The notes under the pieces: model-generated | What the model was told of the DNA's origin: nothing | What the model saw: only the letters and a program-made list of their open reading frames with translations | Database searches by the model: none | Shown here: positions 1 to 64,000 of the stretch, one piece after another | Layout: each line of letters opens with the position of its first letter | Position numbering within the stretch: the first letter of the stretch is position 1 | Assembly: GCA_965285935.1 (NCBI GenBank) | Contig: OZ260664.1 | Coordinates: 95,170,001 to 95,234,000 of the forward strand | Direction: 5' to 3' | Length of the DNA: 64,000 bases | From: Ophelia neglecta | Lineage: Eukaryota | Translations under genes and position numbers: made by a program

Positions 1-2
1 GT

Positions 3-2195
3 TCTCTCATACCAACATCTGGAACATTTGTACTAATTTACAATGCGTACCAGCCAGGATCAATCGACAGGACAGTCCATAGCCAACATGTAGCCTTTCG
101 GGAAGGTAGAAACCCTGCAATAGTTTACTACTTTCAAGTAGTAACGTTGACACGGTTTAACTTTCGAAGGGTTCTGACATTTCATATTCGGGCAGACCCC
201 GATCTTCGTATCGCCTTACATGTAAACAAAGTGCATTTCAACTGTTTCCAGGCGTACGACGGCCCCACGTCTCGTTCTAAGTCTCTCAGACTAGGATGGC
301 AGAGGGGAGGCATTCGATACGTCTCAGCAATGTCAAGCTGGTTTATCATGATGCTTAGGATACTTAAATACGACCTTACTACATCGTGCAATGTAACAGA
401 TGAACTGAGCGCAAAATTTAGGTTAGTGTTTTCGACGACGAAGTCCACTCAACTACAAGTTACAGATTTCCATGTCCTCAACATACATCTTCCCTCAGTT
501 CATTGTCACGGCCACTCCGTGATGGTGTGCAAACTTGAGTTCAGCGCTACGAACAAACTGATGCATTTGAATGTATCTATTGACCAGTTTGTGACGGAAA
601 AGCCCACAGATTGCTGGAAGAGAGGGATGATGATTTATGAAACTGACCGGAAAAGGGACCAGGTAATATATGAGCACACACGACTATTGAGTATGCCTGT
701 CTTTACTTTATGCAATAACTACATAACGTGGGAGGGCGGTACCTCCGAAGGACCCATCATCGACAACATGGTCAGTTCTGGACATTCATACACCGTATTG
801 CTGTATTCCTATACAGAGAATTCGTCCAGAACCTGGGGCATTGGCGTGAAGCTCAGCGTGGAAACCACTCCTTGTGGAGGACTCTATCTGGACTGCCACA
901 AAAGAGATATTGTTAAAGACCCTTTGAAATCATACCACATTTCATTATACGGTCAGGTTCCTAGGTTTAAACAGATTGACGCCGATATGCGCTATATGAA
1001 CTTTTACACGTTTCGACCGCGTTGGTCTGCCTCCATCTATATTTTCATTGACGGCGGGACACTATCAATTGTAAGTGGTGTCACAAGCACTTTCAATTTT
1101 GTGGGAGTGCGAACAAGCGACAAATCTGGAAATTCCTGTGTTGTGCTGCATCATTTACAAACAGGAGTTCCCTTGCTGACGCCAAATAAAAGGTGTTATT
1201 TGTCAGTGGTTCAAATACGAGACACAGGACTTGATAATAATTTCGACATACAGTTAAGACGAAAAACGGAGAGGTCACTAAATTGCTCACCGTCTCGAAC
1301 TTTCGAATCCTGGGTTCTGAGTACATTTAAAGCCAATTCGCTGTCTGCAAATGCCTTATTATGGCAGGACCTTTTGCCTTTCTGTCAGAGTTTGTCCCTT
1401 TACGTAAAAGCCAACCCCATTCCAGCAAAGCTTTTTCCTGATCAACATATAACCAGTAAGTTCATGAGGAGAATGGAAGACATTTCAAACCTGGCCGATT
1501 CAAAGTCCTCCCTTCAGCATACAGTTCTTGTTCAGGGCACAAATCGGACGATGGCGGTGATCGCTCACTATGACAATGGTAATGGAATGGTGACCAGTAG
1601 GAGCTGCGGGTACAGGAAGCAGTCACCTATAACGGACACACGATTCAGGTTTTTTTCTGCCACATGCCCCCGTGTATGTTTATCAATTGACATCTTTTAT
1701 GAATTAGTAGAGAAGAAAATGTATAAAAAGTATCACCCAACGACATACCATAGGCAAACATGGAATGTGACCCTTACCAGTGACCGAGAATTTTCTTTGG
1801 TTGAGAGTGTTACCTTCTGTGATAGGTACATTATTATAAGACCTGATACCTCCCAATGTCCCCCAATAGACTGCAAGATCAAATTTGACATTGACCCATA
1901 TCATGCCTTTAATGCAATGAATCAAGAAATCAAATTTGTCCGACAAATAAAAAACTTCGTCCAAATGCAAACTGCGTATTTTGTGATCTGGGAGGAGGCG
2001 AAGATTTCTGGGAAACAGGCTGAAGCTAGATGTAAGCGGAGCGGAGGTCATCTGCCCGTTATTCATACAGAGAAAGATGCGATGGTAATCGGGGACCTGA
2101 TCTGGGGACGTTACGCTCCCGTCTCGCTATATGCAGCACCCTGTAGGACATATTCTGTCGTCTGTGCTCATTTCATTGGCTTGAACCCAATAACG
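3..2195 (+). CDS. Receptor copy 1, exon 1 (5' partial): CUB-like modules and N-terminal half of C-type lectin domain
   Basis: Frame is open from position 3 (SLIPTSGTFVLIYNAY...), matching the interior of exon 1 in copies 2-4. It ends with the CTL motif AEARCKRSGGHLPVIH...FIGL and the donor ACG|GTTTGT. Confidence 0.88.
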
Positions 2196-2828
2196 GTTTG
2201 TCCTTTCATAGATTTATGTTTACTTTTATACAGTATTTACTAACTTTTCACTGAAAAATTTCAATACAAATATATGTGATTATATCTTTTCTCAAAATAA
2301 TTCTTTTTTAAATAAACTTTTTTCTAAACTGTTAAACGCTGCGTAGGTCTCCCAATTCAAGACTTAAAACCATTAAAATTAAGAGTCAATTTCAAGCTTA
2401 ATTTTAAAATGGAACCACCCATTCTCTTCATTAAATGTTGTCCCTGTGGCAGCAGTATTTTTATATTACCAAATGGCGCTTAGAAATGCAAATACGAACA
2501 TATCTGCTAGAGGACAATATCTGCTGGTATTTCACTGCTTAGTCTTTGTTTCTAGCTAAAGCAATTAACTTACCGGCTTAACTCAGATGGCAATTTACAA
2601 GACGGCGATACAACCTCAAATTAAGTCGCTGTAAAAAAGGTACTTTTTTCGCAGATTTTTAAGAAAATTTTATTCCTGGGGACATCACAACACCAGCGAA
2701 TATTGATATCAGTCTAAAATGATCAGGAAGGTGCATCCTAGGATCAAAACTTTAATCTGTCCGCCCATTACTTTCAAACCTACTTAGGTGATGTTGTTAT
2801 AACGATTAGGTTTTACGATTACTCGTAG
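2196..2828 (+). other. Phase-0 GT-AG intron (633 bp) splitting the C-type lectin domain; equivalents at 13739-14381, 27705-28336, 39014-39646
   Basis: AT-rich, GTTTGT...TTACTCGTAG. Joining gives FIGLNPIT|GRWVDGSPVGFTKW, the CTL WIGL...WxDGS...W signature. Both splice sites are conserved in all four copies. Confidence 0.9.
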
Positions 2829-5800
2829 GGACGTTGGGTTGATGGAAGCCCCGTGGGATTCACCAAATGGACCAGTTCCCGCCACACCCTGCAAATGACG
2901 TCAGTATACTCAGCTATACCCGGGACAGATTCGACAACATCCACGTATCACAAAGACTGGTCAGACCTTCTATACAACCGATCTCATCGTGTTGTCCCAA
3001 ACTCGGAGGATGAATGCACAATGGCATTGTGGAATAAAGTTACCCTCGAATTTGAATGGGTCAGTATTAATTGTAACCAGAAAGTATTGCAATATAATTT
3101 AATTTGTGAAAGGAAACACCCGACCGGTAAACACCCAAAAAATGGGTTTCGGACAATTATGGCTGTTTACCTCTATAATATATTAGATGCATTTAAGTGG
3201 TATGAAAAAACCTTAGCAATTGGACCGACCGTCAGCGCATGGGCTATACTTGATTGTCAATCCTGGAAAATAGAATTCATCTTTGGGAAAACACATCTAT
3301 ATTTACTTGCCTCTGTTTCTTCATATATTAGTTTAAATGCAAAACTTTTAATGAGTGGACATTGTTCTATTTGGAAAAAGACTATCATTTCTTCAATGGG
3401 AGACAACAAACCGGGCGGGAACGATAAGCCGTTGGTTGGGGGGATGTACGTAACCGCTCTCTATCTGTCGCTTCCTCGCGAGATAATTCCACCACAGGAT
3501 TATGGTGACCCTGTTGATTTGTCCACAATGGTCAGTACAGGAATTGGCCAGTGCGCTTTTTATTGGGTTTATTATAACAACTCCTGTGTCAGACTTCATG
3601 ACACAACCGGAAGATTTATTGACAGTTTTAAAACTGTTAACATGTGTCAAAATAACGTCGCTGTTCACTCACTAGCAATTTTATACTCACGCATTATTAA
3701 TTTTGATATTTGTGACATCTATCAAATATTAATAACAAACATTACTGCTAGTGTTAGATCACAACTTTCATCTCTATTTATGGTATCATTTACGCCACCT
3801 TCAAATATCTCCACACCACACTTGCACGAGCTGTTTGTCTGTAAAGACGGACACTATATCCCAGACCTGTACTATCTGGACGGTACTCCAAACTGCCCAG
3901 ACGGTAGTGACGAGGTGGCCTTTATAAATGCATGTGAAATTCAGGGAAACGCAACATTCCAGTGTGGACACTGTCTGATTGGAACATGTGTGTGCATGGA
4001 ACATTACTACCAGTGTGAAACAGGGGGATGTGTAAAATGGGCGAAAGTATGTGATGGCGTGTTTAACTGTAACACTGGTGATGACGAACGGCATTGCAGT
4101 TCGACTTTTGTTCTAGAATTAGACCAAACGACAAACTTGTCCAGACATTTTGTCTGCAAACAAAGCGGACATGAAATACCCATTGACCTTTTGGACGATT
4201 TGGTGGCTGATTGTGAAGATTCGGAAGACGAAGCACTCGTCTCCTCATTCAACCGATACGAAACTCGAGATGCGATCACTATGAAATGTATTAAAACTGG
4301 AGGCTTGCCGTGTCTGCACGGACATCCTCGTTGCTACGCCGCTCATTTCATTTGCGTTTATGACCACAATTCGTTTGGACACCTCCGACATTGTCGGAAT
4401 GGTGCCCACCTTGCCGCCTGTGGCTTGGTCCAATGTCCGGCCATGTTCAAGTGCCCTGGCACTTACTGTGTGCCTGTTAGAAAGCTATGTGACGGAATAA
4501 CGGACTGCCCTGGAGCTGATGACGAACGGAGCTGTCCTACAGCGGCTCTGTGTCCGGGCTTCTTTAGATGCAAAAACAATAAATGTGTATCTCTACAGGA
4601 AATATGCGATGGAAAATCAGATTGTTCCCCTGACGATGATGACGAGTTTCTGTGTAATACTGTACAGTGTTCCGAGTTGTGTTCGTGTCTTGGTCGGTCC
4701 ATTGTTTGCCATCGTAATATTTCGTATATAAACATTGGTGGATACATGTCACTGAGCGTGCGCAATAATTTTGGCAGGCTACCAATCATTGACGACTACA
4801 GTGATCTCATTTCACTCACATTGATGGTTGATTTAAGCGGTAAATTGTCTAATATTACTAGTATGCCGACACTCTCTTTTCTGGACCTGGGCAACAACCG
4901 TATTACTGAATTGATTGGACAACCATTCAGTTCGTTGCGCAACTTGAGGAAATTATTATTAAGAGGAAATCACATCGAGAGCATCAATTCTGACAATTTC
5001 TTTGGTTTGAACGAGTTGCGGCTGCTCGATATCTCGAATGCTTATCTGCTACATCTAGATTCTGATTGCTTTACACATATGCATAAATTGGAGATTGTTG
5101 ACCTTTCTTCTAATAAATTGGAGGAAATAGACCCATTATTTCTGCAGAATCTTCCGCCGGGTGTGATATTGAATATCAATGAAAATCGCATGACTAAATT
5201 TCCAAAGAGGTCAGAGTTGATCCAGTCATCCATCCTGTTCATTTCTAATTCCAAATGGGTTTGTTGTTTAATTGGCATAGGTAAATGTCTTTGGTCTGGT
5301 GAGGTACTTGTTTGTGGACAGATATTATCATCTATAGAAATAGGTGCCATTCGTATCATGTCTGGATTGATGCTTATAATATTTTGTGTCTGTGTTATCC
5401 TTCGTGAATCAAAAAGGACTCGTCATAATCTATCCCACTGGTCGTTGATTGGAAATCACATATCTGATGCCACCATGGCCCTCTACTTAGGCCTTATGTG
5501 TGTAAAGGATGAGCTTGGTGTTTTCTCTAACGAGGAATACGTGCGTCGTTGGTGTATGGTACTCGGCTCTCTTCAGCTAGCGTCACTCTGTGGGTGGTCT
5601 GCCATGTGTATACTAATGTCTTACGCTTTTTATAAAAGTCTCAGTCTTTTAAAATTGGAACAACAGATGGGTTCTCTAAATAGTGTTGGGTTGGTATTGA
5701 TCACATGGCTGTTTGTGTATGGTCCTGTACTTGTTACCAGTTTGATAGCGCAAATATTCTCTGATGAAGTTCTGACTGCATCCGAAAACTGTTCTGCCAT

Positions 5801-6185
5801 TTTCCCTACCTCTTCTCCCGGTATAATACACATTGTGTTCCTGATAATTTGTTTACTGTTAAGTTTGATTGCACTGGGAGTGACAGCCGGGTTCTTTGGT
5901 ATGGCGTTAGCTATGGCAGCTAGGTCGGCAAGAAACGTGAAGAAGCATGGGGACAAAAGGAGCGCGAATTCATCCTCAACCCGTGTTGTCATAAGACACT
6001 TTGCCTTTACCACTATGATCCCGCTTTGTGGGTGTCTAGTTCTATCTGTTTGTCTACTGACCATCTTAACAATGGGATACTTAAGTCCATTTACCGGACA
6101 GTTGCTCTCCCTCTATGTGTTCCCATTACCAGGATTGATTAACCCGCTCTTCTTCCTGGTCCGAAGGTCCCTATTGTTGTTGTAA
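2829..6185 (+). CDS. Receptor copy 1, exon 2: CTL C-terminal half, LDLa repeats, LRRs, 7TM (GRL101-like LGR GPCR)
   Basis: LDLa motifs (CDGVFNCNTGDDERHC, CDGITDCPGADDERSC, CDGKSDCSPDDDDEFLC), LRRNT CSELCSCLGRSIVC, LRRs (LSFLDLGNNRI, LRKLLLRGNHI, LRLLDISNAYL, LEIVDLSSNKL), hinge VCCL, seven hydrophobic segments ending PLPGLINPLFF. Uninterrupted ORF. Confidence 0.9.
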   Translation, partial: GRWVDGSPVGFTKWTSSRHTLQMTSVYSAIPGTDSTTSTYHKDWSDLLYNRSHRVVPNSEDECTMALWNKVTLEFEWVSINCNQKVLQYNLICERKHPTGKHPKNGFRTIMAVYLYNILDAFKWYEKTLAIGPTVSAWAILDCQSWKIEFIFGKTHLYLLASVSSYISLNAKLLMSGHCSIWKKTIISSMGDNKPGGNDKPLVGGMYVTALYLSLPREIIPPQDYGDPVDLSTMVSTGIGQCAFYWVYYNNSCVRLHDTTGRFIDSFKTVNMCQNNVAVHSLAILYSRIINFDICDIYQILITNITASVRSQLSSLFMVSFTPPSNISTPHLHELFVCKDGHYIPDLYYLDGTPNCPDGSDEVAFINACEIQGNATFQCGHCLIGTCVCMEHYYQCETGGCVKWAKVCDGVFNCNTGDDERHCSSTFVLELDQTTNLSRHFVCKQSGHEIPIDLLDDLVADCEDSEDEALVSSFNRYETRDAITMKCIKTGGLPCLHGHPRCYAAHFICVYDHNSFGHLRHCRNGAHLAACGLVQCPAMFKCPGTYCVPVRKLCDGITDCPGADDERSCPTAALCPGFFRCKNNKCVSLQEICDGKSDCSPDDDDEFLCNTVQCSELCSCLGRSIVCHRNISYINIGGYMSLSVRNNFGRLPIIDDYSDLISLTLMVDLSGKLSNITSMPTLSFLDLGNNRITELIGQPFSSLRNLRKLLLRGNHIESINSDNFFGLNELRLLDISNAYLLHLDSDCFTHMHKLEIVDLSSNKLEEIDPLFLQNLPPGVILNINENRMTKFPKRSELIQSSILFISNSKWVCCLIGIGKCLWSGEVLVCGQILSSIEIGAIRIMSGLMLIIFCVCVILRESKRTRHNLSHWSLIGNHISDATMALYLGLMCVKDELGVFSNEEYVRRWCMVLGSLQLASLCGWSAMCILMSYAFYKSLSLLKLEQQMGSLNSVGLVLITWLFVYGPVLVTSLIAQIFSDEVLTASENCSAIFPTSSPGIIHIVFLIICLLLSLIALGVTAGFFGMALAMAARSARNVKKHGDKRSANSSSTRVVIRHFAFTTMIPLCGCLVLSVCLLTILTMGYLSPFTGQLLSLYVFPLPGLINPLFFLVRRSLLLL

Positions 6186-7286
6186 CAAAGGAAAGAACAG
6201 TAATTTGTGCATTAACAGCAATTGTTTCTTAAAGAACACACTAACTGTATTTGGGCCTATCTCTTATCAAGCACAGTATGCAATCACGCACTAATCCTTC
6301 CATTATTTCTGGCACCAAAATTGGAACAGTAAGTAAGTAATTCATTTATTTGGCGTCAATAATACATATTGAAAGAAATATAAACTCTAAACCAGCTGGT
6401 AAATCCAATATATAATACATATGATGCAACATATGGTCATTATTTATGAATCATACAGTTGGACAGGTATAATACAAAGCGAAAAAATGAGTTTTTCATG
6501 CATGAGTATGTGCTTAGTACCACAATAGAAGGCATTATAAACAAGAAAAACAAAGAGTCCTACATGGTTGCTGTATGTCTTGGGAAACCTGTTACATCCA
6601 TGATAATAAGCATATTCTCCATCTATTGACCGTTGGCGCAAACATTAAATTATCTACAGCAGGTAAAAATACCCTCAGTAGTTTTTCAACTGTAGGGTAA
6701 GCTCTAATGAGTGGTTATATCAAACCAGTCTTACTATATAATCGGTGGGTAGAACTAAAAGTATTCACGATGAATAAAATGTTGCTCCACCTGGCGACTA
6801 AGGTCACAGTTACGACTAAAGACTCGTGTCTTCAGGCTCGCTTTTCATTGCTGATTGGCCGAAAATGAATGTTTACCATTACTTTCTTTAGTTCTGTTTT
6901 CTAAAATTCGGCATTTTTTGGTAATTAACTTTTTTTTCGATTTATATTGAGGTTTTATATATACTGCTTAAGTGTTAAGCGCCATTTGGGCTCAATTGTT
7001 ATTATTACTTTTACCACGTATGTGTCCAAGTCTAAATAAATTGGGTGTTCGTAATTGGAATAGGCAGTAGTATGGAAATAATATTAAGTTTCGATGACGT
7101 TAATGTAACACTATTGAACTATAGTACCAAATGCATTATGTATTTCCTAGAATAAGCTTAGATTATATATATAGCTGAACAAAGTATATGTATTATTCAT
7201 ATTAATTATGATATTTTGATAGCGTGGTTTAAGTCTAAAATAAGGTGCATTGAGAAGTCAACCATATAAGTATTGGTTTTGATATT

Positions 7287-7521
7287 GTGGTCTGCCATGA
7301 GTATCATAATGCCTTACGCCTTTCACAAAAGTCGTAGTGTTTTAAATTTGGCACAACAGCTTGGTACTCTAAGTAGTGTTGGCTTGGTGTTGATAGTGTG
7401 GCTGTTTGTGTATCGTACTGTACTTGTTCCCAGAGTGATATAGCAGACATTGCCTGATGAGGTTTTAACTGCATCGGAAAACTCTTCTGCCATTTCCCCG
7501 ATCTCTTCTCTATGTATAATA
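7287..7521 (+). pseudogene. Decayed fragment of receptor TM3-TM4-ECL2 in spacer (also ~21460-21686, ~32794-33023, ~44101-44330)
   Basis: gtggtctgccatgagtatcataatgccttacgc...tgcatcggaaaactcttctgccattt aligns colinearly with exon 2 at ~5594-5830, with many substitutions and an in-frame TAG. Confidence 0.85.
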
Positions 7522-7860
7522 CTAATTTCATAACTGTTGGCCTCCTTTCTTTTAACCTCAGTGTTCTCATCCCATTTGACCAGAAGAATCCCAGCAACCA
7601 TTATATTTCCTATATGTATCAGTAGATGGTAAACATGATCCAAATGCTAAATAAATTATATATAGTAACTATTTGTAAAGTTAAAATAGACAGGAATGGC
7701 CTTGGTCGTTTTGCTTTTCAATCCTAACACGTTACGCTGATGGTTTAATGAGACACCATAAACTCTTATTATATTTAATGCTATTTCTCCAGGAAGAATT
7801 GTGGTAGTACCATTCAAGGTCGTAAGCTCTACCTAGCTTAGGCTAAATGTTTATACTAGC

Positions 7861-8037
7861 GACCATTCCCACTCTAACCTAACCTGCTCTTCCCTTACCC
7901 GCTCTGCCCTTTCCCGCTCTAACCTATCCTTCTCTGCAATTGCCCGCCTTAACCCCTCCCACTCTATCCTTAACTGTTCTGCCCTTTCCCGCTCTAATCT
8001 AACCTACTCTTCCCATTCCCGCTCTATCTTTTCCCGT
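7861..8037. repeat. Pyrimidine-rich 15-bp-period imperfect repeat, unique to spacer 1
   Basis: Units such as tcccgctctaaccta / tcccgctctgccctt. The other spacers read tatactagc..ttttc(g/a)attgacc without this tract. Confidence 0.8.
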
Positions 8038-8506
8038 GGTAATACGATTGACCGCCTCTTCTTTTGTACACAGTAGGCCTATAGTCCCCAGTTCAATCAT
8101 TAATTACTGCATAGATTATGGTCTATATATATTTTAATGCATTATTTGTATTCACTCATGAGATGATGAATGTACCCCAGTTGAATAAACATAATGATAT
8201 AATGATCAATTCGAGATGTTTACTAATAATTCTAGGATTGAACTTCATTTTAGTACAAAGCGTACATTGTATAACACTCTTTTTACATATCACATGGATA
8301 CGTTAACCGCTGTTCTATTAATCAAGCATTGTCCTGCATTCTATATCTTAAGTTGAACGTTCATAGCGTGTAAAATATAGAAAAGTAGTGTCAGTTGAAT
8401 ACACTGCAGACTCGGCAGAATGGTTAATAAAGAATAGTTCATGCCGCTGTTGAAGAGTGTTCACACCAACCGGTCATTATGATGTCATTCAGTTGTACTT
8501 CAGAAA

Positions 8507-8940
8507 GTTTAACTCGTATGAATACACAAAGTATTTGAATAGTCCACTTCCTACATGCATGTGCGTTCTTGCTTATGAAGTCATTGGGGCAATATAATTA
8601 CCCTCACACCGCTGTCTGAAGGATGGATTGTAATAAGGATGTGCGTCGTTCCATCGCATTGCTGCGGTATCCCCATGGCAATTCGCACTGCAAATACTTT
8701 GGAATATACAATGTTAATTGCTTCAGTATACAGGGAGCATATACAAACATTAACAAGGAATTTGCACTCGTATACGAACTGTAAATATACAAGAATTCAC
8801 GCGCTTTGTAGACTCTCGCGACATCCGTCAGACAGTTTTGTGAGGGTAATTATATAGCCCCAGCGATCTCACTGGCAAGAACACACAGGCATATATGAAG
8901 TGGACTATTTTGATACTTTGTAAATTCACACGAGTTGAAC
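8507..8940. repeat. Palindrome with ~100-115 bp imperfect inverted arms around a ~200-bp core (also ~22511-22908, ~33847-34246, ~45157-45552)
   Basis: Left ...gaatagtccacttcctacatgcatgtgcgttcttgc...ggggcaatataattaccctcaca pairs with right tgtgagggtaattatatagcccc...gcaagaacacacaggcatatatgaagtggactatt. In unit 4 a 29-bp stretch pairs perfectly. Confidence 0.9.
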
Positions 8941-9953
8941 AGCATGTGGCTTTATCTAGAAATCATTTGAAAGATCAATGGTCTAAAATAACTCTAAAAT
9001 GGGATCTCTACCGGATATTTTTCCGTTTAATAAAAGTTGCTTATTCACAATAAATCAAAGTTTGTTTTGTATTGTTTATGAAAAAACTTGATAATTGTCA
9101 TCACATTTAACCTATATAAATTATCACTAGTCATAAGTTCACGATAATACTGCCTCCCATTACAATTGATACAATCTTTATCAGATATTTGAATTTATAT
9201 CTTGGCAAGCTTATTCTTTAATACGGAACTGTTGTTAGATTTTGGAAGCGGCCTGACCATTCGGGATAGGCTGGGCCCATTACTACTAGCTGAGACCCGT
9301 ATTGATCGGGTTTCTGGTTTGACACCCGTGATGATCGGGGTTTCTAGGACTTACCCATTGACTAGGGCTAGGCTTAATGCCAAAATGGCAAGTTTAAGAC
9401 CAAATACAGCTTCCATAAACCCACTTTTTAGGTTAAGGCTGATTAAGCACCTTTATCCTGATCTTAGTCGTCCGAGACCACTTCCAGAAGCTGAGCCCTT
9501 AAAAAGTCAAATCTAATCCAACACAAAACAAGACAATATGTCAGCGCATAAGTGAATTAAACTCATTAGATTTCAATCTAACTGGCGTTGGCTTTAATGG
9601 TATCAGGGAGATTAAGTTTTGAATTAAATTCACCCTGTATTAGTTTTAACTGTAGACTCTTATAAGGTCCGGTTTCATTTTACTTTTGTTGCTGAAATAA
9701 ATCTTAGTTTACCATTTTACGATTGGAAACTTTCATCTCTGTTTTCCTAATATAAATCATGTTTGAATTAATAGGATTTTAACTTTGATGACTCTTCACA
9801 AGTCATCGGATAGGAAACATTTGTTAAATGTATATTTATGATTATGCCCCTATACTTTAGATGAAAAGTCATGCCGATTTGGAATAAAGTTAAGACATTT
9901 GAATGGGCCAGGATTATTAGTAAACAGGTACTGCTCCTAGCTCACAGTTTAAT

Positions 9954-10214
9954 CTGATGAAATGCTTGGTTTGCTCGTTGTGCCAGTGACAAACCTTACG
10001 TCGGGTGACTGGGCATTTTTGGTATGTGTCCCACGTCTGTACATCAGGAGGGCAGCCTCACTTGGTGCTTTTATTTTATATCATTTTATCAGAAACTTAC
10101 ATTTTTAAAATATTTGACTGTTGTTTCCCTTATATGTACAGCGCTCGTGAACATGTAGCTTTTATATAAGACAAGCACTATATCAAATGTCAATAAATAA
10201 ATAAATAAATAAAT
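9954..10214 (+). mobile_element. 5'-truncated L2-clade LINE 3' end with (AATA)n tail (also ~23912-24182, ~35250-35520)
   Basis: The unit-2 copy translates LLVVPVTNLTSGDWAFLVCVPRLWNELP, like the L2 ORF2 C-terminal GDRAFSxxAPxLWNxLP motif. It is followed by tacagcgctcgtgaaca...aagcactatatcaaat and AATA repeats. Confidence 0.8.
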
Positions 10215-11050
10215 GAAAAGAGAATAATCCCTGGTTTTTACGATAATTTACGGGTTTAACCCATTCAAAGTGTAACTTTCAAAACTTTCAATTTCATTTT
10301 TTATCAAAAATGTTGAATATGGATATATAAATTTTCTAAAATAAGAAAAATCAGCTAGGCCGGGTTTACGGAAGCAGACCGAAATCCTAACTAGCATTAG
10401 AATAAGGATAAAAGTGCTTAGTCGGCCTGAACTTGTTAACCCGGGTTTCTGGTAGTTTGATTTGGTCTTAAACCTTTCCATTTTGATTTTAACTTAACCC
10501 TGGTTAACGGAAACAAAGATTGAAGCGGTCTAAGCATAGTGATAATAGGCTATTTTAATCCCTAAACTTAAGACCTCTTCCAGAAACTGGGCCTTGGGGA
10601 CTAAAATTCATGTTGATACACCTACGAACAGACACCATATGTTGATAAGGTATACATTACCGGCGTGAGTAATCTAATACGGAGGCAAATCATTGGGTCC
10701 ATGCATATTTGAATTCTTGGCATTTAATTTAATTTTACAGAAAAATGTGAGCTTTAATTACATTGGTCTTTGAATCTAAACATGATGAATCTCTCGGCTT
10801 CGTGTTACACTTAGTCTTAAAATTGGCATTGTAATTTTATACAGTCGCACTTTCTGTTATCTGAAGTGATTGGATCATAACTGCTTGAAATAACATGTAT
10901 ATCCACATTTAACCAGTAATGTGGAATAATAAAATTTCCAATTTCTACCAATAGTATTTTATTACACTTCATATGAAAATTTGTCCCACTTATATAAATT
11001 CTCTCGGGGCTAGGGCCTACCCGGTAAAGATTTCTTGCAAGGCAGCCATA

Positions 11051-13738
11051 ATGGACAAAAAACACGTTATTCCTTTTCTTGTTCAACTTGTATTTCTTTT
11101 TAATACAATGTCGGCCTCGAAGTGGCAGAATTACATAACTAAGATCACGGTTTCCTCGCTTGACATGGAACAACCGAAGAACCTGGTTGAAACAAAGAAA
11201 CAAGCCTTGTCCTATCTGCAATTGAACGCGGCACACTGTTTGTTGGCAAGAGGGCGCAATACGCCACACGTGACAAAGTCACCCTGTGGATTCATTCGCG
11301 TCATTTCGGAAGTCGATAATAACTCGACAGAGTGGATGGTTGCTGTCGAGGGACCATTCCACATAAACGTCACCTTCCTGGAGTTCCGCCTGCCTCACAG
11401 TTTCGAATTATGTAGAGTCGAGAGTGTGTTACTTCAATGGTCATTGGCTACAACTAATCCTCCGCCGGAAATCCGGCTTTGTGGTCATAAGGAATCTTGG
11501 ACTGAATATGTATTTTCTGATACCATAAGACTAGCTCACGTAAGTTCTCTCATACCGACATCTGGAACATTTGTACTTATGTACAATGCGTACCAGCTAG
11601 GATCAATCGACAAGACAGTCCATAGCCAACATGTAGCCTTTCGGTTAGGTAAAAACCCTGCAATAGTTTATTACTTTCAAGTAGAAACGTTGACACGGTT
11701 TAACTTTCGAAGGGTACTGACAATTCATATCCGGGCAGACCCCGATCTTCGTATCGCCTTACATGTAAACAAACTGCATTTTAACTGTTTCCAGGCGTAC
11801 GACGGCCCCACGTCTCGTTCTAAGTCTCTCAGACTAGGATGGCAGACGGGAGGCATTGGATACGTCTCAGAAATGTCAAGCTGGTTTCTTATTATGCTGA
11901 GGGTAGTTATATACGATCCTGCTACATCGTGCAATGTTACAGGTGAACTATACGCCAAGTTTTCGTTATGGCTTTCAACAACGGAGTCCACTCAACTACA
12001 AGTTACAGATTTCCATGTCCTTAACATACATCTTCCCTCAGTTCATTGTTACGGCCACTCCGTGATGGTGTGCAAACTTGAGTTCAGCGCTACGAACAAA
12101 CTGATGCATTTGAATGTATCTATTAACCAGTTTGTGACAGAAAAGCCCACAGATTGCTGGAAGAGAGGGATGATGATTTATGAAACTGACCGGAAAAGGG
12201 ACCAGGTTATAGATGAGGACACACGACTATTGGGTATGCCTGTCTTTACTTTATGCAATAACTACATAACGTGGGAGGGCGGGGCCACCGAAGGACCCGT
12301 CATAGACAACATGGTCAGTTCTGGACATTCATACACCGTATTGCTGTATTCCTATACAGAGAATTCGTCCAGAACCTGGGGCATTGGCGTGAAGCTCAGC
12401 GTGGCAACCACTCCTTGTGGAGGACTGTATCTGGACTGCCACAAAAGAGATATTGTTAAAGACCCTTTGAAATCATACCACATTTCATTATACGGTCAGG
12501 TTCCTAGGTTTAAAAAGATTGACGCCGATATGCGGTATATGAACTTTTACACGTATCGACCGCGTTGGTCTGCCTCCATCTATATTTTCATTGACGGCGG
12601 GACACTATCAATTGTAAGTGGTGTCACAAACACTTTTAATTGTGTGGGAGTGCGAACAAGCGACAAATCTGGAAATTCCTGTGTTGTGCTGCATCATTTA
12701 CAGACAGGAGTTCCCTTGCTGAGGCCAAATAAAAGGTGTTATTTGTCAGTGGTTCAAATACGAGACACAGGACTTGATAATAATTTCGACATACAATTAA
12801 CACGGAAAACAGAGAGGTCACTAAATTGCTCGCCGTCTGGAACATTCGAATCCTGGGTGCTGAGAAAAAGTAAAGCAAATTTTCTGTCTGCAAATGCCTT
12901 ATTATGGCGGGACCTTCTGCCTTTCTGTCAGAGTTTGTCTCTTAACGTGAAAGCCAACCCCATTCCAGCAAAGCTTTTTCCTGATCAACATATAACCAGT
13001 AAGTTCATGAGGAGAATGGAAGACATTTCAAACCTGGCCGATTCAAAGACGTCCCTTCAGCATACAGTTCTTGTTCAGGGCACAAATCGGACGATGGCGG
13101 TGATCGCTCACTATGACGATGGTAATGGAATGGTGTCCAGTAGGAGCTGCGGGTACAGGAAGCAGTCACCTCTAACGGACACACGATTCAAGTTTTTTGC
13201 TGCTACATGCCCCCGTGTATGTGTATCAATAGACATATTTTATGAAATTGTAGAGAAGAAAATTTATAAAAAGTATCACCCAACGACATACCATAGGCAA
13301 ACATGGAATGTGACCCTTACCAGTGACCGAGAATTTTCACTCGTTGACAGTGTTACTTTTTGTGATAGGTACATTATTATAAGACCTGATACCTCCCAAT
13401 GTCCACCAATAGACTGCAAGATCAAATTTGACATTGACCCATATCATGCCTTTGATGCAATGAATCAAGAAATCAAATATGTCCGACAAATAAAAAACTT
13501 CGTCCAAACGCAAACTACGTATTTTGTCATCTGGGAGGAAGTGAAGATTTCTGGGAAACAGGCTGAAGCTAGATGTATGCGGATGGGAGGTCATCTGCCC
13601 GTTATTCATTCAGAGAAAGATGCGATGGTAATCGGGGACCTGATCTGGGGACGTTACGCTCCCGTCTCGCTATATGCAGCACCCTGTAGGACTTATTCTG
13701 TCGTCTGTGCTCATTTCATTGGCTTGAACCCAATAACG
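11051..13738 (+). CDS. Receptor copy 2, exon 1 (signal peptide, CUB/CUB-like modules, CTL N-terminal half); most divergent copy
   Basis: Start chosen at gccataATGG (MDKKHVIPFLVQLVFLFNTMSA, signal-peptide-like) rather than the upstream ATG at 10973. CUB pattern EWMVAVEGPFHINVTFLEFRLP..C..ESV...LCG...GTFVLMY. Open to the donor. Confidence 0.8.
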
Positions 13739-14334
13739 GTTTGTCCTTTCATAGATTAATGCTTACTTTTATACGGTATTTACTGACTTTTCACTGAAAA
13801 AATTCAATACAAAAATATGTGATTATATCTTTTCCGAAATAATCTTTTTTTGTAAAATAAACTTTTTTCTAAAATGTTAAACGCTGCGTGAGGTCTCCCA
13901 ATTCAAGACTTAAAACCATAAGAATCAACAGTCAATGCCATTTTTATTTTATAATTGAACCACCCCTTCTCTTCCTTAAATGTTGTCACTCTGGCAACAA
14001 TATTTTTATATTATCAAATGGCGCTTAGAAATACAAATACGAACATATCTGCTAGTGGACAATGTCTGCTGGTTTTTCCCTGCTTAGACTTTGTTTCTAG
14101 CTGAAGGAATTAACTTACCAGCTTAACTCAGATGGCAATTTACAAGGCGGCGATACAACCTCAAATCAAGTCGCTGTAAAAGGTACTTTTTTCGCAGATT
14201 TTTAAGAAAGTAAATTGATTCCTGGGGGACATCACAATACCAGCGAATATTGATATCAGTCAAAAATGATCAGGAAGGTGCACCATAGGATCAAGGACTT
14301 TAATCTGTCGGCCCATTTCATTATTTTCAAACAT

Positions 14335-17300
14335 ACTTATGTGAGGATGTTATTACAATTAGGTTTTACGTTTACTCGTAGGGACGTTGGGTTGATGGAA
14401 GCCCCGTGGGATTCACCAAATGGACCAGTTCCCGCCACACCCTGCAAATGACGTCAGTATACTCAGCTATACCTGGGACAGATTCGTCAACATCCACGTA
14501 TCACAAAGACTGGTCAAACCTTCTATACAACCGATCTTATCGAGTCTTCCCAAACTCGGAGGATGAATGCACAATGGCATTGTGGAATAAAGTTACCCTC
14601 GAATTTGAATGGGTCAGTATTAATTGTAACCAGAAAATATTGCAATATAATTTAATTTGTGAAAAGAAACACCCGACCGGTAAACACTCAAAAAATGGGT
14701 TTCGGACAATTATGGCTGTTTACCTCTATAATATATTAGATGCATTTAAGTGGTATGAAAAAACCTCAGCAATTGGACCGACCGTCAGCGCATGGGCTAT
14801 ACTTGATTGTCAATCCTGGAAAATAGAATTCATCTTTGGGAAAACACATCTATATTTACTTGCCTCTGTTTCTTCATATATTAGTTTAAATGCAAAACTT
14901 TTAATGAGTGGACATTGTTCTATTTGGAAAAAGACTATCATTTCTTCAATGGGAGGCAACAAACCGGGCGGGAACGATAAGCCGTTGGTAGGGGGGATGT
15001 ACATAACCGTTCTCTATCTGTCGCTTCCTCGCGAGATAATTCCACCACAAGATAATGGTGACCCCGTTGATTTGTCCACAATGGTCAGTACGGGAATTGG
15101 CCAGTGCGCTTTGTATTGGGTTTATCATAACAACTCCTGTATCAGACTTCATGACACAACCGGAAGGTTTATTGACAGTATTAAAACTGTTAATATGTGT
15201 CAAAATAATGTCGCTGTTCACTCACTAGCAATTTTATACTCACGAATTATTAATTTTGATATCTGTAACATCTATCAAATATTAATAACAAACATTACTG
15301 CTCGTGTTAGATCACAGCTTCCATCTCTATTTATGGTATCATTTACGTCACCTTCAAATCTCTCCACACCACACCTGCACGAGCTGTTTGTCTGTAAAGA
15401 CGGACACTATATCCCAGACCTGTACTATCTGGACGGTACTCCAGACTGCCCAGACGGTAGTGACGAGGTGGCCTTTATAAATGCATGTGAAATTCAGGGA
15501 AACGCAACATTCCAGTGTGGACACTGTCTGATTGGAACATGTGTGTGCATGGAACAATACTACCAGTGTGAAACAGGGGGATGTGTAAAATGGGCGAAAG
15601 TATGTGATGGCGTGTTAAACTGTAACACTGGTGATGACGAACGGCATTGCAGTTCGACTTTTATTCTAGAATTAGACCAAACGACAAACTTGTCTAGACA
15701 TTTTGTCTGCAACCAAAGCGGACATGAAATACCCATTGACCTTTTGGACGATTTGGTGGCTGATTGTGAAGGTTCGGAGGACGAAACACTCGTCTCCACA
15801 TTCAACAGATACGAAACTCGAGATGAGATCACTATAAAATGTATTAAAAGTGGAGGCTTGCCGTGTCTGCACGGACATCCTCGTTGCTACCCCGCTCATT
15901 TCATTTGCGTTTATGACCACAATTCGTTTGGACACCTCCGACATTGTCGGAATGGTGCCCACCTTGCAGACTGTGCCTTGGTCCAATGTCCAGCCATGTT
16001 CAAGTGCCTTGGCACTTACTGTGTGCCTGTAAGAAAACTATGTGACGGAATAACGGACTGCCCTGGAGCTGATGACGAACGGAGCTGTCCTACAGCGGCT
16101 CTGTGTCCGGGCTTCTTCAGATGCAAAAACAATAAATGTGTATCCCTTCAGGAAATATGTGATGGAAAATCAGATTGTTCACCAGACGATGATGACGAGT
16201 TTCCGTGTAATACTGTACAGTGTACCGAGTTGTGTTCGTGTCTTGGTCGGTCCATTGTTTGCCATCGTAATATTTCGTATATAAATATTGGTGGATACAT
16301 GTCACTGAGCGTGCGCAACCTGTATGGTCGGTTACCAATCATTGACGACTTCAGTGACCTCATTTCACTCACATTGATGGTTGATTTAAGCGGTAAATTG
16401 TCTAATATTACTAGTATGCCGACACTCTCTTTTCTGGACCTGGGCAACAACCGTATTACTGAATTGATTGGACAACCATTCAGTTCGTTGAGTAACTTGA
16501 GGAAATTATTATTAAGAGGAAATTATATCGAGAGCATCAAATCTAACAATTTCTTTGGTTTGAACGAGTTGCGGCTGCTCGATATCTCGAATGCTTATCT
16601 GCTACATCTAGATTCTGATTGCTTTACACATATGCATAAATTGGAGATTGTTGACCTTTCTTCCAATAAATTGGAGGAAATAGACCCATGATTTTTCTGC
16701 AGAATCTTCCTCCGGGTGTGATATTGAATATCAATGAAAATCGCATGACTAAATTTCCAAAGAGGTCAGAGTTGATCCAGTCATCCATCCTTTTCATTTC
16801 TAATTCCAAATGGGTTTGTTGTTTAATTGGCATAGGTAAATGTCTTGGGTCTGGTGAGGTACTTGTTTGTGGACAGATATTATCATCTATAGAAATAGGT
16901 GCTATTCGTATCATGTCGGGGTTAATGCTTATAATATTTTGTGTGTGCGTAATCCTTCGTGAATCAAAAAGGACTCGTCATATTCTATCCCACTTATGTG
17001 AGGATGTTATTACAATTAGGTTTTACGTTTACTCGTAGGGACGTTGGGTTGATGGAAGCCCCGTGGGATTCACCAAATGGACCAGTTCCCGCCACACCCT
17101 GCAAATGACGTCAGTATACTCAGCTATACCTGGGACAGATTCGTCAACATCCACGTATCACAAAGACTGGTCAAACCTTCTATACAACCGATCTTATCGA
17201 GTCTTCCCAAACTCGGAGGATGAATGCACAATGGCATTGTGGAATAAAGTTACCCTCGAATTTGAATGGGTCAGTATTAATTGTAACCAGAAAATATTGC

Positions 17301-19648
17301 AATATAATTTAATTTGTGAAAAGAAACACCCGACCGGTAAACACTCAAAAAATGGGTTTCGGACAATTATGGCTGTTTACCTCTATAATATATTAGATGC
17401 ATTTAAGTGGTATGAAAAAACCTCAGCAATTGGACCGACCGTCAGCGCATGGGCTATACTTGATTGTCAATCCTGGAAAATAGAATTCATCTTTGGGAAA
17501 ACACATCTATATTTACTTGCCTCTGTTTCTTCATATATTAGTTTAAATGCAAAACTTTTAATGAGTGGACATTGTTCTATTTGGAAAAAGACTATCATTT
17601 CTTCAATGGGAGGCAACAAACCGGGCGGGAACGATAAGCCGTTGGTAGGGGGGATGTACATAACCGTTCTCTATCTGTCGCTTCCTCGCGAGATAATTCC
17701 ACCACAAGATAATGGTGACCCCGTTGATTTGTCCACAATGGTCAGTACGGGAATTGGCCAGTGCGCTTTGTATTGGGTTTATCATAACAACTCCTGTATC
17801 AGACTTCATGACACAACCGGAAGGTTTATTGACAGTATTAAAACTGTTAATATGTGTCAAAATAATGTCGCTGTTCACTCACTAGCAATTTTATACTCAC
17901 GAATTATTAATTTTGATATCTGTAACATCTATCAAATATTAATAACAAACATTACTGCTCGTGTTAGATCACAGCTTCCATCTCTATTTATGGTATCATT
18001 TACGTCACCTTCAAATCTCTCCACACCACACCTGCACGAGCTGTTTGTCTGTAAAGACGGACACTATATCCCAGACCTGTACTATCTGGACGGTACTCCA
18101 GACTGCCCAGACGGTAGTGACGAGGTGGCCTTTATAAATGCATGTGAAATTCAGGGAAACGCAACATTCCAGTGTGGACACTGTCTGATTGGAACATGTG
18201 TGTGCATGGAACAATACTACCAGTGTGAAACAGGGGGATGTGTAAAATGGGCGAAAGTATGTGATGGCGTGTTAAACTGTAACACTGGTGATGACGAACG
18301 GCATTGCAGTTCGACTTTTATTCTAGAATTAGACCAAACGACAAACTTGTCTAGACATTTTGTCTGCAACCAAAGCGGACATGAAATACCCATTGACCTT
18401 TTGGACGATTTGGTGGCTGATTGTGAAGGTTCGGAGGACGAAACACTCGTCTCCACATTCAACAGATACGAAACTCGAGATGAGATCACTATAAAATGTA
18501 TTAAAAGTGGAGGCTTGCCGTGTCTGCACGGACATCCTCGTTGCTACCCCGCTCATTTCATTTGCGTTTATGACCACAATTCGTTTGGACACCTCCGACA
18601 TTGTCGGAATGGTGCCCACCTTGCAGACTGTGCCTTGGTCCAATGTCCAGCCATGTTCAAGTGCCTTGGCACTTACTGTGTGCCTGTAAGAAAACTATGT
18701 GACGGAATAACGGACTGCCCTGGAGCTGATGACGAACGGAGCTGTCCTACAGCGGCTCTGTGTCCGGGCTTCTTCAGATGCAAAAACAATAAATGTGTAT
18801 CCCTTCAGGAAATATGTGATGGAAAATCAGATTGTTCACCAGACGATGATGACGAGTTTCCGTGTAATACTGTACAGTGTACCGAGTTGTGTTCGTGTCT
18901 TGGTCGGTCCATTGTTTGCCATCGTAATATTTCGTATATAAATATTGGTGGATACATGTCACTGAGCGTGCGCAACCTGTATGGTCGGTTACCAATCATT
19001 GACGACTTCAGTGACCTCATTTCACTCACATTGATGGTTGATTTAAGCGGTAAATTGTCTAATATTACTAGTATGCCGACACTCTCTTTTCTGGACCTGG
19101 GCAACAACCGTATTACGGAATTGATTGGACAACCATTCAGTTCGTTGAGTAACTTGAGGAAATTATTATTAAGAGGAAATTATATCGAGAGCATCAAATC
19201 TAACAATTTCTTTGGTTTGAACGAGTTGCGGCTGCTCGATATCTCGAATGCTTATCTGCTACATCTAGATTCTGATTGCTTTACACATATGCATAAATTG
19301 GAGATTGTTGACCTTTCTTCCAATAAATTGGAGGAAATAGACCCATGATTTTTCTGCAGAATCTTCCTCCGGGTGTGATATTGAATATCAATGAAAATCG
19401 CATGACTAAATTTCCAAAGAGGTCAGAGTTGATCCAGTCATCCATCCTTTTCATTTCTAATTCCAAATGGGTTTGTTGTTTAATTGGCATAGGTAAATGT
19501 CTTGGGTCTGGTGAGGTACTTGTTTGTGGACAGATATTATCATCTATAGAAATAGGTGCTATTCGTATCATGTCGGGGTTAATGCTTATAATATTTTGTG
19601 TGTGCGTAATCCTTCGTGAATCAAAAAGGACTCGTCATATTCTATCCC
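14335..19648 (+). repeat. Near-perfect 2,657-bp internal tandem duplication (14335-16991 / 16992-19648)
   Basis: ORFs at 14406 and 17063 have identical translations. The junction tatccc-ACT-tatgtgagg joins exon 2 to the intron end through a 3-bp ACT microhomology. One difference seen (16460 T vs 19117 G). Confidence 0.95.
14382..16691 (+). pseudogene. Receptor copy 2, exon 2a: truncated after the LRRs by a premature TGA (pseudogene or secreted ectodomain)
   Basis: gac cca TGA ttt ttc tgc ag versus gac cca TTA ttt ctg cag in intact copies: a nonsense change plus a 2-nt insertion. Confidence 0.8.
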
Positions 19649-20397
19649 ACTGGTCGTTGATTGGAAATCACATATCTGATGCCACTATGGCCCTCTACTT
19701 AGGCCTCATGTGCGTAAAGGATGAGCTTGGTGTTTTCTCTAACGAGGAATACGTGCGTCGTTGGTGTATGGTACTCAGCTCTCTTCAGCTAGCGTCACTC
19801 TGTGGGTGGTCTGCCATGTGTATACTAATGTCTTACGCTTTTTATAAAAGTCTCCGTCTTTTAAAATTGGAACAACAGATGGGTTCTCTTAATAGTGTTG
19901 GGTTTGTATTGATCACATGGCTGTTTGTGTATGGTCCTGTACTTTTTCCCAGTTTGATAGCGCAAATATTCTCTGATGAAGTTCTGACTGCATCCGAAAA
20001 CTGTTCTGCCATTTTCCCTACCTCTTCTCCCGGTATAATACACATTGTGTTCCTGATAATTTGTTTACTGTTAAGTTTGATTGCACTGGGAGTGACAGCC
20101 GGGTTCTTTGGTATGGCGTTAGCTATGGCAGCTAGGTCGGCAAGAAACGTGCAGAAGCACGGGGACAAAAGGAGCGCGAATTCATCCTCAACCCGTGTTG
20201 TCATAAGACACTTTGCCTTTACCACTATGATCCCGCTTTGTGGGTGTCTAGTTCTATCTGTTTGTCTACTGACCATCTTAACAATTGGATACTTAAGTCC
20301 AATTACCGGACAGATGCTCTCCCTCTATGTGTTCCCATTACCAGGATTGATTAACCCGCTCTTCTTCCTGGTCCGAAGGTCCCTATTGTTGTTGTAA
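17039..20397 (+). pseudogene. Receptor copy 2, exon 2b: same stop/frameshift at ~19346, 7TM intact in the shifted frame
   Basis: Duplicated acceptor AG at 17037-17038; ORFs 17063-19348 and 19345-20397. Confidence 0.8.
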
Positions 20398-23300
20398 CAA
20401 AGGAAAGAACAGTAATTTGTGCATTAACAGCAATTGTTTCTTAAAGAACACACTAACTGTATTTGGGCCTATCTCTTATCAAGCACAGTATGCAATCACG
20501 CACTAATCCTTCCATTAATTCTGGCACCAAAATTGGAACAGTAAGTAAGTAATTCCTTTATTTGGCGTCAATAATACATATTGAAAGAAATATAAACTCT
20601 AAACCAGCTGGTAAATCCAATATATAATACATATGATGCAACATATTGTCATTATTTATGAATCATACAGTTAGACAGGTATAATACAATGCGAAAAAAT
20701 GAGTTTTTCATGCATGAGTATGTGCTTAGTACCACAATAGAAGGCATTATAAACAAGAAAAACAAAGAGTCATACATGGTTGCAGTATGTCTTGGGAAAC
20801 CTGTTACATCCATGATAATAAGCATATTCTCCATCTATTGACCGTTGGCGCAAACATTAAATTATCTACAGCAGGTAAAAATACCCTCGGTAGTTTTTCA
20901 ACTGTACGGTAAGCTCTAATGAGTGGTTATATCAAACCAGCCTTACTATGTAATCGGTGGGTAGAACTAAAAGTATTCATGATGAATAGAAGGTTGCTCC
21001 GCCTGGCGACTAAGGTCACAGTTACGACTAAAGACTCGTGTCTTCAGGCTCGCTTTTAATTGCTGATTGGCCGGAAATGAATGTTTACCATTACTTTCTT
21101 TAGTTCTGTTTTTAAAATCGGCATTTTTGGTAATTAAGATTTTTTAGCGCCATTTGAGCTCAATTGTTATTATTACTTTTACCACGTATGTGTCCAAATT
21201 AGTCTAAACAAATTGGGTGTTCGTAATTGGAATAGGCAGTAATATGGAAATAATATTAAGTTTCGATGACGTTAATGTAACACTATTGAACTATAGTACC
21301 AAATGCATTATGTATTTCCTAAAATAAGCTTAGATTATATATTTAGCTGAACATAGTATATGCATTTATTCATATGAATTATGATATTTTGATAGCGTGG
21401 TTTAAGTCAAAAATAAGGTGCATTGAAAAGTCAACCATATAAGTATTGGTTTTGATATTGTGGTCTGCCATGAGTATCATAATGCCTTACGCCTTTTACA
21501 AAAGTCGTAGTGTTTTAATTTGGCACAACAGGTTGGTACTCTAAATAGTGTTGACTTGGTGTTAATAGTATGGCTGTTTGTGCATGTCCTGTACTTGTTC
21601 CCAGACTGATATAGCTGACATTGCCTGATGAGGTTTTAACTGCGTCGTTTCTGCCATTTTCCCGACCTCTTTTCTAAGTATAATACAAATTTAATAACTG
21701 TTGGCGTCCTTTCTTTTTACCTCAGTGTTCTCATCCCTTTTGACCCGAATAATCTCATATTATTCTCTCAGCCACCTTTTGTAATCCTATATGTGTCAGT
21801 AGATTGTAAACATGATCCAAATTCTAAATAAAATATATATAGTAACTATTTGTAAAGTATCAAAATAGACAGGAATGGGCTTGGTCGTTTTGCTTTTCAA
21901 TCCTAACACGTTACGCTGATGGTTTAATGAGACACCATAAACTATTATTATATTTAATGCTATTTCTCCAGGAAGAATTGTGGTAGTACCATTCAAGGTC
22001 GTAAGCTCTACCTAGCTTAGGCTAAATGTTTATACTAGCAGCTTTTCGATTGACCTCCTCTTCTTTTGTAAACAGTAGGCATATTGTCCCCAGTTCCAAT
22101 ATTATTTACTGCATTGTTTATTGTCTTTATATTTATATGCATTTAATTTAACTCACGAGATGAATGTACCCCTGTTGATGAAACATAATGATATAATGAT
22201 CAATTCGAGATGTTTACTAATAATTCTATGATGGAACTGCATAAATGTATAAAGCATGCATTATGTCACACTCATTCCATATGTCACATGCATACGTTAA
22301 CCGCTGTTTTATTAATGAAGTATTGTTCTGCATTATATATCGTAAATATAACGTTTATAGAGTATAAAGTATAAAAAAGTGGTAGCAGTTGAAAGGCAGT
22401 AAATACCCTGCATGCTCGGTAGAATGGTTAATAAAGAATAGTTCATACCGCTGTTGAAGAGCGTACACACCTACCGGTCATTATGATTTCATTCAGTTGT
22501 ACTTCAGAAAGTTAAACTCTTGAATACACAAAGTATTTGAATAGTCCACTTCCTACATGCATGTGCGTTCTTGCTTATGAGGTCGTTGGGGCAATATAAT
22601 GACCCTCACATCGCGTAACTTCTTTTAAATTCACAGTTCATATACGAGTTAAAATTCCTTATTAATGTTTTTATGCGGCCAGTGTATGCGGCGGGATTTA
22701 TCATTGTATATCGACATTATTTGCAGTGCGAATTACCATGGGGATGCCCCAGTTATACGATGGAACGACGCACATCATAATTACAATTCACCCGTCAGAC
22801 AGTTGTGTGAGGGTAATTATATTGCCCAAACGATCTCATTGGCAAGAAGACACAGGCATATATGAAGTGGACTATTTTAATACTTTGTGTATTCACACGA
22901 GTTGAACAGCATGTGACTTTATCTAGAAATCATTTGAAAGATCAATGGTCTATAATAACTCTAAAACGCGATATCTACCGGATATTTTTCCGTTTAATAA
23001 AAGTTGCTTATTCACAATAAATCAAAGTTTGTTTTGTATTGTTTATGAAAAAACTTGATCACATTTAACCTATATAAATTATCACTAGTCATAAGTTCAC
23101 GATAATACTGCCTCCCATTACAATTGATACAATCTTTATCAGATATTTGAATTTATATCTTGGCAAGCTTATTCTTTAATACGGAACTGTTGTTAGATTT
23201 TGGAAGCGGCCTGACCATTCGGGATAGGCTGGGCCCATTACTAATAGCTGAGACCCGTATTGATCGGGTTTCTGGTCTGACACCCGTGATGATCGGGGTT

Positions 23301-25016
23301 TCTAGGACTTACCCATTGACTAGGGCTAGGCTTAATGCCAAAATGGCAAGTTTAAGACCAAATACAGCTTCCATAAACCCACTTTTTAGGTTAAGGCTGA
23401 TTAAGCACCTTTATCCTGATCTTAGTCGTCCGAGACCACTTCCAGAAGCTGAGCCCTTAAAAAGTCAAATCTAATCCAACACAAAACAAGACAATATGTC
23501 AGCGCATAAGTGAATTAAACTCATTAGATTTCAATCTAACTGGCGTTGGCTTTAATGGTATCAGGGAGATTAAGTTTTGAATTAAATTCACCCTGTATTA
23601 GTTTTAACTGTAGACTCTTATAAGGTCCGGTTTCATTTTACTTTTGTTGCTGAAATAAATCTTAGTTTACCATTTTACGATTGGAAACTTTCATCTCTGT
23701 TTTCCTAATAGAAATCATGTTTGAATTAATAGGATTTTAACTTTGATGACTCTTCACAAGTCATCGGATAGGAAACATTTGTTAAATGTATATTTATGAT
23801 TATGCCCCTATACTTTAGATGGAAAGTCATGCCGATTTGGAATAAAGTTAAGACATTTGAATGGGCCAGGATTATTAGTAAACAGGTACTGCTTCTAGCT
23901 CACAGTTTAATCTGATGAAATGCTTGGTTTGCTCGTTGTGCCAGTGACAAACCTTACGTCGGGTGACTGGGCATTTTTGGTATGTGTCCCACGTCTGTGG
24001 AACGAACTCCCTTTTTACATCAGGAGGGCAGCCTCACTTGGTGCTTTTATTTTATATCATCTTATCAGAGACTTACATTTTTAAAAGATTGGACTGTTGT
24101 TTCTCTTATATGTACAGCGCTCGTGAACATGTAGCTTTTATATAAGACAAGCACTATATCAAATGTCAATAAATAAATAAATGAAAAGAGAATAATCCCT
24201 GGTTTTTACGATAATTTACGGGTTTAACCCATTCAAAGTGTAACTTTCAAAACAAATTCAATTTCATTTTTTATCAAAAATGTTGAATATGGATATATAA
24301 ATTTTCTAAAATAAGAAAAATCAGCTAGGCCGGGTATATGGAAGCAGACCGAAATCCTAACTAGCATTAGAATAAGGATAAAGGTGCTTAGTCGGCCTGA
24401 ACTTGTTAACCCGGATTTCTGGTAGTTTGATTTGGTCTTAAACCTTTCCATTTTGATTTTAACTTAACCCTGGTTAACGGAAACAAAGATTGAAGCGGTC
24501 TTAGCATAGTGATAATAGGCTATTTTAATCCCTAAACTTAAGACCTCTTCCAGAAACTGGGCCTTGGGGACTAACATTCATGTTGATACACCTCCGAACA
24601 GACACCATATGTTGATAAGGTATACATTACCGGCGGGAGTAATCTAATACGAAGGCAACTCATTGGGTCCATGCATATTTGAATTCTTGGCATTTGATTT
24701 AATTTTACAGAAAAATGTGAGCTTTAATTACATTGGTCTTTGAAACTAAACAAGATGAATCTCTCGGCGTCCTGTTACACTTAGTCTAAAAATTGGCATT
24801 GTAATTTTATAAAGTCGCACTTTCTGTTATCTGAAGTGATTGGATCTAAACGGCTTGAAATTATATCCACATTTCACCAGCAATGAGGAATAATCAAATT
24901 TCCAATTTCTAATAAAATAGTATTTTATTACACTTCAGATGAAAACTTGCCACCCTTATATAAATTCTCTCGGAGCTAGGGCCTACCCGGTACGGATTTC
25001 TTGCAACACAGCCATA

Positions 25017-27704
25017 ATGGACAAAAAAGCAATTATTCCTTTTCTTGTTCAACTTGTATTTCTTTTTAATGCAATCTCGGCCTCGAAGTGGCAGAATTAC
25101 ATAACTAAGATCACGGTTTCCTCGCTTGACATGGAACAACCGAAGAACCTGGTTGAAACCAAGAAACAAGCCTTGTCCTATCTGCAATTGAACGCGGCAC
25201 ACTGTTTGTTGGCAAGAGGGCGCAATACGCCACACGTGACAAAGTCACCTTGTGGAGTCATTCGCGTCACTTCGGAAGTCGATAATAACTCGACAGAGTG
25301 GATGGTTGCTGTCGAGGGGCCATTCCACATAAACGTCACCTTCCTGGAGTTCCGCCTGCCTCACAGTTTTGAATTATGTAGAGTCGAAAGTGTGTTACTT
25401 CAATGGTCATTGGCTACAACTAATCCTCCGACGGAAATCCGGATTTGTGGTCATAAGGAATCTTGGACTGAATATGTATTTTCTAATACCATAAGACTAG
25501 CTCACGTAAGTTCTCTCATACCAACATCTGGAACATTTGTACTAATTTACAATGCGTACCAGCCAGGATCAATCGACAAGACAGTCCATAGCCAACATGT
25601 AGCCTTTCGGGAAGGTAGAAACTCTGCAATAGTTTATTACTTTCAAGTAGAAACGTTGACACGGTTTAACTTTCGAAGGGTTCTGACAATTCATATCTGG
25701 GCAGACCCAGATCATCGTGTCGCTTTACAGCTTAATACAGGACGTGTTGAATGTTTCCAGGCGTACGACGGCCCCACGTCTCGTTCTAAGTCTCTTAGAC
25801 TAGGATGGCAGAGGGGAGGCATTCGATACGTCTCAGCAATGTCAAGCTGGTTTATCATGATGCTTAGGATACTTAAATACGACCTTACTACATCGTGCAA
25901 TGTAACAGATGAACTGAGCGCAAAATTTAAGTTAGTGTTTTCGACGACGGAGTCCACTCAACTACAAGTTACAGATTTCCATGTCCTCAACATACATCTT
26001 CCCTCAGTTCATTGTTACGGCCACTCCGTGATGGTGTGCAAACTTGAGTTCAGCGCTACGAACAAACTAATGCATTTAAATGTATCTATTAACCAGTTTG
26101 TGACGGAAAAGCCCACAGATTGCTGGAAGAGAGGTATGATGATTTATGAAACTGACCGGAAAAGGGACCAGGTTATAGATGAGCACACACGACTATTGAG
26201 TATGCCTGTCTTTACTTTATGCAATAACTACATAACGTGGGAGGGCGGTACCTCCGAAGGACCCATCATAGACAACATGGTTAGTTCTAGACATTCATAC
26301 ACCGTATTGCTATATTCCTATACAGAGAATTTGTCCAGAACCTGGGGCATTGGCGTGAAGCTCAGCGTGGCAACCACTCCTTGTGGAGGACTCTATCTGG
26401 ACTGCCACAAAAGAGATATTGTTAAAGACCATTTGAAATCATACCACATTTCATCATACGGTCAGGTTCCTAGGTTTAAAAAGATTGACGCCGATATGCG
26501 GTATATGAACTTTTACACGTATCGACCACGTTGGTCTGCCTCCATCTATATTTTCATTGACGGCGGGACACTATCAATTGTAAGTGGTGTCACAAACACT
26601 TTCAATTTTGTGGGAGTGCGAACAAGCGACAAAGCTGGAAATTCCTGTGTTGTGTTGCATCATATACAGACAGAAGTTCCCTTGCTGATGCCAAATAAAA
26701 GGTGTTATTTGTCAGTGGTTCAAATTCGAGACACAGGACTTGATAATAATTTCGACATACAGTTAAGACGAAAAACAGAGAGGTCACTAAATTGCTCACC
26801 GTCTCGAACTTTCGAATCCTGGGTTCTGAGTACATTTAAAGCCAATTCGCTGTCTGCAAATGCCTTATTATGGCAGGACCTTTTGCCTTTCTGTCAGAGT
26901 TTGTCCCTTTACGTAAAAGCCAACCCCATTCCAGCAAAGCTTTTTCCTGATCAAAATATAACCAGTAAGTTCATGAGGAGAATGGAAGACATTTCAAACC
27001 TGGCTGATTCAAAGTCCTCCCTTCAGCATACAGTTCTTGTTCAGGGCACAAATCGGACGATGGCGGTGATCGCTCACTATGACGATGGTAATGGAATGGT
27101 GACCAGTAGGAGCTGCGGGTACAGGAAGCAGTCACCTATAACGGACACACGATTCAGGTTTTTTTCTGCCACATGCCCCCGTGTATGTTTATCAATTGAC
27201 ATCTTTTATGAATTAGTAGAGAAGAAAATGTATAAAAAGTATCACCCAACGGCATACCATAGGCAAACATGGAATGTGACCCTTACCAGTGACCGAGAAT
27301 TTTCTTTGGTTGAGAGTGTTACCTTCTGTGATAGGTACATTATTATAAGACCTGATACCTCCCAATGTCCACCAATAGACTGCAAGATCAAATTTGACAT
27401 TGACCCATATCATGCCTTTAATGCAATGAATCAAGAAATCATATTTGTCCGACAAATAAAAAACTTCGTCCAAACGCAAACTGCGTATTTTGTGATCTGG
27501 GAGGAAGCGAAGATTTCTGGGAAACAGGCTGAAGATAGATGTAAGCGGAGCGGAGGTCATCTGCCCGTTATTCATACAGAGAAAGATGCGATGGTAATCG
27601 GGGACCTGATCTGGGGACGTTACGCTCCCGTCTCGCTATATGCAGCACCCTGTAGGACTTATTCTGTCGTCTGTGCTCATTTCATTGGCTTGAACCCAAT
27701 AACG
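25017..27704 (+). CDS. Receptor copy 3, exon 1 (896 codons)
   Basis: gccataATGG start, signal-peptide-like N-terminus, open frame to the ACG|GTTTGT donor. Confidence 0.88.
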
Positions 27705-28336
27705 GTTTGTCCTTTCATAGATTTATGTTTACTTTTATACAGTATTTACTAACTTTTCACTGAAAAATTTCAATACAAAAATATGTGATTATATCTTTTC
27801 TCAAAATAATTTTTTTTAAATAAACTTTTTTCTAAAATGTTAAACGCTGCGTAGGTCTCCCAATTCAAGACTTAAAACCATTAAAACCAGGAGTCAATTT
27901 CAAGCTTAATTTTAAAATGGAACCACCCCTTCTCTTCATTAAATGTTGTCCCTGTGGCAACAGTATTTTTATATTACCAAATGGCGCTTAGAAATGCAAA
28001 TACGAACATATCTGCTAGAGGACAATATCTGCTGGTATTTCACTGCTTAGTCTTTGTTTCTAGCTAAAGCAATTAACTTACCGGCTTAACTCAGATGGCA
28101 ATTTACAAGACGGCGATACAACCTCAAATTAAGTCGCTGTAAAAGGTACTTTTTTTCGCAGATTTTTAAGAAAATTTTATTCCTGGGGGACATCACAACA
28201 CCAGCGAATATTGATATCAGTCTTAAATGATAAGGAAGGTGCATCCTAGGATCAAAACTTTAATCTGTCCGCCCATTATTTTCAAACCTACTTAGGTGAT
28301 GTTGTTATAACAATTAGGTTTTACGTTTACTCGTAG

Positions 28337-31300
28337 GGACGTTGGGTTGATGGAAGCCCCGCGGGATTCACCAAATGGACCAGTTCCCGCCACACCCTGC
28401 AAATGACGTCAGTATACTCTGCTATACCCGGGACAGATTCGTCAACATCCACGTATCACAAAGACTGGTCAGACCTTCTATACAACCGATCTCATCGTGT
28501 CTTCCCAAACTCGGAGGATGAATGCACAATGGCATTGTGGAATAAAGTTACCCTCGAATTTGAATGGGTCAGTATTAATTGTAACCAGAAAATATTGCAA
28601 TATAATTTAATTTGTGAAAAGAAACACCCGACCGGTAAACACTCAAAAAATGGGTTTCGGACAATTATGGCTGTTTACCTCTATAATATATTAGATGCAT
28701 TTAAGTGGTATGAAAAAACCTCAGCAATTGGACCGACCGTCAGCGCATGGGCTATACTTGATTGTCAATCCTGGAAAATTAAGTTCATCTTTGGGGAGAC
28801 ACATCTATTTTTACCTGCCTCTGTTTCTTCATATATTAGTTTAAATGCAAAACTTTTAATGAGTGGACATTGTTCTATTTGGAAAAAGACTATCATTTCT
28901 TCAATGGGAGGCAACAAACCGGGCGGGAACGATAAACCGTTGGTAGGGGGGATGTACATAACCGTTCTCTATCTGTCGCTTCCTCGCGAGATAATTCCAC
29001 CACAAGATTATGGTGACCCCGTTGATTTGTCCACAATGGTCAGTACAGGAATTGGCCAGTGCGCTTTTTATTGGGTTTATCATAACAACTCCTGTATCAG
29101 ACTTCATGACATAACCGGAAGGTATATTGACAGTATTAAAACTGTTAATATGTGTCAAAATAATGTCGCTGTTCACTCACTAGCAATTTTATACTCACGC
29201 ATTATTAATTTTAATATCTGTAACATCTATCAAATATTAATAACAAACATTACTGCTCGTGTTAAATCACAGCTTCCATCTCTATTTATGGTATCATTTA
29301 CGCCACCTTCAAATCTCTCCACACCACACCTGCACGAGCTGTTTGTCTGTAAAGACGGACACTATATCCCAGACCTGCACTATCTGGACGGTACTCCAGA
29401 CTGCCCAGACGGTAGTGACGAGGTGGCCTTTATAAATGCATGTGACATTCAGGGAAACGCAACATTCCAGTGTGGACACTGTCTGATTGGAACATGTGTG
29501 TGCATGGAACATTACTACCAGTGTGAAACAGGGGGATGTGTAAAATGGGCGAAAGTATGTGATGGCGTGTTTAACTGTAACACTGGTGATGACGAACGGC
29601 ATTGCAGTTCGACTTTTATTCTAGAATTAGATCAAACGACAAACTTGTCCAGACATTTTGTCTGCAAACAAAGCGGACATGAAATACCCATTGACCTTTT
29701 GGACGATTTGGTGGCTGATTGTGAAGATTCGGAAGACGAAGCACTCGTCTCCTCATTCAACAGATACGAAACTCGAGATGCGATCACTATGAAATGTATT
29801 AAAACTGGAGGCTTGCCGTGTCTGCACGGACATCCTCGTTGCTACGCCGCTCATTTCATTTGCGTTTATGACCACAATTCGTTTGGACACCTCCGACATT
29901 GTCGGAAAGGTGCCCACCTTGCCGCCTGTGGCTTGGTCCAATGTCCGGCCATGTTCAAGTGCCCTGGCACTTACTGTGTGCCTGTTAGAAAGCTATGTGA
30001 CGGAATAACGGACTGCCCCGGAGCTGATGACGAACGGAGCTGTCCTACAGCGGCTCTGTGTCCGGGCTTCTTTAGATGCAAAAACAATAAATGTGTATCT
30101 CTACAGGAAATATGCGATGGAAAATCAGATTGTTCCCCTGACGATGATGACGAGTTTCTGTGTAATACTGTACAGTGTTCCGAGTTGTGTTCGTGTCTTG
30201 GTCGGTCCATTGTTTGCCATCGTAATATTTCGTATATAAACATTGGTGGATACATGTCACTGAGCGTGCGCAATAATTTTGGCAGGCTACCAATCATTGA
30301 CGACTACAGTGATCTCATTTCACTCACATTGATGGTTGATTTAAGCGGTAAATTGTCTAATATTTCTAGTATGCCGACACTCTCTTTTCTAGACCTGGGC
30401 AACAACCGTATTACTGAATTGATTGGACAACCATTCAGTTCGTTGCGCAACTTGAGGAAATTATTATTAAGAGGAAATTACATCGAGAGCATCAAATCTG
30501 ACAATTTCTTTGGTTTGAACGAGTTGCGGCTGCTCGATATCTCGAATGCTTATCTGCTACATCTAGATTCTGATTGCTTTACACATATGCATAAATTGGA
30601 AATTGTTGACCTTTCTTCTAATAAATTGGAGGAAATAGACCCATTATTTCTGCAGAATCTTCCGCCGGGTGTGATATTGAATATCAATGAAAATCGCATG
30701 ACTAAATTTCCAAAGAGGTCAGAGTTGATCCAGTCATCCATCCTGTTCATTTCTAATTCAAAATGGGTTTGTTGTTTAATTGGCATAGGTAAATGTCTTT
30801 GGTCTGGTGAGGAACTTGTTTGTGGACAGATATTATCATCTATAGAAATAGGTGCCATTCGTATCATGTCTGGATTGATGCTTATAATATTTTGTGTGTG
30901 TGTTATCCTTCGTGAATCAAAAAGGACTCGTCATATTCTATCCCATTGGTCGTTGATTGGAAATCACATATCTGATGCCACTATGGCCATCTACTTAGGC
31001 CTTATGTATGTAAAGGATGAGCCTGGTGTTTTCTCTAACGAGGAATACGTGCGTCGTTGGTGTATGGTACTCAGCTCTCTTCAGCTAGCGTCACTCTGTG
31101 GGTGGTCTGCCATGTGTATACTAATGTCTTACGCTTTTTATAAAAGTCTCAGTCTTTTAAAATTGGAACAACAGATGGGTTCTCTAAATAGTGTTGGGTT
31201 TGTATTGATCACATGGCTGTTTGTGTATGGTCCTGTACTTGTTCCCAGTTTGATAGCGCAAATATTCTCTGATGAAGTTCTGACTGCATCCGAAAACTGT

Positions 31301-31693
31301 TCTGCCATTTTCCCTACCTCTTCTCCCGGTATAATACACATTGTGTTCCTGATAATTTGTTTACTGTTAAGTTTGATTGCACTGGGAGTGACAGCCGGGT
31401 TCTTTGGTATGGCGTTAGCTATGGCAGCTAGGTCGGCAAGAAACGTGCAGAAACACGGGGACAAAAAGAGCGCGAATTCATCCTCAACCCGTGTTGTCAT
31501 AAGACACTTTGCCTTTACCACTATGATCCCGCTTTGTGGGTGTCTAGTTCTATCTGTTTGTCTACTGACCATCTTAACAATGGGATACTTAAGTCCATTT
31601 ACCGGACAGTTGCTCTCCCTCTATGTGTTCCCATTACCAGGATTGATTAACCCGCTCTTCTTCCTGGTCCGAAGGTCCCTATTGTTGTTGTAA
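28337..31693 (+). CDS. Receptor copy 3, exon 2 (1118 aa + stop); the spliced product is ~2,014 aa, the only complete intact copy visible
   Basis: Acceptor TCGTAG|GGACGT; uninterrupted CTL-LDLa-LRR-7TM frame. Confidence 0.9.
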   Translation, partial: GRWVDGSPAGFTKWTSSRHTLQMTSVYSAIPGTDSSTSTYHKDWSDLLYNRSHRVFPNSEDECTMALWNKVTLEFEWVSINCNQKILQYNLICEKKHPTGKHSKNGFRTIMAVYLYNILDAFKWYEKTSAIGPTVSAWAILDCQSWKIKFIFGETHLFLPASVSSYISLNAKLLMSGHCSIWKKTIISSMGGNKPGGNDKPLVGGMYITVLYLSLPREIIPPQDYGDPVDLSTMVSTGIGQCAFYWVYHNNSCIRLHDITGRYIDSIKTVNMCQNNVAVHSLAILYSRIINFNICNIYQILITNITARVKSQLPSLFMVSFTPPSNLSTPHLHELFVCKDGHYIPDLHYLDGTPDCPDGSDEVAFINACDIQGNATFQCGHCLIGTCVCMEHYYQCETGGCVKWAKVCDGVFNCNTGDDERHCSSTFILELDQTTNLSRHFVCKQSGHEIPIDLLDDLVADCEDSEDEALVSSFNRYETRDAITMKCIKTGGLPCLHGHPRCYAAHFICVYDHNSFGHLRHCRKGAHLAACGLVQCPAMFKCPGTYCVPVRKLCDGITDCPGADDERSCPTAALCPGFFRCKNNKCVSLQEICDGKSDCSPDDDDEFLCNTVQCSELCSCLGRSIVCHRNISYINIGGYMSLSVRNNFGRLPIIDDYSDLISLTLMVDLSGKLSNISSMPTLSFLDLGNNRITELIGQPFSSLRNLRKLLLRGNYIESIKSDNFFGLNELRLLDISNAYLLHLDSDCFTHMHKLEIVDLSSNKLEEIDPLFLQNLPPGVILNINENRMTKFPKRSELIQSSILFISNSKWVCCLIGIGKCLWSGEELVCGQILSSIEIGAIRIMSGLMLIIFCVCVILRESKRTRHILSHWSLIGNHISDATMAIYLGLMYVKDEPGVFSNEEYVRRWCMVLSSLQLASLCGWSAMCILMSYAFYKSLSLLKLEQQMGSLNSVGFVLITWLFVYGPVLVPSLIAQIFSDEVLTASENCSAIFPTSSPGIIHIVFLIICLLLSLIALGVTAGFFGMALAMAARSARNVQKHGDKKSANSSSTRVVIRHFAFTTMIPLCGCLVLSVCLLTILTMGYLSPFTGQLLSLYVFPLPGLINPLFFLVRRSLLLL

Positions 31694-34600
31694 CAAAGGA
31701 AAGAACAGTAATTTGTGCATAAACAGCAATTGTTTCTTAAAGAACACACTAACTGTATTTGGGCCTATCTCTTATCAAGCACAGTATGCAATCACGCACT
31801 AATCCTTCCATTATTTCTGGCACCTAAATTGGAACAGTAAGTAAGTAATTCATTTATTTGGCGTCAATAGTACATATTGAAAAAAATATAAACTCTTAAC
31901 CAGCTGGTAAATCCAATATATAATACATATGATGCAACATATGGTCATTATTTATGAATCATACAGTTGGACAGGTATAATACAATGCGGAAAAAATGAG
32001 TTTTTCATGCATGAGTATGTGCTTGATACCACAATAGAAGGCATTATAAACAAGAAAAACAAAGAGTCATACATGGTTGCAGTTTGTCTTGGGAAACCTG
32101 TTACATCCATGATAATAAGCATATTCTCCATCTATTGACCGTTGGCGCAAACATTAAATTATCTACAGCAGGTAAAAATACCCTCAGTAGTTTTTTAACT
32201 GTAGGGTAAGCTCTAATGAGTGGTTATATCAAACCAGCCTTACTATGTAATCGGTGGGTAGAACTAAAAGTATTCATGATGAATAGAAGGTTGCTCCGCC
32301 TGGCGACTAAGGTCACAGTTACGACTAAAGACTCGTGTCTTCAGGCTCGCTTTTAATTGCTGATTGGCCGGAAATGAATGTTTACCATTACTTTCTTTAG
32401 TTCTGTTTTTAAAATCGGCATTTTTTGGTATTTTTTTTTCGATTGATATTGAGGTTTTATATACACTGCTTAAGTGTTTAGCGCCATTTGAGCTCAATTG
32501 TTATTATTACTTTTACCACGTATGTGTACAGATTAGTCTAAACAAATTGGGTGTTCGTAAATGGAATAGGCAGTAATATGGAAATAATATTAAGTTTCGA
32601 TGACGTTAATGTAACACTATTGAACTATAGTACCAAATGCATTATGTATTTCCTAAAATAAGCTTAGATTATATATTTAGCTGAACATAGTATATGCATT
32701 TATTCATATGAATTATAATATTTTGGTAGCGTGGTTTAAGTCAAAAATAAGGTGCATTAAGAAGTCAACCATATAAGTATTGGTTTTGATATTGTGGTCT
32801 GCCATGAGTATCATAATGCCTTACGCCTTTTACAAAAGTCGTAGTGTTTTTAATTTGGCACAACAGGTTGGTACTCTGAGTAGTGTTGGCTTGGTGTTGA
32901 TAGTGTGGCTGTTTGTGTATCGTACTTTACTTGTCCCCAGACTGATATAGCAGACATTGCCTGATGAGGTTTTAACTGCGTCGTTTCTGCCATTTTCCCG
33001 ACCTCTTTTCTAAGTATAATACAAATTTCATAACTGTTGGCGTCCTTTCTTACCTCAGTGTTCTCATCCCTTTTGACCCGAATAATCTGATATTATTCTC
33101 TCAGCCACCTTTTGTAATCCTATATGTATCAGTAGATTGTAAACATGATCAAAATTCTAAAGAAAATATATATAGTAACTATTTGTAAAGTATCAAAGTA
33201 GACAGGAATGGGCTTGGTCGTTTTGCTTAACAATCCTAACACGTTACGCTGATGGTTTAATGAGACACCATAAACTCTTATTATATTTAATGCTATTTCT
33301 TCAGGGAAAGTTGTGGTGGTACCATTCAAGGTCGTAAGCTCTACCTAGCTTAGGCTTAATGTTTATACTAGCGGCTTTTCAATTGACCACCTCTTCTTTT
33401 GTAAACAGTAGGCATATTGTCCCCAGTTCAATTATCATTTACTGCATAGTTTATCGTATTTATATTTATATTCATTATTTAAATTAACTCACGAGATGAT
33501 GAATGTTACCCTATTGAATAAACATAATGATATAATGATCAATTCGATATGTTTACTAATAATTCTATGATGGAACTGCATAAATATATAAATCATGCAT
33601 TATTTCACACTCATTCCATATGTCACATGCATACGTTAACCGTTTTATTAATGAAGTATTGTTCTGCATTATATATCGTAAATATAACGTTTATAGAGTA
33701 TAAAGTATAAAAAAGTGGTATCAGTTGAAAGGCAGTAAATACCCTGCAGACTCGGTAGAATGGTTAATAAAGAATAGTTCATACCGCTGTTGAAGAGCGT
33801 ACACACCTACCGGTCATTATGATTTCATTCAGTTGTACTTCAGAAAGTTAAACTCTTTTGAATACACAAAGTATTTGAATAGTCCACTTCCTACATGCAT
33901 GTGCGTTCTTGCTTATGAGGTCGTTGGGGCAATATAATTACCCTCACATCGCGTAACTTCTTTTATATTCACAGTTCATATACGAGTTAAAATTCCTTAT
34001 TAATGTTTTTATGCGGCCAGTGTATGCGGCGGGATTTATCATTGTATATCGACATTATTTGCAGTGCGTATTACCATGGGGATGCCCCAGTTATACGATG
34101 GAACGACGCACATCATAATTACAATTCACCCGTCAGACAGTTGTGTGAGGGTAATTATATTGCCCAAACGATCTCATTGGCAAGAAGACACAGGCATATA
34201 TGAAGTGGACTATTTTAATACTTTGTGTATTCACACGAGTTGAACAGCATGTGACTTTATCTAGAAATCATTTGAAAGATCAATGGTCTATAATAACTCT
34301 AAAACGCGATATCTACCGGATATTTTTCCGTTTAATAAAAGTTGCTTATTCACAATAAATCAAAGTTTGTTTTGTATTGTTTATGAAAAAACTTGATCAC
34401 ATTTAACCTATATAAATTATCACTAGTCATAAGTTCACGATAATACTGCCTCCCATTACAATTGATACAATCTTTATCAGATATTTGAATTTATATCTTG
34501 GCAAGCTTATTCTTTAATACGGAACTGTTGTTAGATTTTGGAAGCGGCCTGACCATTCGGGATAGGCTGGGCCCATTACTAATAGCTGAGACCCGTATTG

Positions 34601-36325
34601 ATCGGGTTTCTGGTCTGACACCCGTGATGATCGGGGTTTCTAGGACTTACCCATTGACTAGGGCTAGGCTTAATGCCAAAATGGCAAGTTTAATACCAAA
34701 TACAGCTTCAATAAACCCACTTTTTAGGTTAAGACTGATTAAGCACCTTTATCCTGATTTTCGTCGTCCGAGACCACTTCCAGAAGCTGAGCCCTTAAAA
34801 AGTCAAATCTAATCCAACACAAAACAAGATAATATGTCAGCGCATAAGTGAATTAAACTCATTAGATTTCAATCTAACTGGCGTTGGCTTTACTGGTATC
34901 AGGGAGATTAAGTTTTGAATTAAATTCACCCTGTATTAGTTTTAACTGTAGACTCTTATAAGGTCCGGTTTCATTTTACTTTTGTTGCTGAAATAAATCT
35001 TAGTTTACCATTTTACGATTGGAAACTTTCATCTCTGTTTTCCTAATATAAATCATGTTTGAATTAATAGGATTTTAACTTTGATGACTCTTCACAAGTC
35101 ATCGGATAGGAAACATTTGTTAAATGTATATTTATGATTGTGTCCCTATACTTTAGATGAAAAGTCATGCCGATTTGACATAAAGTTAAGACATTTGAAT
35201 GGGCCAGGATTAATAGTAAACAGGTACTGCTTCTAGCTCACAGTTTAATCTGATGAAATGCTTGGTTTGCTCGTTGTGCCAGTGACAAACCTTACGTCGG
35301 GTGACTGGGCATTTTTGGTATGTGTCCCACGTCTGTGGAACGAACTCCCTTTTTACATCAGGAGGGCAGCCTCACTTGGTGCTTTTATTTTATATCATCT
35401 TATCAGAGACTTACATTTTTAAAAGATTGGACTGTTGTTTCTCTTATATGTACAGCGCTCGTGAACATGTAGCTTTTATATAAGACAAGCACTATATCAA
35501 ATGTCAATAAATAAATAAATGAAAAGAGAATAATCCCTGGTTTTTACGATAATTTACGGGTTTAACCCATTCAAAGTGTAACTTTCAAAACAAATTCAAT
35601 TTCATTTTTTATCAAAAATGTTGAATATGGATATATAAATTTTCTAAAATATAGAAAAATCAGCTAGGCCGGGTATATGGAAGCAGACCGAAATCCTAAC
35701 TAGCATTAGAATAAGGATAAAGGTGCTTAGTCGGCCTGAACTTGTTAACCCGGATTTCTGGTAGTTTGATTTGGTCTTAAACCTTTCCATTTTGATTTTA
35801 ACTTAACCCTGGTTAACGGAAACAAAGATTGAAGCGGTCTTAGCATAGTGATAATAGGCTATTTTAATCCCTAAACTTAAGACCTCTTCCAGAAACTGGG
35901 CCTTGGGGACTAACATTCATGTTGATACACCTCCGAACAGACACCATATGTTGATAAGGTATACATTACCGGCGGGAGTAATCTAATACGAAGGCAACTC
36001 ATTGGGTCCATGCATATTTGAATTCTTGGCATTTGATTTAATTTAACAGAAAAATGTGAGCTTTAATTACATTGGTCTTTGAAACTAAACAAGATGAATC
36101 TCTCGGCGTCCTGTTACACTTAGTCGCACTTTCTGTTATCTGAAGTGATTGGATCTAAACGGCTTGAAATTATATCCACATTTCACCAGCAATGAGGAAT
36201 AATCAAATTTCCAATTTCTAATAAAATAGTATTTTATTACACTTCAGATGAAAACTTGTCACCCTTATATAAATTCTCTCGGAGCTAGGGCCTATCCGGT
36301 AAGGATTTCTTGCAACACAGCCATA

Positions 36326-39300
36326 ATGGACAAAAAAGCAATTATTCCTTTTCTTGTTCAACTTGTATTTCTTTTTAATGCAATCTCGGCCTCGAAGTGG
36401 CAGAATTACATAACTAAGATCACGGTTTCCTCGCTTGACATGGAACAACCGAAGAACCTGGTTGAAACCAAGAAACAAGCCTTGTCCTATCTGCAATTGA
36501 ACGCGGCACACTGTTTGTTGGCAAGAGGGCGCAATACGCCACACGTGACAAAGTCACCTTGTGGAGTCATTCGCGTCACTTCGGAAGTCGATAATAACTC
36601 GACAGAGTGGATGGTTGCTGTCGAGGGGCCATTCCACATAAACGTCACCTTCCTGGAGTTCCGCCTGCCTCACAGTTTTGAATTATGTAGAGTCGAAAGT
36701 GTGTTACTTCAATGGTCATTGGCTACAACTAATCCTCCGACGGAAATCCGGATTTGTGGTCATAAGGAATCTTGGACTGAATATGTATTTTCTAATACCA
36801 TAAGACTAGCTCACGTAAGTTCTCTCATACCAACATCTGGAACATTTGTACTAATTTACAATGCGTACCAGCCAGGATCAATCGACAGGACAGTCCATAG
36901 CCAACATGTAGCCTTTCGGGAAGGTAGAAACTCTGCAATAGTTTATTACTTTCAAGTAGAAACGTTGACACGGTTTAACTTTCGAAGGGTTCTGACAATT
37001 CATATCTGGGCAGACCCAGATCATCGTGTCGCTTTACAGCTTAATACAGGACGTGTTGAATGTTTCCAGGCGTACGACGGCCCCACGTCTCGTTCTAAGT
37101 CTCTCAGACTAGGATGGCAGAGGGGAGGCATTCGATACGTCTCAGCAATGTCAAGCTGGTTTATCATGATGCTTAGGATACTTAAATACGACCTTACTAC
37201 ATCGTGCAATGTAACAGATGAACTGAGCGCAAAATTTAAGTTAGTGTTTTCGACGACGGAGTCCACTCAACTACAAGTTACAGATTTCCATGTCCTCAAC
37301 ATACATCTTCCCTCAGTTCATTGTTACGGCCACTCCGTGATGGTGTGCAAACTTGAGTTCAGCGCTACGAACAAACTAATGCATTTAAATGTATCTATTA
37401 ACCAGTTTGTGACGGAAAAGCCCACAGATTGCTGGAAGAGAGGTATGATGATTTATGAAACTGACCGGAAAAGGGACCAGGTTATAGATGAGCACACACG
37501 ACTATTGAGTATGCCTGTCTTTACTTTATGCAATAACTACATAACGTGGGAGGGCGGTACCTCCGAAGGACCCATCATAGACAACATGGTTAGTTCTAGA
37601 CATTCATACACCGTATTGCTATATTCCTATACAGAGAATTTGTCCAGAACCTGGGGCATTGGCGTGAAGCTCAGCGTGGCAACCACTCCTTGTGGAGGAC
37701 TCTATCTGGACTGCCACAAAAGAGATATTGTTAAAGACCATTTGAAATCATACCACATTTCATCATACGGTCAGGTTCCTAGGTTTAAAAAGATTGACGC
37801 CGATATGCGGTATATGAACTTTTACACGTATCGACCACGTTGGTCTGCCTCCATCTATATTTTCATTGACGGCGGGACACTATCAATTGTAAGTGGTGTC
37901 ACAAACACTTTCAATTTTGTGGGAGTGCGAACAAGCGACAAAGCTGGAAATTCCTGTGTTGTGTTGCATCATATACAGACAGAAGTTCCCTTGCTGATGC
38001 CAAATAAAAGGTGTTATTTGTCAGTGGTTCAAATACGAGACACAGGACTTGATAATAATTTCGACATACAGTTAAGACGAAAAACGGAGAGGTCACTAAA
38101 TTGCTCACCGTCTCGAACTTTCGAATCCTGGGTTCTGAGTACATTTAAAGCCAATTCGCTGTCTGCAAATGCCTTATTATGGCGGGACCTTTTGCCTTTC
38201 TGTCAGAGTTTGTCCCTTTACGTAAAAGCCAACCCCATTCCAGCAAAGCTTTTTCCTGATCAACATATAACCAGTAAGTTCATGAGGAGAATGGAAGACA
38301 TTTCAAACCTGGCCGATTCAAAGTCCTCCCTTCAGCATACAGTTCTTGTTCAGGGCACAAATCGGACGATGGCGGTGATCGCTCACTATGACAATGGTAA
38401 TGGAATGGTGACCAGTAGGAGCTGCGGGTACAGGAAGCAGTCACCTATAACGGACACACGATTCAGGTTTTTTTCTGCCACATGCCCCCGTGTATGTTTA
38501 TCAATTGACATCTTTTATGAATTAGTAGAGAAGAAAATGTATAAAAAGTATCACCCAACGGCATACCATAGGCAAACATGGAATGTGACCCTTACCAGTG
38601 ACCGAGAATTTTCTTTGGTTGAGAGTGTTACCTTCTGTGATAGGTACATTATTATAAGACCTGATATCTCCCAATGTCCACCAATAGACTGCAAGATCAA
38701 ATTTGACATTGACCCATATCATGCCTTTAATGCAATGAATCAAGAAATCATATTTGTCCGACAAATAAAAAACTTCGTCCAAACGCAAACTGCGTATTTT
38801 GTGATCTGGGAGGAAGCGAAGATTTCTGGGAAACAGGCTGAAGATAGATGTAAGCGGAGCGGAGGTCATCTGCCCGTTATTCATACAGAGAAAGATGCGA
38901 TGGTAATCGGGGACCTGATCTGGGGACGTTACGCTCCCGTCTCGCTATATGCAGCACCCTGTAGGACTTATTCTGTCGTCTGTGCTCATTTCATTGGCTT
39001 GAACCCAATAACGGTTTGTCCTTTCATAGATTTATGTTTACTTTTATACAGTATTTACTAACTTTTCACTGAAAAATTTCAATACAAAAATATGTGATTA
39101 TATCTTTTCTCAAAATAATTTTTTTTTAAATAAACTTTTTTCTAAAATGTTAAACGCTGCGTAGGTCTCCCAATTCAAGACTTAAAACCATTAAAACCAG
39201 GAGTCAATTTCAAGCTTAATTTTAAAATGGAACCACCCCTTCTCTTCATTAAATGTTGTCCCTGTGGCAACAGTATTTTTATATTACCAAATGGCGCTTA

Positions 39301-42300
39301 GAAATGCAAATACGAACATATCTGCTAGAGGACAATATCTGCTGGTATTTCACTGCTTAGTCTTTGTTTCTAGCTAAAGCAATTAACTTACCGGCTTAAC
39401 TCAGATGGCAATTTACAAGACGGCGATACAGCCTCAAATTAAGTCGCTGTAAAAGGTACTTTTTTTCGCAGATTTTTAAGAAAATTTTATTCCTGGGGGA
39501 CATCACAACACCAGCGAATATTGATATCAGTCTTAAATGATCAGGAAGGTGCATCCTAGGATCAAAACTTTAATCTGTCCGCCCATTATTTTCAAACCTA
39601 CTTAGGTGATGTTGTTATAACAATTAGGTTTTACGTTTACTCGTAGGGACGTTGGGTTGATGGAAGTCCCGCGGGATTCACCAAATGGACCAGTTCCCGC
39701 CACACCCTGCAAATGACGTCAGTATACTCTGCTATACCCGGGACAGATTCGTCAACATCCACGTATCACAAAGACTGGTCAGACCTTCTATACAACCGAT
39801 CTCATCGTGTCTTCCCAAACTCGGAGGATGAATGCACAATGGCATTGTGGAATAAAGTTCCCCTCGAATTTGAATGGGTCAGTATTAATTGTAACCAGAA
39901 AATATTGCAATATAATTTAATTTGTGAAAAGAAACACCCGACCGGTAAACACTCAAAAAATGGGTTTCGGACAATTATGGCTGTTTACCTCTATAATATA
40001 TTAGATGCATTTAAGTGGTATGAAAAAACCTCAGCAATTGGACCGACCGTCAGCGCATGGGCTATACTTGATTGTCAATCCTGGAAATTAAGTTCATCTT
40101 TGGGGAGACCCATCTATTTTTACCTGCCTCTGTTTCTTCATATATTAGTTTAAATGCAAAACTTTTAATGAGTGGACATTGTTCTATTTGGAAAAAGACT
40201 ATCATTTCTTCAATGGGAGGCAACAAACCGGGCGGGAACGATAAGCCGTTGGTAGGGGGGATGTACATAACCGTTCTCTATCTGTCGCTTCCTCGCGAGA
40301 TAATTCCACCACAAGATTATGGTGACCCCGTTGATTTGTCCACAATGGTCAGTACAGGAATTGGCCAGTGCGCTTTTTATTGGGTTTATCATAACAACTC
40401 CTGTATCAGACTTCATGACACAACCGGAAGGTATATTGACAGTATTAAAACTGTTAATATGTGTCAAAATAATGTCGCTGTTCACTCACTAGCAATTTTA
40501 TACTCACGCATTATTAATTTTAATATCTGTAACATCTATCAAATATTAATAACAAACATTACTGCTCGTGTTAAATCACAGCTTCCATCTCTATTTATGG
40601 TATCATTTACGCCACCTTCAAATCTCTCCACACCACACCTGCACGAGCTGTTTGTCTGTAAAGACGGACACTATATCCCAGACCTGCACTATCTGGACGG
40701 TACTCCAGACTGCCCAGACGGTAGTGACGAGGTGGCCTTTATAAATGCATGTGACATTCAGGGAAACGCAACATTCCAGTGTGGACACTGTCTGATTGGA
40801 ACATGTGTGTGCATGGAACATTACTACCAGTGTGAAACAGGGGGATGTGTAAAATGGGCGAAAGTATGTGATGGCGTGTTTAACTGTAACACTGGTGATG
40901 ACGAACGGCATTGCAGTTCGACTTTTATTCTAGAATTAGACCAAACGACAAACTTGTCCAGACATTTTGTCTGCAAACAAAGCGGACATGAAATACCCAT
41001 TGACCTTTTGGACGATTAAGTGGCTGATTGTGAAGATTCGGAAGACGAAGCACTCGTCTCCTCATTCAACAGATACGAAACTCGAGATGCGATCACTATG
41101 AAATGTATTAAAACTGGAGGCTTGCCGTGTCTGCACGGACATCCTCGTTGCTACGCCGCTCATTTCATTTGCGTTTATGACCACAATTCGTTTGGACACC
41201 TCCGACATTGTCGGAATGGTGCCCACCTTGCCGCCTGTGGCTTGGTCCAATGTCCGGCCATGTTCAAGTGCCCTGGCACTTACTGTGTGCCTGTTAGAAA
41301 GCTATGTGACGGAATAACGGACTGCCCCGGAGCTGATGACGAACGGAGCTGTCCTACAGCGGCTCTGTGTCCGGGCTTCTTTAGATGCAAAAACAATAAA
41401 TGTGTATCTCTACAGGAAATATGCGATGGAAAATCAGATTGTTCCCCTGACGATGATGACGAGTTTCTGTGTAATACTGTACAGTGTTCCGAGTTGTGTT
41501 CGTGTCTTGGTCGGTCCATTGTTTGCCATCGTAATATTTCGTATATAAACATTGGTGGATACATGTCACTGAGCGTGCGCAATAATTTTGGCAGGCTACC
41601 AATCATTGACGACTACAGTGATCTCATTTCACTCACATTGATGGTTGATTTAAGCGGTAAATTGTCTAATATTTCTAGTATGCCGACACTCTCTTTTCTA
41701 GACCTGGGCAACAACCTTATTACTGAATTGATTGGACAACCATTCAGTTCGTTGCGCAACTTGAGGAAATTATTATTAAGAGGAAATTACATCGAGAGCA
41801 TCAAATCTGACAATTTCTTTGGTTTGAACGAGTTGCGGCTGCTCGATATCTCGAATGCTTATCTGCTACATCTAGATTCTGATTGCTTTACACATATGCA
41901 TAAATTGGAAATTGTTGACCTTTCTTCTAATAAATTGGAGGAAATAGACCCATTATTTTTGCAGAATCTTCCGCCGGGTGTGATATTGAATATCAATGAA
42001 AATCGCATGACTAAATTTCCAAAGAGGTCAGAGTTGATCCAGTCATCCATCCTGTTCATTTCTAATTCAAAATGGGTTTGTTGTTTAATTGGCATAGGTA
42101 AATGTCTTTGGTCTGGTGAGGAACTTGTTTGTGGACAGATATTATCATCTATAGAAATAGGTGCCATTCGTATCATGTCTGGATTGATGCTTATAATATT
42201 TTGTGTGTGTGTTATCCTTCGAGAATCAAAAAGGACTCGTCATATTCTATCCCATTGGTCGTTGATTGGAAATCACATATCTGATGCCACTATGGCCATC

Positions 42301-42996
42301 TACTTAGGCCTTATGTATGTAAAGGATGAGCTTGGTGTTTTCTCTAACGAGGAATACGTGCGTCGTTGGTGTATGGTACTCAGCTCTCTTCAGCTAGCGT
42401 CACTCTGTGGGTGGTCTGCCATGTGTATACTAATGTCTTACGCTTTTTATAAAAGTCTCAGTCTTTTAAAATTGGAACAACAGATGGGTTCTCTAAATAG
42501 TGTTGGGTTTGTATTGATCACATGGCTGTTTGTGTATGGTCCTGTACTTGTTCCCAGTTTGATAGCGCAAATATTCTCTGATGAAGTTCTGACTGCATCC
42601 GAAAACTGTTCTGCCATTTTCCCTACCTCTTCTCCCGGTATAATACACATTGTGTTCCTGATAATTTGTTTACTGTTAAGTTTGATTGCACTGGGAGTGA
42701 CAGCCGGGTTCTTTGGTATGGCGTTAGCTATGGCAGCTAGGTCGGCAAGAAACGTGCAGAAACACGGGGACAAAAAGAGCGCGAATTCATCCTCAACCCG
42801 TGTTGTCATAAGACACTTTGCCTTTACCACTATGATCCCGCTTTGTGGGTGTCTAGTTCTATCTGTTTGTCTACTGACCATCTTAACAATGGGATACTTA
42901 AGTCCATTTACCGGACAGTTGCTCTCCCTCTATGTGTTCCCATTACCAGGATTGATTAACCCGCTCTTCTTCCTGGTCCGAAGGTCCCTATTGTAG
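36326..42996 (+). pseudogene. Receptor copy 4: exon 1 intact (36326-39013), exon 2 (39647-42996) disabled
   Basis: 1-nt deletion at ~40085 (tggaaatta vs tggaaaatta), in-frame TAA at 41017-41019 (TTG in other copies), and a terminal TAG two codons early. Confidence 0.85.
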
Positions 42997-45900
42997 TTGT
43001 AACATAGAAAAGAACAGTTTTTGTGCATTAACAGCAATTGTTTCTTAAAGAACACACTAACTGTATTTGGGCCTATCTCTTATCAAGCACAGTATGCAAT
43101 CACGCACTAATCCTTCCATTATTTCTGGCACCTAAATTGGAACAGTAAGTAAGTAATTCATTTATTTGGCGTCAATAGTACATATTGAAAAAAATATAAA
43201 CTCTTAACCAGCTGGTAAATCCAATATATAATACATATGATGCAACATATGGTCATTATTTATGAATCATACAGTTGGACAGGTATAATACAATGCGAAA
43301 AAATGAGTTTTTCATGCATGAGTATGTGCTTAATACCACAATAGAAGGCATTATAAACAAGAAAAACAAAGAGTCATACATGGTTGCAGTTTGTCTTGGG
43401 AAACCTGTTACATCCATGATAATAAGCATATTCTCCATCTATTGACCGTTGGCGCAAACATTAAATTATCTACAGCAGGTAAAAATACCCTCAGTAGTTT
43501 TTTAACTGTAGGGTAAGCTCTAATGAGTGGTTATATCAAACCAGCCTTACTATGTAATCGGTGGGTAGAACTAAAAGTATTCATGATGAATAGAAGGTTG
43601 CTCCGCCTGGCGACTAAGGTCACAGTTACGACTAAAGACTCGTGTCTTCAGGCTCGCTTTTAATTGCTGATTGGCCGGAAATGAATGTTTACCATTACTT
43701 TCTTTAGTTCTGTTTTTAAAATCGGCATTTTTTGGTATTTTTTTTTCGATTGATATTGAGGTTTTATATACACTGCTTAAGTGTTTAGCGCCATTTGAGC
43801 TCAATTGTTATTATTACTTTTACCACGTATGTGTACAGATTAGTCTAAACAAATTGGGTGTTCGTAAATGGAATAGGCAGTAATATGGAAATAATATTAA
43901 GTTTCGATGACGTTAATGTAACACTATTGAACTATAGTACCAAATGCATTATGTATTTCCTAAAATAAGCTTAGATTATATATTTAGCTGAACATAGTAT
44001 ATGCATTTATTCATATGAATTATAATATTTTGGTAGCGTGGTTTAAGTCAAAAATAAGGTGCATTAAGAAGTCAACCATATAAGTATTGGTTTTGATATT
44101 GTGGTCTGCCATGAGTATCATAATGCCTTTCGCCTTTTACAAAAGTCGTAGTGTTTTTAATTTGGCACAACAGGTTGGTACTCTGAGTAGTGTTGGCTTG
44201 GTGTTGATAGTGTGGCTGTTTGTGTATCGTACTTTACTTGTCCCCAGACTGATATAGCAGACATTGCCTGATGAGGTTTTAACTGCGTCGTTTCTGCCAT
44301 TTTCCCGACCTCTTTTCTAAGTATAATACAAATTTCATAACTGTTGGCGTCCTTTCTTACCTCAGTGTTCTCATCCCTTTTGACCCGAATAATCTGATAT
44401 TATTCTCTCAGCCACCTTTTGTAATCCTATATGTTTCAGTAGATTGTAAACATGATCAAAATTCTAAAGAAAATATATATAGTAACTATTTGTAAAGTAT
44501 CAAAGTAGGCAGGAATGGGCTTGGTCGTTTTGCTTAACAATCCTAACACGTTACGCTGATGGTTTAATGAGACACCATAAACTCTTATTATATTTAATGC
44601 TATTTCTTCAGGGAAAGTTGTGGTGGTACCATTCAAGGTCGTAAGCTCTACCTAGCTTAGGCTTAATGTTTATACTAGCGGCTTTTCAATTGACCACCTC
44701 TTCTTTTGTAAACAGTAGGCATATTGTCCCCAGTTCAATTATCATTTACTGCATAGTTTATCGTATTTATATTTATATTCATTATTTAAATTAACTCACG
44801 AGATGATGAATGTTACCCTATTGAATAAACATAATGATATAATGATCAATTCGATATGTTTACTAATAATTCTATGATGGAACTGCATAAATATATAAAT
44901 CATGCATTATTTCACACTCATTCCATATGTCACATGCATACGTTAACCGCTGTTTTATTAATGAAGTATTGTTCTGCATTATATATCGTAAATATAACGT
45001 TTATAGAGTATAAAGTATAAAAAAGTGGTATCAGTTGAAAGGCAGTAAATACCCTGCAGACTCGGTAGAATGGTTAATAAAGAATAGTTCATACCGCTGT
45101 TGAAGAGCGTACACACCTACCGGTCATTATGATTTCATTCAGTTGTACTTCAGAAAGTTAAACTCTTTTGAATACACAAAGTATTTGAATAGTCCACTTC
45201 CTACATGCATGTGCGTTCTTGCTTATGAGGTCGTTGGGGCAATATAATTACCCTCACACCGCGTAACTTCTTTTATATTCACAGTTCATATACGAGTTAA
45301 AATTCCTTATTAATGTTTTTATGCGGCCAGTGTATGCGGCGGGATTTATCATTGTATATCGACATTATTTGCAGTGCGAATTACCATGGGGATGCTCCAG
45401 TAATACGATGGAATGACGCACATTATAATAACAATCCACCGGTCAGACAGTTGTGTGAGGGTAATTATATTGCCCCAACGATCTCATTGGCAAGAACACA
45501 CAGGCATATAGGAAGTGGACTATTTTAATATTTTGTATATTCATAAGAGTTGATCAGCATGTGACTTTATCTAGAAATCATTTGAAAGATCAATGGTCTA
45601 TAATAACTCTAAAATGGGATATCTACCGGATATATTTCTGTTTGATAAAAGTTGCTTATTCACAATAAATCAACGTTTGTTCTGTGTTATTTATGAAAGA
45701 ACTTGGTAATTGTCATCACATTCAAATTATATAAATTGTCACTAGTCATAAGTTAACAATAATTTTGTGGCACGGCTACTACCAGGAAAGACTGGTAGAT
45801 ATAAAATTTTTGTGTTTGTTTTTGATACTTGTTTGTTTTGGTAAGAATAGGTTTTAAGCAGAATTTACCAGGGAAGAAGAGTTCACTGATTGCCAATATT

Positions 45901-46131
45901 TTTATTTTTATCATTTGAACTGCGCAATACGTACAACGCTGACTCGGTGACTTTTATTTGTTTGTTTAAATCACGCCATAGTAATATTTTACTGCTTCCA
46001 ATTACACTTGATTGAATCTTTTATGATATATATGAATTTATATCTTGGCAAGGTTATTCATAAATACGGCATTGAGGCTGGTTTATGGAAGCTGCCTTAC
46101 CATTCGAGATAAGATTGTCCATTACCTTTAG

Positions 46132-46373
46132 CTGAGACTCGTGTTGATAGGGGTCTGATACCTGTACTGATCGGGGTGCCTGGTCTGAGGGCCGTATTGA
46201 TCGGGGTTTCTGGTATGAGACCCTTATTGATCGGATTTTCCGGTCTGAGACCTGTATTGATCGGGGTTTCAGGTCTGAGGACCGTATTGATCGAGGTTTC
46301 TGGTCTGATACCCGTATTGATCGGGGTTTCTGGTTTATGACCAGTATTGATCGGGGTCTGAGACCCGTATTGA
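46132..46373. repeat. 30-bp minisatellite (~7-8 units, consensus ctgagacccgtattgatcggggtttctggt)
   Basis: tgatcg cores recur every 30 bp from 46168 to 46348. Only about 2 units are present at the homologous sites in spacers 1-3 (e.g. ~9290-9347). Confidence 0.93.
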
Positions 46374-46375
46374 TT

Positions 46376-46757
46376 ATTCGGATGAATTTTACACATTACT
46401 TTCTAAATAGGATCCGTGCAAAGTTCACTAAAGTGGAGAATGTAATAAAGCAACTTTCTCTTGTGGATAAAAATATATACCCAGCAACATTGTACAGAAC
46501 CCGTTGTAAAATAGGAAAGAACCTCAATATCTTTGCTACAGCATAGCTAAAGTGAAACATATTACAGGTCGGCCATGTCCTGAGTAACATGCATTAAGCG
46601 TTAGTATAATTGTTTACTAGTTACACATACAAGGTCCGTCAGTGACAACCAGGCTACCACAAGGCTTACACTTCTGGCGTTTCCAATTACATTATCCACT
46701 TTAGTGAACCTTTCCACGGATCCTTTGTAGAAAGTATTGTGTAAAATCCATCCGAAT
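46376..46757. mobile_element. MITE-like element with ~70-bp terminal inverted repeats
   Basis: 46376-46446 (attcggatgaattttacacattactttct...aaagtggagaatgtaat) is the near-exact reverse complement of 46686-46757. No convincing coding capacity; TSD not resolved. Confidence 0.8.
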
Positions 46758-47491
46758 GAAAATTTGTCTTGTCCTGCTTATATATTTATATTTTAAGCTC
46801 ATGGCCCAAAAGTCCAATTTTTTTTCCAAATTGCACAGACTAATTCAATTTCCTACAATCGTTGCGCGATAGTGATGCTGGCTGTCGACCAAATTTTGCC
46901 ATAATATACAACAAGGTATAATATAAACAGTATTACATTGGATTTCACAAGCTCCAAAGGCATGTGTTATACCTGGAAAAATTAATGGAATATTTATCCG
47001 TGAATTTGGAAAGTGCCCGTTTTAATCCGCTTGTTCGTTTCCCTTGCTCAGTAATTTAGACATCAGGGCTAGGTGCCTTCTGTTCAGGTGAGACAGAAAA
47101 GCACAAGCTCTTACAAAGTCTCGAAGCACGCAACCCATATGATCGAGAAATCAGAGTATTGCTATCAAGGTATGGGAAGTTAACGATTAAAAAGTTAACG
47201 ACGGAAATTTCCTGGCTACATGCAACTTCCCATAATTCAGCAGTCTAGTTAAAGAATCATATATATAATATTCATAAATGAATATATACAAATCTGCAAT
47301 CAAGAGAGCGCAGTTGGTCCCCAATGGAGTATCAATAATTTGGCAGTTTGGACTCTATTTGTTCTGTCATTTTAAGTTTGTGGTGAGCACACAAGAATAT
47401 TCAAGTCCTGTCCTCCTGTTGTCATTGAACGTTTCAGAAACAGTTCGAAAATTCGGTAGAGAAGATAACATCAGATAATAGTGCGCGGCTG

Positions 47492-50400
47492 GTGCGTTTG
47501 TTAGGGTGTCTAACAGGAACTGCACGTCAGGCAGTCGAGAGCTGTGCAACCATGGATCCAGAAGTTGGTTACAAAAGGGCTATGAAGATCTTAAAGGACA
47601 GGTTTGGTGATAACTGCATAATTGTACAGGCATGGATGGCAAAAATTGGTAAGAAGGTAAAAGTGAAAGGCAGTGATGCACTGAGACAGTATGCCGACGA
47701 ACTTGTGTGCCTGAAAGATACTTTGGTAGGAATGGGCCAGTTGCATGAAATTAATTCTCAAACAAATTTGTTAACAATTGTTGAAAGGTTACCTGTTTTC
47801 ATACAGAATAGATGGAAAAAATGTGTAGGTGACATACGAGAAAAGGGTAAAACTCCTGATATTTATGATGTGGTCAATTTCATATGTCAATGTGCAGAAG
47901 AAGCCAATGATCCTGTGTACGGTCACCTGGGGTACCAGGAAAACAAGTCAGCACAACAGAATAAAGATAGAATATGTTTTAATACTGGTATTGTGAAAGA
48001 AAACAAATGTCCAATGTGTCAAAATGCTCATTCATTGTTTGGTTGTAATGCATTTAAAGGATTGAGAACTGATCAACGCAGAGAATTTGTACGAACAAGT
48101 AACTTATGTGTAAATTGCCTTTTACCTGGCCATTGGGCCAAAAACTGTAAAAAACCTACTGTTTGCACTGTGAATGGTTGTGGTAAGAAACACACAAAGT
48201 TTCTACATCCAGTTGACAGAAATTTGGTAGCAGGTAGTGAACAACAAAGTGGTGTTAATGCTAACAATGGTGTCACTGGTCAAGGTGTAAATCGTGGTGG
48301 TTATACTACAAATGGTGGGTATGTATCAAATGTAAATCGCACAGGTGAACGCCCGGCAGCTCGTCCCGCCAGTAACCAAAGATACAGTAGTCAGGGCGTG
48401 GGCAATTTGGGTACAAGGGTTGGCAGTTCTGGTGAATGTTGGCATACTGGGGCCGGGGATGGCAAAGTTGCATTGCCAGTAGTGGTTGTACAGGTGAGAG
48501 CTGCCGATGGCAGTCAACCACCTATTGAAACATATGCTTTGCTAGACAGTGGTTCCACGAGCACATTCTGCTCGGCAGAGTTAGTTGCAAGAATGAACAT
48601 ACAGGGTGTGTCTGAGACAATGACAATGACAACTTTGCATGGTAAATCAGTTTTTAAGGACACACAGGTAGTGGCACTTGAAGTTGGTGATATAAATAGT
48701 CAAAATAAAATGGTCAAGTTATCAAGAGTATTTGTCAGGGATTTGCCAATTACGAGAAATAGTTCTGTCACAAAGGAAGAACTGAATGGTTGGCCACACC
48801 TGAAAGACATAGAATTTTCTGACATAGGTAATACTGGTAAACACAGAGTTGAATTGTTAATTGGTCAGGACAATCCCGAATGTTTGATACCATTAGAGGT
48901 TAGGGCAGGCGGCTGGCAGGAACCATATGCTACTAAGACTAGCCTAGGCTGGACCTTCAATGGTCCTATGGGTAATGGACAAGACCATGTAGTGTGTTAC
49001 ACACTGTCAGAAAACAAAACACTTGAGAAACTTGTAGAGAACTTTTGGAAAACAGAGGGTTGTATGTTAGATGAAGTCCCAAGTCTGTCAATCGAGGACA
49101 GAACGGTTCTCAACATATGGACTGAAAGCATAAAAACTGTTGAGGGTCATTATGAATTGCCTATCCCATTTCGGTCTGAAACTCCTTGCTTGCCTGATAA
49201 TATCAAAATGGCAGAACATCGGCTTAAGATTCTAGGTAAGAGGCTGGAAAAGGATGATGGCATGCGAACAAAGTATACAAAGGGTATTGAAGATTTGATT
49301 CGTAATGAGTATGCTGAGAAAGTTCCTGCCACTGCCATTGATCGCCAAGATGGCAAGGTTTGGTATTTGCCACATCATCCTGTGGTAAACTTGAAAAAAG
49401 GATAAGATCCGCATAGTTTATGATTGTGCTGCTCAATTTCATGGTATATCATTAAACAGTCAGGTAATGCAAGGACCAGATTTGTACAACTCCCTAGTTG
49501 GAGTCCTGCTAAGGTTTAGGCAGGAACATATAGCCATTATGGCTGACATACAAGCAATGTTCCATCAAGTCAGGGTGCCTGTACAAGATAGGGACGTGCT
49601 CAGATTTCTATGGTGGGCGCACAATGACTTTACAGAGAAGCCCGAAGTCTATAGGATGACAGTTCACCCATTTGGTGGTGTGTGGTCGCCAAGCTGTGCA
49701 GCATATGCCCTGAAACAGGCTTGCAATGATAATCCCCATTATGACCCAGAGGTAATCAAAACAATTGAGAGAAACTTTTACGTTGACGATTGCTTGAAGG
49801 CTGTGAATTCTACCGAAAAGGCTGTTTATTTGTACACACAATTATGCCAGCTGCTAAATTCAGCTGGATTCAAATTGACAAAATGGCTAAGTAATACCCA
49901 AGAGGTGATCAGTAGTATCCAAGCTGCAGAATGTGCAAAGAGTGTTGATTTAGAGGTTGGTCAGGTAAATATGCCCATGGTAGAAAGAGCCTTAGGGGTA
50001 CATTGGGATGTTGAGAATGACTTGTTCACATACAAGATAGCATTGAAAGACAAGCCCGTTACAAGACGCGGCGTTTTAAGTGTGGTCAGTTCTGTCCATG
50101 ACCTTCTTGGATATGCGGGGCCATACATTCTCCTAGCCAAGTAATTGTTGCAAGATATATGTAAAAAGGGTATGGGATGGGATGATCCTTTGCCAGAGGA
50201 AGAGAAAGCTACATGGGAAAAGTGGATGATAGAATTGCCACAACTAGAGAGGGTGCAAATACCAAGGTGTATAAAGCCTTTGCAATTTAGAAATGTTTCT
50301 CTGATAGAGCTTCATCATTTTTCCGATGCATCCGAGTTTGCTTATGGGACTGCAAGTTACCTCAGAGTAGTGGATGATACAGGGAATATTTGCAGTTCAT

Positions 50401-52385
50401 TGTTGCTAGGTAAAACACGTGTAGCTCCCCTGAAATCCAAGTCAATACCCAGGCTAGAATTGGCGGCAGCAGCATTGCTGGCTAAACTAGATAGATCTCT
50501 AAAAACAGAACTAGATGTGTCTGTTGATAAGTCTGTGTTTTGGACTGACAGTATGGTGGTGTTGAAATACATAAGCAATGAGACCAAAAGATTTCAGACA
50601 TTTGTGGCCAACAGAGTGGCAGCCATTCGTGAGCAGTCAGAACCTTCTCAGTGGAGACACATAGATTCCAAGCTTAATCCAGCTGACATAGCCTCACGAG
50701 GCATGAGAGCAGGTGAATTAGTAGATAGCAATGTTTGGTTTCATGGACCAGAATTCTTGGGTCAGGCAGAAAACTATTGGCCTGGTACTTTATCACCTGA
50801 GCAGGTAACAGACACAGACCCTGAGGTGAAGAAAGAGGTAAAGATATTTGTTGTGACTGATGAAGATGATAGCATAATGAGGTTATTCCAAAAAATTGAG
50901 TGTTGGTACAAACTAAAGAGAGCAGTGGGTTGGATCTTGAAAGTAAAGGAGAAGCTATTGAGGCAAATTAGAGTGAAACAGAATAAAACTGCTGAGACCG
51001 TGTTAGACAGTGAAGGCTTGACAGTAGAAGATTTGAAAAGGGCTGAGATAGCTATTGTTCATTATGTTCAAAGGATTAGTTTCCCTGGTGAGGCTAAATC
51101 ATTAACATCTCATGGCCATGTCAAGATATCTAGCCCAATAAGAAAACTCCAACCAGTGTTGAATGACCTGGGTGTTATGGTTGTTGGTGGTAGACTTAGC
51201 CAGGCGCCTATACCAAGTGACATGCAGCATCAAATAATTATGCCAAATCAACATCCTGTAACTGAAGCTATCATCAGACAATATCATGATTTATCGGGGC
51301 ATTCAGGAACAGAACATTGTCTCTCCCTTGTACGTGAGAGGTTTTGGATTATTAAGGGTAGAACAGCAATCAAACGAGTACAGAATCAGTGTTTTGATTG
51401 TCGTCGGAGACTTGCTCCAGTAGAACAACAAATAATGTCAGACTTGCCAAAAGTTAGAATTACCCCACGATTGCCCCCTTTCAGTTTTGTTGGACTTGAT
51501 TATTTTGGGCCCTTCTTTGTGAAAAGAGCTCGCAGTTTGGTCAAGAGATATGGTTGCGTGTTTACGTGTATGGCATGCCGAGCTATACACATAGAAGTGT
51601 CGTTCACTTTGGATACAGATTCATTTATCAATGCCCTGCAGAGATTTATTTGTAGGCGGGGTAAGCCCTTGGAAATAAGGTCAGACAATGGTACAAACAT
51701 AGTTGGTGGCCAAAGGGAGCTCAAAGCAGAAATCCAGCGGTGGAATCAGGACAAAATAAACAATTTTGCACAACAGAAAGAAATCAAATGGGTATTTAAT
51801 CCTCCCACAGCCTCCAACATGGGAGGGGTCTGGGAAAGACAAATCAGGACAATTAGAAAAATTATTTGCGCACTTATCAAGGAACAAATAATTGATGACG
51901 AAAGTTTGTGTACATTCTTGTGTCAGGTAGAGGCTATTATTAATGGCAGACCCATTACTGCAGTATCTGATGATTGTACTGACCCTGAAGCATTGACACC
52001 TAATCACATGCTTCTTTTGAGAAGTGGTCCACAGATGCCCCCTGGAGTTTTTGACCGGGCTGATTGCTACAGCAGAAAACGATGGCGGCAAGTACAGTAC
52101 TTGTCAAACATATTTTGGAAAAGATGGGTCAGAGAATACCTGCCTGATTTACAGAGGAGGCAGAAATGGTTGAAGCCAGGTAGAAGTCTACGAGTGGGAG
52201 AACTCGTTATCATTCATTCTGAAAACACCCATCGCAATAGTTGGCCATTGGGGAGAATATCTAAGGTTTTTCCAGGTACAGATGGGGTTGTGAGGTCAGC
52301 ACAGGTTAACACTTCGAGCTCATGCTTAGTGAGGCCCGCAAATAAGCTATGTTTGCTTGAAGCCGTTGATGAATATAGCCATTAG
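47492..52385 (+). pseudogene. BEL/Pao gag-pol polyprotein
   Basis: Three ORF pieces. A frameshift lies at ~49400 (HHPVVNLKK / [11 protein letters not shown]) and an in-frame TAA at 50142-50144. Confidence 0.92.
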
Positions 52386-52882
52386 TTTAGTTAAGTATTA
52401 AAGTTAAAGAAGTTGAATAATATGAGAAAACTACATAATTTGAGAAGTAAAGTTCCACGTATTGTGAAGCTTAAGGGTCATTGATGTCATTAATCATGCA
52501 AGTGTATGTACGTAAAGTGAATTTCCATGTAAACTCGAGCTATTTTTGTTTGGTCCTAAGTGTATTAAATGGGATGCTATTGTAATGCTCAGGTAATAAT
52601 GTCAGTCTAAGCCATAGACTGTTCTCAAGGTATAGCCTATATTGGAAGTTACCGTAATGTTTCTTGTATAGGCCGCAGTATGTTAAGTCATAGGACTAGT
52701 GCTAAGTGAGAATAAATGTATTGGGTGATGAGAGATTTATCATTGTAAGCGAGAATAACGGAGAGTTATGCTTGTTATTGGTTGATATAGCCATAGAAGT
52801 TTGGCAGGTATTATGTAGAATTGAGGTGTGCATTCCTATTCATGTCAGTGTGTAAATTCTTTGCTACGAATTTAGGGGCCGG

Positions 52883-53219
52883 TGTTGGGAATGTAATGCT
52901 TTGTAATACTTACGATTTGGCTTCCAAATTAGTAGTATATAATTGAGTTTCTGTAACTGGGTAACTTACCTTGTTCCAAGGTCAACATTCCACGGGACTC
53001 TCTTTGTGAACAGTCAAAATGTATTTGGGTTAATGTAAATCAGTCAGCGGACAGCACTTCCGGTTGAGTGCGGCACCATGCTGATTGAACCCTTTACTTT
53101 ACCCGTCACCGTCACGTGTTTTTCCTTGTCACCGTCATTCATGGATTGACCAAATAAAGAAGGTGTATAATACATTGGGAAGACTTCTTGTTCTTGACAA
53201 ACCAGTAGCAGAGGCTACA
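52883..53219 (+). repeat. Putative 3' LTR of the BEL element
   Basis: Follows the PPT-like tttaggggccgg, begins TGT, contains AATAAA (~53153) and ends ...ggctACA. There is no second LTR to confirm the boundaries. Confidence 0.55.
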
Positions 53220-53389
53220 AATCGTTCAATTTTGCAGATAGAGATTGGTGACATGCCTGTGTATATTTACAAGAACAGTTTGATATAATTAAAAGCAATG
53301 CAGCCCTGGTTTATTTGAATTAATTCTTCTTTCATAGATTTAGTGAAATAACATATTCTTCAGGAGATAATATGTAATTTAATTAGCCT

Positions 53390-53525
53390 ATTGATCATGT
53401 TTACCGCCTACTGATGCATATGAGAATGTTAGTGGTGGCTGGGAATAGAAAATTTGATTTTTCATGACGAATGGGATGAGAATATCGAGGTAAAAAGACG
53501 ACTTGAAGCCAACAGTTATGAAACA
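53390..53525 (-). repeat. Small, highly decayed inverted fragment of the unit spacer
   Basis: gatcatgtttaccgcctactgat and atgggatgagaatatcgagg...gccaacagttatgaaa match the reverse complement of ~7527-7642. Confidence 0.6.
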
Positions 53526-54476
53526 CGTTTACAAGTCAGCCAATGGTTGCTATGAAATTTCTACAGGGTGTAAATCTTGTGAATATATCAATACTACTGA
53601 GGCAGACTTTGATATTGAAAGAGATATTGAAAGAACAGAGTTGGCTGGTATTCCTGAAGGGGAAACTTGTTTAAGTACTGAAGAATTTGATTAGTAATAG
53701 ATTCATAGTCTGACTGATTCATACTTTTTCCAAAAATGGGTTATATTTTCTTCGGTTTAATTTGTTGTAAACCAGATGACACTCATTCTGTAAGAAAAAT
53801 TTATTTTACCCACAAAAACTTGGTGTTAATGAAACTTTCTTTCTTTATGACTATAAACTATTATTATTTAGAAAAATCTACATGTACTAGGCATTAAATG
53901 ATTACTGCATCATAATTAAAACTATAATGAGCTAGGAGTGCAGGGTTTTTGCATATATATGATAATGTTAGCTATCCTGAAACACCGTATTCCGATATGA
54001 ATAGCCAATTACATACTAACATGTACAAATTGTAATATGAAGTGAGTGATTTTAACTTTTAGTCTATCAACTATTTTATTAGCACCTTTCTATTACTTGG
54101 TATATTTTAGTAGTACAATGTATCATTTACTTCCCGTTAATTTCGAAGGTTATTGTTGTCACACTGACCTAATTTAACTAAAATAAGAACCATTCATTTG
54201 GAAGTGAAACTACGTAGAAACTACGAAATGAACTGTACAATATTTGTATGATACAGTTTTTATTGTAAATTTTATTACTGAGGAATGGTACAACAAGTTG
54301 TTTTCATGAATACGCTACTGATAAATTAATTTGCCAACATTTGCATTAAACTAGTTGATGGCTATGTGCTTAATTTCATGCCTGTAGGATGTGTCTATGT
54401 AGTGATTCCTATGTTGTGGTGATCGGACATTCCCCACAGTGTAAACCTGGACACCTCGCCTATCTGGCTGGGGTAT

Positions 54477-57400
54477 TTTCTGAAGTACAACTCAATGACA
54501 TTATGATGACCGATTGGTGTATACGCTCTTCAACAGCGGTTTGAACTATTCTTTATTTACGATTCTGCCGAGTCTGCAGGGTATTCACTACCTTTCAACT
54601 GACACCACTTTTTTACACTCTATAAACGTTATATTTACGATATAGAATGCAGGACAATACTTCATTAATAAAACAGCGGTTAACGTATGCCTGTGACATA
54701 TGGAAAGCGTGTGACACAATGCATGCTTTATTCATTTATGCAGTTCCATCATAGAATTATTAGTAAACATCTCGAATTGATCATTATATCATTATGTTTC
54801 ATCAACAGGGGTACATTCATCATCTCGTGAGTTAATTTAAATGCATATAAATATAAAGACAATAAACAATGCAGTAAATGATAATTGAACTGGGGACAAT
54901 ATGCCTACTGTTTACAAAAGAAGAGGTGGTCAATCGAAAAGCCGCTAGTATAAACATTTAGCCTAAACTAGGTAGAGCTTACGACCTTAAATGGTACCAC
55001 CACAATTCTCCCTGAAGAAATAGCATTGAATATTATATGAGCTTCTGGGGTGATTAAACGATCAGAGTAAAGTGTTAACATTAAGTAACAAAACGACCAA
55101 AGCCTTTCCTGACTTCTTTGGTGCGTTGAAAATAGTTATTATATATAATTTCTTTAGCATTTGGATCATGTTTACCATCTACTGATAAATATAGGAATAC
55201 AAAAGGTGGCTTGGAAAATAATATGAGATTATTCGGGTCAAAGGGGACGAGAACACTGATAAAAAGAAAGGAGGCCAACAGTTATGCAATTTGTATTATA
55301 CAAATAAAATATAAGAAAATATATCAATCTGGAAACAAGTACGGGAGCATACACAAACAGCCACACTATTGCGTTTCGCTGAAGTTCACATACATTTATA
55401 AAGTACATTTATAAACTGTCACTACCGTCTGGGCAGTCTGAAGTACCATCCAGATAGAACAGGTCTTTACAGACATACAGCTCGTGCAGGTGTTGTGTGG
55501 AGATATTTGAAGGTGACGTAATAGATACCATAAATGGAGATGAAAGTTGTGATCTAACACGAGCAGTAATGTTTGTTATTAATATTTGATAGATGTCACA
55601 AATATCAAAATTAATAATGCGTGAGTATACCATGGCAAGTGAGTGAATAGCAACGTTTTTTTTGACAAAAGTTAATAGTATTAATGCTGTCATAAAACCA
55701 TCCTGATGTGTCATGAAATATGATACAAGAGTTGATAAAATAAACCGAATAAAAAGCGCACCGGCGCATCCCTACACTGACGATTCGAGACGAATCAACG
55801 GGATGAACATGATCTAGTGGCGGAATTATCTCTCGACTATGCAGTTTTACAGTTATGTAGTTTGTATTATCATAAAAGAGGTCGGGAAAATGGCAGAGCA
55901 GTTTTCCGATGCAGTTAAAACTACATTAGGCAATGTCTGCTATATCAGTCTGGGAACAAGTACAGGACCAAAAACAACCATACCATCAACACCAACAATG
56001 TACCCATCTGTTGGTCCCATCTTAAAATACTGAGACTTTTTTAAAAAGCGTAAGACAATATGATACTCATTTCAGACCACCACATTAAAACAATATTTAC
56101 ATGGGTGACTTCTTAATGCACCTTATTGTTGACTAAAACCACGTTATCAAAAAATGATAATTTATATAAATAGAAATTTATATACTCTGTTCAGCTTAAT
56201 ATATAATCTAAGCTTATTCTAGGAAATACATAATGCATCAGGTACTATAGTCCAATAGTGTTATATTATCGTCAACGAAACAACACAATTTTAATGTTAC
56301 TGCCTGTTTCAATTACGAACACCCAATTTGTTGAATATTGTGAAATAATAATACTTATTTTGGGACTCATATGTGGTAATTAAGTAAATAACATTTATAG
56401 AGCATCGTGTCCTCGTAGTTGAGCCCAAAGGCGACTTACATTAAAACAGTATATATAAAACCTTATTACATAGCAAAAATACCGACTTAAAAAAAAGAAC
56501 TAAAGAAAGTATTTCACATTCATTTTCGGCCAATCAGCAATTAAAAGCGAGCCTGAAGACAGGAGTCTTTAGTCGTAACTGTAACCGTAGTCCCCCGACA
56601 GAGCAACATTCTATTAACCATAGCTCTAACCACCTAATAAGGCTAGTTTGAAATCACCACTCATTAGAGCTTACCCTACAGTCGATAACTCACTGATCAA
56701 ATTATTTTTCTACCAGCTAAAGGTAGTTGAATGTTTGCGTAAAGGGTCAATAGGTGGAGAATATGCTTATTATCAAGGATTATTCCCAAGACATTATACT
56801 GCACCAGTTTTGGTTTCATGATAATTGGGGGGATGAGTGCATGATTGCACAATGTGCTTGATAAGAGATAGGTCCAAATACAGTTAGTGTTTTCTTTAAG
56901 AAACAATTGCTCTCAATGCGCAAAATACTGTTCTTTTCTTTCCTTTGTTACAAGGACAATAGGGACCTTTCCGAAGTGACGCGAATGACTCCACAAGGTG
57001 ACTTTGTCACGTGTGGCGTATTGCGCCCTCTTGCCAACAAACAGTGTGCCGCGTTCAATTGCAGATATGACAAGGCTTGTTTCTTGGTTTCAACCAGGTT
57101 CTTCGATTGTTCCATGTCAAGCGAGGAAACCGTGATCTTAGGTATGTAATTCTGCCACTTCGAGGCCGACATTGTATTTAAAAGAAATACAAGTTGAACA
57201 AGATTAGGAATAACCGTTTTTTTGTCCATTATGGCTGTGTTGCAAGAAATCTTTACCGGGAATGCTTTAGCCCCGACAGAATTTATATAAGTGTGACAAC
57301 ATTTCATCTGAAGTGTAATGAAATACAGTTGGTAAAAATTGGAAATTTGATTATTCCACATTACTGGTGTAATGTGGTCTAGTTATAAGCCGTTATGATC

Positions 57401-58940
57401 CAATCACTTCAGATAACAGGAAGTGCGACCATATAAAATTACAATGCCAACTTTAGGATTAAGTGTAACACGAAGCCGAGAAATTCATCTTGTTTAGTTT
57501 CAAAGACTAATGTAATTAAAGCTCACATTTTTCTATGTAATTGAATCAAATGCAACGAATTCAAATATGCAACAATGAGTTGCTTTCGTATTAGATTACT
57601 CCCGCCGGTATTGTATCTCTTATCAACATATAGTGTCTATTCGGTTTCGGGAAGCGGTCGTAAGATTGGGGTTTAAAATAGCCTATTATCACTATGCTTA
57701 GACCGCTTCAATCTTTGTTTCCGTTAACCAGGGTTAAGTTAAAATCAAAATGGAAAGGTTTAAGACCAAATCAAACTACCAGAAACCCGGGTTAACAAGT
57801 TCAGGCCGACTTAGCACTTCAATCCTTATTTTAATACTAGTTCACATTTCAGTCCGCTTCCATAGACCCGGCCTAACTGACTTTTCTTCATTTAGAAATA
57901 GTAAATATCGATATTCAACATTTTTGATCAAAAATGAAATCGAATTTATTTTGAAAGGAACACTTAAAAGCCGTTATTTAAAGTAGAAACCATGGCTTAC
58001 CGGTCTGTGTGTGCTCAAAAAATTAAACTGACCTGACCCAATCAGATGCCTTTACTTTATTACACATCGCCGATCTTTGAGAAGACAGAAAGGATGACTT
58101 TTCATCTAAAATATAAAAAGATAGTCATTAAAATGCATCTTACAAATGTTTCTCATCCGGTGACTTGAGAAGTGTCACCCAAGTTAAAATCTTATTAATT
58201 CAAACACGATTTTATTAAGAAAACAGAAATGAAATGGTCTTATCGCAAAATGGTAAAGTAACATTTATTTCAGCAATCTTCGTGAACGTTAGTAAAATGA
58301 AACCAGACTTTTACTAGAGTCTACACTTAAAACCAATACAGGGTGGCTTTAATTCAAAAGTTTATCTCGAAACGCCACTTAGATTGAAATCAAATGAGCA
58401 AACCTCACTAATGCGCTGACATATTGTCTTGCTTTATATTTCATTAAAATTGTCTTTTAATGGTATTAGGACTAGTCAGACATTTTTTTTTATTTGCTAC
58501 AATCTGTAACAAGCCAAATGCCGTGTGCTGATTTACATGTAAAAAGAGCAAAGAGTTGGCTAGAAAGGGACCTGTGTAAACCTTTGCTTGCTCTTCTCTC
58601 ATTACTCTAGATAACGTCACATGCTGTTAAACTCGTGTGAATACACGCAATATTAGAATAGTCCACTTCGTATGTGCATGTGTGTTCTTACCGTTGAAAT
58701 TTATCGGGGCAATATAAATACCCTTACACAACTGTCTGACGGATGGATTGTAATTATGACGTGCGTCGTTCCATCGCATTACTGGGGCCTTTTCCATGGT
58801 AATTCGCACTGCAAATAATGTCGATATACAATGATAAATCCCGTCGTACACACGGGGCACATACAAAGATAAACAAAGAATTTACACTCGTATACGGAAA
58901 GCCAGTATACAAGAATTTACGCGCTTAGTAGACTCTCACA
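54477..58940 (-). pseudogene. Older inverted relic of one complete array unit, gene body largely deleted
   Basis: Reverse-complement matches in order to the palindrome arm, upstream spacer, start of exon 1, end of exon 2/3' flank, TM relic and downstream spacer. An exon-2 piece (~55415-55835, VAIHSLAMVYSRIINFDICDIYQ...LDGTSDCPDGSD) is displaced downstream. Confidence 0.9.
56948..57229 (-). CDS. 93-aa mini-ORF: receptor signal peptide and N-terminus fused in frame to the receptor's last codons
   Basis: MDKKTVIPNLVQLVFLLNTMSA...SPCGVIRVTSE|RSLLSL*, using the native start context and native TAA. Expression unknown. Confidence 0.4.
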   Translation of the reverse strand: MDKKTVIPNLVQLVFLLNTMSASKWQNYIPKITVSSLDMEQSKNLVETKKQALSYLQLNAAHCLLARGRNTPHVTKSPCGVIRVTSERSLLSL

Positions 58941-58946
58941 AGGACC

Positions 58947-59187
58947 AGTTTATCTCTTTACCTGAAAAACAACCCCATTCCAGCAAGCGTTTGTCCTGAA
59001 CAACATATAAGCAGTAAGTTCATCAGGAGAATGGAAAACATTTCAAACCTGGCCGATGCAAAGACGTTCCTTCAGCATACAGTTCTTTTTCAGGGCACAA
59101 ATCGGCCGATGGCGGTAATCACATGCTTTCGTGTTTTGACATCTTTTTATGAATTAGTAGAGAAGAGAGAAGAAAATGTATAAAAAG
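58947..59187 (+). pseudogene. Decayed exon-1 fragment in + orientation
   Basis: aaccccattccagcaa...ggagaatggaaaacatttcaaacctggccgat...gggcacaaatcggccgatggcggtaatc matches ~1389-1562; the tail matches ~1663-1730 after a deletion. Confidence 0.85.
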
Positions 59188-59199
59188 GATGTTCATTTT

Positions 59200-62100
59200 G
59201 ACGATAACAAACATAGCAGTTTACAACACCACGCTCTTCAGTGTACTGTCCTATGAGTAAGTCCTTATAATTGTCAGTTTCCGTTAGTAGAGCCCTAAAT
59301 GTATACAACATCAAATTGGTTGCTGTAAGTAATTTAGACTAAAGACACTTTGATGTGGTTAGTCCTGACTGGTTTTCTTCTGATAACCTATTAACCCTAT
59401 TTCTGGTATTATAAACACGGGAGCCACTCTCAGTCAGCTGCTCTGGAATTTTTATAAAGGTCGGACATTTGCTTATGATTAGAGAGAGATATATTTTTAT
59501 GGGATGATAGGTGAATAAGTCCTTTAGTTTAAGGATATTTTGAGATTTAAAAAATGGTTCAGTATTTGCCAGGTACCAAGATTGTGCAATAACCCTTACT
59601 GCCTATTTTGTAATAAAAAAAACCTATTGCATACAGTTGTGTTAGTAGGATTATACAACATATGAATAGCATAGGTAAGATGAGGCTGGATTAGTGATGT
59701 GTATATAATTCTTAAGATTTTACAGTGCAATAAAGACTTAAGGTGATGCAATATGCCAATAATTTTTGATTTTTTTTACACTTTTCATTGGTGTTTGCTT
59801 TCCAGCTTAGATATTCGGCAAAATGTCTTCATAGGAATTTGAAACAGCAAACACGTTCAATTGGCTGCCCATTCAGCTTGACATTTGTGGTGATATTCCC
59901 CATGGGTTTACTTTGGTTAGGCTTCTTAAAGATGATATAGTTGGTTTTACTTATGCTAATATGAAGTTGTTTTTTTTTTGCTTTCATCCAGTTATTAATA
60001 TTGCAGGGCTCACTGTTCATTATCTCTATTAACTCATCAAAACGCTTATTATGAAGAAGCATGCTGGTATCGTCAGCAAAAAAAATCGTTTTGGTTTTAC
60101 TTTTATTAAGAGAGTTAGTTATGTCATTAATATAAATTAAGAAAAGCAGGGGACCCAAGATAGTTTCCTGGGGCACCCCACAAATGACGTAAGTATGTGA
60201 CGAGGTGTTATTGTTATATTGTACATACTGTGTTCTCTGTGTAAGGTAGATTTTTAAAAAGCTTATGTGCATTTCCGCGTATGCCATAGTTATAAATTTT
60301 AGATACAAGTATATCGTTATCGAGACTGTCAAAGTCTCAGCATAGTATTAAAAATGTGGGCAAGTGGTGATGCAATTGTGTGGATAATTAACTTGTTTAG
60401 TTTAGGTGTGATGTCATCATGGCCAAAAAATGTTTTAGGTTTCATGTTTGTAACAATAGCAATAATCTCCTCCACATTTGTCTCGTTGAGGATAATTCTG
60501 TTTAAACAGGGGGCATCTGTGTAGGATGTAAAGGCAGCTAATGGGTCAGCCTGTATTTGACCAGACATGTTTTTACCAATATAAGTAAAGAATGCATTAA
60601 ACTTTTCTGTAATTGTCCGCGGGGTGTCAATATTATTGCCTTTATCGTCATAAAAGATGGTCTGAATCTTATTATCATATTTCTTTCCCGGGACTGCTTT
60701 GATATTCATCCATGTTCGCTTTATATCTACCTTAGCTTCGTTGAAGCGCTTTTCCCAGTAGAGTTCTTTTGCAAGATTCCTTGTTTTAGCAAGAAGTGAG
60801 CGATACTTGAGGAAATGAGAGTTAATGTGGTCAAAAAGTTTCCTTGTTCTTTTTTTGCTATATATCTCTCGTATGGATGGAGGTAATTATGCCAAATGTC
60901 ATCTACTGCTTTCCTTATGTTTATATCTGTTAAATTTACTACGAATTAAGGGTATGTTAACATCTAGGCCTGTTTTAAATGTCTCAAGAAGTAAGTTATA
61001 GGCTCGATTTGTCTCATTATTTGAGCAGCATAAATTTAACTAATCCCATGTCTGGTTATTCATATACTGGATAAGACTTGCAAGTTTTCTTGGTTATATT
61101 TTCTATATGTAATATATGATGGACTGGATTTAGGTATAACCCTGATATCATGGAAAAATGTGAACTTCGGATAATGATCCGATATTGATGTGAGTATAGT
61201 TTCAGAAGTAAAGGTCAGATCTGGGTTGAATGTTAGAAACATGTGGTCTATCAGTGTTGATGAGATAGGGGTCACCCTGGTAGGCTGGTTTATCAAGGAA
61301 AGGTAACCTTTTGATAAGAGGGTATCTGTATATTCGGAAGATGGCGTGTGTGTTTCGATATTCAATAAATTGATATTCAGATCCCCCATTAGCAAACATT
61401 CACAATTTTCTCTCTCGATCTAAACTAAAGTCTCTTCTAGTTTTTCAGTGAATAGTGAAATATTATTATGACTTGGGGACTGGTAGAGTGTGCCGATAAT
61501 TAACTTATGTGATATTGAGTCACACGTAATTTCCATGAAAGAGAATAAAAGCTTTATTGGTCACCATAGTAAGATCTTCCCTTGTTTTATAGTACAAGTT
61601 GTTTCTTATATAAATACATCCACCACCAATTCTATTTCCTGACTTATGTTTAAATATTGATGTATAATCAGACAGATGTACAAGACTTTCGTTATCATTA
61701 CTTAGGCAGGTTTCTTCTGTAGTTAATATATCAATCGGTTAACCTGTTGATTCTACTTCCCGCACAAAACGCTCCATTTCATTCTTCTTGCTTAGCAAGG
61801 ATTGAACATTTAAATTGACAACATGTAGACCTTTACCAAAACGCTGGTCAGTATTGAGATTACAAAATGCACTTCGTGAATAGTACTGGGAGTCATCGTT
61901 TAAATTTAGCTCGTATTCACTCAGGTCAGTCATTTCATGCTAAGTTGGCCAGATCATCTTCAGTATTGATTTTGATTACCGCCGAAACATCTGTTTTGCG
62001 CATGTAGATAACTCCGTTGTTTGTCCATATCCATTTGAAGTGCGGGTTTTTTCGTTTTTGTCTGGCTTTTACCCATGAGTCTCTTTCGGTCCGGGCAGAG

Positions 62101-62954
62101 ATGCTCATTGATGTAGAATTTATCCTCACCTGGGAAACTTCCATTTATATCTTTGCAGGTCAGCGAGGCACTGCGCACTTAAAATTTCTGCAGCAAGATT
62201 TCATTGGTTTTGCGATTCAGTAGCCTCACAACAATGGGCTTTCTATATATATATATAGCGATCAATTTGGTATTGTATTGTTCTGGCCTCCTTAGCAAAT
62301 ATGTATTGTTTAGGCGTCGATGAACGTTGGAATCGTCCCAATTGTTGTCCGTTATTTCGATAATCGAGTCTTTGTCGGCCGTGCTGTTCACTGCGTTGTT
62401 TTCACTTTGTCACTTAAGCTGGAGTCGCAGATCATAACCAGACACAGAGGTGTCTGGACTTTTCGAGCGGGCGCCAGTTCGAGCGGTGGCTATATTGGTC
62501 GTTTCGAGCGGGTATATCGGACGTTTCGAGCGGGGCCAGTTCTAGTTGTTTATGATAGTAAACAGTTCCTGTTATGGGTGATAAAATGTACATACGACTT
62601 TTCGAGTCTTTGGGAGCTCCCTGAGAAACAGACTGATTTGGAAATGAAACAACAGCGTAAATATGCGCCAAACTTGTGCAAGTTGGAAGAGAATAACTGG
62701 GAAAAATGTAGCAAGTCACTGTTTTTAGTAAACATCAAAAATAAACGAGATTTAACCGTTCAAACCATCGTCGGTGAACAATAGAACAGAAATATAGCTA
62801 CATTCTCAAGATTTATCGGCTCACCACCAATAAAACGCCCCGTTTGAAAAGTCCCCCGCTCGAAAACGACCCCCGCTCGAAGTGTCCCCCGCTCGAACTG
62901 GCGCCCGCTCGAAACGACCCGGGACCGACTCAGAGCCGCTAGAAGTGCACTCCC
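59200..62954 (-). mobile_element. Decayed CR1/L2-group non-LTR retrotransposon (ORF1 remnant + APE-RT ORF2)
   Basis: APE motifs VVNLNVQSL, LMGDLNINLL, PTRVTPISSTLIDH and ISDHYP; RT motifs GVPQETILGPLLFLIYINDI and FADDT; ORF1-like YINEHLCP...KWIWTNNGVIYMRK. Many frameshifts; both ends approximate. Confidence 0.88.
62449..62926. mobile_element. Non-autonomous DNA transposon with TIRs and subterminal ttcgagcgg repeats, nested near the LINE 5' end
   Basis: Left ggtgtctggacttttcgagcgggcgccagttcgagcgg versus reverse complement of the right end ggtcccgggtcgtttcgagcgggcgccagttcgagcgg. About 4 motif copies per side; flanked by GA...GA (possible 2-bp TSD). Confidence 0.8.
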
Positions 62955-63429
62955 TTTTATTGTAGTTAAATATAATCTCATGCCAGAAACTATCAATACA
63001 ACAAACTTACAGTTGCGAATGCTGCAATGTCTTCATCCGGGTAACTGGGGGACGAGAGAAAAAGTACCAGCAAGTGATGTGCTCTACACTTAATGATGGG
63101 AAGTTAGGAAATGTGTGAGAAAAGACTTGGTCTGGTAGCCTAGCCATTTCACCACTAAGAATGACCAGGTGACTATTTTTCCGTAAATATATGCATTAGC
63201 CTTGCATGACAGCGGTTGAGCCTCACCTTAGAATTGTCGCAACCTCCTTTGAAATATATTTAATTGTACGTGGGTTCGGCATAACTTTGTGGCCAACTGT
63301 ATCATATATGGCATGAAAACCCCGTAATGTACATACCCTATGTATTTTGTAACCAGGTAACAATACACACCCTTACCTTCGCTATGCATTCTGTAACCAG
63401 GGAACATATATTCATGGAAACATGTCCCG

Positions 63430-64000
63430 AGCCTGCTGGTTACATAGTGGATACAGTAGATCTGAGGAGGTTGGAGGCTAGAAAACTGCTGGTATCGTGG
63501 TAACATGGAAACAAGTCCCACAAAAATTCCACATTAAGTTGGGAAACACTGGAAACACGGTAACTCTCATTTTATATACCAGCCTGCCGGTTACATGCTG
63601 GATACAGTAGATTTCAGGAGGTTGTAGGCTAGAAAACTGCTGGTAACATGGAAACAATTCACATGCCATATAACCTTTTTTTCTCTGGAAAAAGGTATGT
63701 CACTATGACAAATATTGAGTGTGTGCATGTAACTTTATTATATCTCAATCATACATTTATATGTACTTTGCCTCAATGTCAAGAAGAGAAAACAGCCAAT
63801 GGACATGTAAAAATGACAAACTTGTATGAATGACTAGCCTGGTTCATTAATAGCCTGGATATGTTAAAAAAGGAACTGTACATATAAATGTAATGAAATA
63901 AAATTGTAAATTTTCTAAAACATTATTGATCTCAAATGAGAGTTACCGTGTTTCCAGTGTTTCCCAACTAAATGTGGCCTTTTTGGTGGGAATTGTTTCC
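63430..64000. repeat. ~150-bp-period direct repeat plus inverted copy (fold-back-type element running off the window)
   Basis: gcctgc.ggttacat..tggatacagtagat...aggaggttg.aggctagaaaactgctggt occurs at ~63431 and ~63582. 63507-63572 is the reverse complement of 63934-64000. Confidence 0.75.

What the first reader, a model, noticed from the sequence alone, without database searches (positions are those of the whole stretch)
120..43000. Patchwork diversification of the ectodomain among tandem copies
Seen: copy 1 matches copy 2 at IRADPDLRIALHVNK.HFNC (copies 3/4: IWADPDHRVALQLNTGRVEC). About 20 codons later it matches copies 3/4 at QRGGIRYVSAMSSWFIMMLRILKYDLTT (copy 2: QTGGIGYVSEMSSWFLIMLRVVIYDPAT). 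Exon 2 also switches partners: 1=2 at IEFIFGKTHLYLLAS, 2=3 at KILQYNLICEKKHPTGKHS, and 1=3=4 across the LDLa block. Replacement changes cluster in short tracts of the second CUB-like module (e.g. 11725-11990, 25692-25757), while the 7TM is nearly invariant. Inference: gene conversion or unequal crossover shuffles variable tracts onto a constant signalling module, as in immune or allorecognition receptor arrays. This is the best candidate here for an undescribed system.
Basis: partly seen in the sequence, partly recalled or inferred. Interest (0 to 1): 0.8.

Follow-up and report, generated by a model that had tools for sequence, protein, structure and literature searches.

The report
Mosaic tandem array of receptor genes
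Four tandem copies of a giant invertebrate GRL101-type receptor gene have swapped DNA segments by gene conversion or unequal crossover, but the swapping looks like ordinary tandem-repeat behaviour and not a dedicated diversity-generating system.

Summary
Sites where one copy differs from the rest fall into 225 runs against about 426 expected (z = -16.9). All three pairings share fragments longer than permutation allows.

The array has four units of about 11.3 kb. Each unit holds a two-exon gene of 2014 codons: signal peptide, a string of CUB-like modules, a likely C-type lectin domain split by the intron, LDLa repeats, LRRs and a divergent LGR-type 7TM.

The immune-like diversification reading is not supported:
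- The mosaic is at least as strong in the promoter, intron and spacers (z = -12.1) as in coding DNA (z = -8.7), and it crosses the 7TM.
- dN/dS is 0.3-0.5 everywhere (exon 1 about 0.45, 7TM 0.23-0.51).
- In the two hyperdivergent patches, silent sites are as elevated as replacement sites (pS 0.29-0.48, pN 0.16-0.22).
- Copies 2 and 4 carry frameshifts or stop codons.
- A sister array in the same genome varies at different positions.

Tandem GRL101-like arrays are already described in snails. I read this as concerted evolution of a young receptor array, a new member of a known kind. Long-read validation of the assembly was not possible.

The parts
1..2195 (+). Copy 1, exon 1. It starts upstream of the window at L011:9508, which is window -492. 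The 896 codons are intact.
   Evidence: the upstream 10 kb was fetched, and exon 1 has 2688 nt with no stop.
2829..6185 (+). Copy 1, exon 2 (second half of the likely lectin domain, LDLa, LRR, 7TM). It is intact at 1118 codons plus stop.
11051..13738 (+). Copy 2, exon 1, intact. It contains the copy-2-specific divergent tract 11847-12304.
   Evidence: A short-read contig covers 11817-12010.
14382..20397 (+). Copy 2, exon 2, broken. A 2-nt insertion at 16690-16691 is repeated at 19347-19348. A 2657-bp tandem duplication makes 14335-16991 equal to 16992-19648.
25017..27704 (+). Copy 3, exon 1, intact: signal peptide plus CUB-like modules plus the first half of the likely lectin domain. The GT donor is at 27705.
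28337..31693 (+). Copy 3, exon 2, intact. The AG acceptor is at 28335-28336. It holds LDLa repeats, LRRs and the 7TM.
36326..39013 (+). Copy 4, exon 1, intact and 99% identical to copy 3.
39647..43002 (+). Copy 4, exon 2, broken. There is a 1-nt deletion after 40084, a TAA at 41017-41019 and a TAG at 42994-42996.
25698..25751 (+). Hyperdivergent tract A in the second CUB-like module. Copies 3/4 (copy 4: 37007-37060) differ by 31.5% from copies 1/2 (189-242 and 11732-11785).
   Evidence: pS 0.33-0.48, pN 0.22.
28780..28815 (+). Short tract in exon 2 where copies 3/4 differ by 19% from copies 1/2 (IKFIFGETHLFLPAS against IEFIFGKTHLYLLAS).
32753..32983 (+). Decayed 7TM-like fragment in the 3' spacer of the unit. 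The same fragment lies at 7246-7560, 21419-21727 and 44060-44290.
   Evidence: 37-58% identity to 7TM residues 88-193, with stop codons inside.
54477..58923 (-). Inverted, internally deleted relic of a fifth unit, lying beyond a Pao-type retroelement.
   Evidence: about 90% identical to all four copies over the promoter and first exon start.

Best explanation
This is a young tandem array of four ~11.3-kb units at G000:C7, about 95.1675-95.2158 Mb. A dead inverted fifth unit lies beyond a retroelement.

Each unit encodes a ~2014-aa GRL101/relaxin-receptor-like LGR. Its order is signal peptide, a string of CUB-like beta-sandwich modules, a likely C-type lectin domain split by the single intron, LDLa repeats, LRRs, and a divergent LGR-type 7TM.

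The units evolve in concert. Whole-unit duplication by unequal crossover made copies 3 and 4 (99.35% identical). Many ectopic gene-conversion or crossover events, 9 bp to ~2.5 kb long, then exchanged segments among copies 1, 2 and 3/4. These events ignore coding boundaries. The visible patchwork is the footprint of that homogenisation laid over older divergence of 5-10%.

The few hyperdivergent patches (16-31% locally) are either stretches that escaped homogenisation or imports from copies that are no longer present in this haplotype.

The coding sequence is under moderate purifying selection (dN/dS ~0.4). Copies 2 and 4 have recently been disabled.

Shown here: the anatomy, the mosaic, the selection ratios and the breaks. 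Inferred: the order of events, the receptor function (ligand capture by the CUB/lectin/LDLa/LRR ectodomain, with signalling through the 7TM), and that the breaks are not assembly errors.
For: - Unit structure and identities.
- Splice sites that restore a lectin-like WIGL...WxDGS motif.
- Mosaic significance in coding DNA (z = -8.7) and non-coding DNA (z = -12.1).
- Significant shared fragments for all three pairings.
- Tract map spanning upstream region, exons, intron and spacer.
- dN/dS of 0.21-0.54 in every domain.
- Patches with pS 0.29-0.48 and pN 0.16-0.22.
- No N:S contrast between patches and the rest, or between exon 1 and the 7TM.
- Frameshifts and stops in copies 2 and 4.
- Domains: Pfam LDLa and LRR; multi-CUB fold matches at E = 5e-11; RXFP1/LGR4 profile matches and TSHR/LGR4/FSHR fold matches.
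- The closest named relative is a GRL101-like protein.
- More than 50 paralogous loci in arrays on C1, C2, C7 and C8.
- Tandem GRL101-like arrays are known in snails: PMC6573481 and PMC12297450.
Against: - No donor for the hyperdivergent tracts exists anywhere in this assembly, so their origin is unexplained.
- High divergence at both silent and replacement sites in small islands is also what selection against homogenisation at a specificity-determining site would leave.
- dN/dS of 0.4-0.67 averaged over tens of codons cannot exclude a few positively selected sites.
- With only three independent lineages, the tests have little power.
- The long-range assembly is unverified. Only short contigs of one sample were available, and none covered the duplication junction at 16991/16992.
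Confidence: 0.72

Rival explanations
1. One reading: the array is a diversity-generating receptor system. Gene conversion, possibly with the broken copies 2 and 4 as donors, shuffles specificity cassettes of the CUB-like ectodomain onto a constant signalling module. Selection favours the resulting variety, as in immune or allorecognition arrays.
For: - The mosaic is real.
- Very short, very divergent tracts sit in one ectodomain module.
- Intact and broken copies alternate.
- A cluster of lectin-bearing GRL101-like genes lies in a snail region associated with schistosome resistance (PMC12297450).
- The family is greatly expanded in this genome.
Against: - dN/dS is below 1 in the patches and is not different from the rest of the gene.
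- Silent sites are equally elevated.
- The mosaic is as strong in non-coding DNA and includes the 7TM.
- The sister array has different hot spots.
- There are only four copies, two of them intact.
- No expression or population data could be obtained.
Confidence: 0.12
2. The patches are islands of old divergence that selection keeps from being homogenised. In this view copies 1/2 and 3/4, and copy 2 alone, have diverged in ligand specificity at the second CUB-like module, and conversions across those sites are purged. This is subfunctionalisation, not ongoing diversification.
For: - Local divergence of 16-31% at both silent and replacement sites lies within flanks of 2-4%.
- Both variants share some states with the outgroup paralogs, which indicates age and not a recent burst.
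- No donor is present elsewhere in the assembly.
Against: - Similar short divergent islands occur in the non-coding 3' spacer (c3 32880-32924 and 32942-33212), where no such selection is expected.
- Copy 2, which carries one of the islands, is broken.
Confidence: 0.2
3. All or part of the mosaic, the 2657-bp duplication and the frame breaks are assembly artefacts: chimeric joins among near-identical paralogs or haplotypes, or uncorrected read errors.
For: - The duplication in copy 2 has a single mismatch in 2660 bp.
- No contig covered 16300-17499.
- The copy 4 deletion lies in an A4 run.
Against: - Tracts as short as 36-54 bp, flanked by copy-specific sites, cannot come from mis-joined long reads.
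- Independent short-read contigs reproduce the copy-2-specific tract at 11817-12010.
- The copy 2 frameshift is a non-homopolymer 2-nt insertion, and the copy 4 stop needs two substitutions.
- Haplotype switching would not create similarity to a paralog.
Confidence: 0.08

Closest known systems
GRL101 (Lymnaea stagnalis) and GRL101-like / type C LGR receptors (relaxin receptors RXFP1/2)
   Same: - The order LDLa repeats, then LRR ectodomain, then rhodopsin-type 7TM is the same.
- The LRR-7TM aligns colinearly with a scallop GRL101-like protein.
- The profile matches RXFP1 from the LRRs through the 7TM.
- The fold matches TSHR, LGR4 and FSHR.
   Different: - An extra ~900-aa exon of CUB-like modules plus a likely lectin domain sits upstream.
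- Identity is only 22-30%.
- The 7TM is not recognised by Pfam 7tm_1.
- The 7TM lacks the D/ERY arginine (SYA instead), has NPLFF, and has almost no C-terminal tail.
Tandem clusters of GRL101-like GPCR genes in gastropods: Biomphalaria sudanica SudRes2 (PMC12297450) and the apple-snail expansions (PMC6573481)
   Same: - Dense tandem arrays of LGR genes occur there too. SudRes2 has 12 genes with a C-type lectin + LDL + LRR + 7TM architecture.
- Those haplotypes differ in structure and include truncated members.
- Roles in immunity or chemosensing have been proposed.
   Different: - Those papers do not describe gene-conversion mosaics (one search found no paper pairing the terms).
- The present proteins add several CUB-like modules.
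- The present proteins belong to a DRY-less subfamily with few public relatives.
Concerted evolution of young tandem duplicates by ectopic gene conversion and unequal crossover (general knowledge: for example globin, opsin, RH and MHC paralogs)
   Same: - Segment-wise partner switching occurs.
- Tracts run from tens of bp to a few kb.
- Coding and non-coding DNA are affected equally.
- Islands of retained divergence are present.
   Different: Nothing distinguishes this array from that pattern with the data at hand.
Diversified invertebrate and agnathan recognition arrays (lamprey VLR cassettes, sea-urchin Trf/185-333, snail FREPs, Hydractinia Alr)
   Same: These are also clustered paralogs with recombination-like mosaics in an extracellular recognition region.
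   Different: - There is no excess of replacement change here.
- There is no cassette library.
- The variation is not confined to the recognition part.
- There is no evidence of somatic or population hyperdiversity.

Membership tests
LGR type C / GRL101-like receptors | LDL-receptor class A repeats N-terminal to the LRRs | tested here: met
   Pfam Ldl_recept_a, E = 2.7e-21, three stretches passing on their own. LRP2/VLDLR matches.
LGR type C / GRL101-like receptors | Leucine-rich-repeat ectodomain directly preceding the 7TM | tested here: met
   Pfam LRR_8, E = 4.6e-15. LGR4/5 and RXFP1 matches. The model has an LRR solenoid followed by seven helices.
LGR type C / GRL101-like receptors | Rhodopsin-class 7TM homologous to the LGR 7TM | tested here: met
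   Pfam 7tm_1 gives no hit. The family profile matches RXFP1 over profile positions 59-516 and the LGR4 7TM over 219-516. The profile includes canonical relatives, which may help that match. Foldseek gives TSHR/LGR4/FSHR at E ~1e-14 with TMq up to 0.67.
LGR type C / GRL101-like receptors | Class-A activation motifs (D/ERY at the TM3 end, NPxxY in TM7) expected of a G-protein-coupled member | tested here: not met
   The alignment shows SYA where relatives P0009, P0011 and P0012 have DRL, DRT and NRY. TM7 reads NPLFF, and the protein ends 9 residues after that motif. Coupling is therefore inferred, not shown.
CUB domain proteins | CUB beta-sandwich modules | tested here: inconclusive
   The Pfam CUB score of 19.6 bits is below the 21.4 cut-off. 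The AlphaFold model (pLDDT 71.6) best matches cubilin, enteropeptidase, neuropilin, PCPE-1 and C1r/C1s CUB arrays with probability 1.00. Atlas leads point to CUB + Lectin_C.
C-type lectin-like domain | A complete CTLD with WIGL and WxDG motifs and the cysteine pattern | tested here: inconclusive
The domain is split by the intron, and each half alone gives no Pfam hit. The halves align weakly but colinearly with the region of P0012, which carries Lectin_C. The motifs are read directly.
Diversity-generating recognition-receptor arrays | Recombination or gene-conversion mosaic among members | tested here: met
Diversity-generating recognition-receptor arrays | Excess of replacement over silent change in the variable tracts | tested here: not met
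   pN/pS is 0.46-0.67 in the patches, and dN/dS is 0.44-0.50 in exon 1. Fisher tests are not significant.
Diversity-generating recognition-receptor arrays | Variation confined to the recognition part, with a constant signalling part | tested here: not met
   Mosaic tracts cover the 7TM, intron, promoter and spacers. dN/dS in the 7TM is comparable with that in exon 1.
Diversity-generating recognition-receptor arrays | Population hyperpolymorphism, and immune or allorecognition expression | not testable with these tools
   Only three contig sets from one sample were found, and no RNA run is on record.

The most novel reading that the evidence does not exclude
The short hyperdivergent tracts in the second CUB-like module would be ligand-specificity cassettes. 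They would be moved among array members by micro-conversion, with the disabled copies 2 and 4 serving as silent donors. That would give an invertebrate a combinatorial repertoire of giant CUB-lectin-LGR receptors whose DRY-less 7TM signals in a non-canonical way.
Probability: 0.08. Interest if true: 0.7.

Novelty: new member of a known kind. Interest (0 to 1): 0.3.

Why it matters
Expanded GRL101-like receptor families are orphan receptors. They have been suggested to act in chemosensation or immunity in molluscs.

This array shows how such families turn over: duplication, conversion, and the rapid death of copies. It also documents a poorly represented subfamily with a CUB-rich ectodomain and a 7TM that lacks the DRY arginine.

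It does not provide evidence for a new diversity-generating system. The main value is to keep an ordinary concerted-evolution signal from being mistaken for one.

Tried and rejected
- **Donor search.** The patch regions of copies 3 and 2 were searched as DNA against the whole genome. Only the four array copies were found.
- **Outgroup polarisation.** The sister-cluster paralogs share states with both patch variants, so they are not decisive. The inverted relic is equidistant from both groups (17 against 14 sites).
- **Organism identification.** The nearest related locus is an unnamed ENA contig with the same two-exon layout. A stop-free piece of mitochondrial COX1 returned only unnamed fragments. 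The 8 in-frame TGA codons in COX1 (read as Trp), the Pao element and the mollusc-like best named hit point to an invertebrate animal.
- **Read support.** The three runs found belong to one sample and are short Logan contigs. They confirm local sequence such as 11817-12010. They cannot span tracts, and they left 16300-17499 almost uncovered, which proves nothing.
- **Pfam on the 7TM and on the lectin halves.** No hits.
- **LTR pair for the Pao element.** None found within 45500-54800.
- **Literature.** No paper pairs GRL101 with gene conversion, and the multi-term domain search gave nothing relevant.
- **Joined protein.** The exons were handled separately.
Full report
**Anatomy**

The window is G000:C7:95170001-95234000 of a 762-Mb animal assembly. 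Self-comparison shows four head-to-tail units of about 11.3 kb.
- Unit 1 starts upstream of the window, at about L011:7821, and ends at 9033.
- Unit 2 is 9034-23000.
- Unit 3 is 23001-34338.
- Unit 4 is 34339-45763.

After unit 4 come a 30-bp minisatellite, Pao-type retroelement ORFs at 47492-52385, and an inverted, internally deleted relic of a fifth unit at 54477-58923. The whole-genome search with the 7TM finds only these four close copies.

Each unit holds a gene of two coding exons. In copy 3, exon 1 is 25017-27704 and exon 2 is 28337-31693. A GT donor at 27705 and an AG acceptor at 28335-28336 join ...HFIGLNPIT to GRWVDGSPAGFTKW..., which restores a lectin-like motif. The product has 2014 residues.

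**What the protein is**

- Pfam finds LDLa and LRR domains, and only a sub-threshold CUB.
- An AlphaFold model of exon 1 (33-sequence alignment, pLDDT 71.6) is a chain of beta-sandwich modules. Its best structural matches are multi-CUB proteins such as cubilin, enteropeptidase, neuropilin, PCPE-1 and C1r/C1s.
- The language-model atlas also points to CUB + Lectin_C clusters. I treat this as a lead only.
- The lectin domain is inferred from motifs and from weak colinear matches to a relative that carries Lectin_C. Its halves give no Pfam hit.

Pfam does not recognise the 7TM. Three other lines place it with the LGRs:
- The LRR-7TM aligns colinearly with a scallop GRL101-like protein.
- A family profile matches RXFP1 and LGR4.
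- The model matches TSHR, LGR4, FSHR and LHCGR.

The 7TM lacks the D/ERY arginine (SYA instead), has NPLFF in TM7, and ends 9 residues after that motif. More canonical relatives keep DR/NRY.

The exon 1 ectodomain is rare in public data. It has 62 hits among 1.84 billion representatives, the best at 28% identity. The genome itself holds more than 50 paralogous loci in arrays on C1, C2, C7 and C8. These include a cluster of at least 9 genes 260-360 kb upstream, at about 48-52% amino-acid identity.

**State of the copies**

- Copies 1 and 3 are intact.
- Copy 2 has a 2-nt non-homopolymer insertion at 16690-16691. It also has a 2657-bp tandem duplication (14335-16991 = 16992-19648, one mismatch) that repeats the frameshift.
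- Copy 4 is 99.35% identical to copy 3. It has a 1-nt deletion after 40084, a TTG-to-TAA change at 41017-41019 and a TAG two codons before the normal end.

**The observation**

Copies 3 and 4 are nearly identical, so there are three lineages. I classified each variable site by which lineage stands apart.
- These classes are strongly clustered: 225 runs against 425.8 +/- 11.9 expected (z = -16.9), with a longest run of 62.
- The clustering holds within exon 1 (z = -7.8), exon 2 (z = -4.4), all coding DNA (z = -8.7) and non-coding DNA (z = -12.1).
- Longest shared fragments exceed permutation limits for c1-c2, c1-c3/4 and c2-c3/4.
- A three-state Viterbi segmentation gives about 19 tracts of 9 bp to 2.5 kb. 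They run through the promoter, both exons, the intron, the 7TM and the 3' spacer.

The patchwork is therefore real, but it is a property of the DNA of the whole unit and not of the ectodomain.

**Selection**

- Nei-Gojobori estimates give dN/dS of 0.38-0.46 for the whole gene. By region they are 0.44-0.50 for exon 1, 0.30-0.54 for the LDLa block, 0.21-0.42 for the LRRs and 0.23-0.51 for the 7TM.
- The 7TM has fewer replacements because it also has fewer silent differences. It is more recently homogenised, not more constrained.
- Patch A (aa 225-247; c3 25698-25751; 31.5% local divergence) has pS 0.33-0.48 and pN 0.22.
- Patch B (aa 264-310, specific to copy 2) has pS 0.29 and pN 0.16.
- N:S counts do not differ between the patches and the rest (p = 0.24), or between exon 1 and the 7TM (p = 0.25-1.0).
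- The patches are clusters of point substitutions without indels.
- No donor exists elsewhere in the assembly.
- Outgroup paralogs share states with both variants, which suggests old divergence and not a recent burst.
- Comparable short divergent islands occur in the non-coding spacer.
- In the sister array, the variable hot spots fall at aa 310-370, 460-530, 580-620 and 680-720, not at aa 225-310.

**Interpretation**

The simplest account is concerted evolution of a young tandem array.
- Unequal crossover creates and deletes units. Copies 3/4, the internal duplication of copy 2, and a 46.3-kb segmental duplication in the sister cluster are examples.
- Ectopic conversion spreads segments among units.
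- Moderate purifying selection acts on the coding parts.
- Copies die quickly.

Islands of high divergence are either unconverted remnants or imports from copies absent in this haplotype. A version in which selection protects these islands remains possible. With three lineages and one haplotype, they also cannot formally exclude it.

**Assembly**

The only public runs that hold the sequence are three contig sets from one sample. Their short contigs reproduce local sequence, including the copy-2-specific tract at 11817-12010. They cannot bridge tracts, and they left 16300-17499 almost empty. Tracts of 36-54 bp and non-homopolymer breaks argue against artefact, but long reads are needed.

**Comparison with what is known**

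- Tandem expansion of GRL101-like GPCRs is documented in apple snails, with 29-132 genes and expression in tentacles and labial palps (PMC6573481).
- A cluster of 12 lectin-LDL-LRR GRL101-like genes lies in a schistosome-resistance region of Biomphalaria sudanica. Its haplotypes differ in structure and include truncated members (PMC12297450).
- No paper links GRL101 with gene conversion.
I confirmed the architecture independently. I did not check its statement about catalogued relatives beyond.

**Verdict**

- The mechanism of exchange is supported.
- The functional interpretation is not supported.
- The array is a new member of a known kind, of modest interest.
- The DRY-less 7TM and the rarity of the ectodomain are the most notable side observations.

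Noticed in passing
window 30740-31690 (also 5232-6182): The 7TM of this subfamily has SYA in place of the class-A D/ERY motif, NPLFF in place of NPxxY, and ends 9 residues after that motif. Canonical GRL101-like relatives keep DR/NRY. Signalling may be non-canonical.
   Followed up: partly
window 14335-19648: A 2657-bp tandem duplication lies inside copy 2, running from the intron end to the LRR/7TM boundary. The two halves differ at one base and both carry the 2-nt frameshift. It is either a very recent event or an assembly artefact. No contig covered the junction.
   Followed up: partly
window 7246-7560, 21419-21727, 32753-32983, 44060-44290: Each unit carries a decayed fragment in its 3' spacer that resembles 7TM residues ~88-193 (37-58% identity, with stops). 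This suggests the ancestral unit once held a second receptor gene.
   Followed up: no
window 47492-52385: ORFs of a Pao/BEL-type retroelement (gag-protease, Peptidase_A17, integrase, DUF5641) separate the array from an inverted relic unit. No LTR pair was found within 45500-54800. I describe it only.
   Followed up: partly
window 46122-46391: A 30-bp minisatellite of about 9 units lies between unit 4 and the retroelement.
   Followed up: no
window 54477-58923 (minus strand): An inverted relic of a fifth unit keeps the promoter and the first ~88 codons, joined directly to 3' spacer sequence. It is about 90% identical to all four copies.
   Followed up: partly
G000:C7:94.81-94.91 Mb (L005-L010, L016-L023): A sister cluster holds at least 9 two-exon genes in both orientations, at 48-52% amino-acid identity to this array. 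It includes a 46.3-kb segmental duplication and several broken members.
   Followed up: partly
G000:C1:26.51-26.70 Mb: Another array of the family shows matches repeating every 62,941 bp with identical scores. This suggests large, very recent segmental duplications or an assembly repeat.
   Followed up: no
L024 (ENA contig ERZ25069296:ctg22357): An unnamed public contig carries the same layout: a ~926-aa ectodomain ORF followed by a 910-aa LDLa-LRR ORF, at about 29% identity. A second copy lies in inverted orientation nearby.
   Followed up: no

What the first reader, a model, noticed from the sequence alone, without database searches (positions are those of the whole stretch)
25017..31693. 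Giant CUB + C-type lectin + LDLa + LRR + 7TM receptor hidden as two 'separate' ORFs
Seen: the ~930-aa and ~1,100-aa ORFs join through one phase-0 intron that rebuilds a CTL domain (FIGLNPIT|GRWVDGSP.GFTKW...C...WVSINC...LICE), giving ~2,014 aa. Known: LDLa+LRR+7TM defines GRL101/relaxin-type LGRs. Inference: an extension of ~1,200 aa with one clear CUB, about two divergent CUB-like modules, an unassigned ~350-aa region and a CTL makes this a multi-module recognition GPCR. It may serve pattern recognition, chemosensation or gamete/self recognition. I cannot establish from the sequence alone that the architecture is undescribed.
Basis: partly seen in the sequence, partly recalled or inferred. 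Interest (0 to 1): 0.85.

Follow-up and report, generated by a model that had tools for sequence, protein, structure and literature searches.

The report
Giant CUB-lectin GRL101-type receptor gene
The two long ORFs are the two exons of one intact 2,014-residue invertebrate receptor gene of the orphan GRL101/relaxin-receptor type. It is one of at least about 100 fast-evolving copies in this genome, so it is a real gene but a variant of a receptor design already recorded in worms and snails.

Summary
ORF 25017-27704 and ORF 28337-31693 (+) join through a GT-AG, phase-0 intron (27705-28336) to give 2,014 codons. The splice sites are identical in four tandem copies in the window. The same intron position recurs in 14-15 paralogs of 22-50% identity and in a contig from another organism. 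The exon-1 tail and exon-2 head map to adjacent halves of one C-type lectin-like domain. No RNA test was possible.

Architecture: signal peptide, three CUB folds, two unassigned beta-sandwiches, a lectin-like domain lacking sugar-binding motifs, about 230 unassigned residues, 4-5 LDLa, LRR, 7TM. The 7TM is related to RXFP1 (profile E 7.5e-8). It lacks E/DRY and CWxP, reads NPLFF instead of NPxxY, and has almost no C-tail.

This is copy C of four tandem copies of 94-99% identity; B and D are broken. The genome holds about 104 near-full-length family 7TM regions.

The domain order is not undescribed. CUB+lectin+LDLa+LRR+7TM proteins are catalogued in annelids and a ribbon worm, and a tandem cluster of lectin-LDL-LRR GRL101-like genes was linked to parasite resistance in a snail. 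An earlier follow-up in this scan reached a similar verdict on another paralog.

Verdict: a new variant of a known orphan kind, of moderate interest.

The parts
25017..27704 (+). Exon 1 (coding part 1, 896 codons): signal peptide plus ectodomain modules up to the first half of the CTLD
   Evidence: ORF; Met 25017 has context GCCATAATGG; paralogs align from here; ungapped in all 4 copies
25017..25082 (+). Signal-peptide-like hydrophobic N-terminus (residues 1-22)
   Evidence: The only hydrophobic window in exon 1; helix 3-21 in the AF2 model; similar N-termini in paralogs
25248..25571 (+). CUB domain 1 (residues 78-185)
   Evidence: Pfam CUB E 1.2e-3, 19.6 bits, just under the cut-off; family profile vs cubilin E 1.1e-20; VIA Z 10.2-10.3, rmsd 2.6-2.8, 96-97 aligned to C1s CUB1
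25584..25946 (+). CUB-like domain 2 (about residues 190-310), carrying a YDGP motif
   Evidence: Two-CUB alignments: PCPE-1 CUB1-CUB2 to 77-310 (Z 10.5) and C1r/C1s/MASP to 79-309. Conserved D251 G252 P253. Not supported by sequence profile alone
25950..26384 (+). CUB domain 3 (residues 312-456, with an insertion)
   Evidence: VIA Z 10.7, rmsd 2.7, 111 aligned to neuropilin-1 a1; TSG-6 CUB Z 10.2; spermadhesins. hhalign D1 vs D3 probability 66%
26541..26948 (+). Beta-sandwich domain D4 (residues 509-644), family unassigned
   Evidence: AF2 strands with pLDDT about 60-85. No specific structural or profile match
26964..27416 (+). Beta-sandwich domain D5 (residues 650-800), family unassigned
   Evidence: Only generic jelly-roll/sandwich matches: TPP II Z 9.3, GOLD Z about 8, SIDT1 Z 8.2. 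The language-model search gave nothing usable
27459..27704 (+). N-terminal half of the C-type lectin-like domain (residues 815-896), ending FIGLNPIT
   Evidence: Family profile vs the CTLDs of DEC-205, PLA2R and mannose receptor, E 1.6e-14 to 1e-5. Aligns to P0007 residues 735-790
27705..28336 (+). Intron, 632 nt, GT-AG, phase 0
   Evidence: Sequence. Indels and lower identity than the exons among copies. Splice sites conserved in 4 copies, 14-15 paralogs and another organism
28337..31693 (+). Exon 2 (1118 codons plus TAA stop)
   Evidence: ORF; intact also in copy A
28337..28621 (+). C-terminal half of the CTLD (residues 1-95): GRWVDGSP...C...W.S.NC...LICE; no EPN/QPD and no WND
   Evidence: BLASTP to P0007 797-878, E 1e-4. 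hhalign probability 95.7%, E 9.8e-9. The CEL-I alignment shows GEPNN replaced
28622..29326 (+). Unassigned region (residues 96-330) with conserved cysteines; possibly a degenerate second CTLD-like module
   Evidence: AF2 pLDDT mostly under 50. Conserved Cys columns C242 and C253. No Pfam or Atlas match
29327..30172 (+). LDLa array (4 Pfam-detected modules, about 5 by cysteine pattern) with a conserved Cys-rich linker
   Evidence: Pfam Ldl_recept_a E 3.3e-21, 4 stretches. Foldseek to megalin/LRP2. Aligned with P0007 LDLa modules
30173..30811 (+). Leucine-rich repeat domain with N- and C-terminal Cys caps
   Evidence: Pfam LRR_8 E 5.1e-15. AF2 pLDDT 75-89. Foldseek to LGR4, TSHR and FSHR. Invariant C812, C813, C820, C829
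30812..31690 (+). Seven-helix membrane domain, a divergent RXFP/LGR type: no E/DRY, no CWxP, NPLFF, and about 9 residues after TM7
   Evidence: Seven helices 835-1117 in AF2. Hydropathy. Paralog-only profile hits RXFP1 7tmw_R at E 7.5e-8 over TM1-TM7. Continuous alignment with the P0007 7tm_1 region. No Pfam 7tm_1 hit
32153..32158 (+). Candidate polyadenylation signal ATTAAA, about 460 nt after the stop
   Evidence: Present at the same offset behind all four copies. A motif only; not shown to be used

Best explanation
Positions 25017-27704 and 28337-31693 (+) are the two coding exons of one intact gene for a 2,014-residue receptor. Its layout is: signal peptide, CUB, CUB-like, CUB, two unassigned beta-sandwich domains, a C-type lectin-like domain split by the only intron, about 230 unassigned residues, 4-5 LDLa modules, a capped LRR domain, and a seven-helix membrane domain with almost no cytoplasmic tail. 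It belongs to the GRL101/relaxin-receptor (type C LGR) lineage. Within that lineage it sits in a separate, fast-evolving, tandemly amplified family specific to this spiralian (probably annelid) lineage. The genome holds about 104 near-full-length family 7TM regions, roughly three quarters of them in unbroken exon-2 frames of at least 1,000 codons. The window holds four copies: A and C intact, B and D broken.

How it most likely works (inferred, not shown): the long CUB/sandwich/CTLD stalk and the LDLa array capture extracellular protein or glycoprotein ligands. The membrane-proximal LDLa-LRR unit relays binding to the 7TM, as in RXFP1, where the LDLa module is essential for activation. Because E/DRY, CWxP and the NPxxY tyrosine are lost and there is no C-tail, classical G-protein/arrestin coupling is doubtful. 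The 7TM may act mainly as an anchor or co-receptor platform. The family size, tandem turnover and broken copies fit a diversified recognition repertoire (immune or chemosensory) better than a single-hormone receptor.
For: Gene model: GT-AG phase-0 intron. Exons ungapped but intron gapped among copies. dN/dS 0.2-0.5 between copies. Same intron position in 14-15 paralogs of 22-50% identity and in another organism. The same two-ORF order on an ENA contig and on an NCBI assembly contig.

Domains: family profile hits cubilin CUB at E 1e-20 and CTLDs at E 1e-14. AF2 exon-1 model has pLDDT 72, with CUB matches at Z 10.2-10.7. The CTLD halves are contiguous on P0007. LDLa and LRR by Pfam. The exon-2 model matches LGR4, TSHR, FSHR and C. 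elegans LGR at E 1e-15 to 1e-12 over 500-630 columns. The paralog-only 7TM profile hits RXFP1 alone, at E 7.5e-8.

Family: 132 genome matches to the family 7TM profile, about 104 near full length. The family forms one 99%-supported clade with long branches, outside all named GRL101-like proteins. Canonical GRL101-like loci exist separately at 41-62% identity to a snail GRL101, against 21-25% for family members.

Analogy for a recognition role: a tandem cluster of 12 CTL-LDL-LRR GRL101-like genes, with truncated copies and haplotype variation, lies in a schistosome-resistance locus of Biomphalaria sudanica (PMC12297450). The RXFP1 LDLa module is essential for activation (abstract of PMC4837482).
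Against: Two of the four neighbouring copies are broken, so recent copies here do decay, and copy C could be unexpressed. No domain shows clear positive selection: per-domain dN/dS is mostly 0.2-0.6 on small counts, and the one value above 1 rests on 1 synonymous change. Pfam 7tm_1 does not recognise the 7TM of any of the 13 genome members tested. The exon-2 model is of low confidence (pLDDT 56; the first 330 residues under 50). Ligand, signalling route and tissue are unknown. The recognition-repertoire idea rests on analogy and family dynamics only.
Confidence: 0.72

Rival explanations
1. Copy C is a young, non-functional duplicate (an unexpressed or decaying pseudogene) whose frame simply has not been hit yet.
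For: Neighbour D (99.2-99.6% identical) carries a 1-bp deletion and a TTG-to-TAA stop. Neighbour B carries a 2-bp insertion and a 2.66-kb internal duplication. About a quarter of family exon-2 regions genome-wide are interrupted. There are no RNA data.
Against: 6,045 nt of uninterrupted frame with intact splice sites. Copy A is also intact. dN/dS between copies is 0.2-0.5 and no indels occur in exon 1 of any copy, while the 632-nt intron has indels. A conserved ATTAAA follows all copies.
Confidence: 0.15
2. The two ORFs are two separate genes: a secreted CUB protein, and a separate LDLa-LRR-7TM receptor.
For: Public gene callers report them as separate proteins (P0024 and P0002-P0005). No transcript evidence was obtained here.
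Against: Those calls are prokaryote-style ORF calls on eukaryotic contigs. ORF 1 would end, and ORF 2 begin, in the middle of one CTLD. ORF 2 has no signal peptide. GT/AG, phase and position are conserved in every paralog examined and in another organism. The two ORFs are always adjacent on the same strand.
Confidence: 0.04
3. It is a conventional peptide-hormone receptor: the functional orthologue of GRL101 for an insulin/IGF/relaxin-like ligand, coupling to G proteins.
For: It has the LDLa+LRR+7TM core of type C LGRs. RXFP1 is the only solved structure hit by the 7TM profile. GRL101 has been proposed as an IGF-type receptor (PMC8286064).
Against: The genome has separate, much more conserved GRL101-like loci. 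This family has about 100 members on very long branches. E/DRY, CWxP and the NPxxY tyrosine are lost and there is no C-tail. A 1,200-residue CUB/CTLD extension is present.
Confidence: 0.08

Closest known systems
GRL101 of Lymnaea stagnalis and 'GRL101-like' type C LGRs of molluscs, echinoderms and arthropods (orphan)
   Same: LDLa array followed by a capped LRR domain and a rhodopsin-class 7TM. The LDLa-LRR-7TM block aligns as one unit with GRL101-like proteins.
   Different: Canonical forms are about 1,000-1,300 aa, usually one or a few genes, with a Pfam-recognisable 7tm_1. Here there is a 1,200-residue CUB/sandwich/CTLD extension, fewer LDLa modules (12 in Lymnaea per PMC8286064), an eroded 7TM, and about 100 family members. 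The family lies outside the named GRL101-like clade in the tree.
Biomphalaria sudanica SudRes2 cluster of GRL101-like CTL-LDL-LRR GPCR genes (PMC12297450)
   Same: A C-type lectin-like domain N-terminal to LDLa, LRR and 7TM. Dense tandem cluster, truncated copies, and under-annotation by gene callers. Proposed immune recognition role.
   Different: It is a mollusc cluster of 12 genes with no CUB or beta-sandwich modules reported. Orthology to this family was not tested. The link to resistance there is a GWAS association, not a shown mechanism.
Annelid and nemertean catalogued proteins: Paralvinella palmiformis LSH36_179g02007 (P0007), Lamellibrachia satsuma LSAT2_016795 (P0093), Lineus longissimus LOC135489423 (P0104)
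   Same: The same domain types in the same order: CUB ... Lectin_C ... LDLa ... LRR ... 7tm_1. The CTLD and the LDLa-to-7TM block align with the window gene.
   Different: Only 24% identity over LDLa-7TM, and no detectable similarity over the first 800 residues (BLASTP E 0.49). They keep D-R-F/Y and NPxxY and are recognised by Pfam 7tm_1. They carry other extras (somatomedin B, EGF, F5/8C, MAM). All are uncharacterised.
RXFP1 (relaxin receptor 1; PDB 7TMW)
   Same: The only solved structure hit by the family's 7TM profile, with TM1-TM7 aligned and the TM3 and ECL2 cysteines conserved. It has LDLa plus LRR plus 7TM.
   Different: RXFP1 has one LDLa module, couples to Gs and keeps the activation motifs and a C-tail. 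The window gene has lost these.
LGR4-6 (R-spondin receptors)
   Same: The exon-2 model's best structural matches across LRR+7TM. From my own knowledge, they are a precedent for LGRs that act as binding or co-receptor platforms rather than through G proteins.
   Different: Type B LGRs have no LDLa, CUB or CTLD and many more LRRs. The resemblance is structural only.

Membership tests
Type C LGR / GRL101-like receptors | One or more LDLa modules N-terminal to the LRR domain | tested here: met
   Pfam Ldl_recept_a E 3.3e-21, 4 stretches, directly upstream of the LRRs; aligned with P0007 LDLa modules
Type C LGR / GRL101-like receptors | Capped LRR ectodomain directly preceding the 7TM | tested here: met
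   Pfam LRR_8 E 5.1e-15; AF2 pLDDT 75-89; Foldseek to LGR4, TSHR and FSHR E about 1e-15 over LRR+7TM
Type C LGR / GRL101-like receptors | Rhodopsin-class 7TM homologous to RXFP/LGR 7TMs | tested here: met
   Paralog-only profile hits RXFP1 at E 7.5e-8 over TM1-TM7. Seven helices in AF2. Caveat: Pfam 7tm_1 gives no hit for this gene or any of 13 genome members
Type C LGR / GRL101-like receptors | Class A activation motifs (E/DRY at the TM3 end, CWxP in TM6, NPxxY in TM7) | tested here: not met
   The TM3 end reads SYAFYK and no E/DRY is seen in the 12 paralogs aligned. CW of CWxP aligns to FT. TM7 reads NPLFF
Type C LGR / GRL101-like receptors | Ligand-dependent G-protein signalling | not testable with these tools
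   Needs expression and second-messenger assays
CUB domain | Sequence match to the CUB profile and a CUB beta-sandwich fold | tested here: met
   The single sequence is just under the Pfam cut-off (19.6 vs 21.4 bits). The family profile hits cubilin at E 1.1e-20, and 21 of 36 members hit Pfam CUB. Structure Z 10.2-10.7 for residues 78-185 and 312-456. Domain 2 (190-310) rests on structure only
C-type lectin-like domain (fold) | WIGL-type and W.DGS motifs and the conserved cysteines, with a match to CTLD profiles | tested here: met
   Exon-1 tail profile vs DEC-205, PLA2R and MRC CTLDs, E 1.6e-14. Exon-2 head vs the P0007 CTLD, probability 95.7%. Invariant C63, C82, C93 and W77. Tested as halves only; the joined domain was not built
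Ca2+-dependent carbohydrate-binding C-type lectins | EPN or QPD motif and WND motif of the primary Ca2+/sugar site | tested here: not met
   Where CEL-I has GEPNN the gene has TSSRH. The WND position reads WVSINC. A long loop insertion is present
CTL-LDL-LRR GRL101-like tandem clusters (Biomphalaria SudRes2 type) | CTL, LDLa, LRR and 7TM in that order, in dense tandem arrays with truncated members | tested here: met
   Domain order. Four-copy array with two broken members. Published description in PMC12297450. Orthology not tested

The most novel reading that the evidence does not exclude
The roughly 100-member family is a diversified non-self or chemical recognition repertoire of a spiralian (probably annelid), built on an LGR scaffold. 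Variable CUB, sandwich and CTLD heads would bind many different ligands. A 7TM stripped of the classical activation motifs and C-tail would signal by a non-G-protein route, or serve as an anchor or co-receptor. That would make it an invertebrate immune or chemosensory receptor class of a kind not yet demonstrated functionally.
Probability: 0.25. Interest if true: 0.65.

Novelty: new variant of a known kind. Interest (0 to 1): 0.45.

Why it matters
GRL101-type receptors have been orphans since 1994. Versions with a lectin domain have only recently been tied, by association, to parasite resistance in snails. This genome shows the same design pushed much further: 2,000-residue, two-exon genes with three CUBs and a lectin-like domain, amplified to about 100 loci, and with the G-protein activation motifs lost family-wide. 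If the genes are expressed, the family is a tractable candidate for a large recognition-receptor repertoire in spiralians. It also offers a natural test of what an LGR 7TM does without its activation motifs. On the practical side, the public relatives I looked up for the N-terminal exon were all unnamed, prokaryote-style ORF calls, so the exon may go unannotated in gene sets.

Tried and rejected

2. Joined protein. The CTLD was tested as two halves.

3. Internal repeats by sequence. hhalign between the six exon-1 segments gave only a weak D1-D3 link (probability 66%). D2, D4 and D5 are not CUB-like by sequence.

4. Identity of D4, D5 and exon-2 residues 96-330. The PDB profile search, VIA wide search, Atlas shape search and language-model searches gave only generic beta-sandwich matches or nothing. 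I do not claim new folds.

5. Positive selection. Per-domain dN/dS between copies showed no convincing signal; counts were small.

6. Species identity. Mitochondrial COX1 carries 8 in-frame TGA codons, which I read as an invertebrate mitochondrial code, so it could only be searched in short pieces and I did not pursue it. An intronless HSP70 gave only 76-80% identity to bivalves and to the annelid Owenia. The animal is therefore a spiralian whose proteome is not in the database. 'Annelid' comes from an earlier scan note and from the best named receptor relatives, and is not proven here.

7. Named full-length orthologues of the exon-1 module. The exhaustive representative search gave 62 hits of at most 33% identity among those longer than 200 aa. 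All 17 that I looked up are unnamed ENA ORF calls.

8. A literature search for an annelid GRL101 expansion found nothing specific.

Full report
WHAT IS THERE. The + strand carries two very long ORFs, 24939-27752 and 28403-31693. Between them lie a canonical donor (ACG|GTTTGT at 27704/27705) and an acceptor preceded by a pyrimidine-rich stretch (TCGTAG|GG at 28336/28337). The 632-nt intron is phase 0. The first ATG of ORF 1 (24939) has a poor context. The Met at 25017 has GCCATAATGG, is followed by the only hydrophobic segment of exon 1, and is where all paralogs begin to align. ATTAAA lies about 460 nt after the stop behind every copy.

IS THE SPLICE REAL? I could not get RNA data.

The comparative evidence is strong.
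- The window holds four tandem copies of the locus with a period of about 11.3 kb and 94-99% identity. Exon 1 is ungapped in all of them. The intron has 1-17 gapped positions and lower identity (89.6% in copy B, against 94.3% and 96.6% for its exons). The splice sites are identical.
- The genome holds many diverged paralogs. In all 16 loci fetched, an ORF of about 900-990 codons is followed on the same strand by an ORF of about 1,100-1,170 codons.
- In 14-15 of those loci, at 22-50% identity, the junction lies at the same place and phase...F(I/L)G(L/S)xxxx|GT(A/G)AGT ... polypyrimidine-CAG|xRWxxG.
- A contig from another organism (ENA ERZ25069296) has the same junction, LGLNTSQ|GTCAGT ... TTGTAG|NRWSDGRP.
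- A contig of NCBI assembly GCA_029979725.1 has the same two-ORF order.
- Public ORF calls P0002-P0005 begin close to the exon-2 start motif (xTWIDGSP).
- The exon-1 tail and the exon-2 head map to adjacent parts of a single domain in the annotated annelid protein P0007. Residues 835-893 align to P0007 735-790, ending IFIGLH. Exon-2 residues 1-99 align to 796-882, beginning YQWTDGS (hhalign probability 95.7%, E 9.8e-9). That region is called Lectin_C by Pfam.
A two-gene reading would cut a disulfide-bonded domain in half and leave the receptor half without a signal peptide.

DOMAINS. On the single sequence, Pfam sees only a borderline CUB in exon 1, and 4 LDLa plus LRRs in exon 2.

A 36-sequence family alignment (A1) gives a profile that hits cubilin CUB at E 1.1e-20. 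It also hits the CTLDs of DEC-205, PLA2R and mannose receptor at E 1.6e-14.

The AlphaFold model of exon 1 (pLDDT 72, pTM 0.69) is a string of beta-sandwiches.
- Residues 78-185 are a CUB (Z 10.2-10.3, rmsd 2.6-2.8, 96-97 aligned to C1s CUB1).
- Residues 312-456 are a CUB with an insertion (Z 10.7, rmsd 2.7, 111 aligned to neuropilin-1 a1; also TSG-6 and spermadhesins).
- About 190-310 aligns as the second CUB of two-CUB structures (PCPE-1, C1r/C1s, MASP) and carries a YDGP motif.
- Two further sandwiches (509-644 and 650-800) match only generic folds such as TPP II, GOLD and SIDT1, at Z 7-9. These values lie within or near the range the tool's own note treats as common arrangements. I leave both unassigned and make no claim of new folds.

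The CTLD lacks the EPN/QPD and WND motifs and has a long loop insertion. It is lectin-like, not evidently a sugar binder.

Exon-2 residues 96-330 are unassigned, with low model confidence and conserved cysteines.

The exon-2 model (pLDDT 56) has a confident LRR arc and seven helices. Its best structural matches are LGR4, TSHR, FSHR, LHCGR and a C. elegans LGR over 500-630 columns (E 1e-15 to 1e-12), followed by megalin/LRP2 for the LDLa part.

THE 7TM. Pfam 7tm_1 finds nothing in this gene or in any of 13 genome paralogs. A profile built only from this genome's paralogs (A3) nevertheless hits one solved structure, RXFP1, at E 7.5e-8 over TM1-TM7. The TM3 and ECL2 cysteines are conserved. The region also aligns continuously with the 7tm_1 domain of P0007. 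The activation motifs are gone. The TM3 end reads SYAFYK; no E/DRY appears in the 12 paralogs aligned, whereas P0001 has DRY and P0007 has DRF. CWxP is not conserved. TM7 reads NPLFF; some paralogs keep NPxxY. Only about 9 residues follow TM7. Membership of the LGR type C lineage is therefore supported, but classical G-protein signalling is not.

The finding is copy C of four.
- Copy A (exon 1 starts 571 bp before the window; exon 2 at 2829-6185) is intact.
- Copy B has a 2-bp insertion before the 7TM and a 2.66-kb internal tandem duplication with one mismatch.
- Copy D, 99.2-99.6% identical to C, has a 1-bp deletion in an A-run and a two-base TTG-to-TAA stop.
- dN/dS between copies is 0.2-0.5 overall and mostly 0.2-0.6 per domain, with no convincing positive selection.

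Genome-wide, the family-specific 7TM profile finds 132 matches. About 104 are near full length, and about 75 of those lie in unbroken frames of at least 1,000 codons. They sit in clusters on at least seven contigs. The exon-1 search gives at least 45 loci as a lower bound.

In a tree of the LRR-7TM region, the 12 family members sampled form one clade (SH-aLRT 99) with very long branches. The clade lies outside all named GRL101-like proteins, including the annelid CUB-lectin ones. The root is arbitrary and a long-branch warning applies.

The genome also carries separate, far more conserved GRL101-like loci, at 41-62% identity to a snail GRL101 against 21-25% for family members. This family is therefore a derived expansion and not the hormone-receptor orthologue.

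The organism is an invertebrate: its mitochondrial COX1 frame contains TGA codons, which I read as Trp. It is a spiralian whose proteins are not in the database, since HSP70 is at most 80% identical to bivalves and Owenia. An earlier scan note calls it an annelid, which I could not confirm.

COMPARISON WITH WHAT IS KNOWN. The core is that of GRL101 and type C LGRs, which are still orphan (PMC8286064, PMC6267866). The extended architecture is already catalogued as uncharacterised proteins. Paralvinella P0007 and Lamellibrachia P0093 have CUB, Lectin_C, LDLa, LRR and 7tm_1. Lineus P0104 adds F5/8C and MAM. Cnidarian and scorpion forms have CUB/MAM/F5/8C.

The closest published analogue is the SudRes2 locus of Biomphalaria sudanica. 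It holds twelve tandem GRL101-like genes with CTL, LDL, LRR and GPCR domains. It is under-annotated, has truncated copies and haplotype structural variation, and is associated by GWAS with schistosome resistance (PMC12297450).

What is different here:
- three CUB folds plus two unassigned sandwiches;
- a head of about 800 residues with no detectable named relative. The exhaustive search gave 62 hits, none above 33% identity among those longer than 200 aa, and all 17 looked up are unnamed ENA ORF calls;
- absence of E/DRY in all 12 paralogs aligned, with CWxP and NPxxY also eroded;
- the strict two-giant-exon structure;
- the size of the expansion.

An earlier follow-up in this scan (s1-734101) judged another paralog of this genome to be a member of a known orphan kind. 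My own tests agree on the kind, and add the family size, the motif loss and the tandem decay.

MECHANISM (inferred). The multi-module ectodomain binds extracellular ligands. From my own knowledge, CUB and LDLa modules typically bind partners through Ca2+-coordinated acidic sites. The LDLa-LRR unit next to the membrane may relay binding to the 7TM, as in RXFP1, where the LDLa module is essential for activation (abstract of PMC4837482). With the activation motifs and C-tail missing, the output is more likely non-canonical, or the 7TM is an anchor or co-receptor platform. The family dynamics fit a recognition repertoire. None of this is shown.

VERDICT. The architecture is not undescribed and the function is open. 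I rate it a new variant of a known, orphan kind, with interest 0.45.

The BEL/Pao retroelement in the window was only observed.

Noticed in passing
window 1-6998, 10040-21135, 24001-32500, 35339-43807: Four tandem copies (A-D) of the whole locus, with a period of about 11.3 kb and 94-99% identity. A and C are intact. D has a 1-bp deletion (40085) and a TAA stop (41017-41019). B has a 2-bp insertion (16690 and 19347).
   Followed up: yes
window 14382-16992 versus 17039-19649: Copy B contains a 2.66-kb internal tandem duplication. It runs from 47 bp upstream of the acceptor to mid-7TM, with a single mismatch in 2,611 nt. It is either a very recent event or an assembly artefact.
   Followed up: partly
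window 32753-33004 (also about 7287-7522, 21460-21691, 44101-44334): A degenerate fragment of about 250 bp from the TM3-TM5 coding region (54% aa identity, with stops) lies about 1.06 kb downstream of each copy. It looks like a relic of an older partial duplication carried along in the repeat unit.
   Followed up: partly
window 55369-57965 (- strand): Inverted, fragmentary, degenerate remains of a further copy, with pieces at 77-93% identity, including the first 114 codons of exon 1 at 56969-57307.
   Followed up: partly
window 47492-52385 (+), and 59829-60332 (-): A BEL/Pao-type LTR retroelement with an aspartic protease, reverse transcriptase, Peptidase_A17, integrase and DUF5641, spread over three ORFs, in a stretch of strong GC skew. 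A separate reverse-transcriptase fragment lies on the other strand. Observed only.
   Followed up: partly
G000:C7:94.81-94.91 Mb (loci L005-L012, L015, L016): A second cluster of at least 10 family genes lies about 260-380 kb upstream of the window, at 47-52% protein identity to copy C, in both orientations. Several carry stops.
   Followed up: partly
G000:C1:26.51-26.70 Mb, C1:143-144 Mb, C34: Many family loci give identical scores in series (for example nine at C1:26.5-26.7 Mb and four on C34). This suggests very recent segmental duplication or duplicated assembly.
   Followed up: no
G000:C7:83285984-83287306, C5:68608776-68610101, C12:37429127-37430926: Separate loci are much closer to canonical GRL101 (41-62% identity to a Haliotis GRL101-like LRR-7TM region). 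These are presumably the conserved orthologue(s).
   Followed up: partly
window 24931-24941: The first ATG of ORF 1 (24939) is directly preceded by TTCAG. This could be the acceptor of a 5'-UTR intron. It is untested.
   Followed up: no
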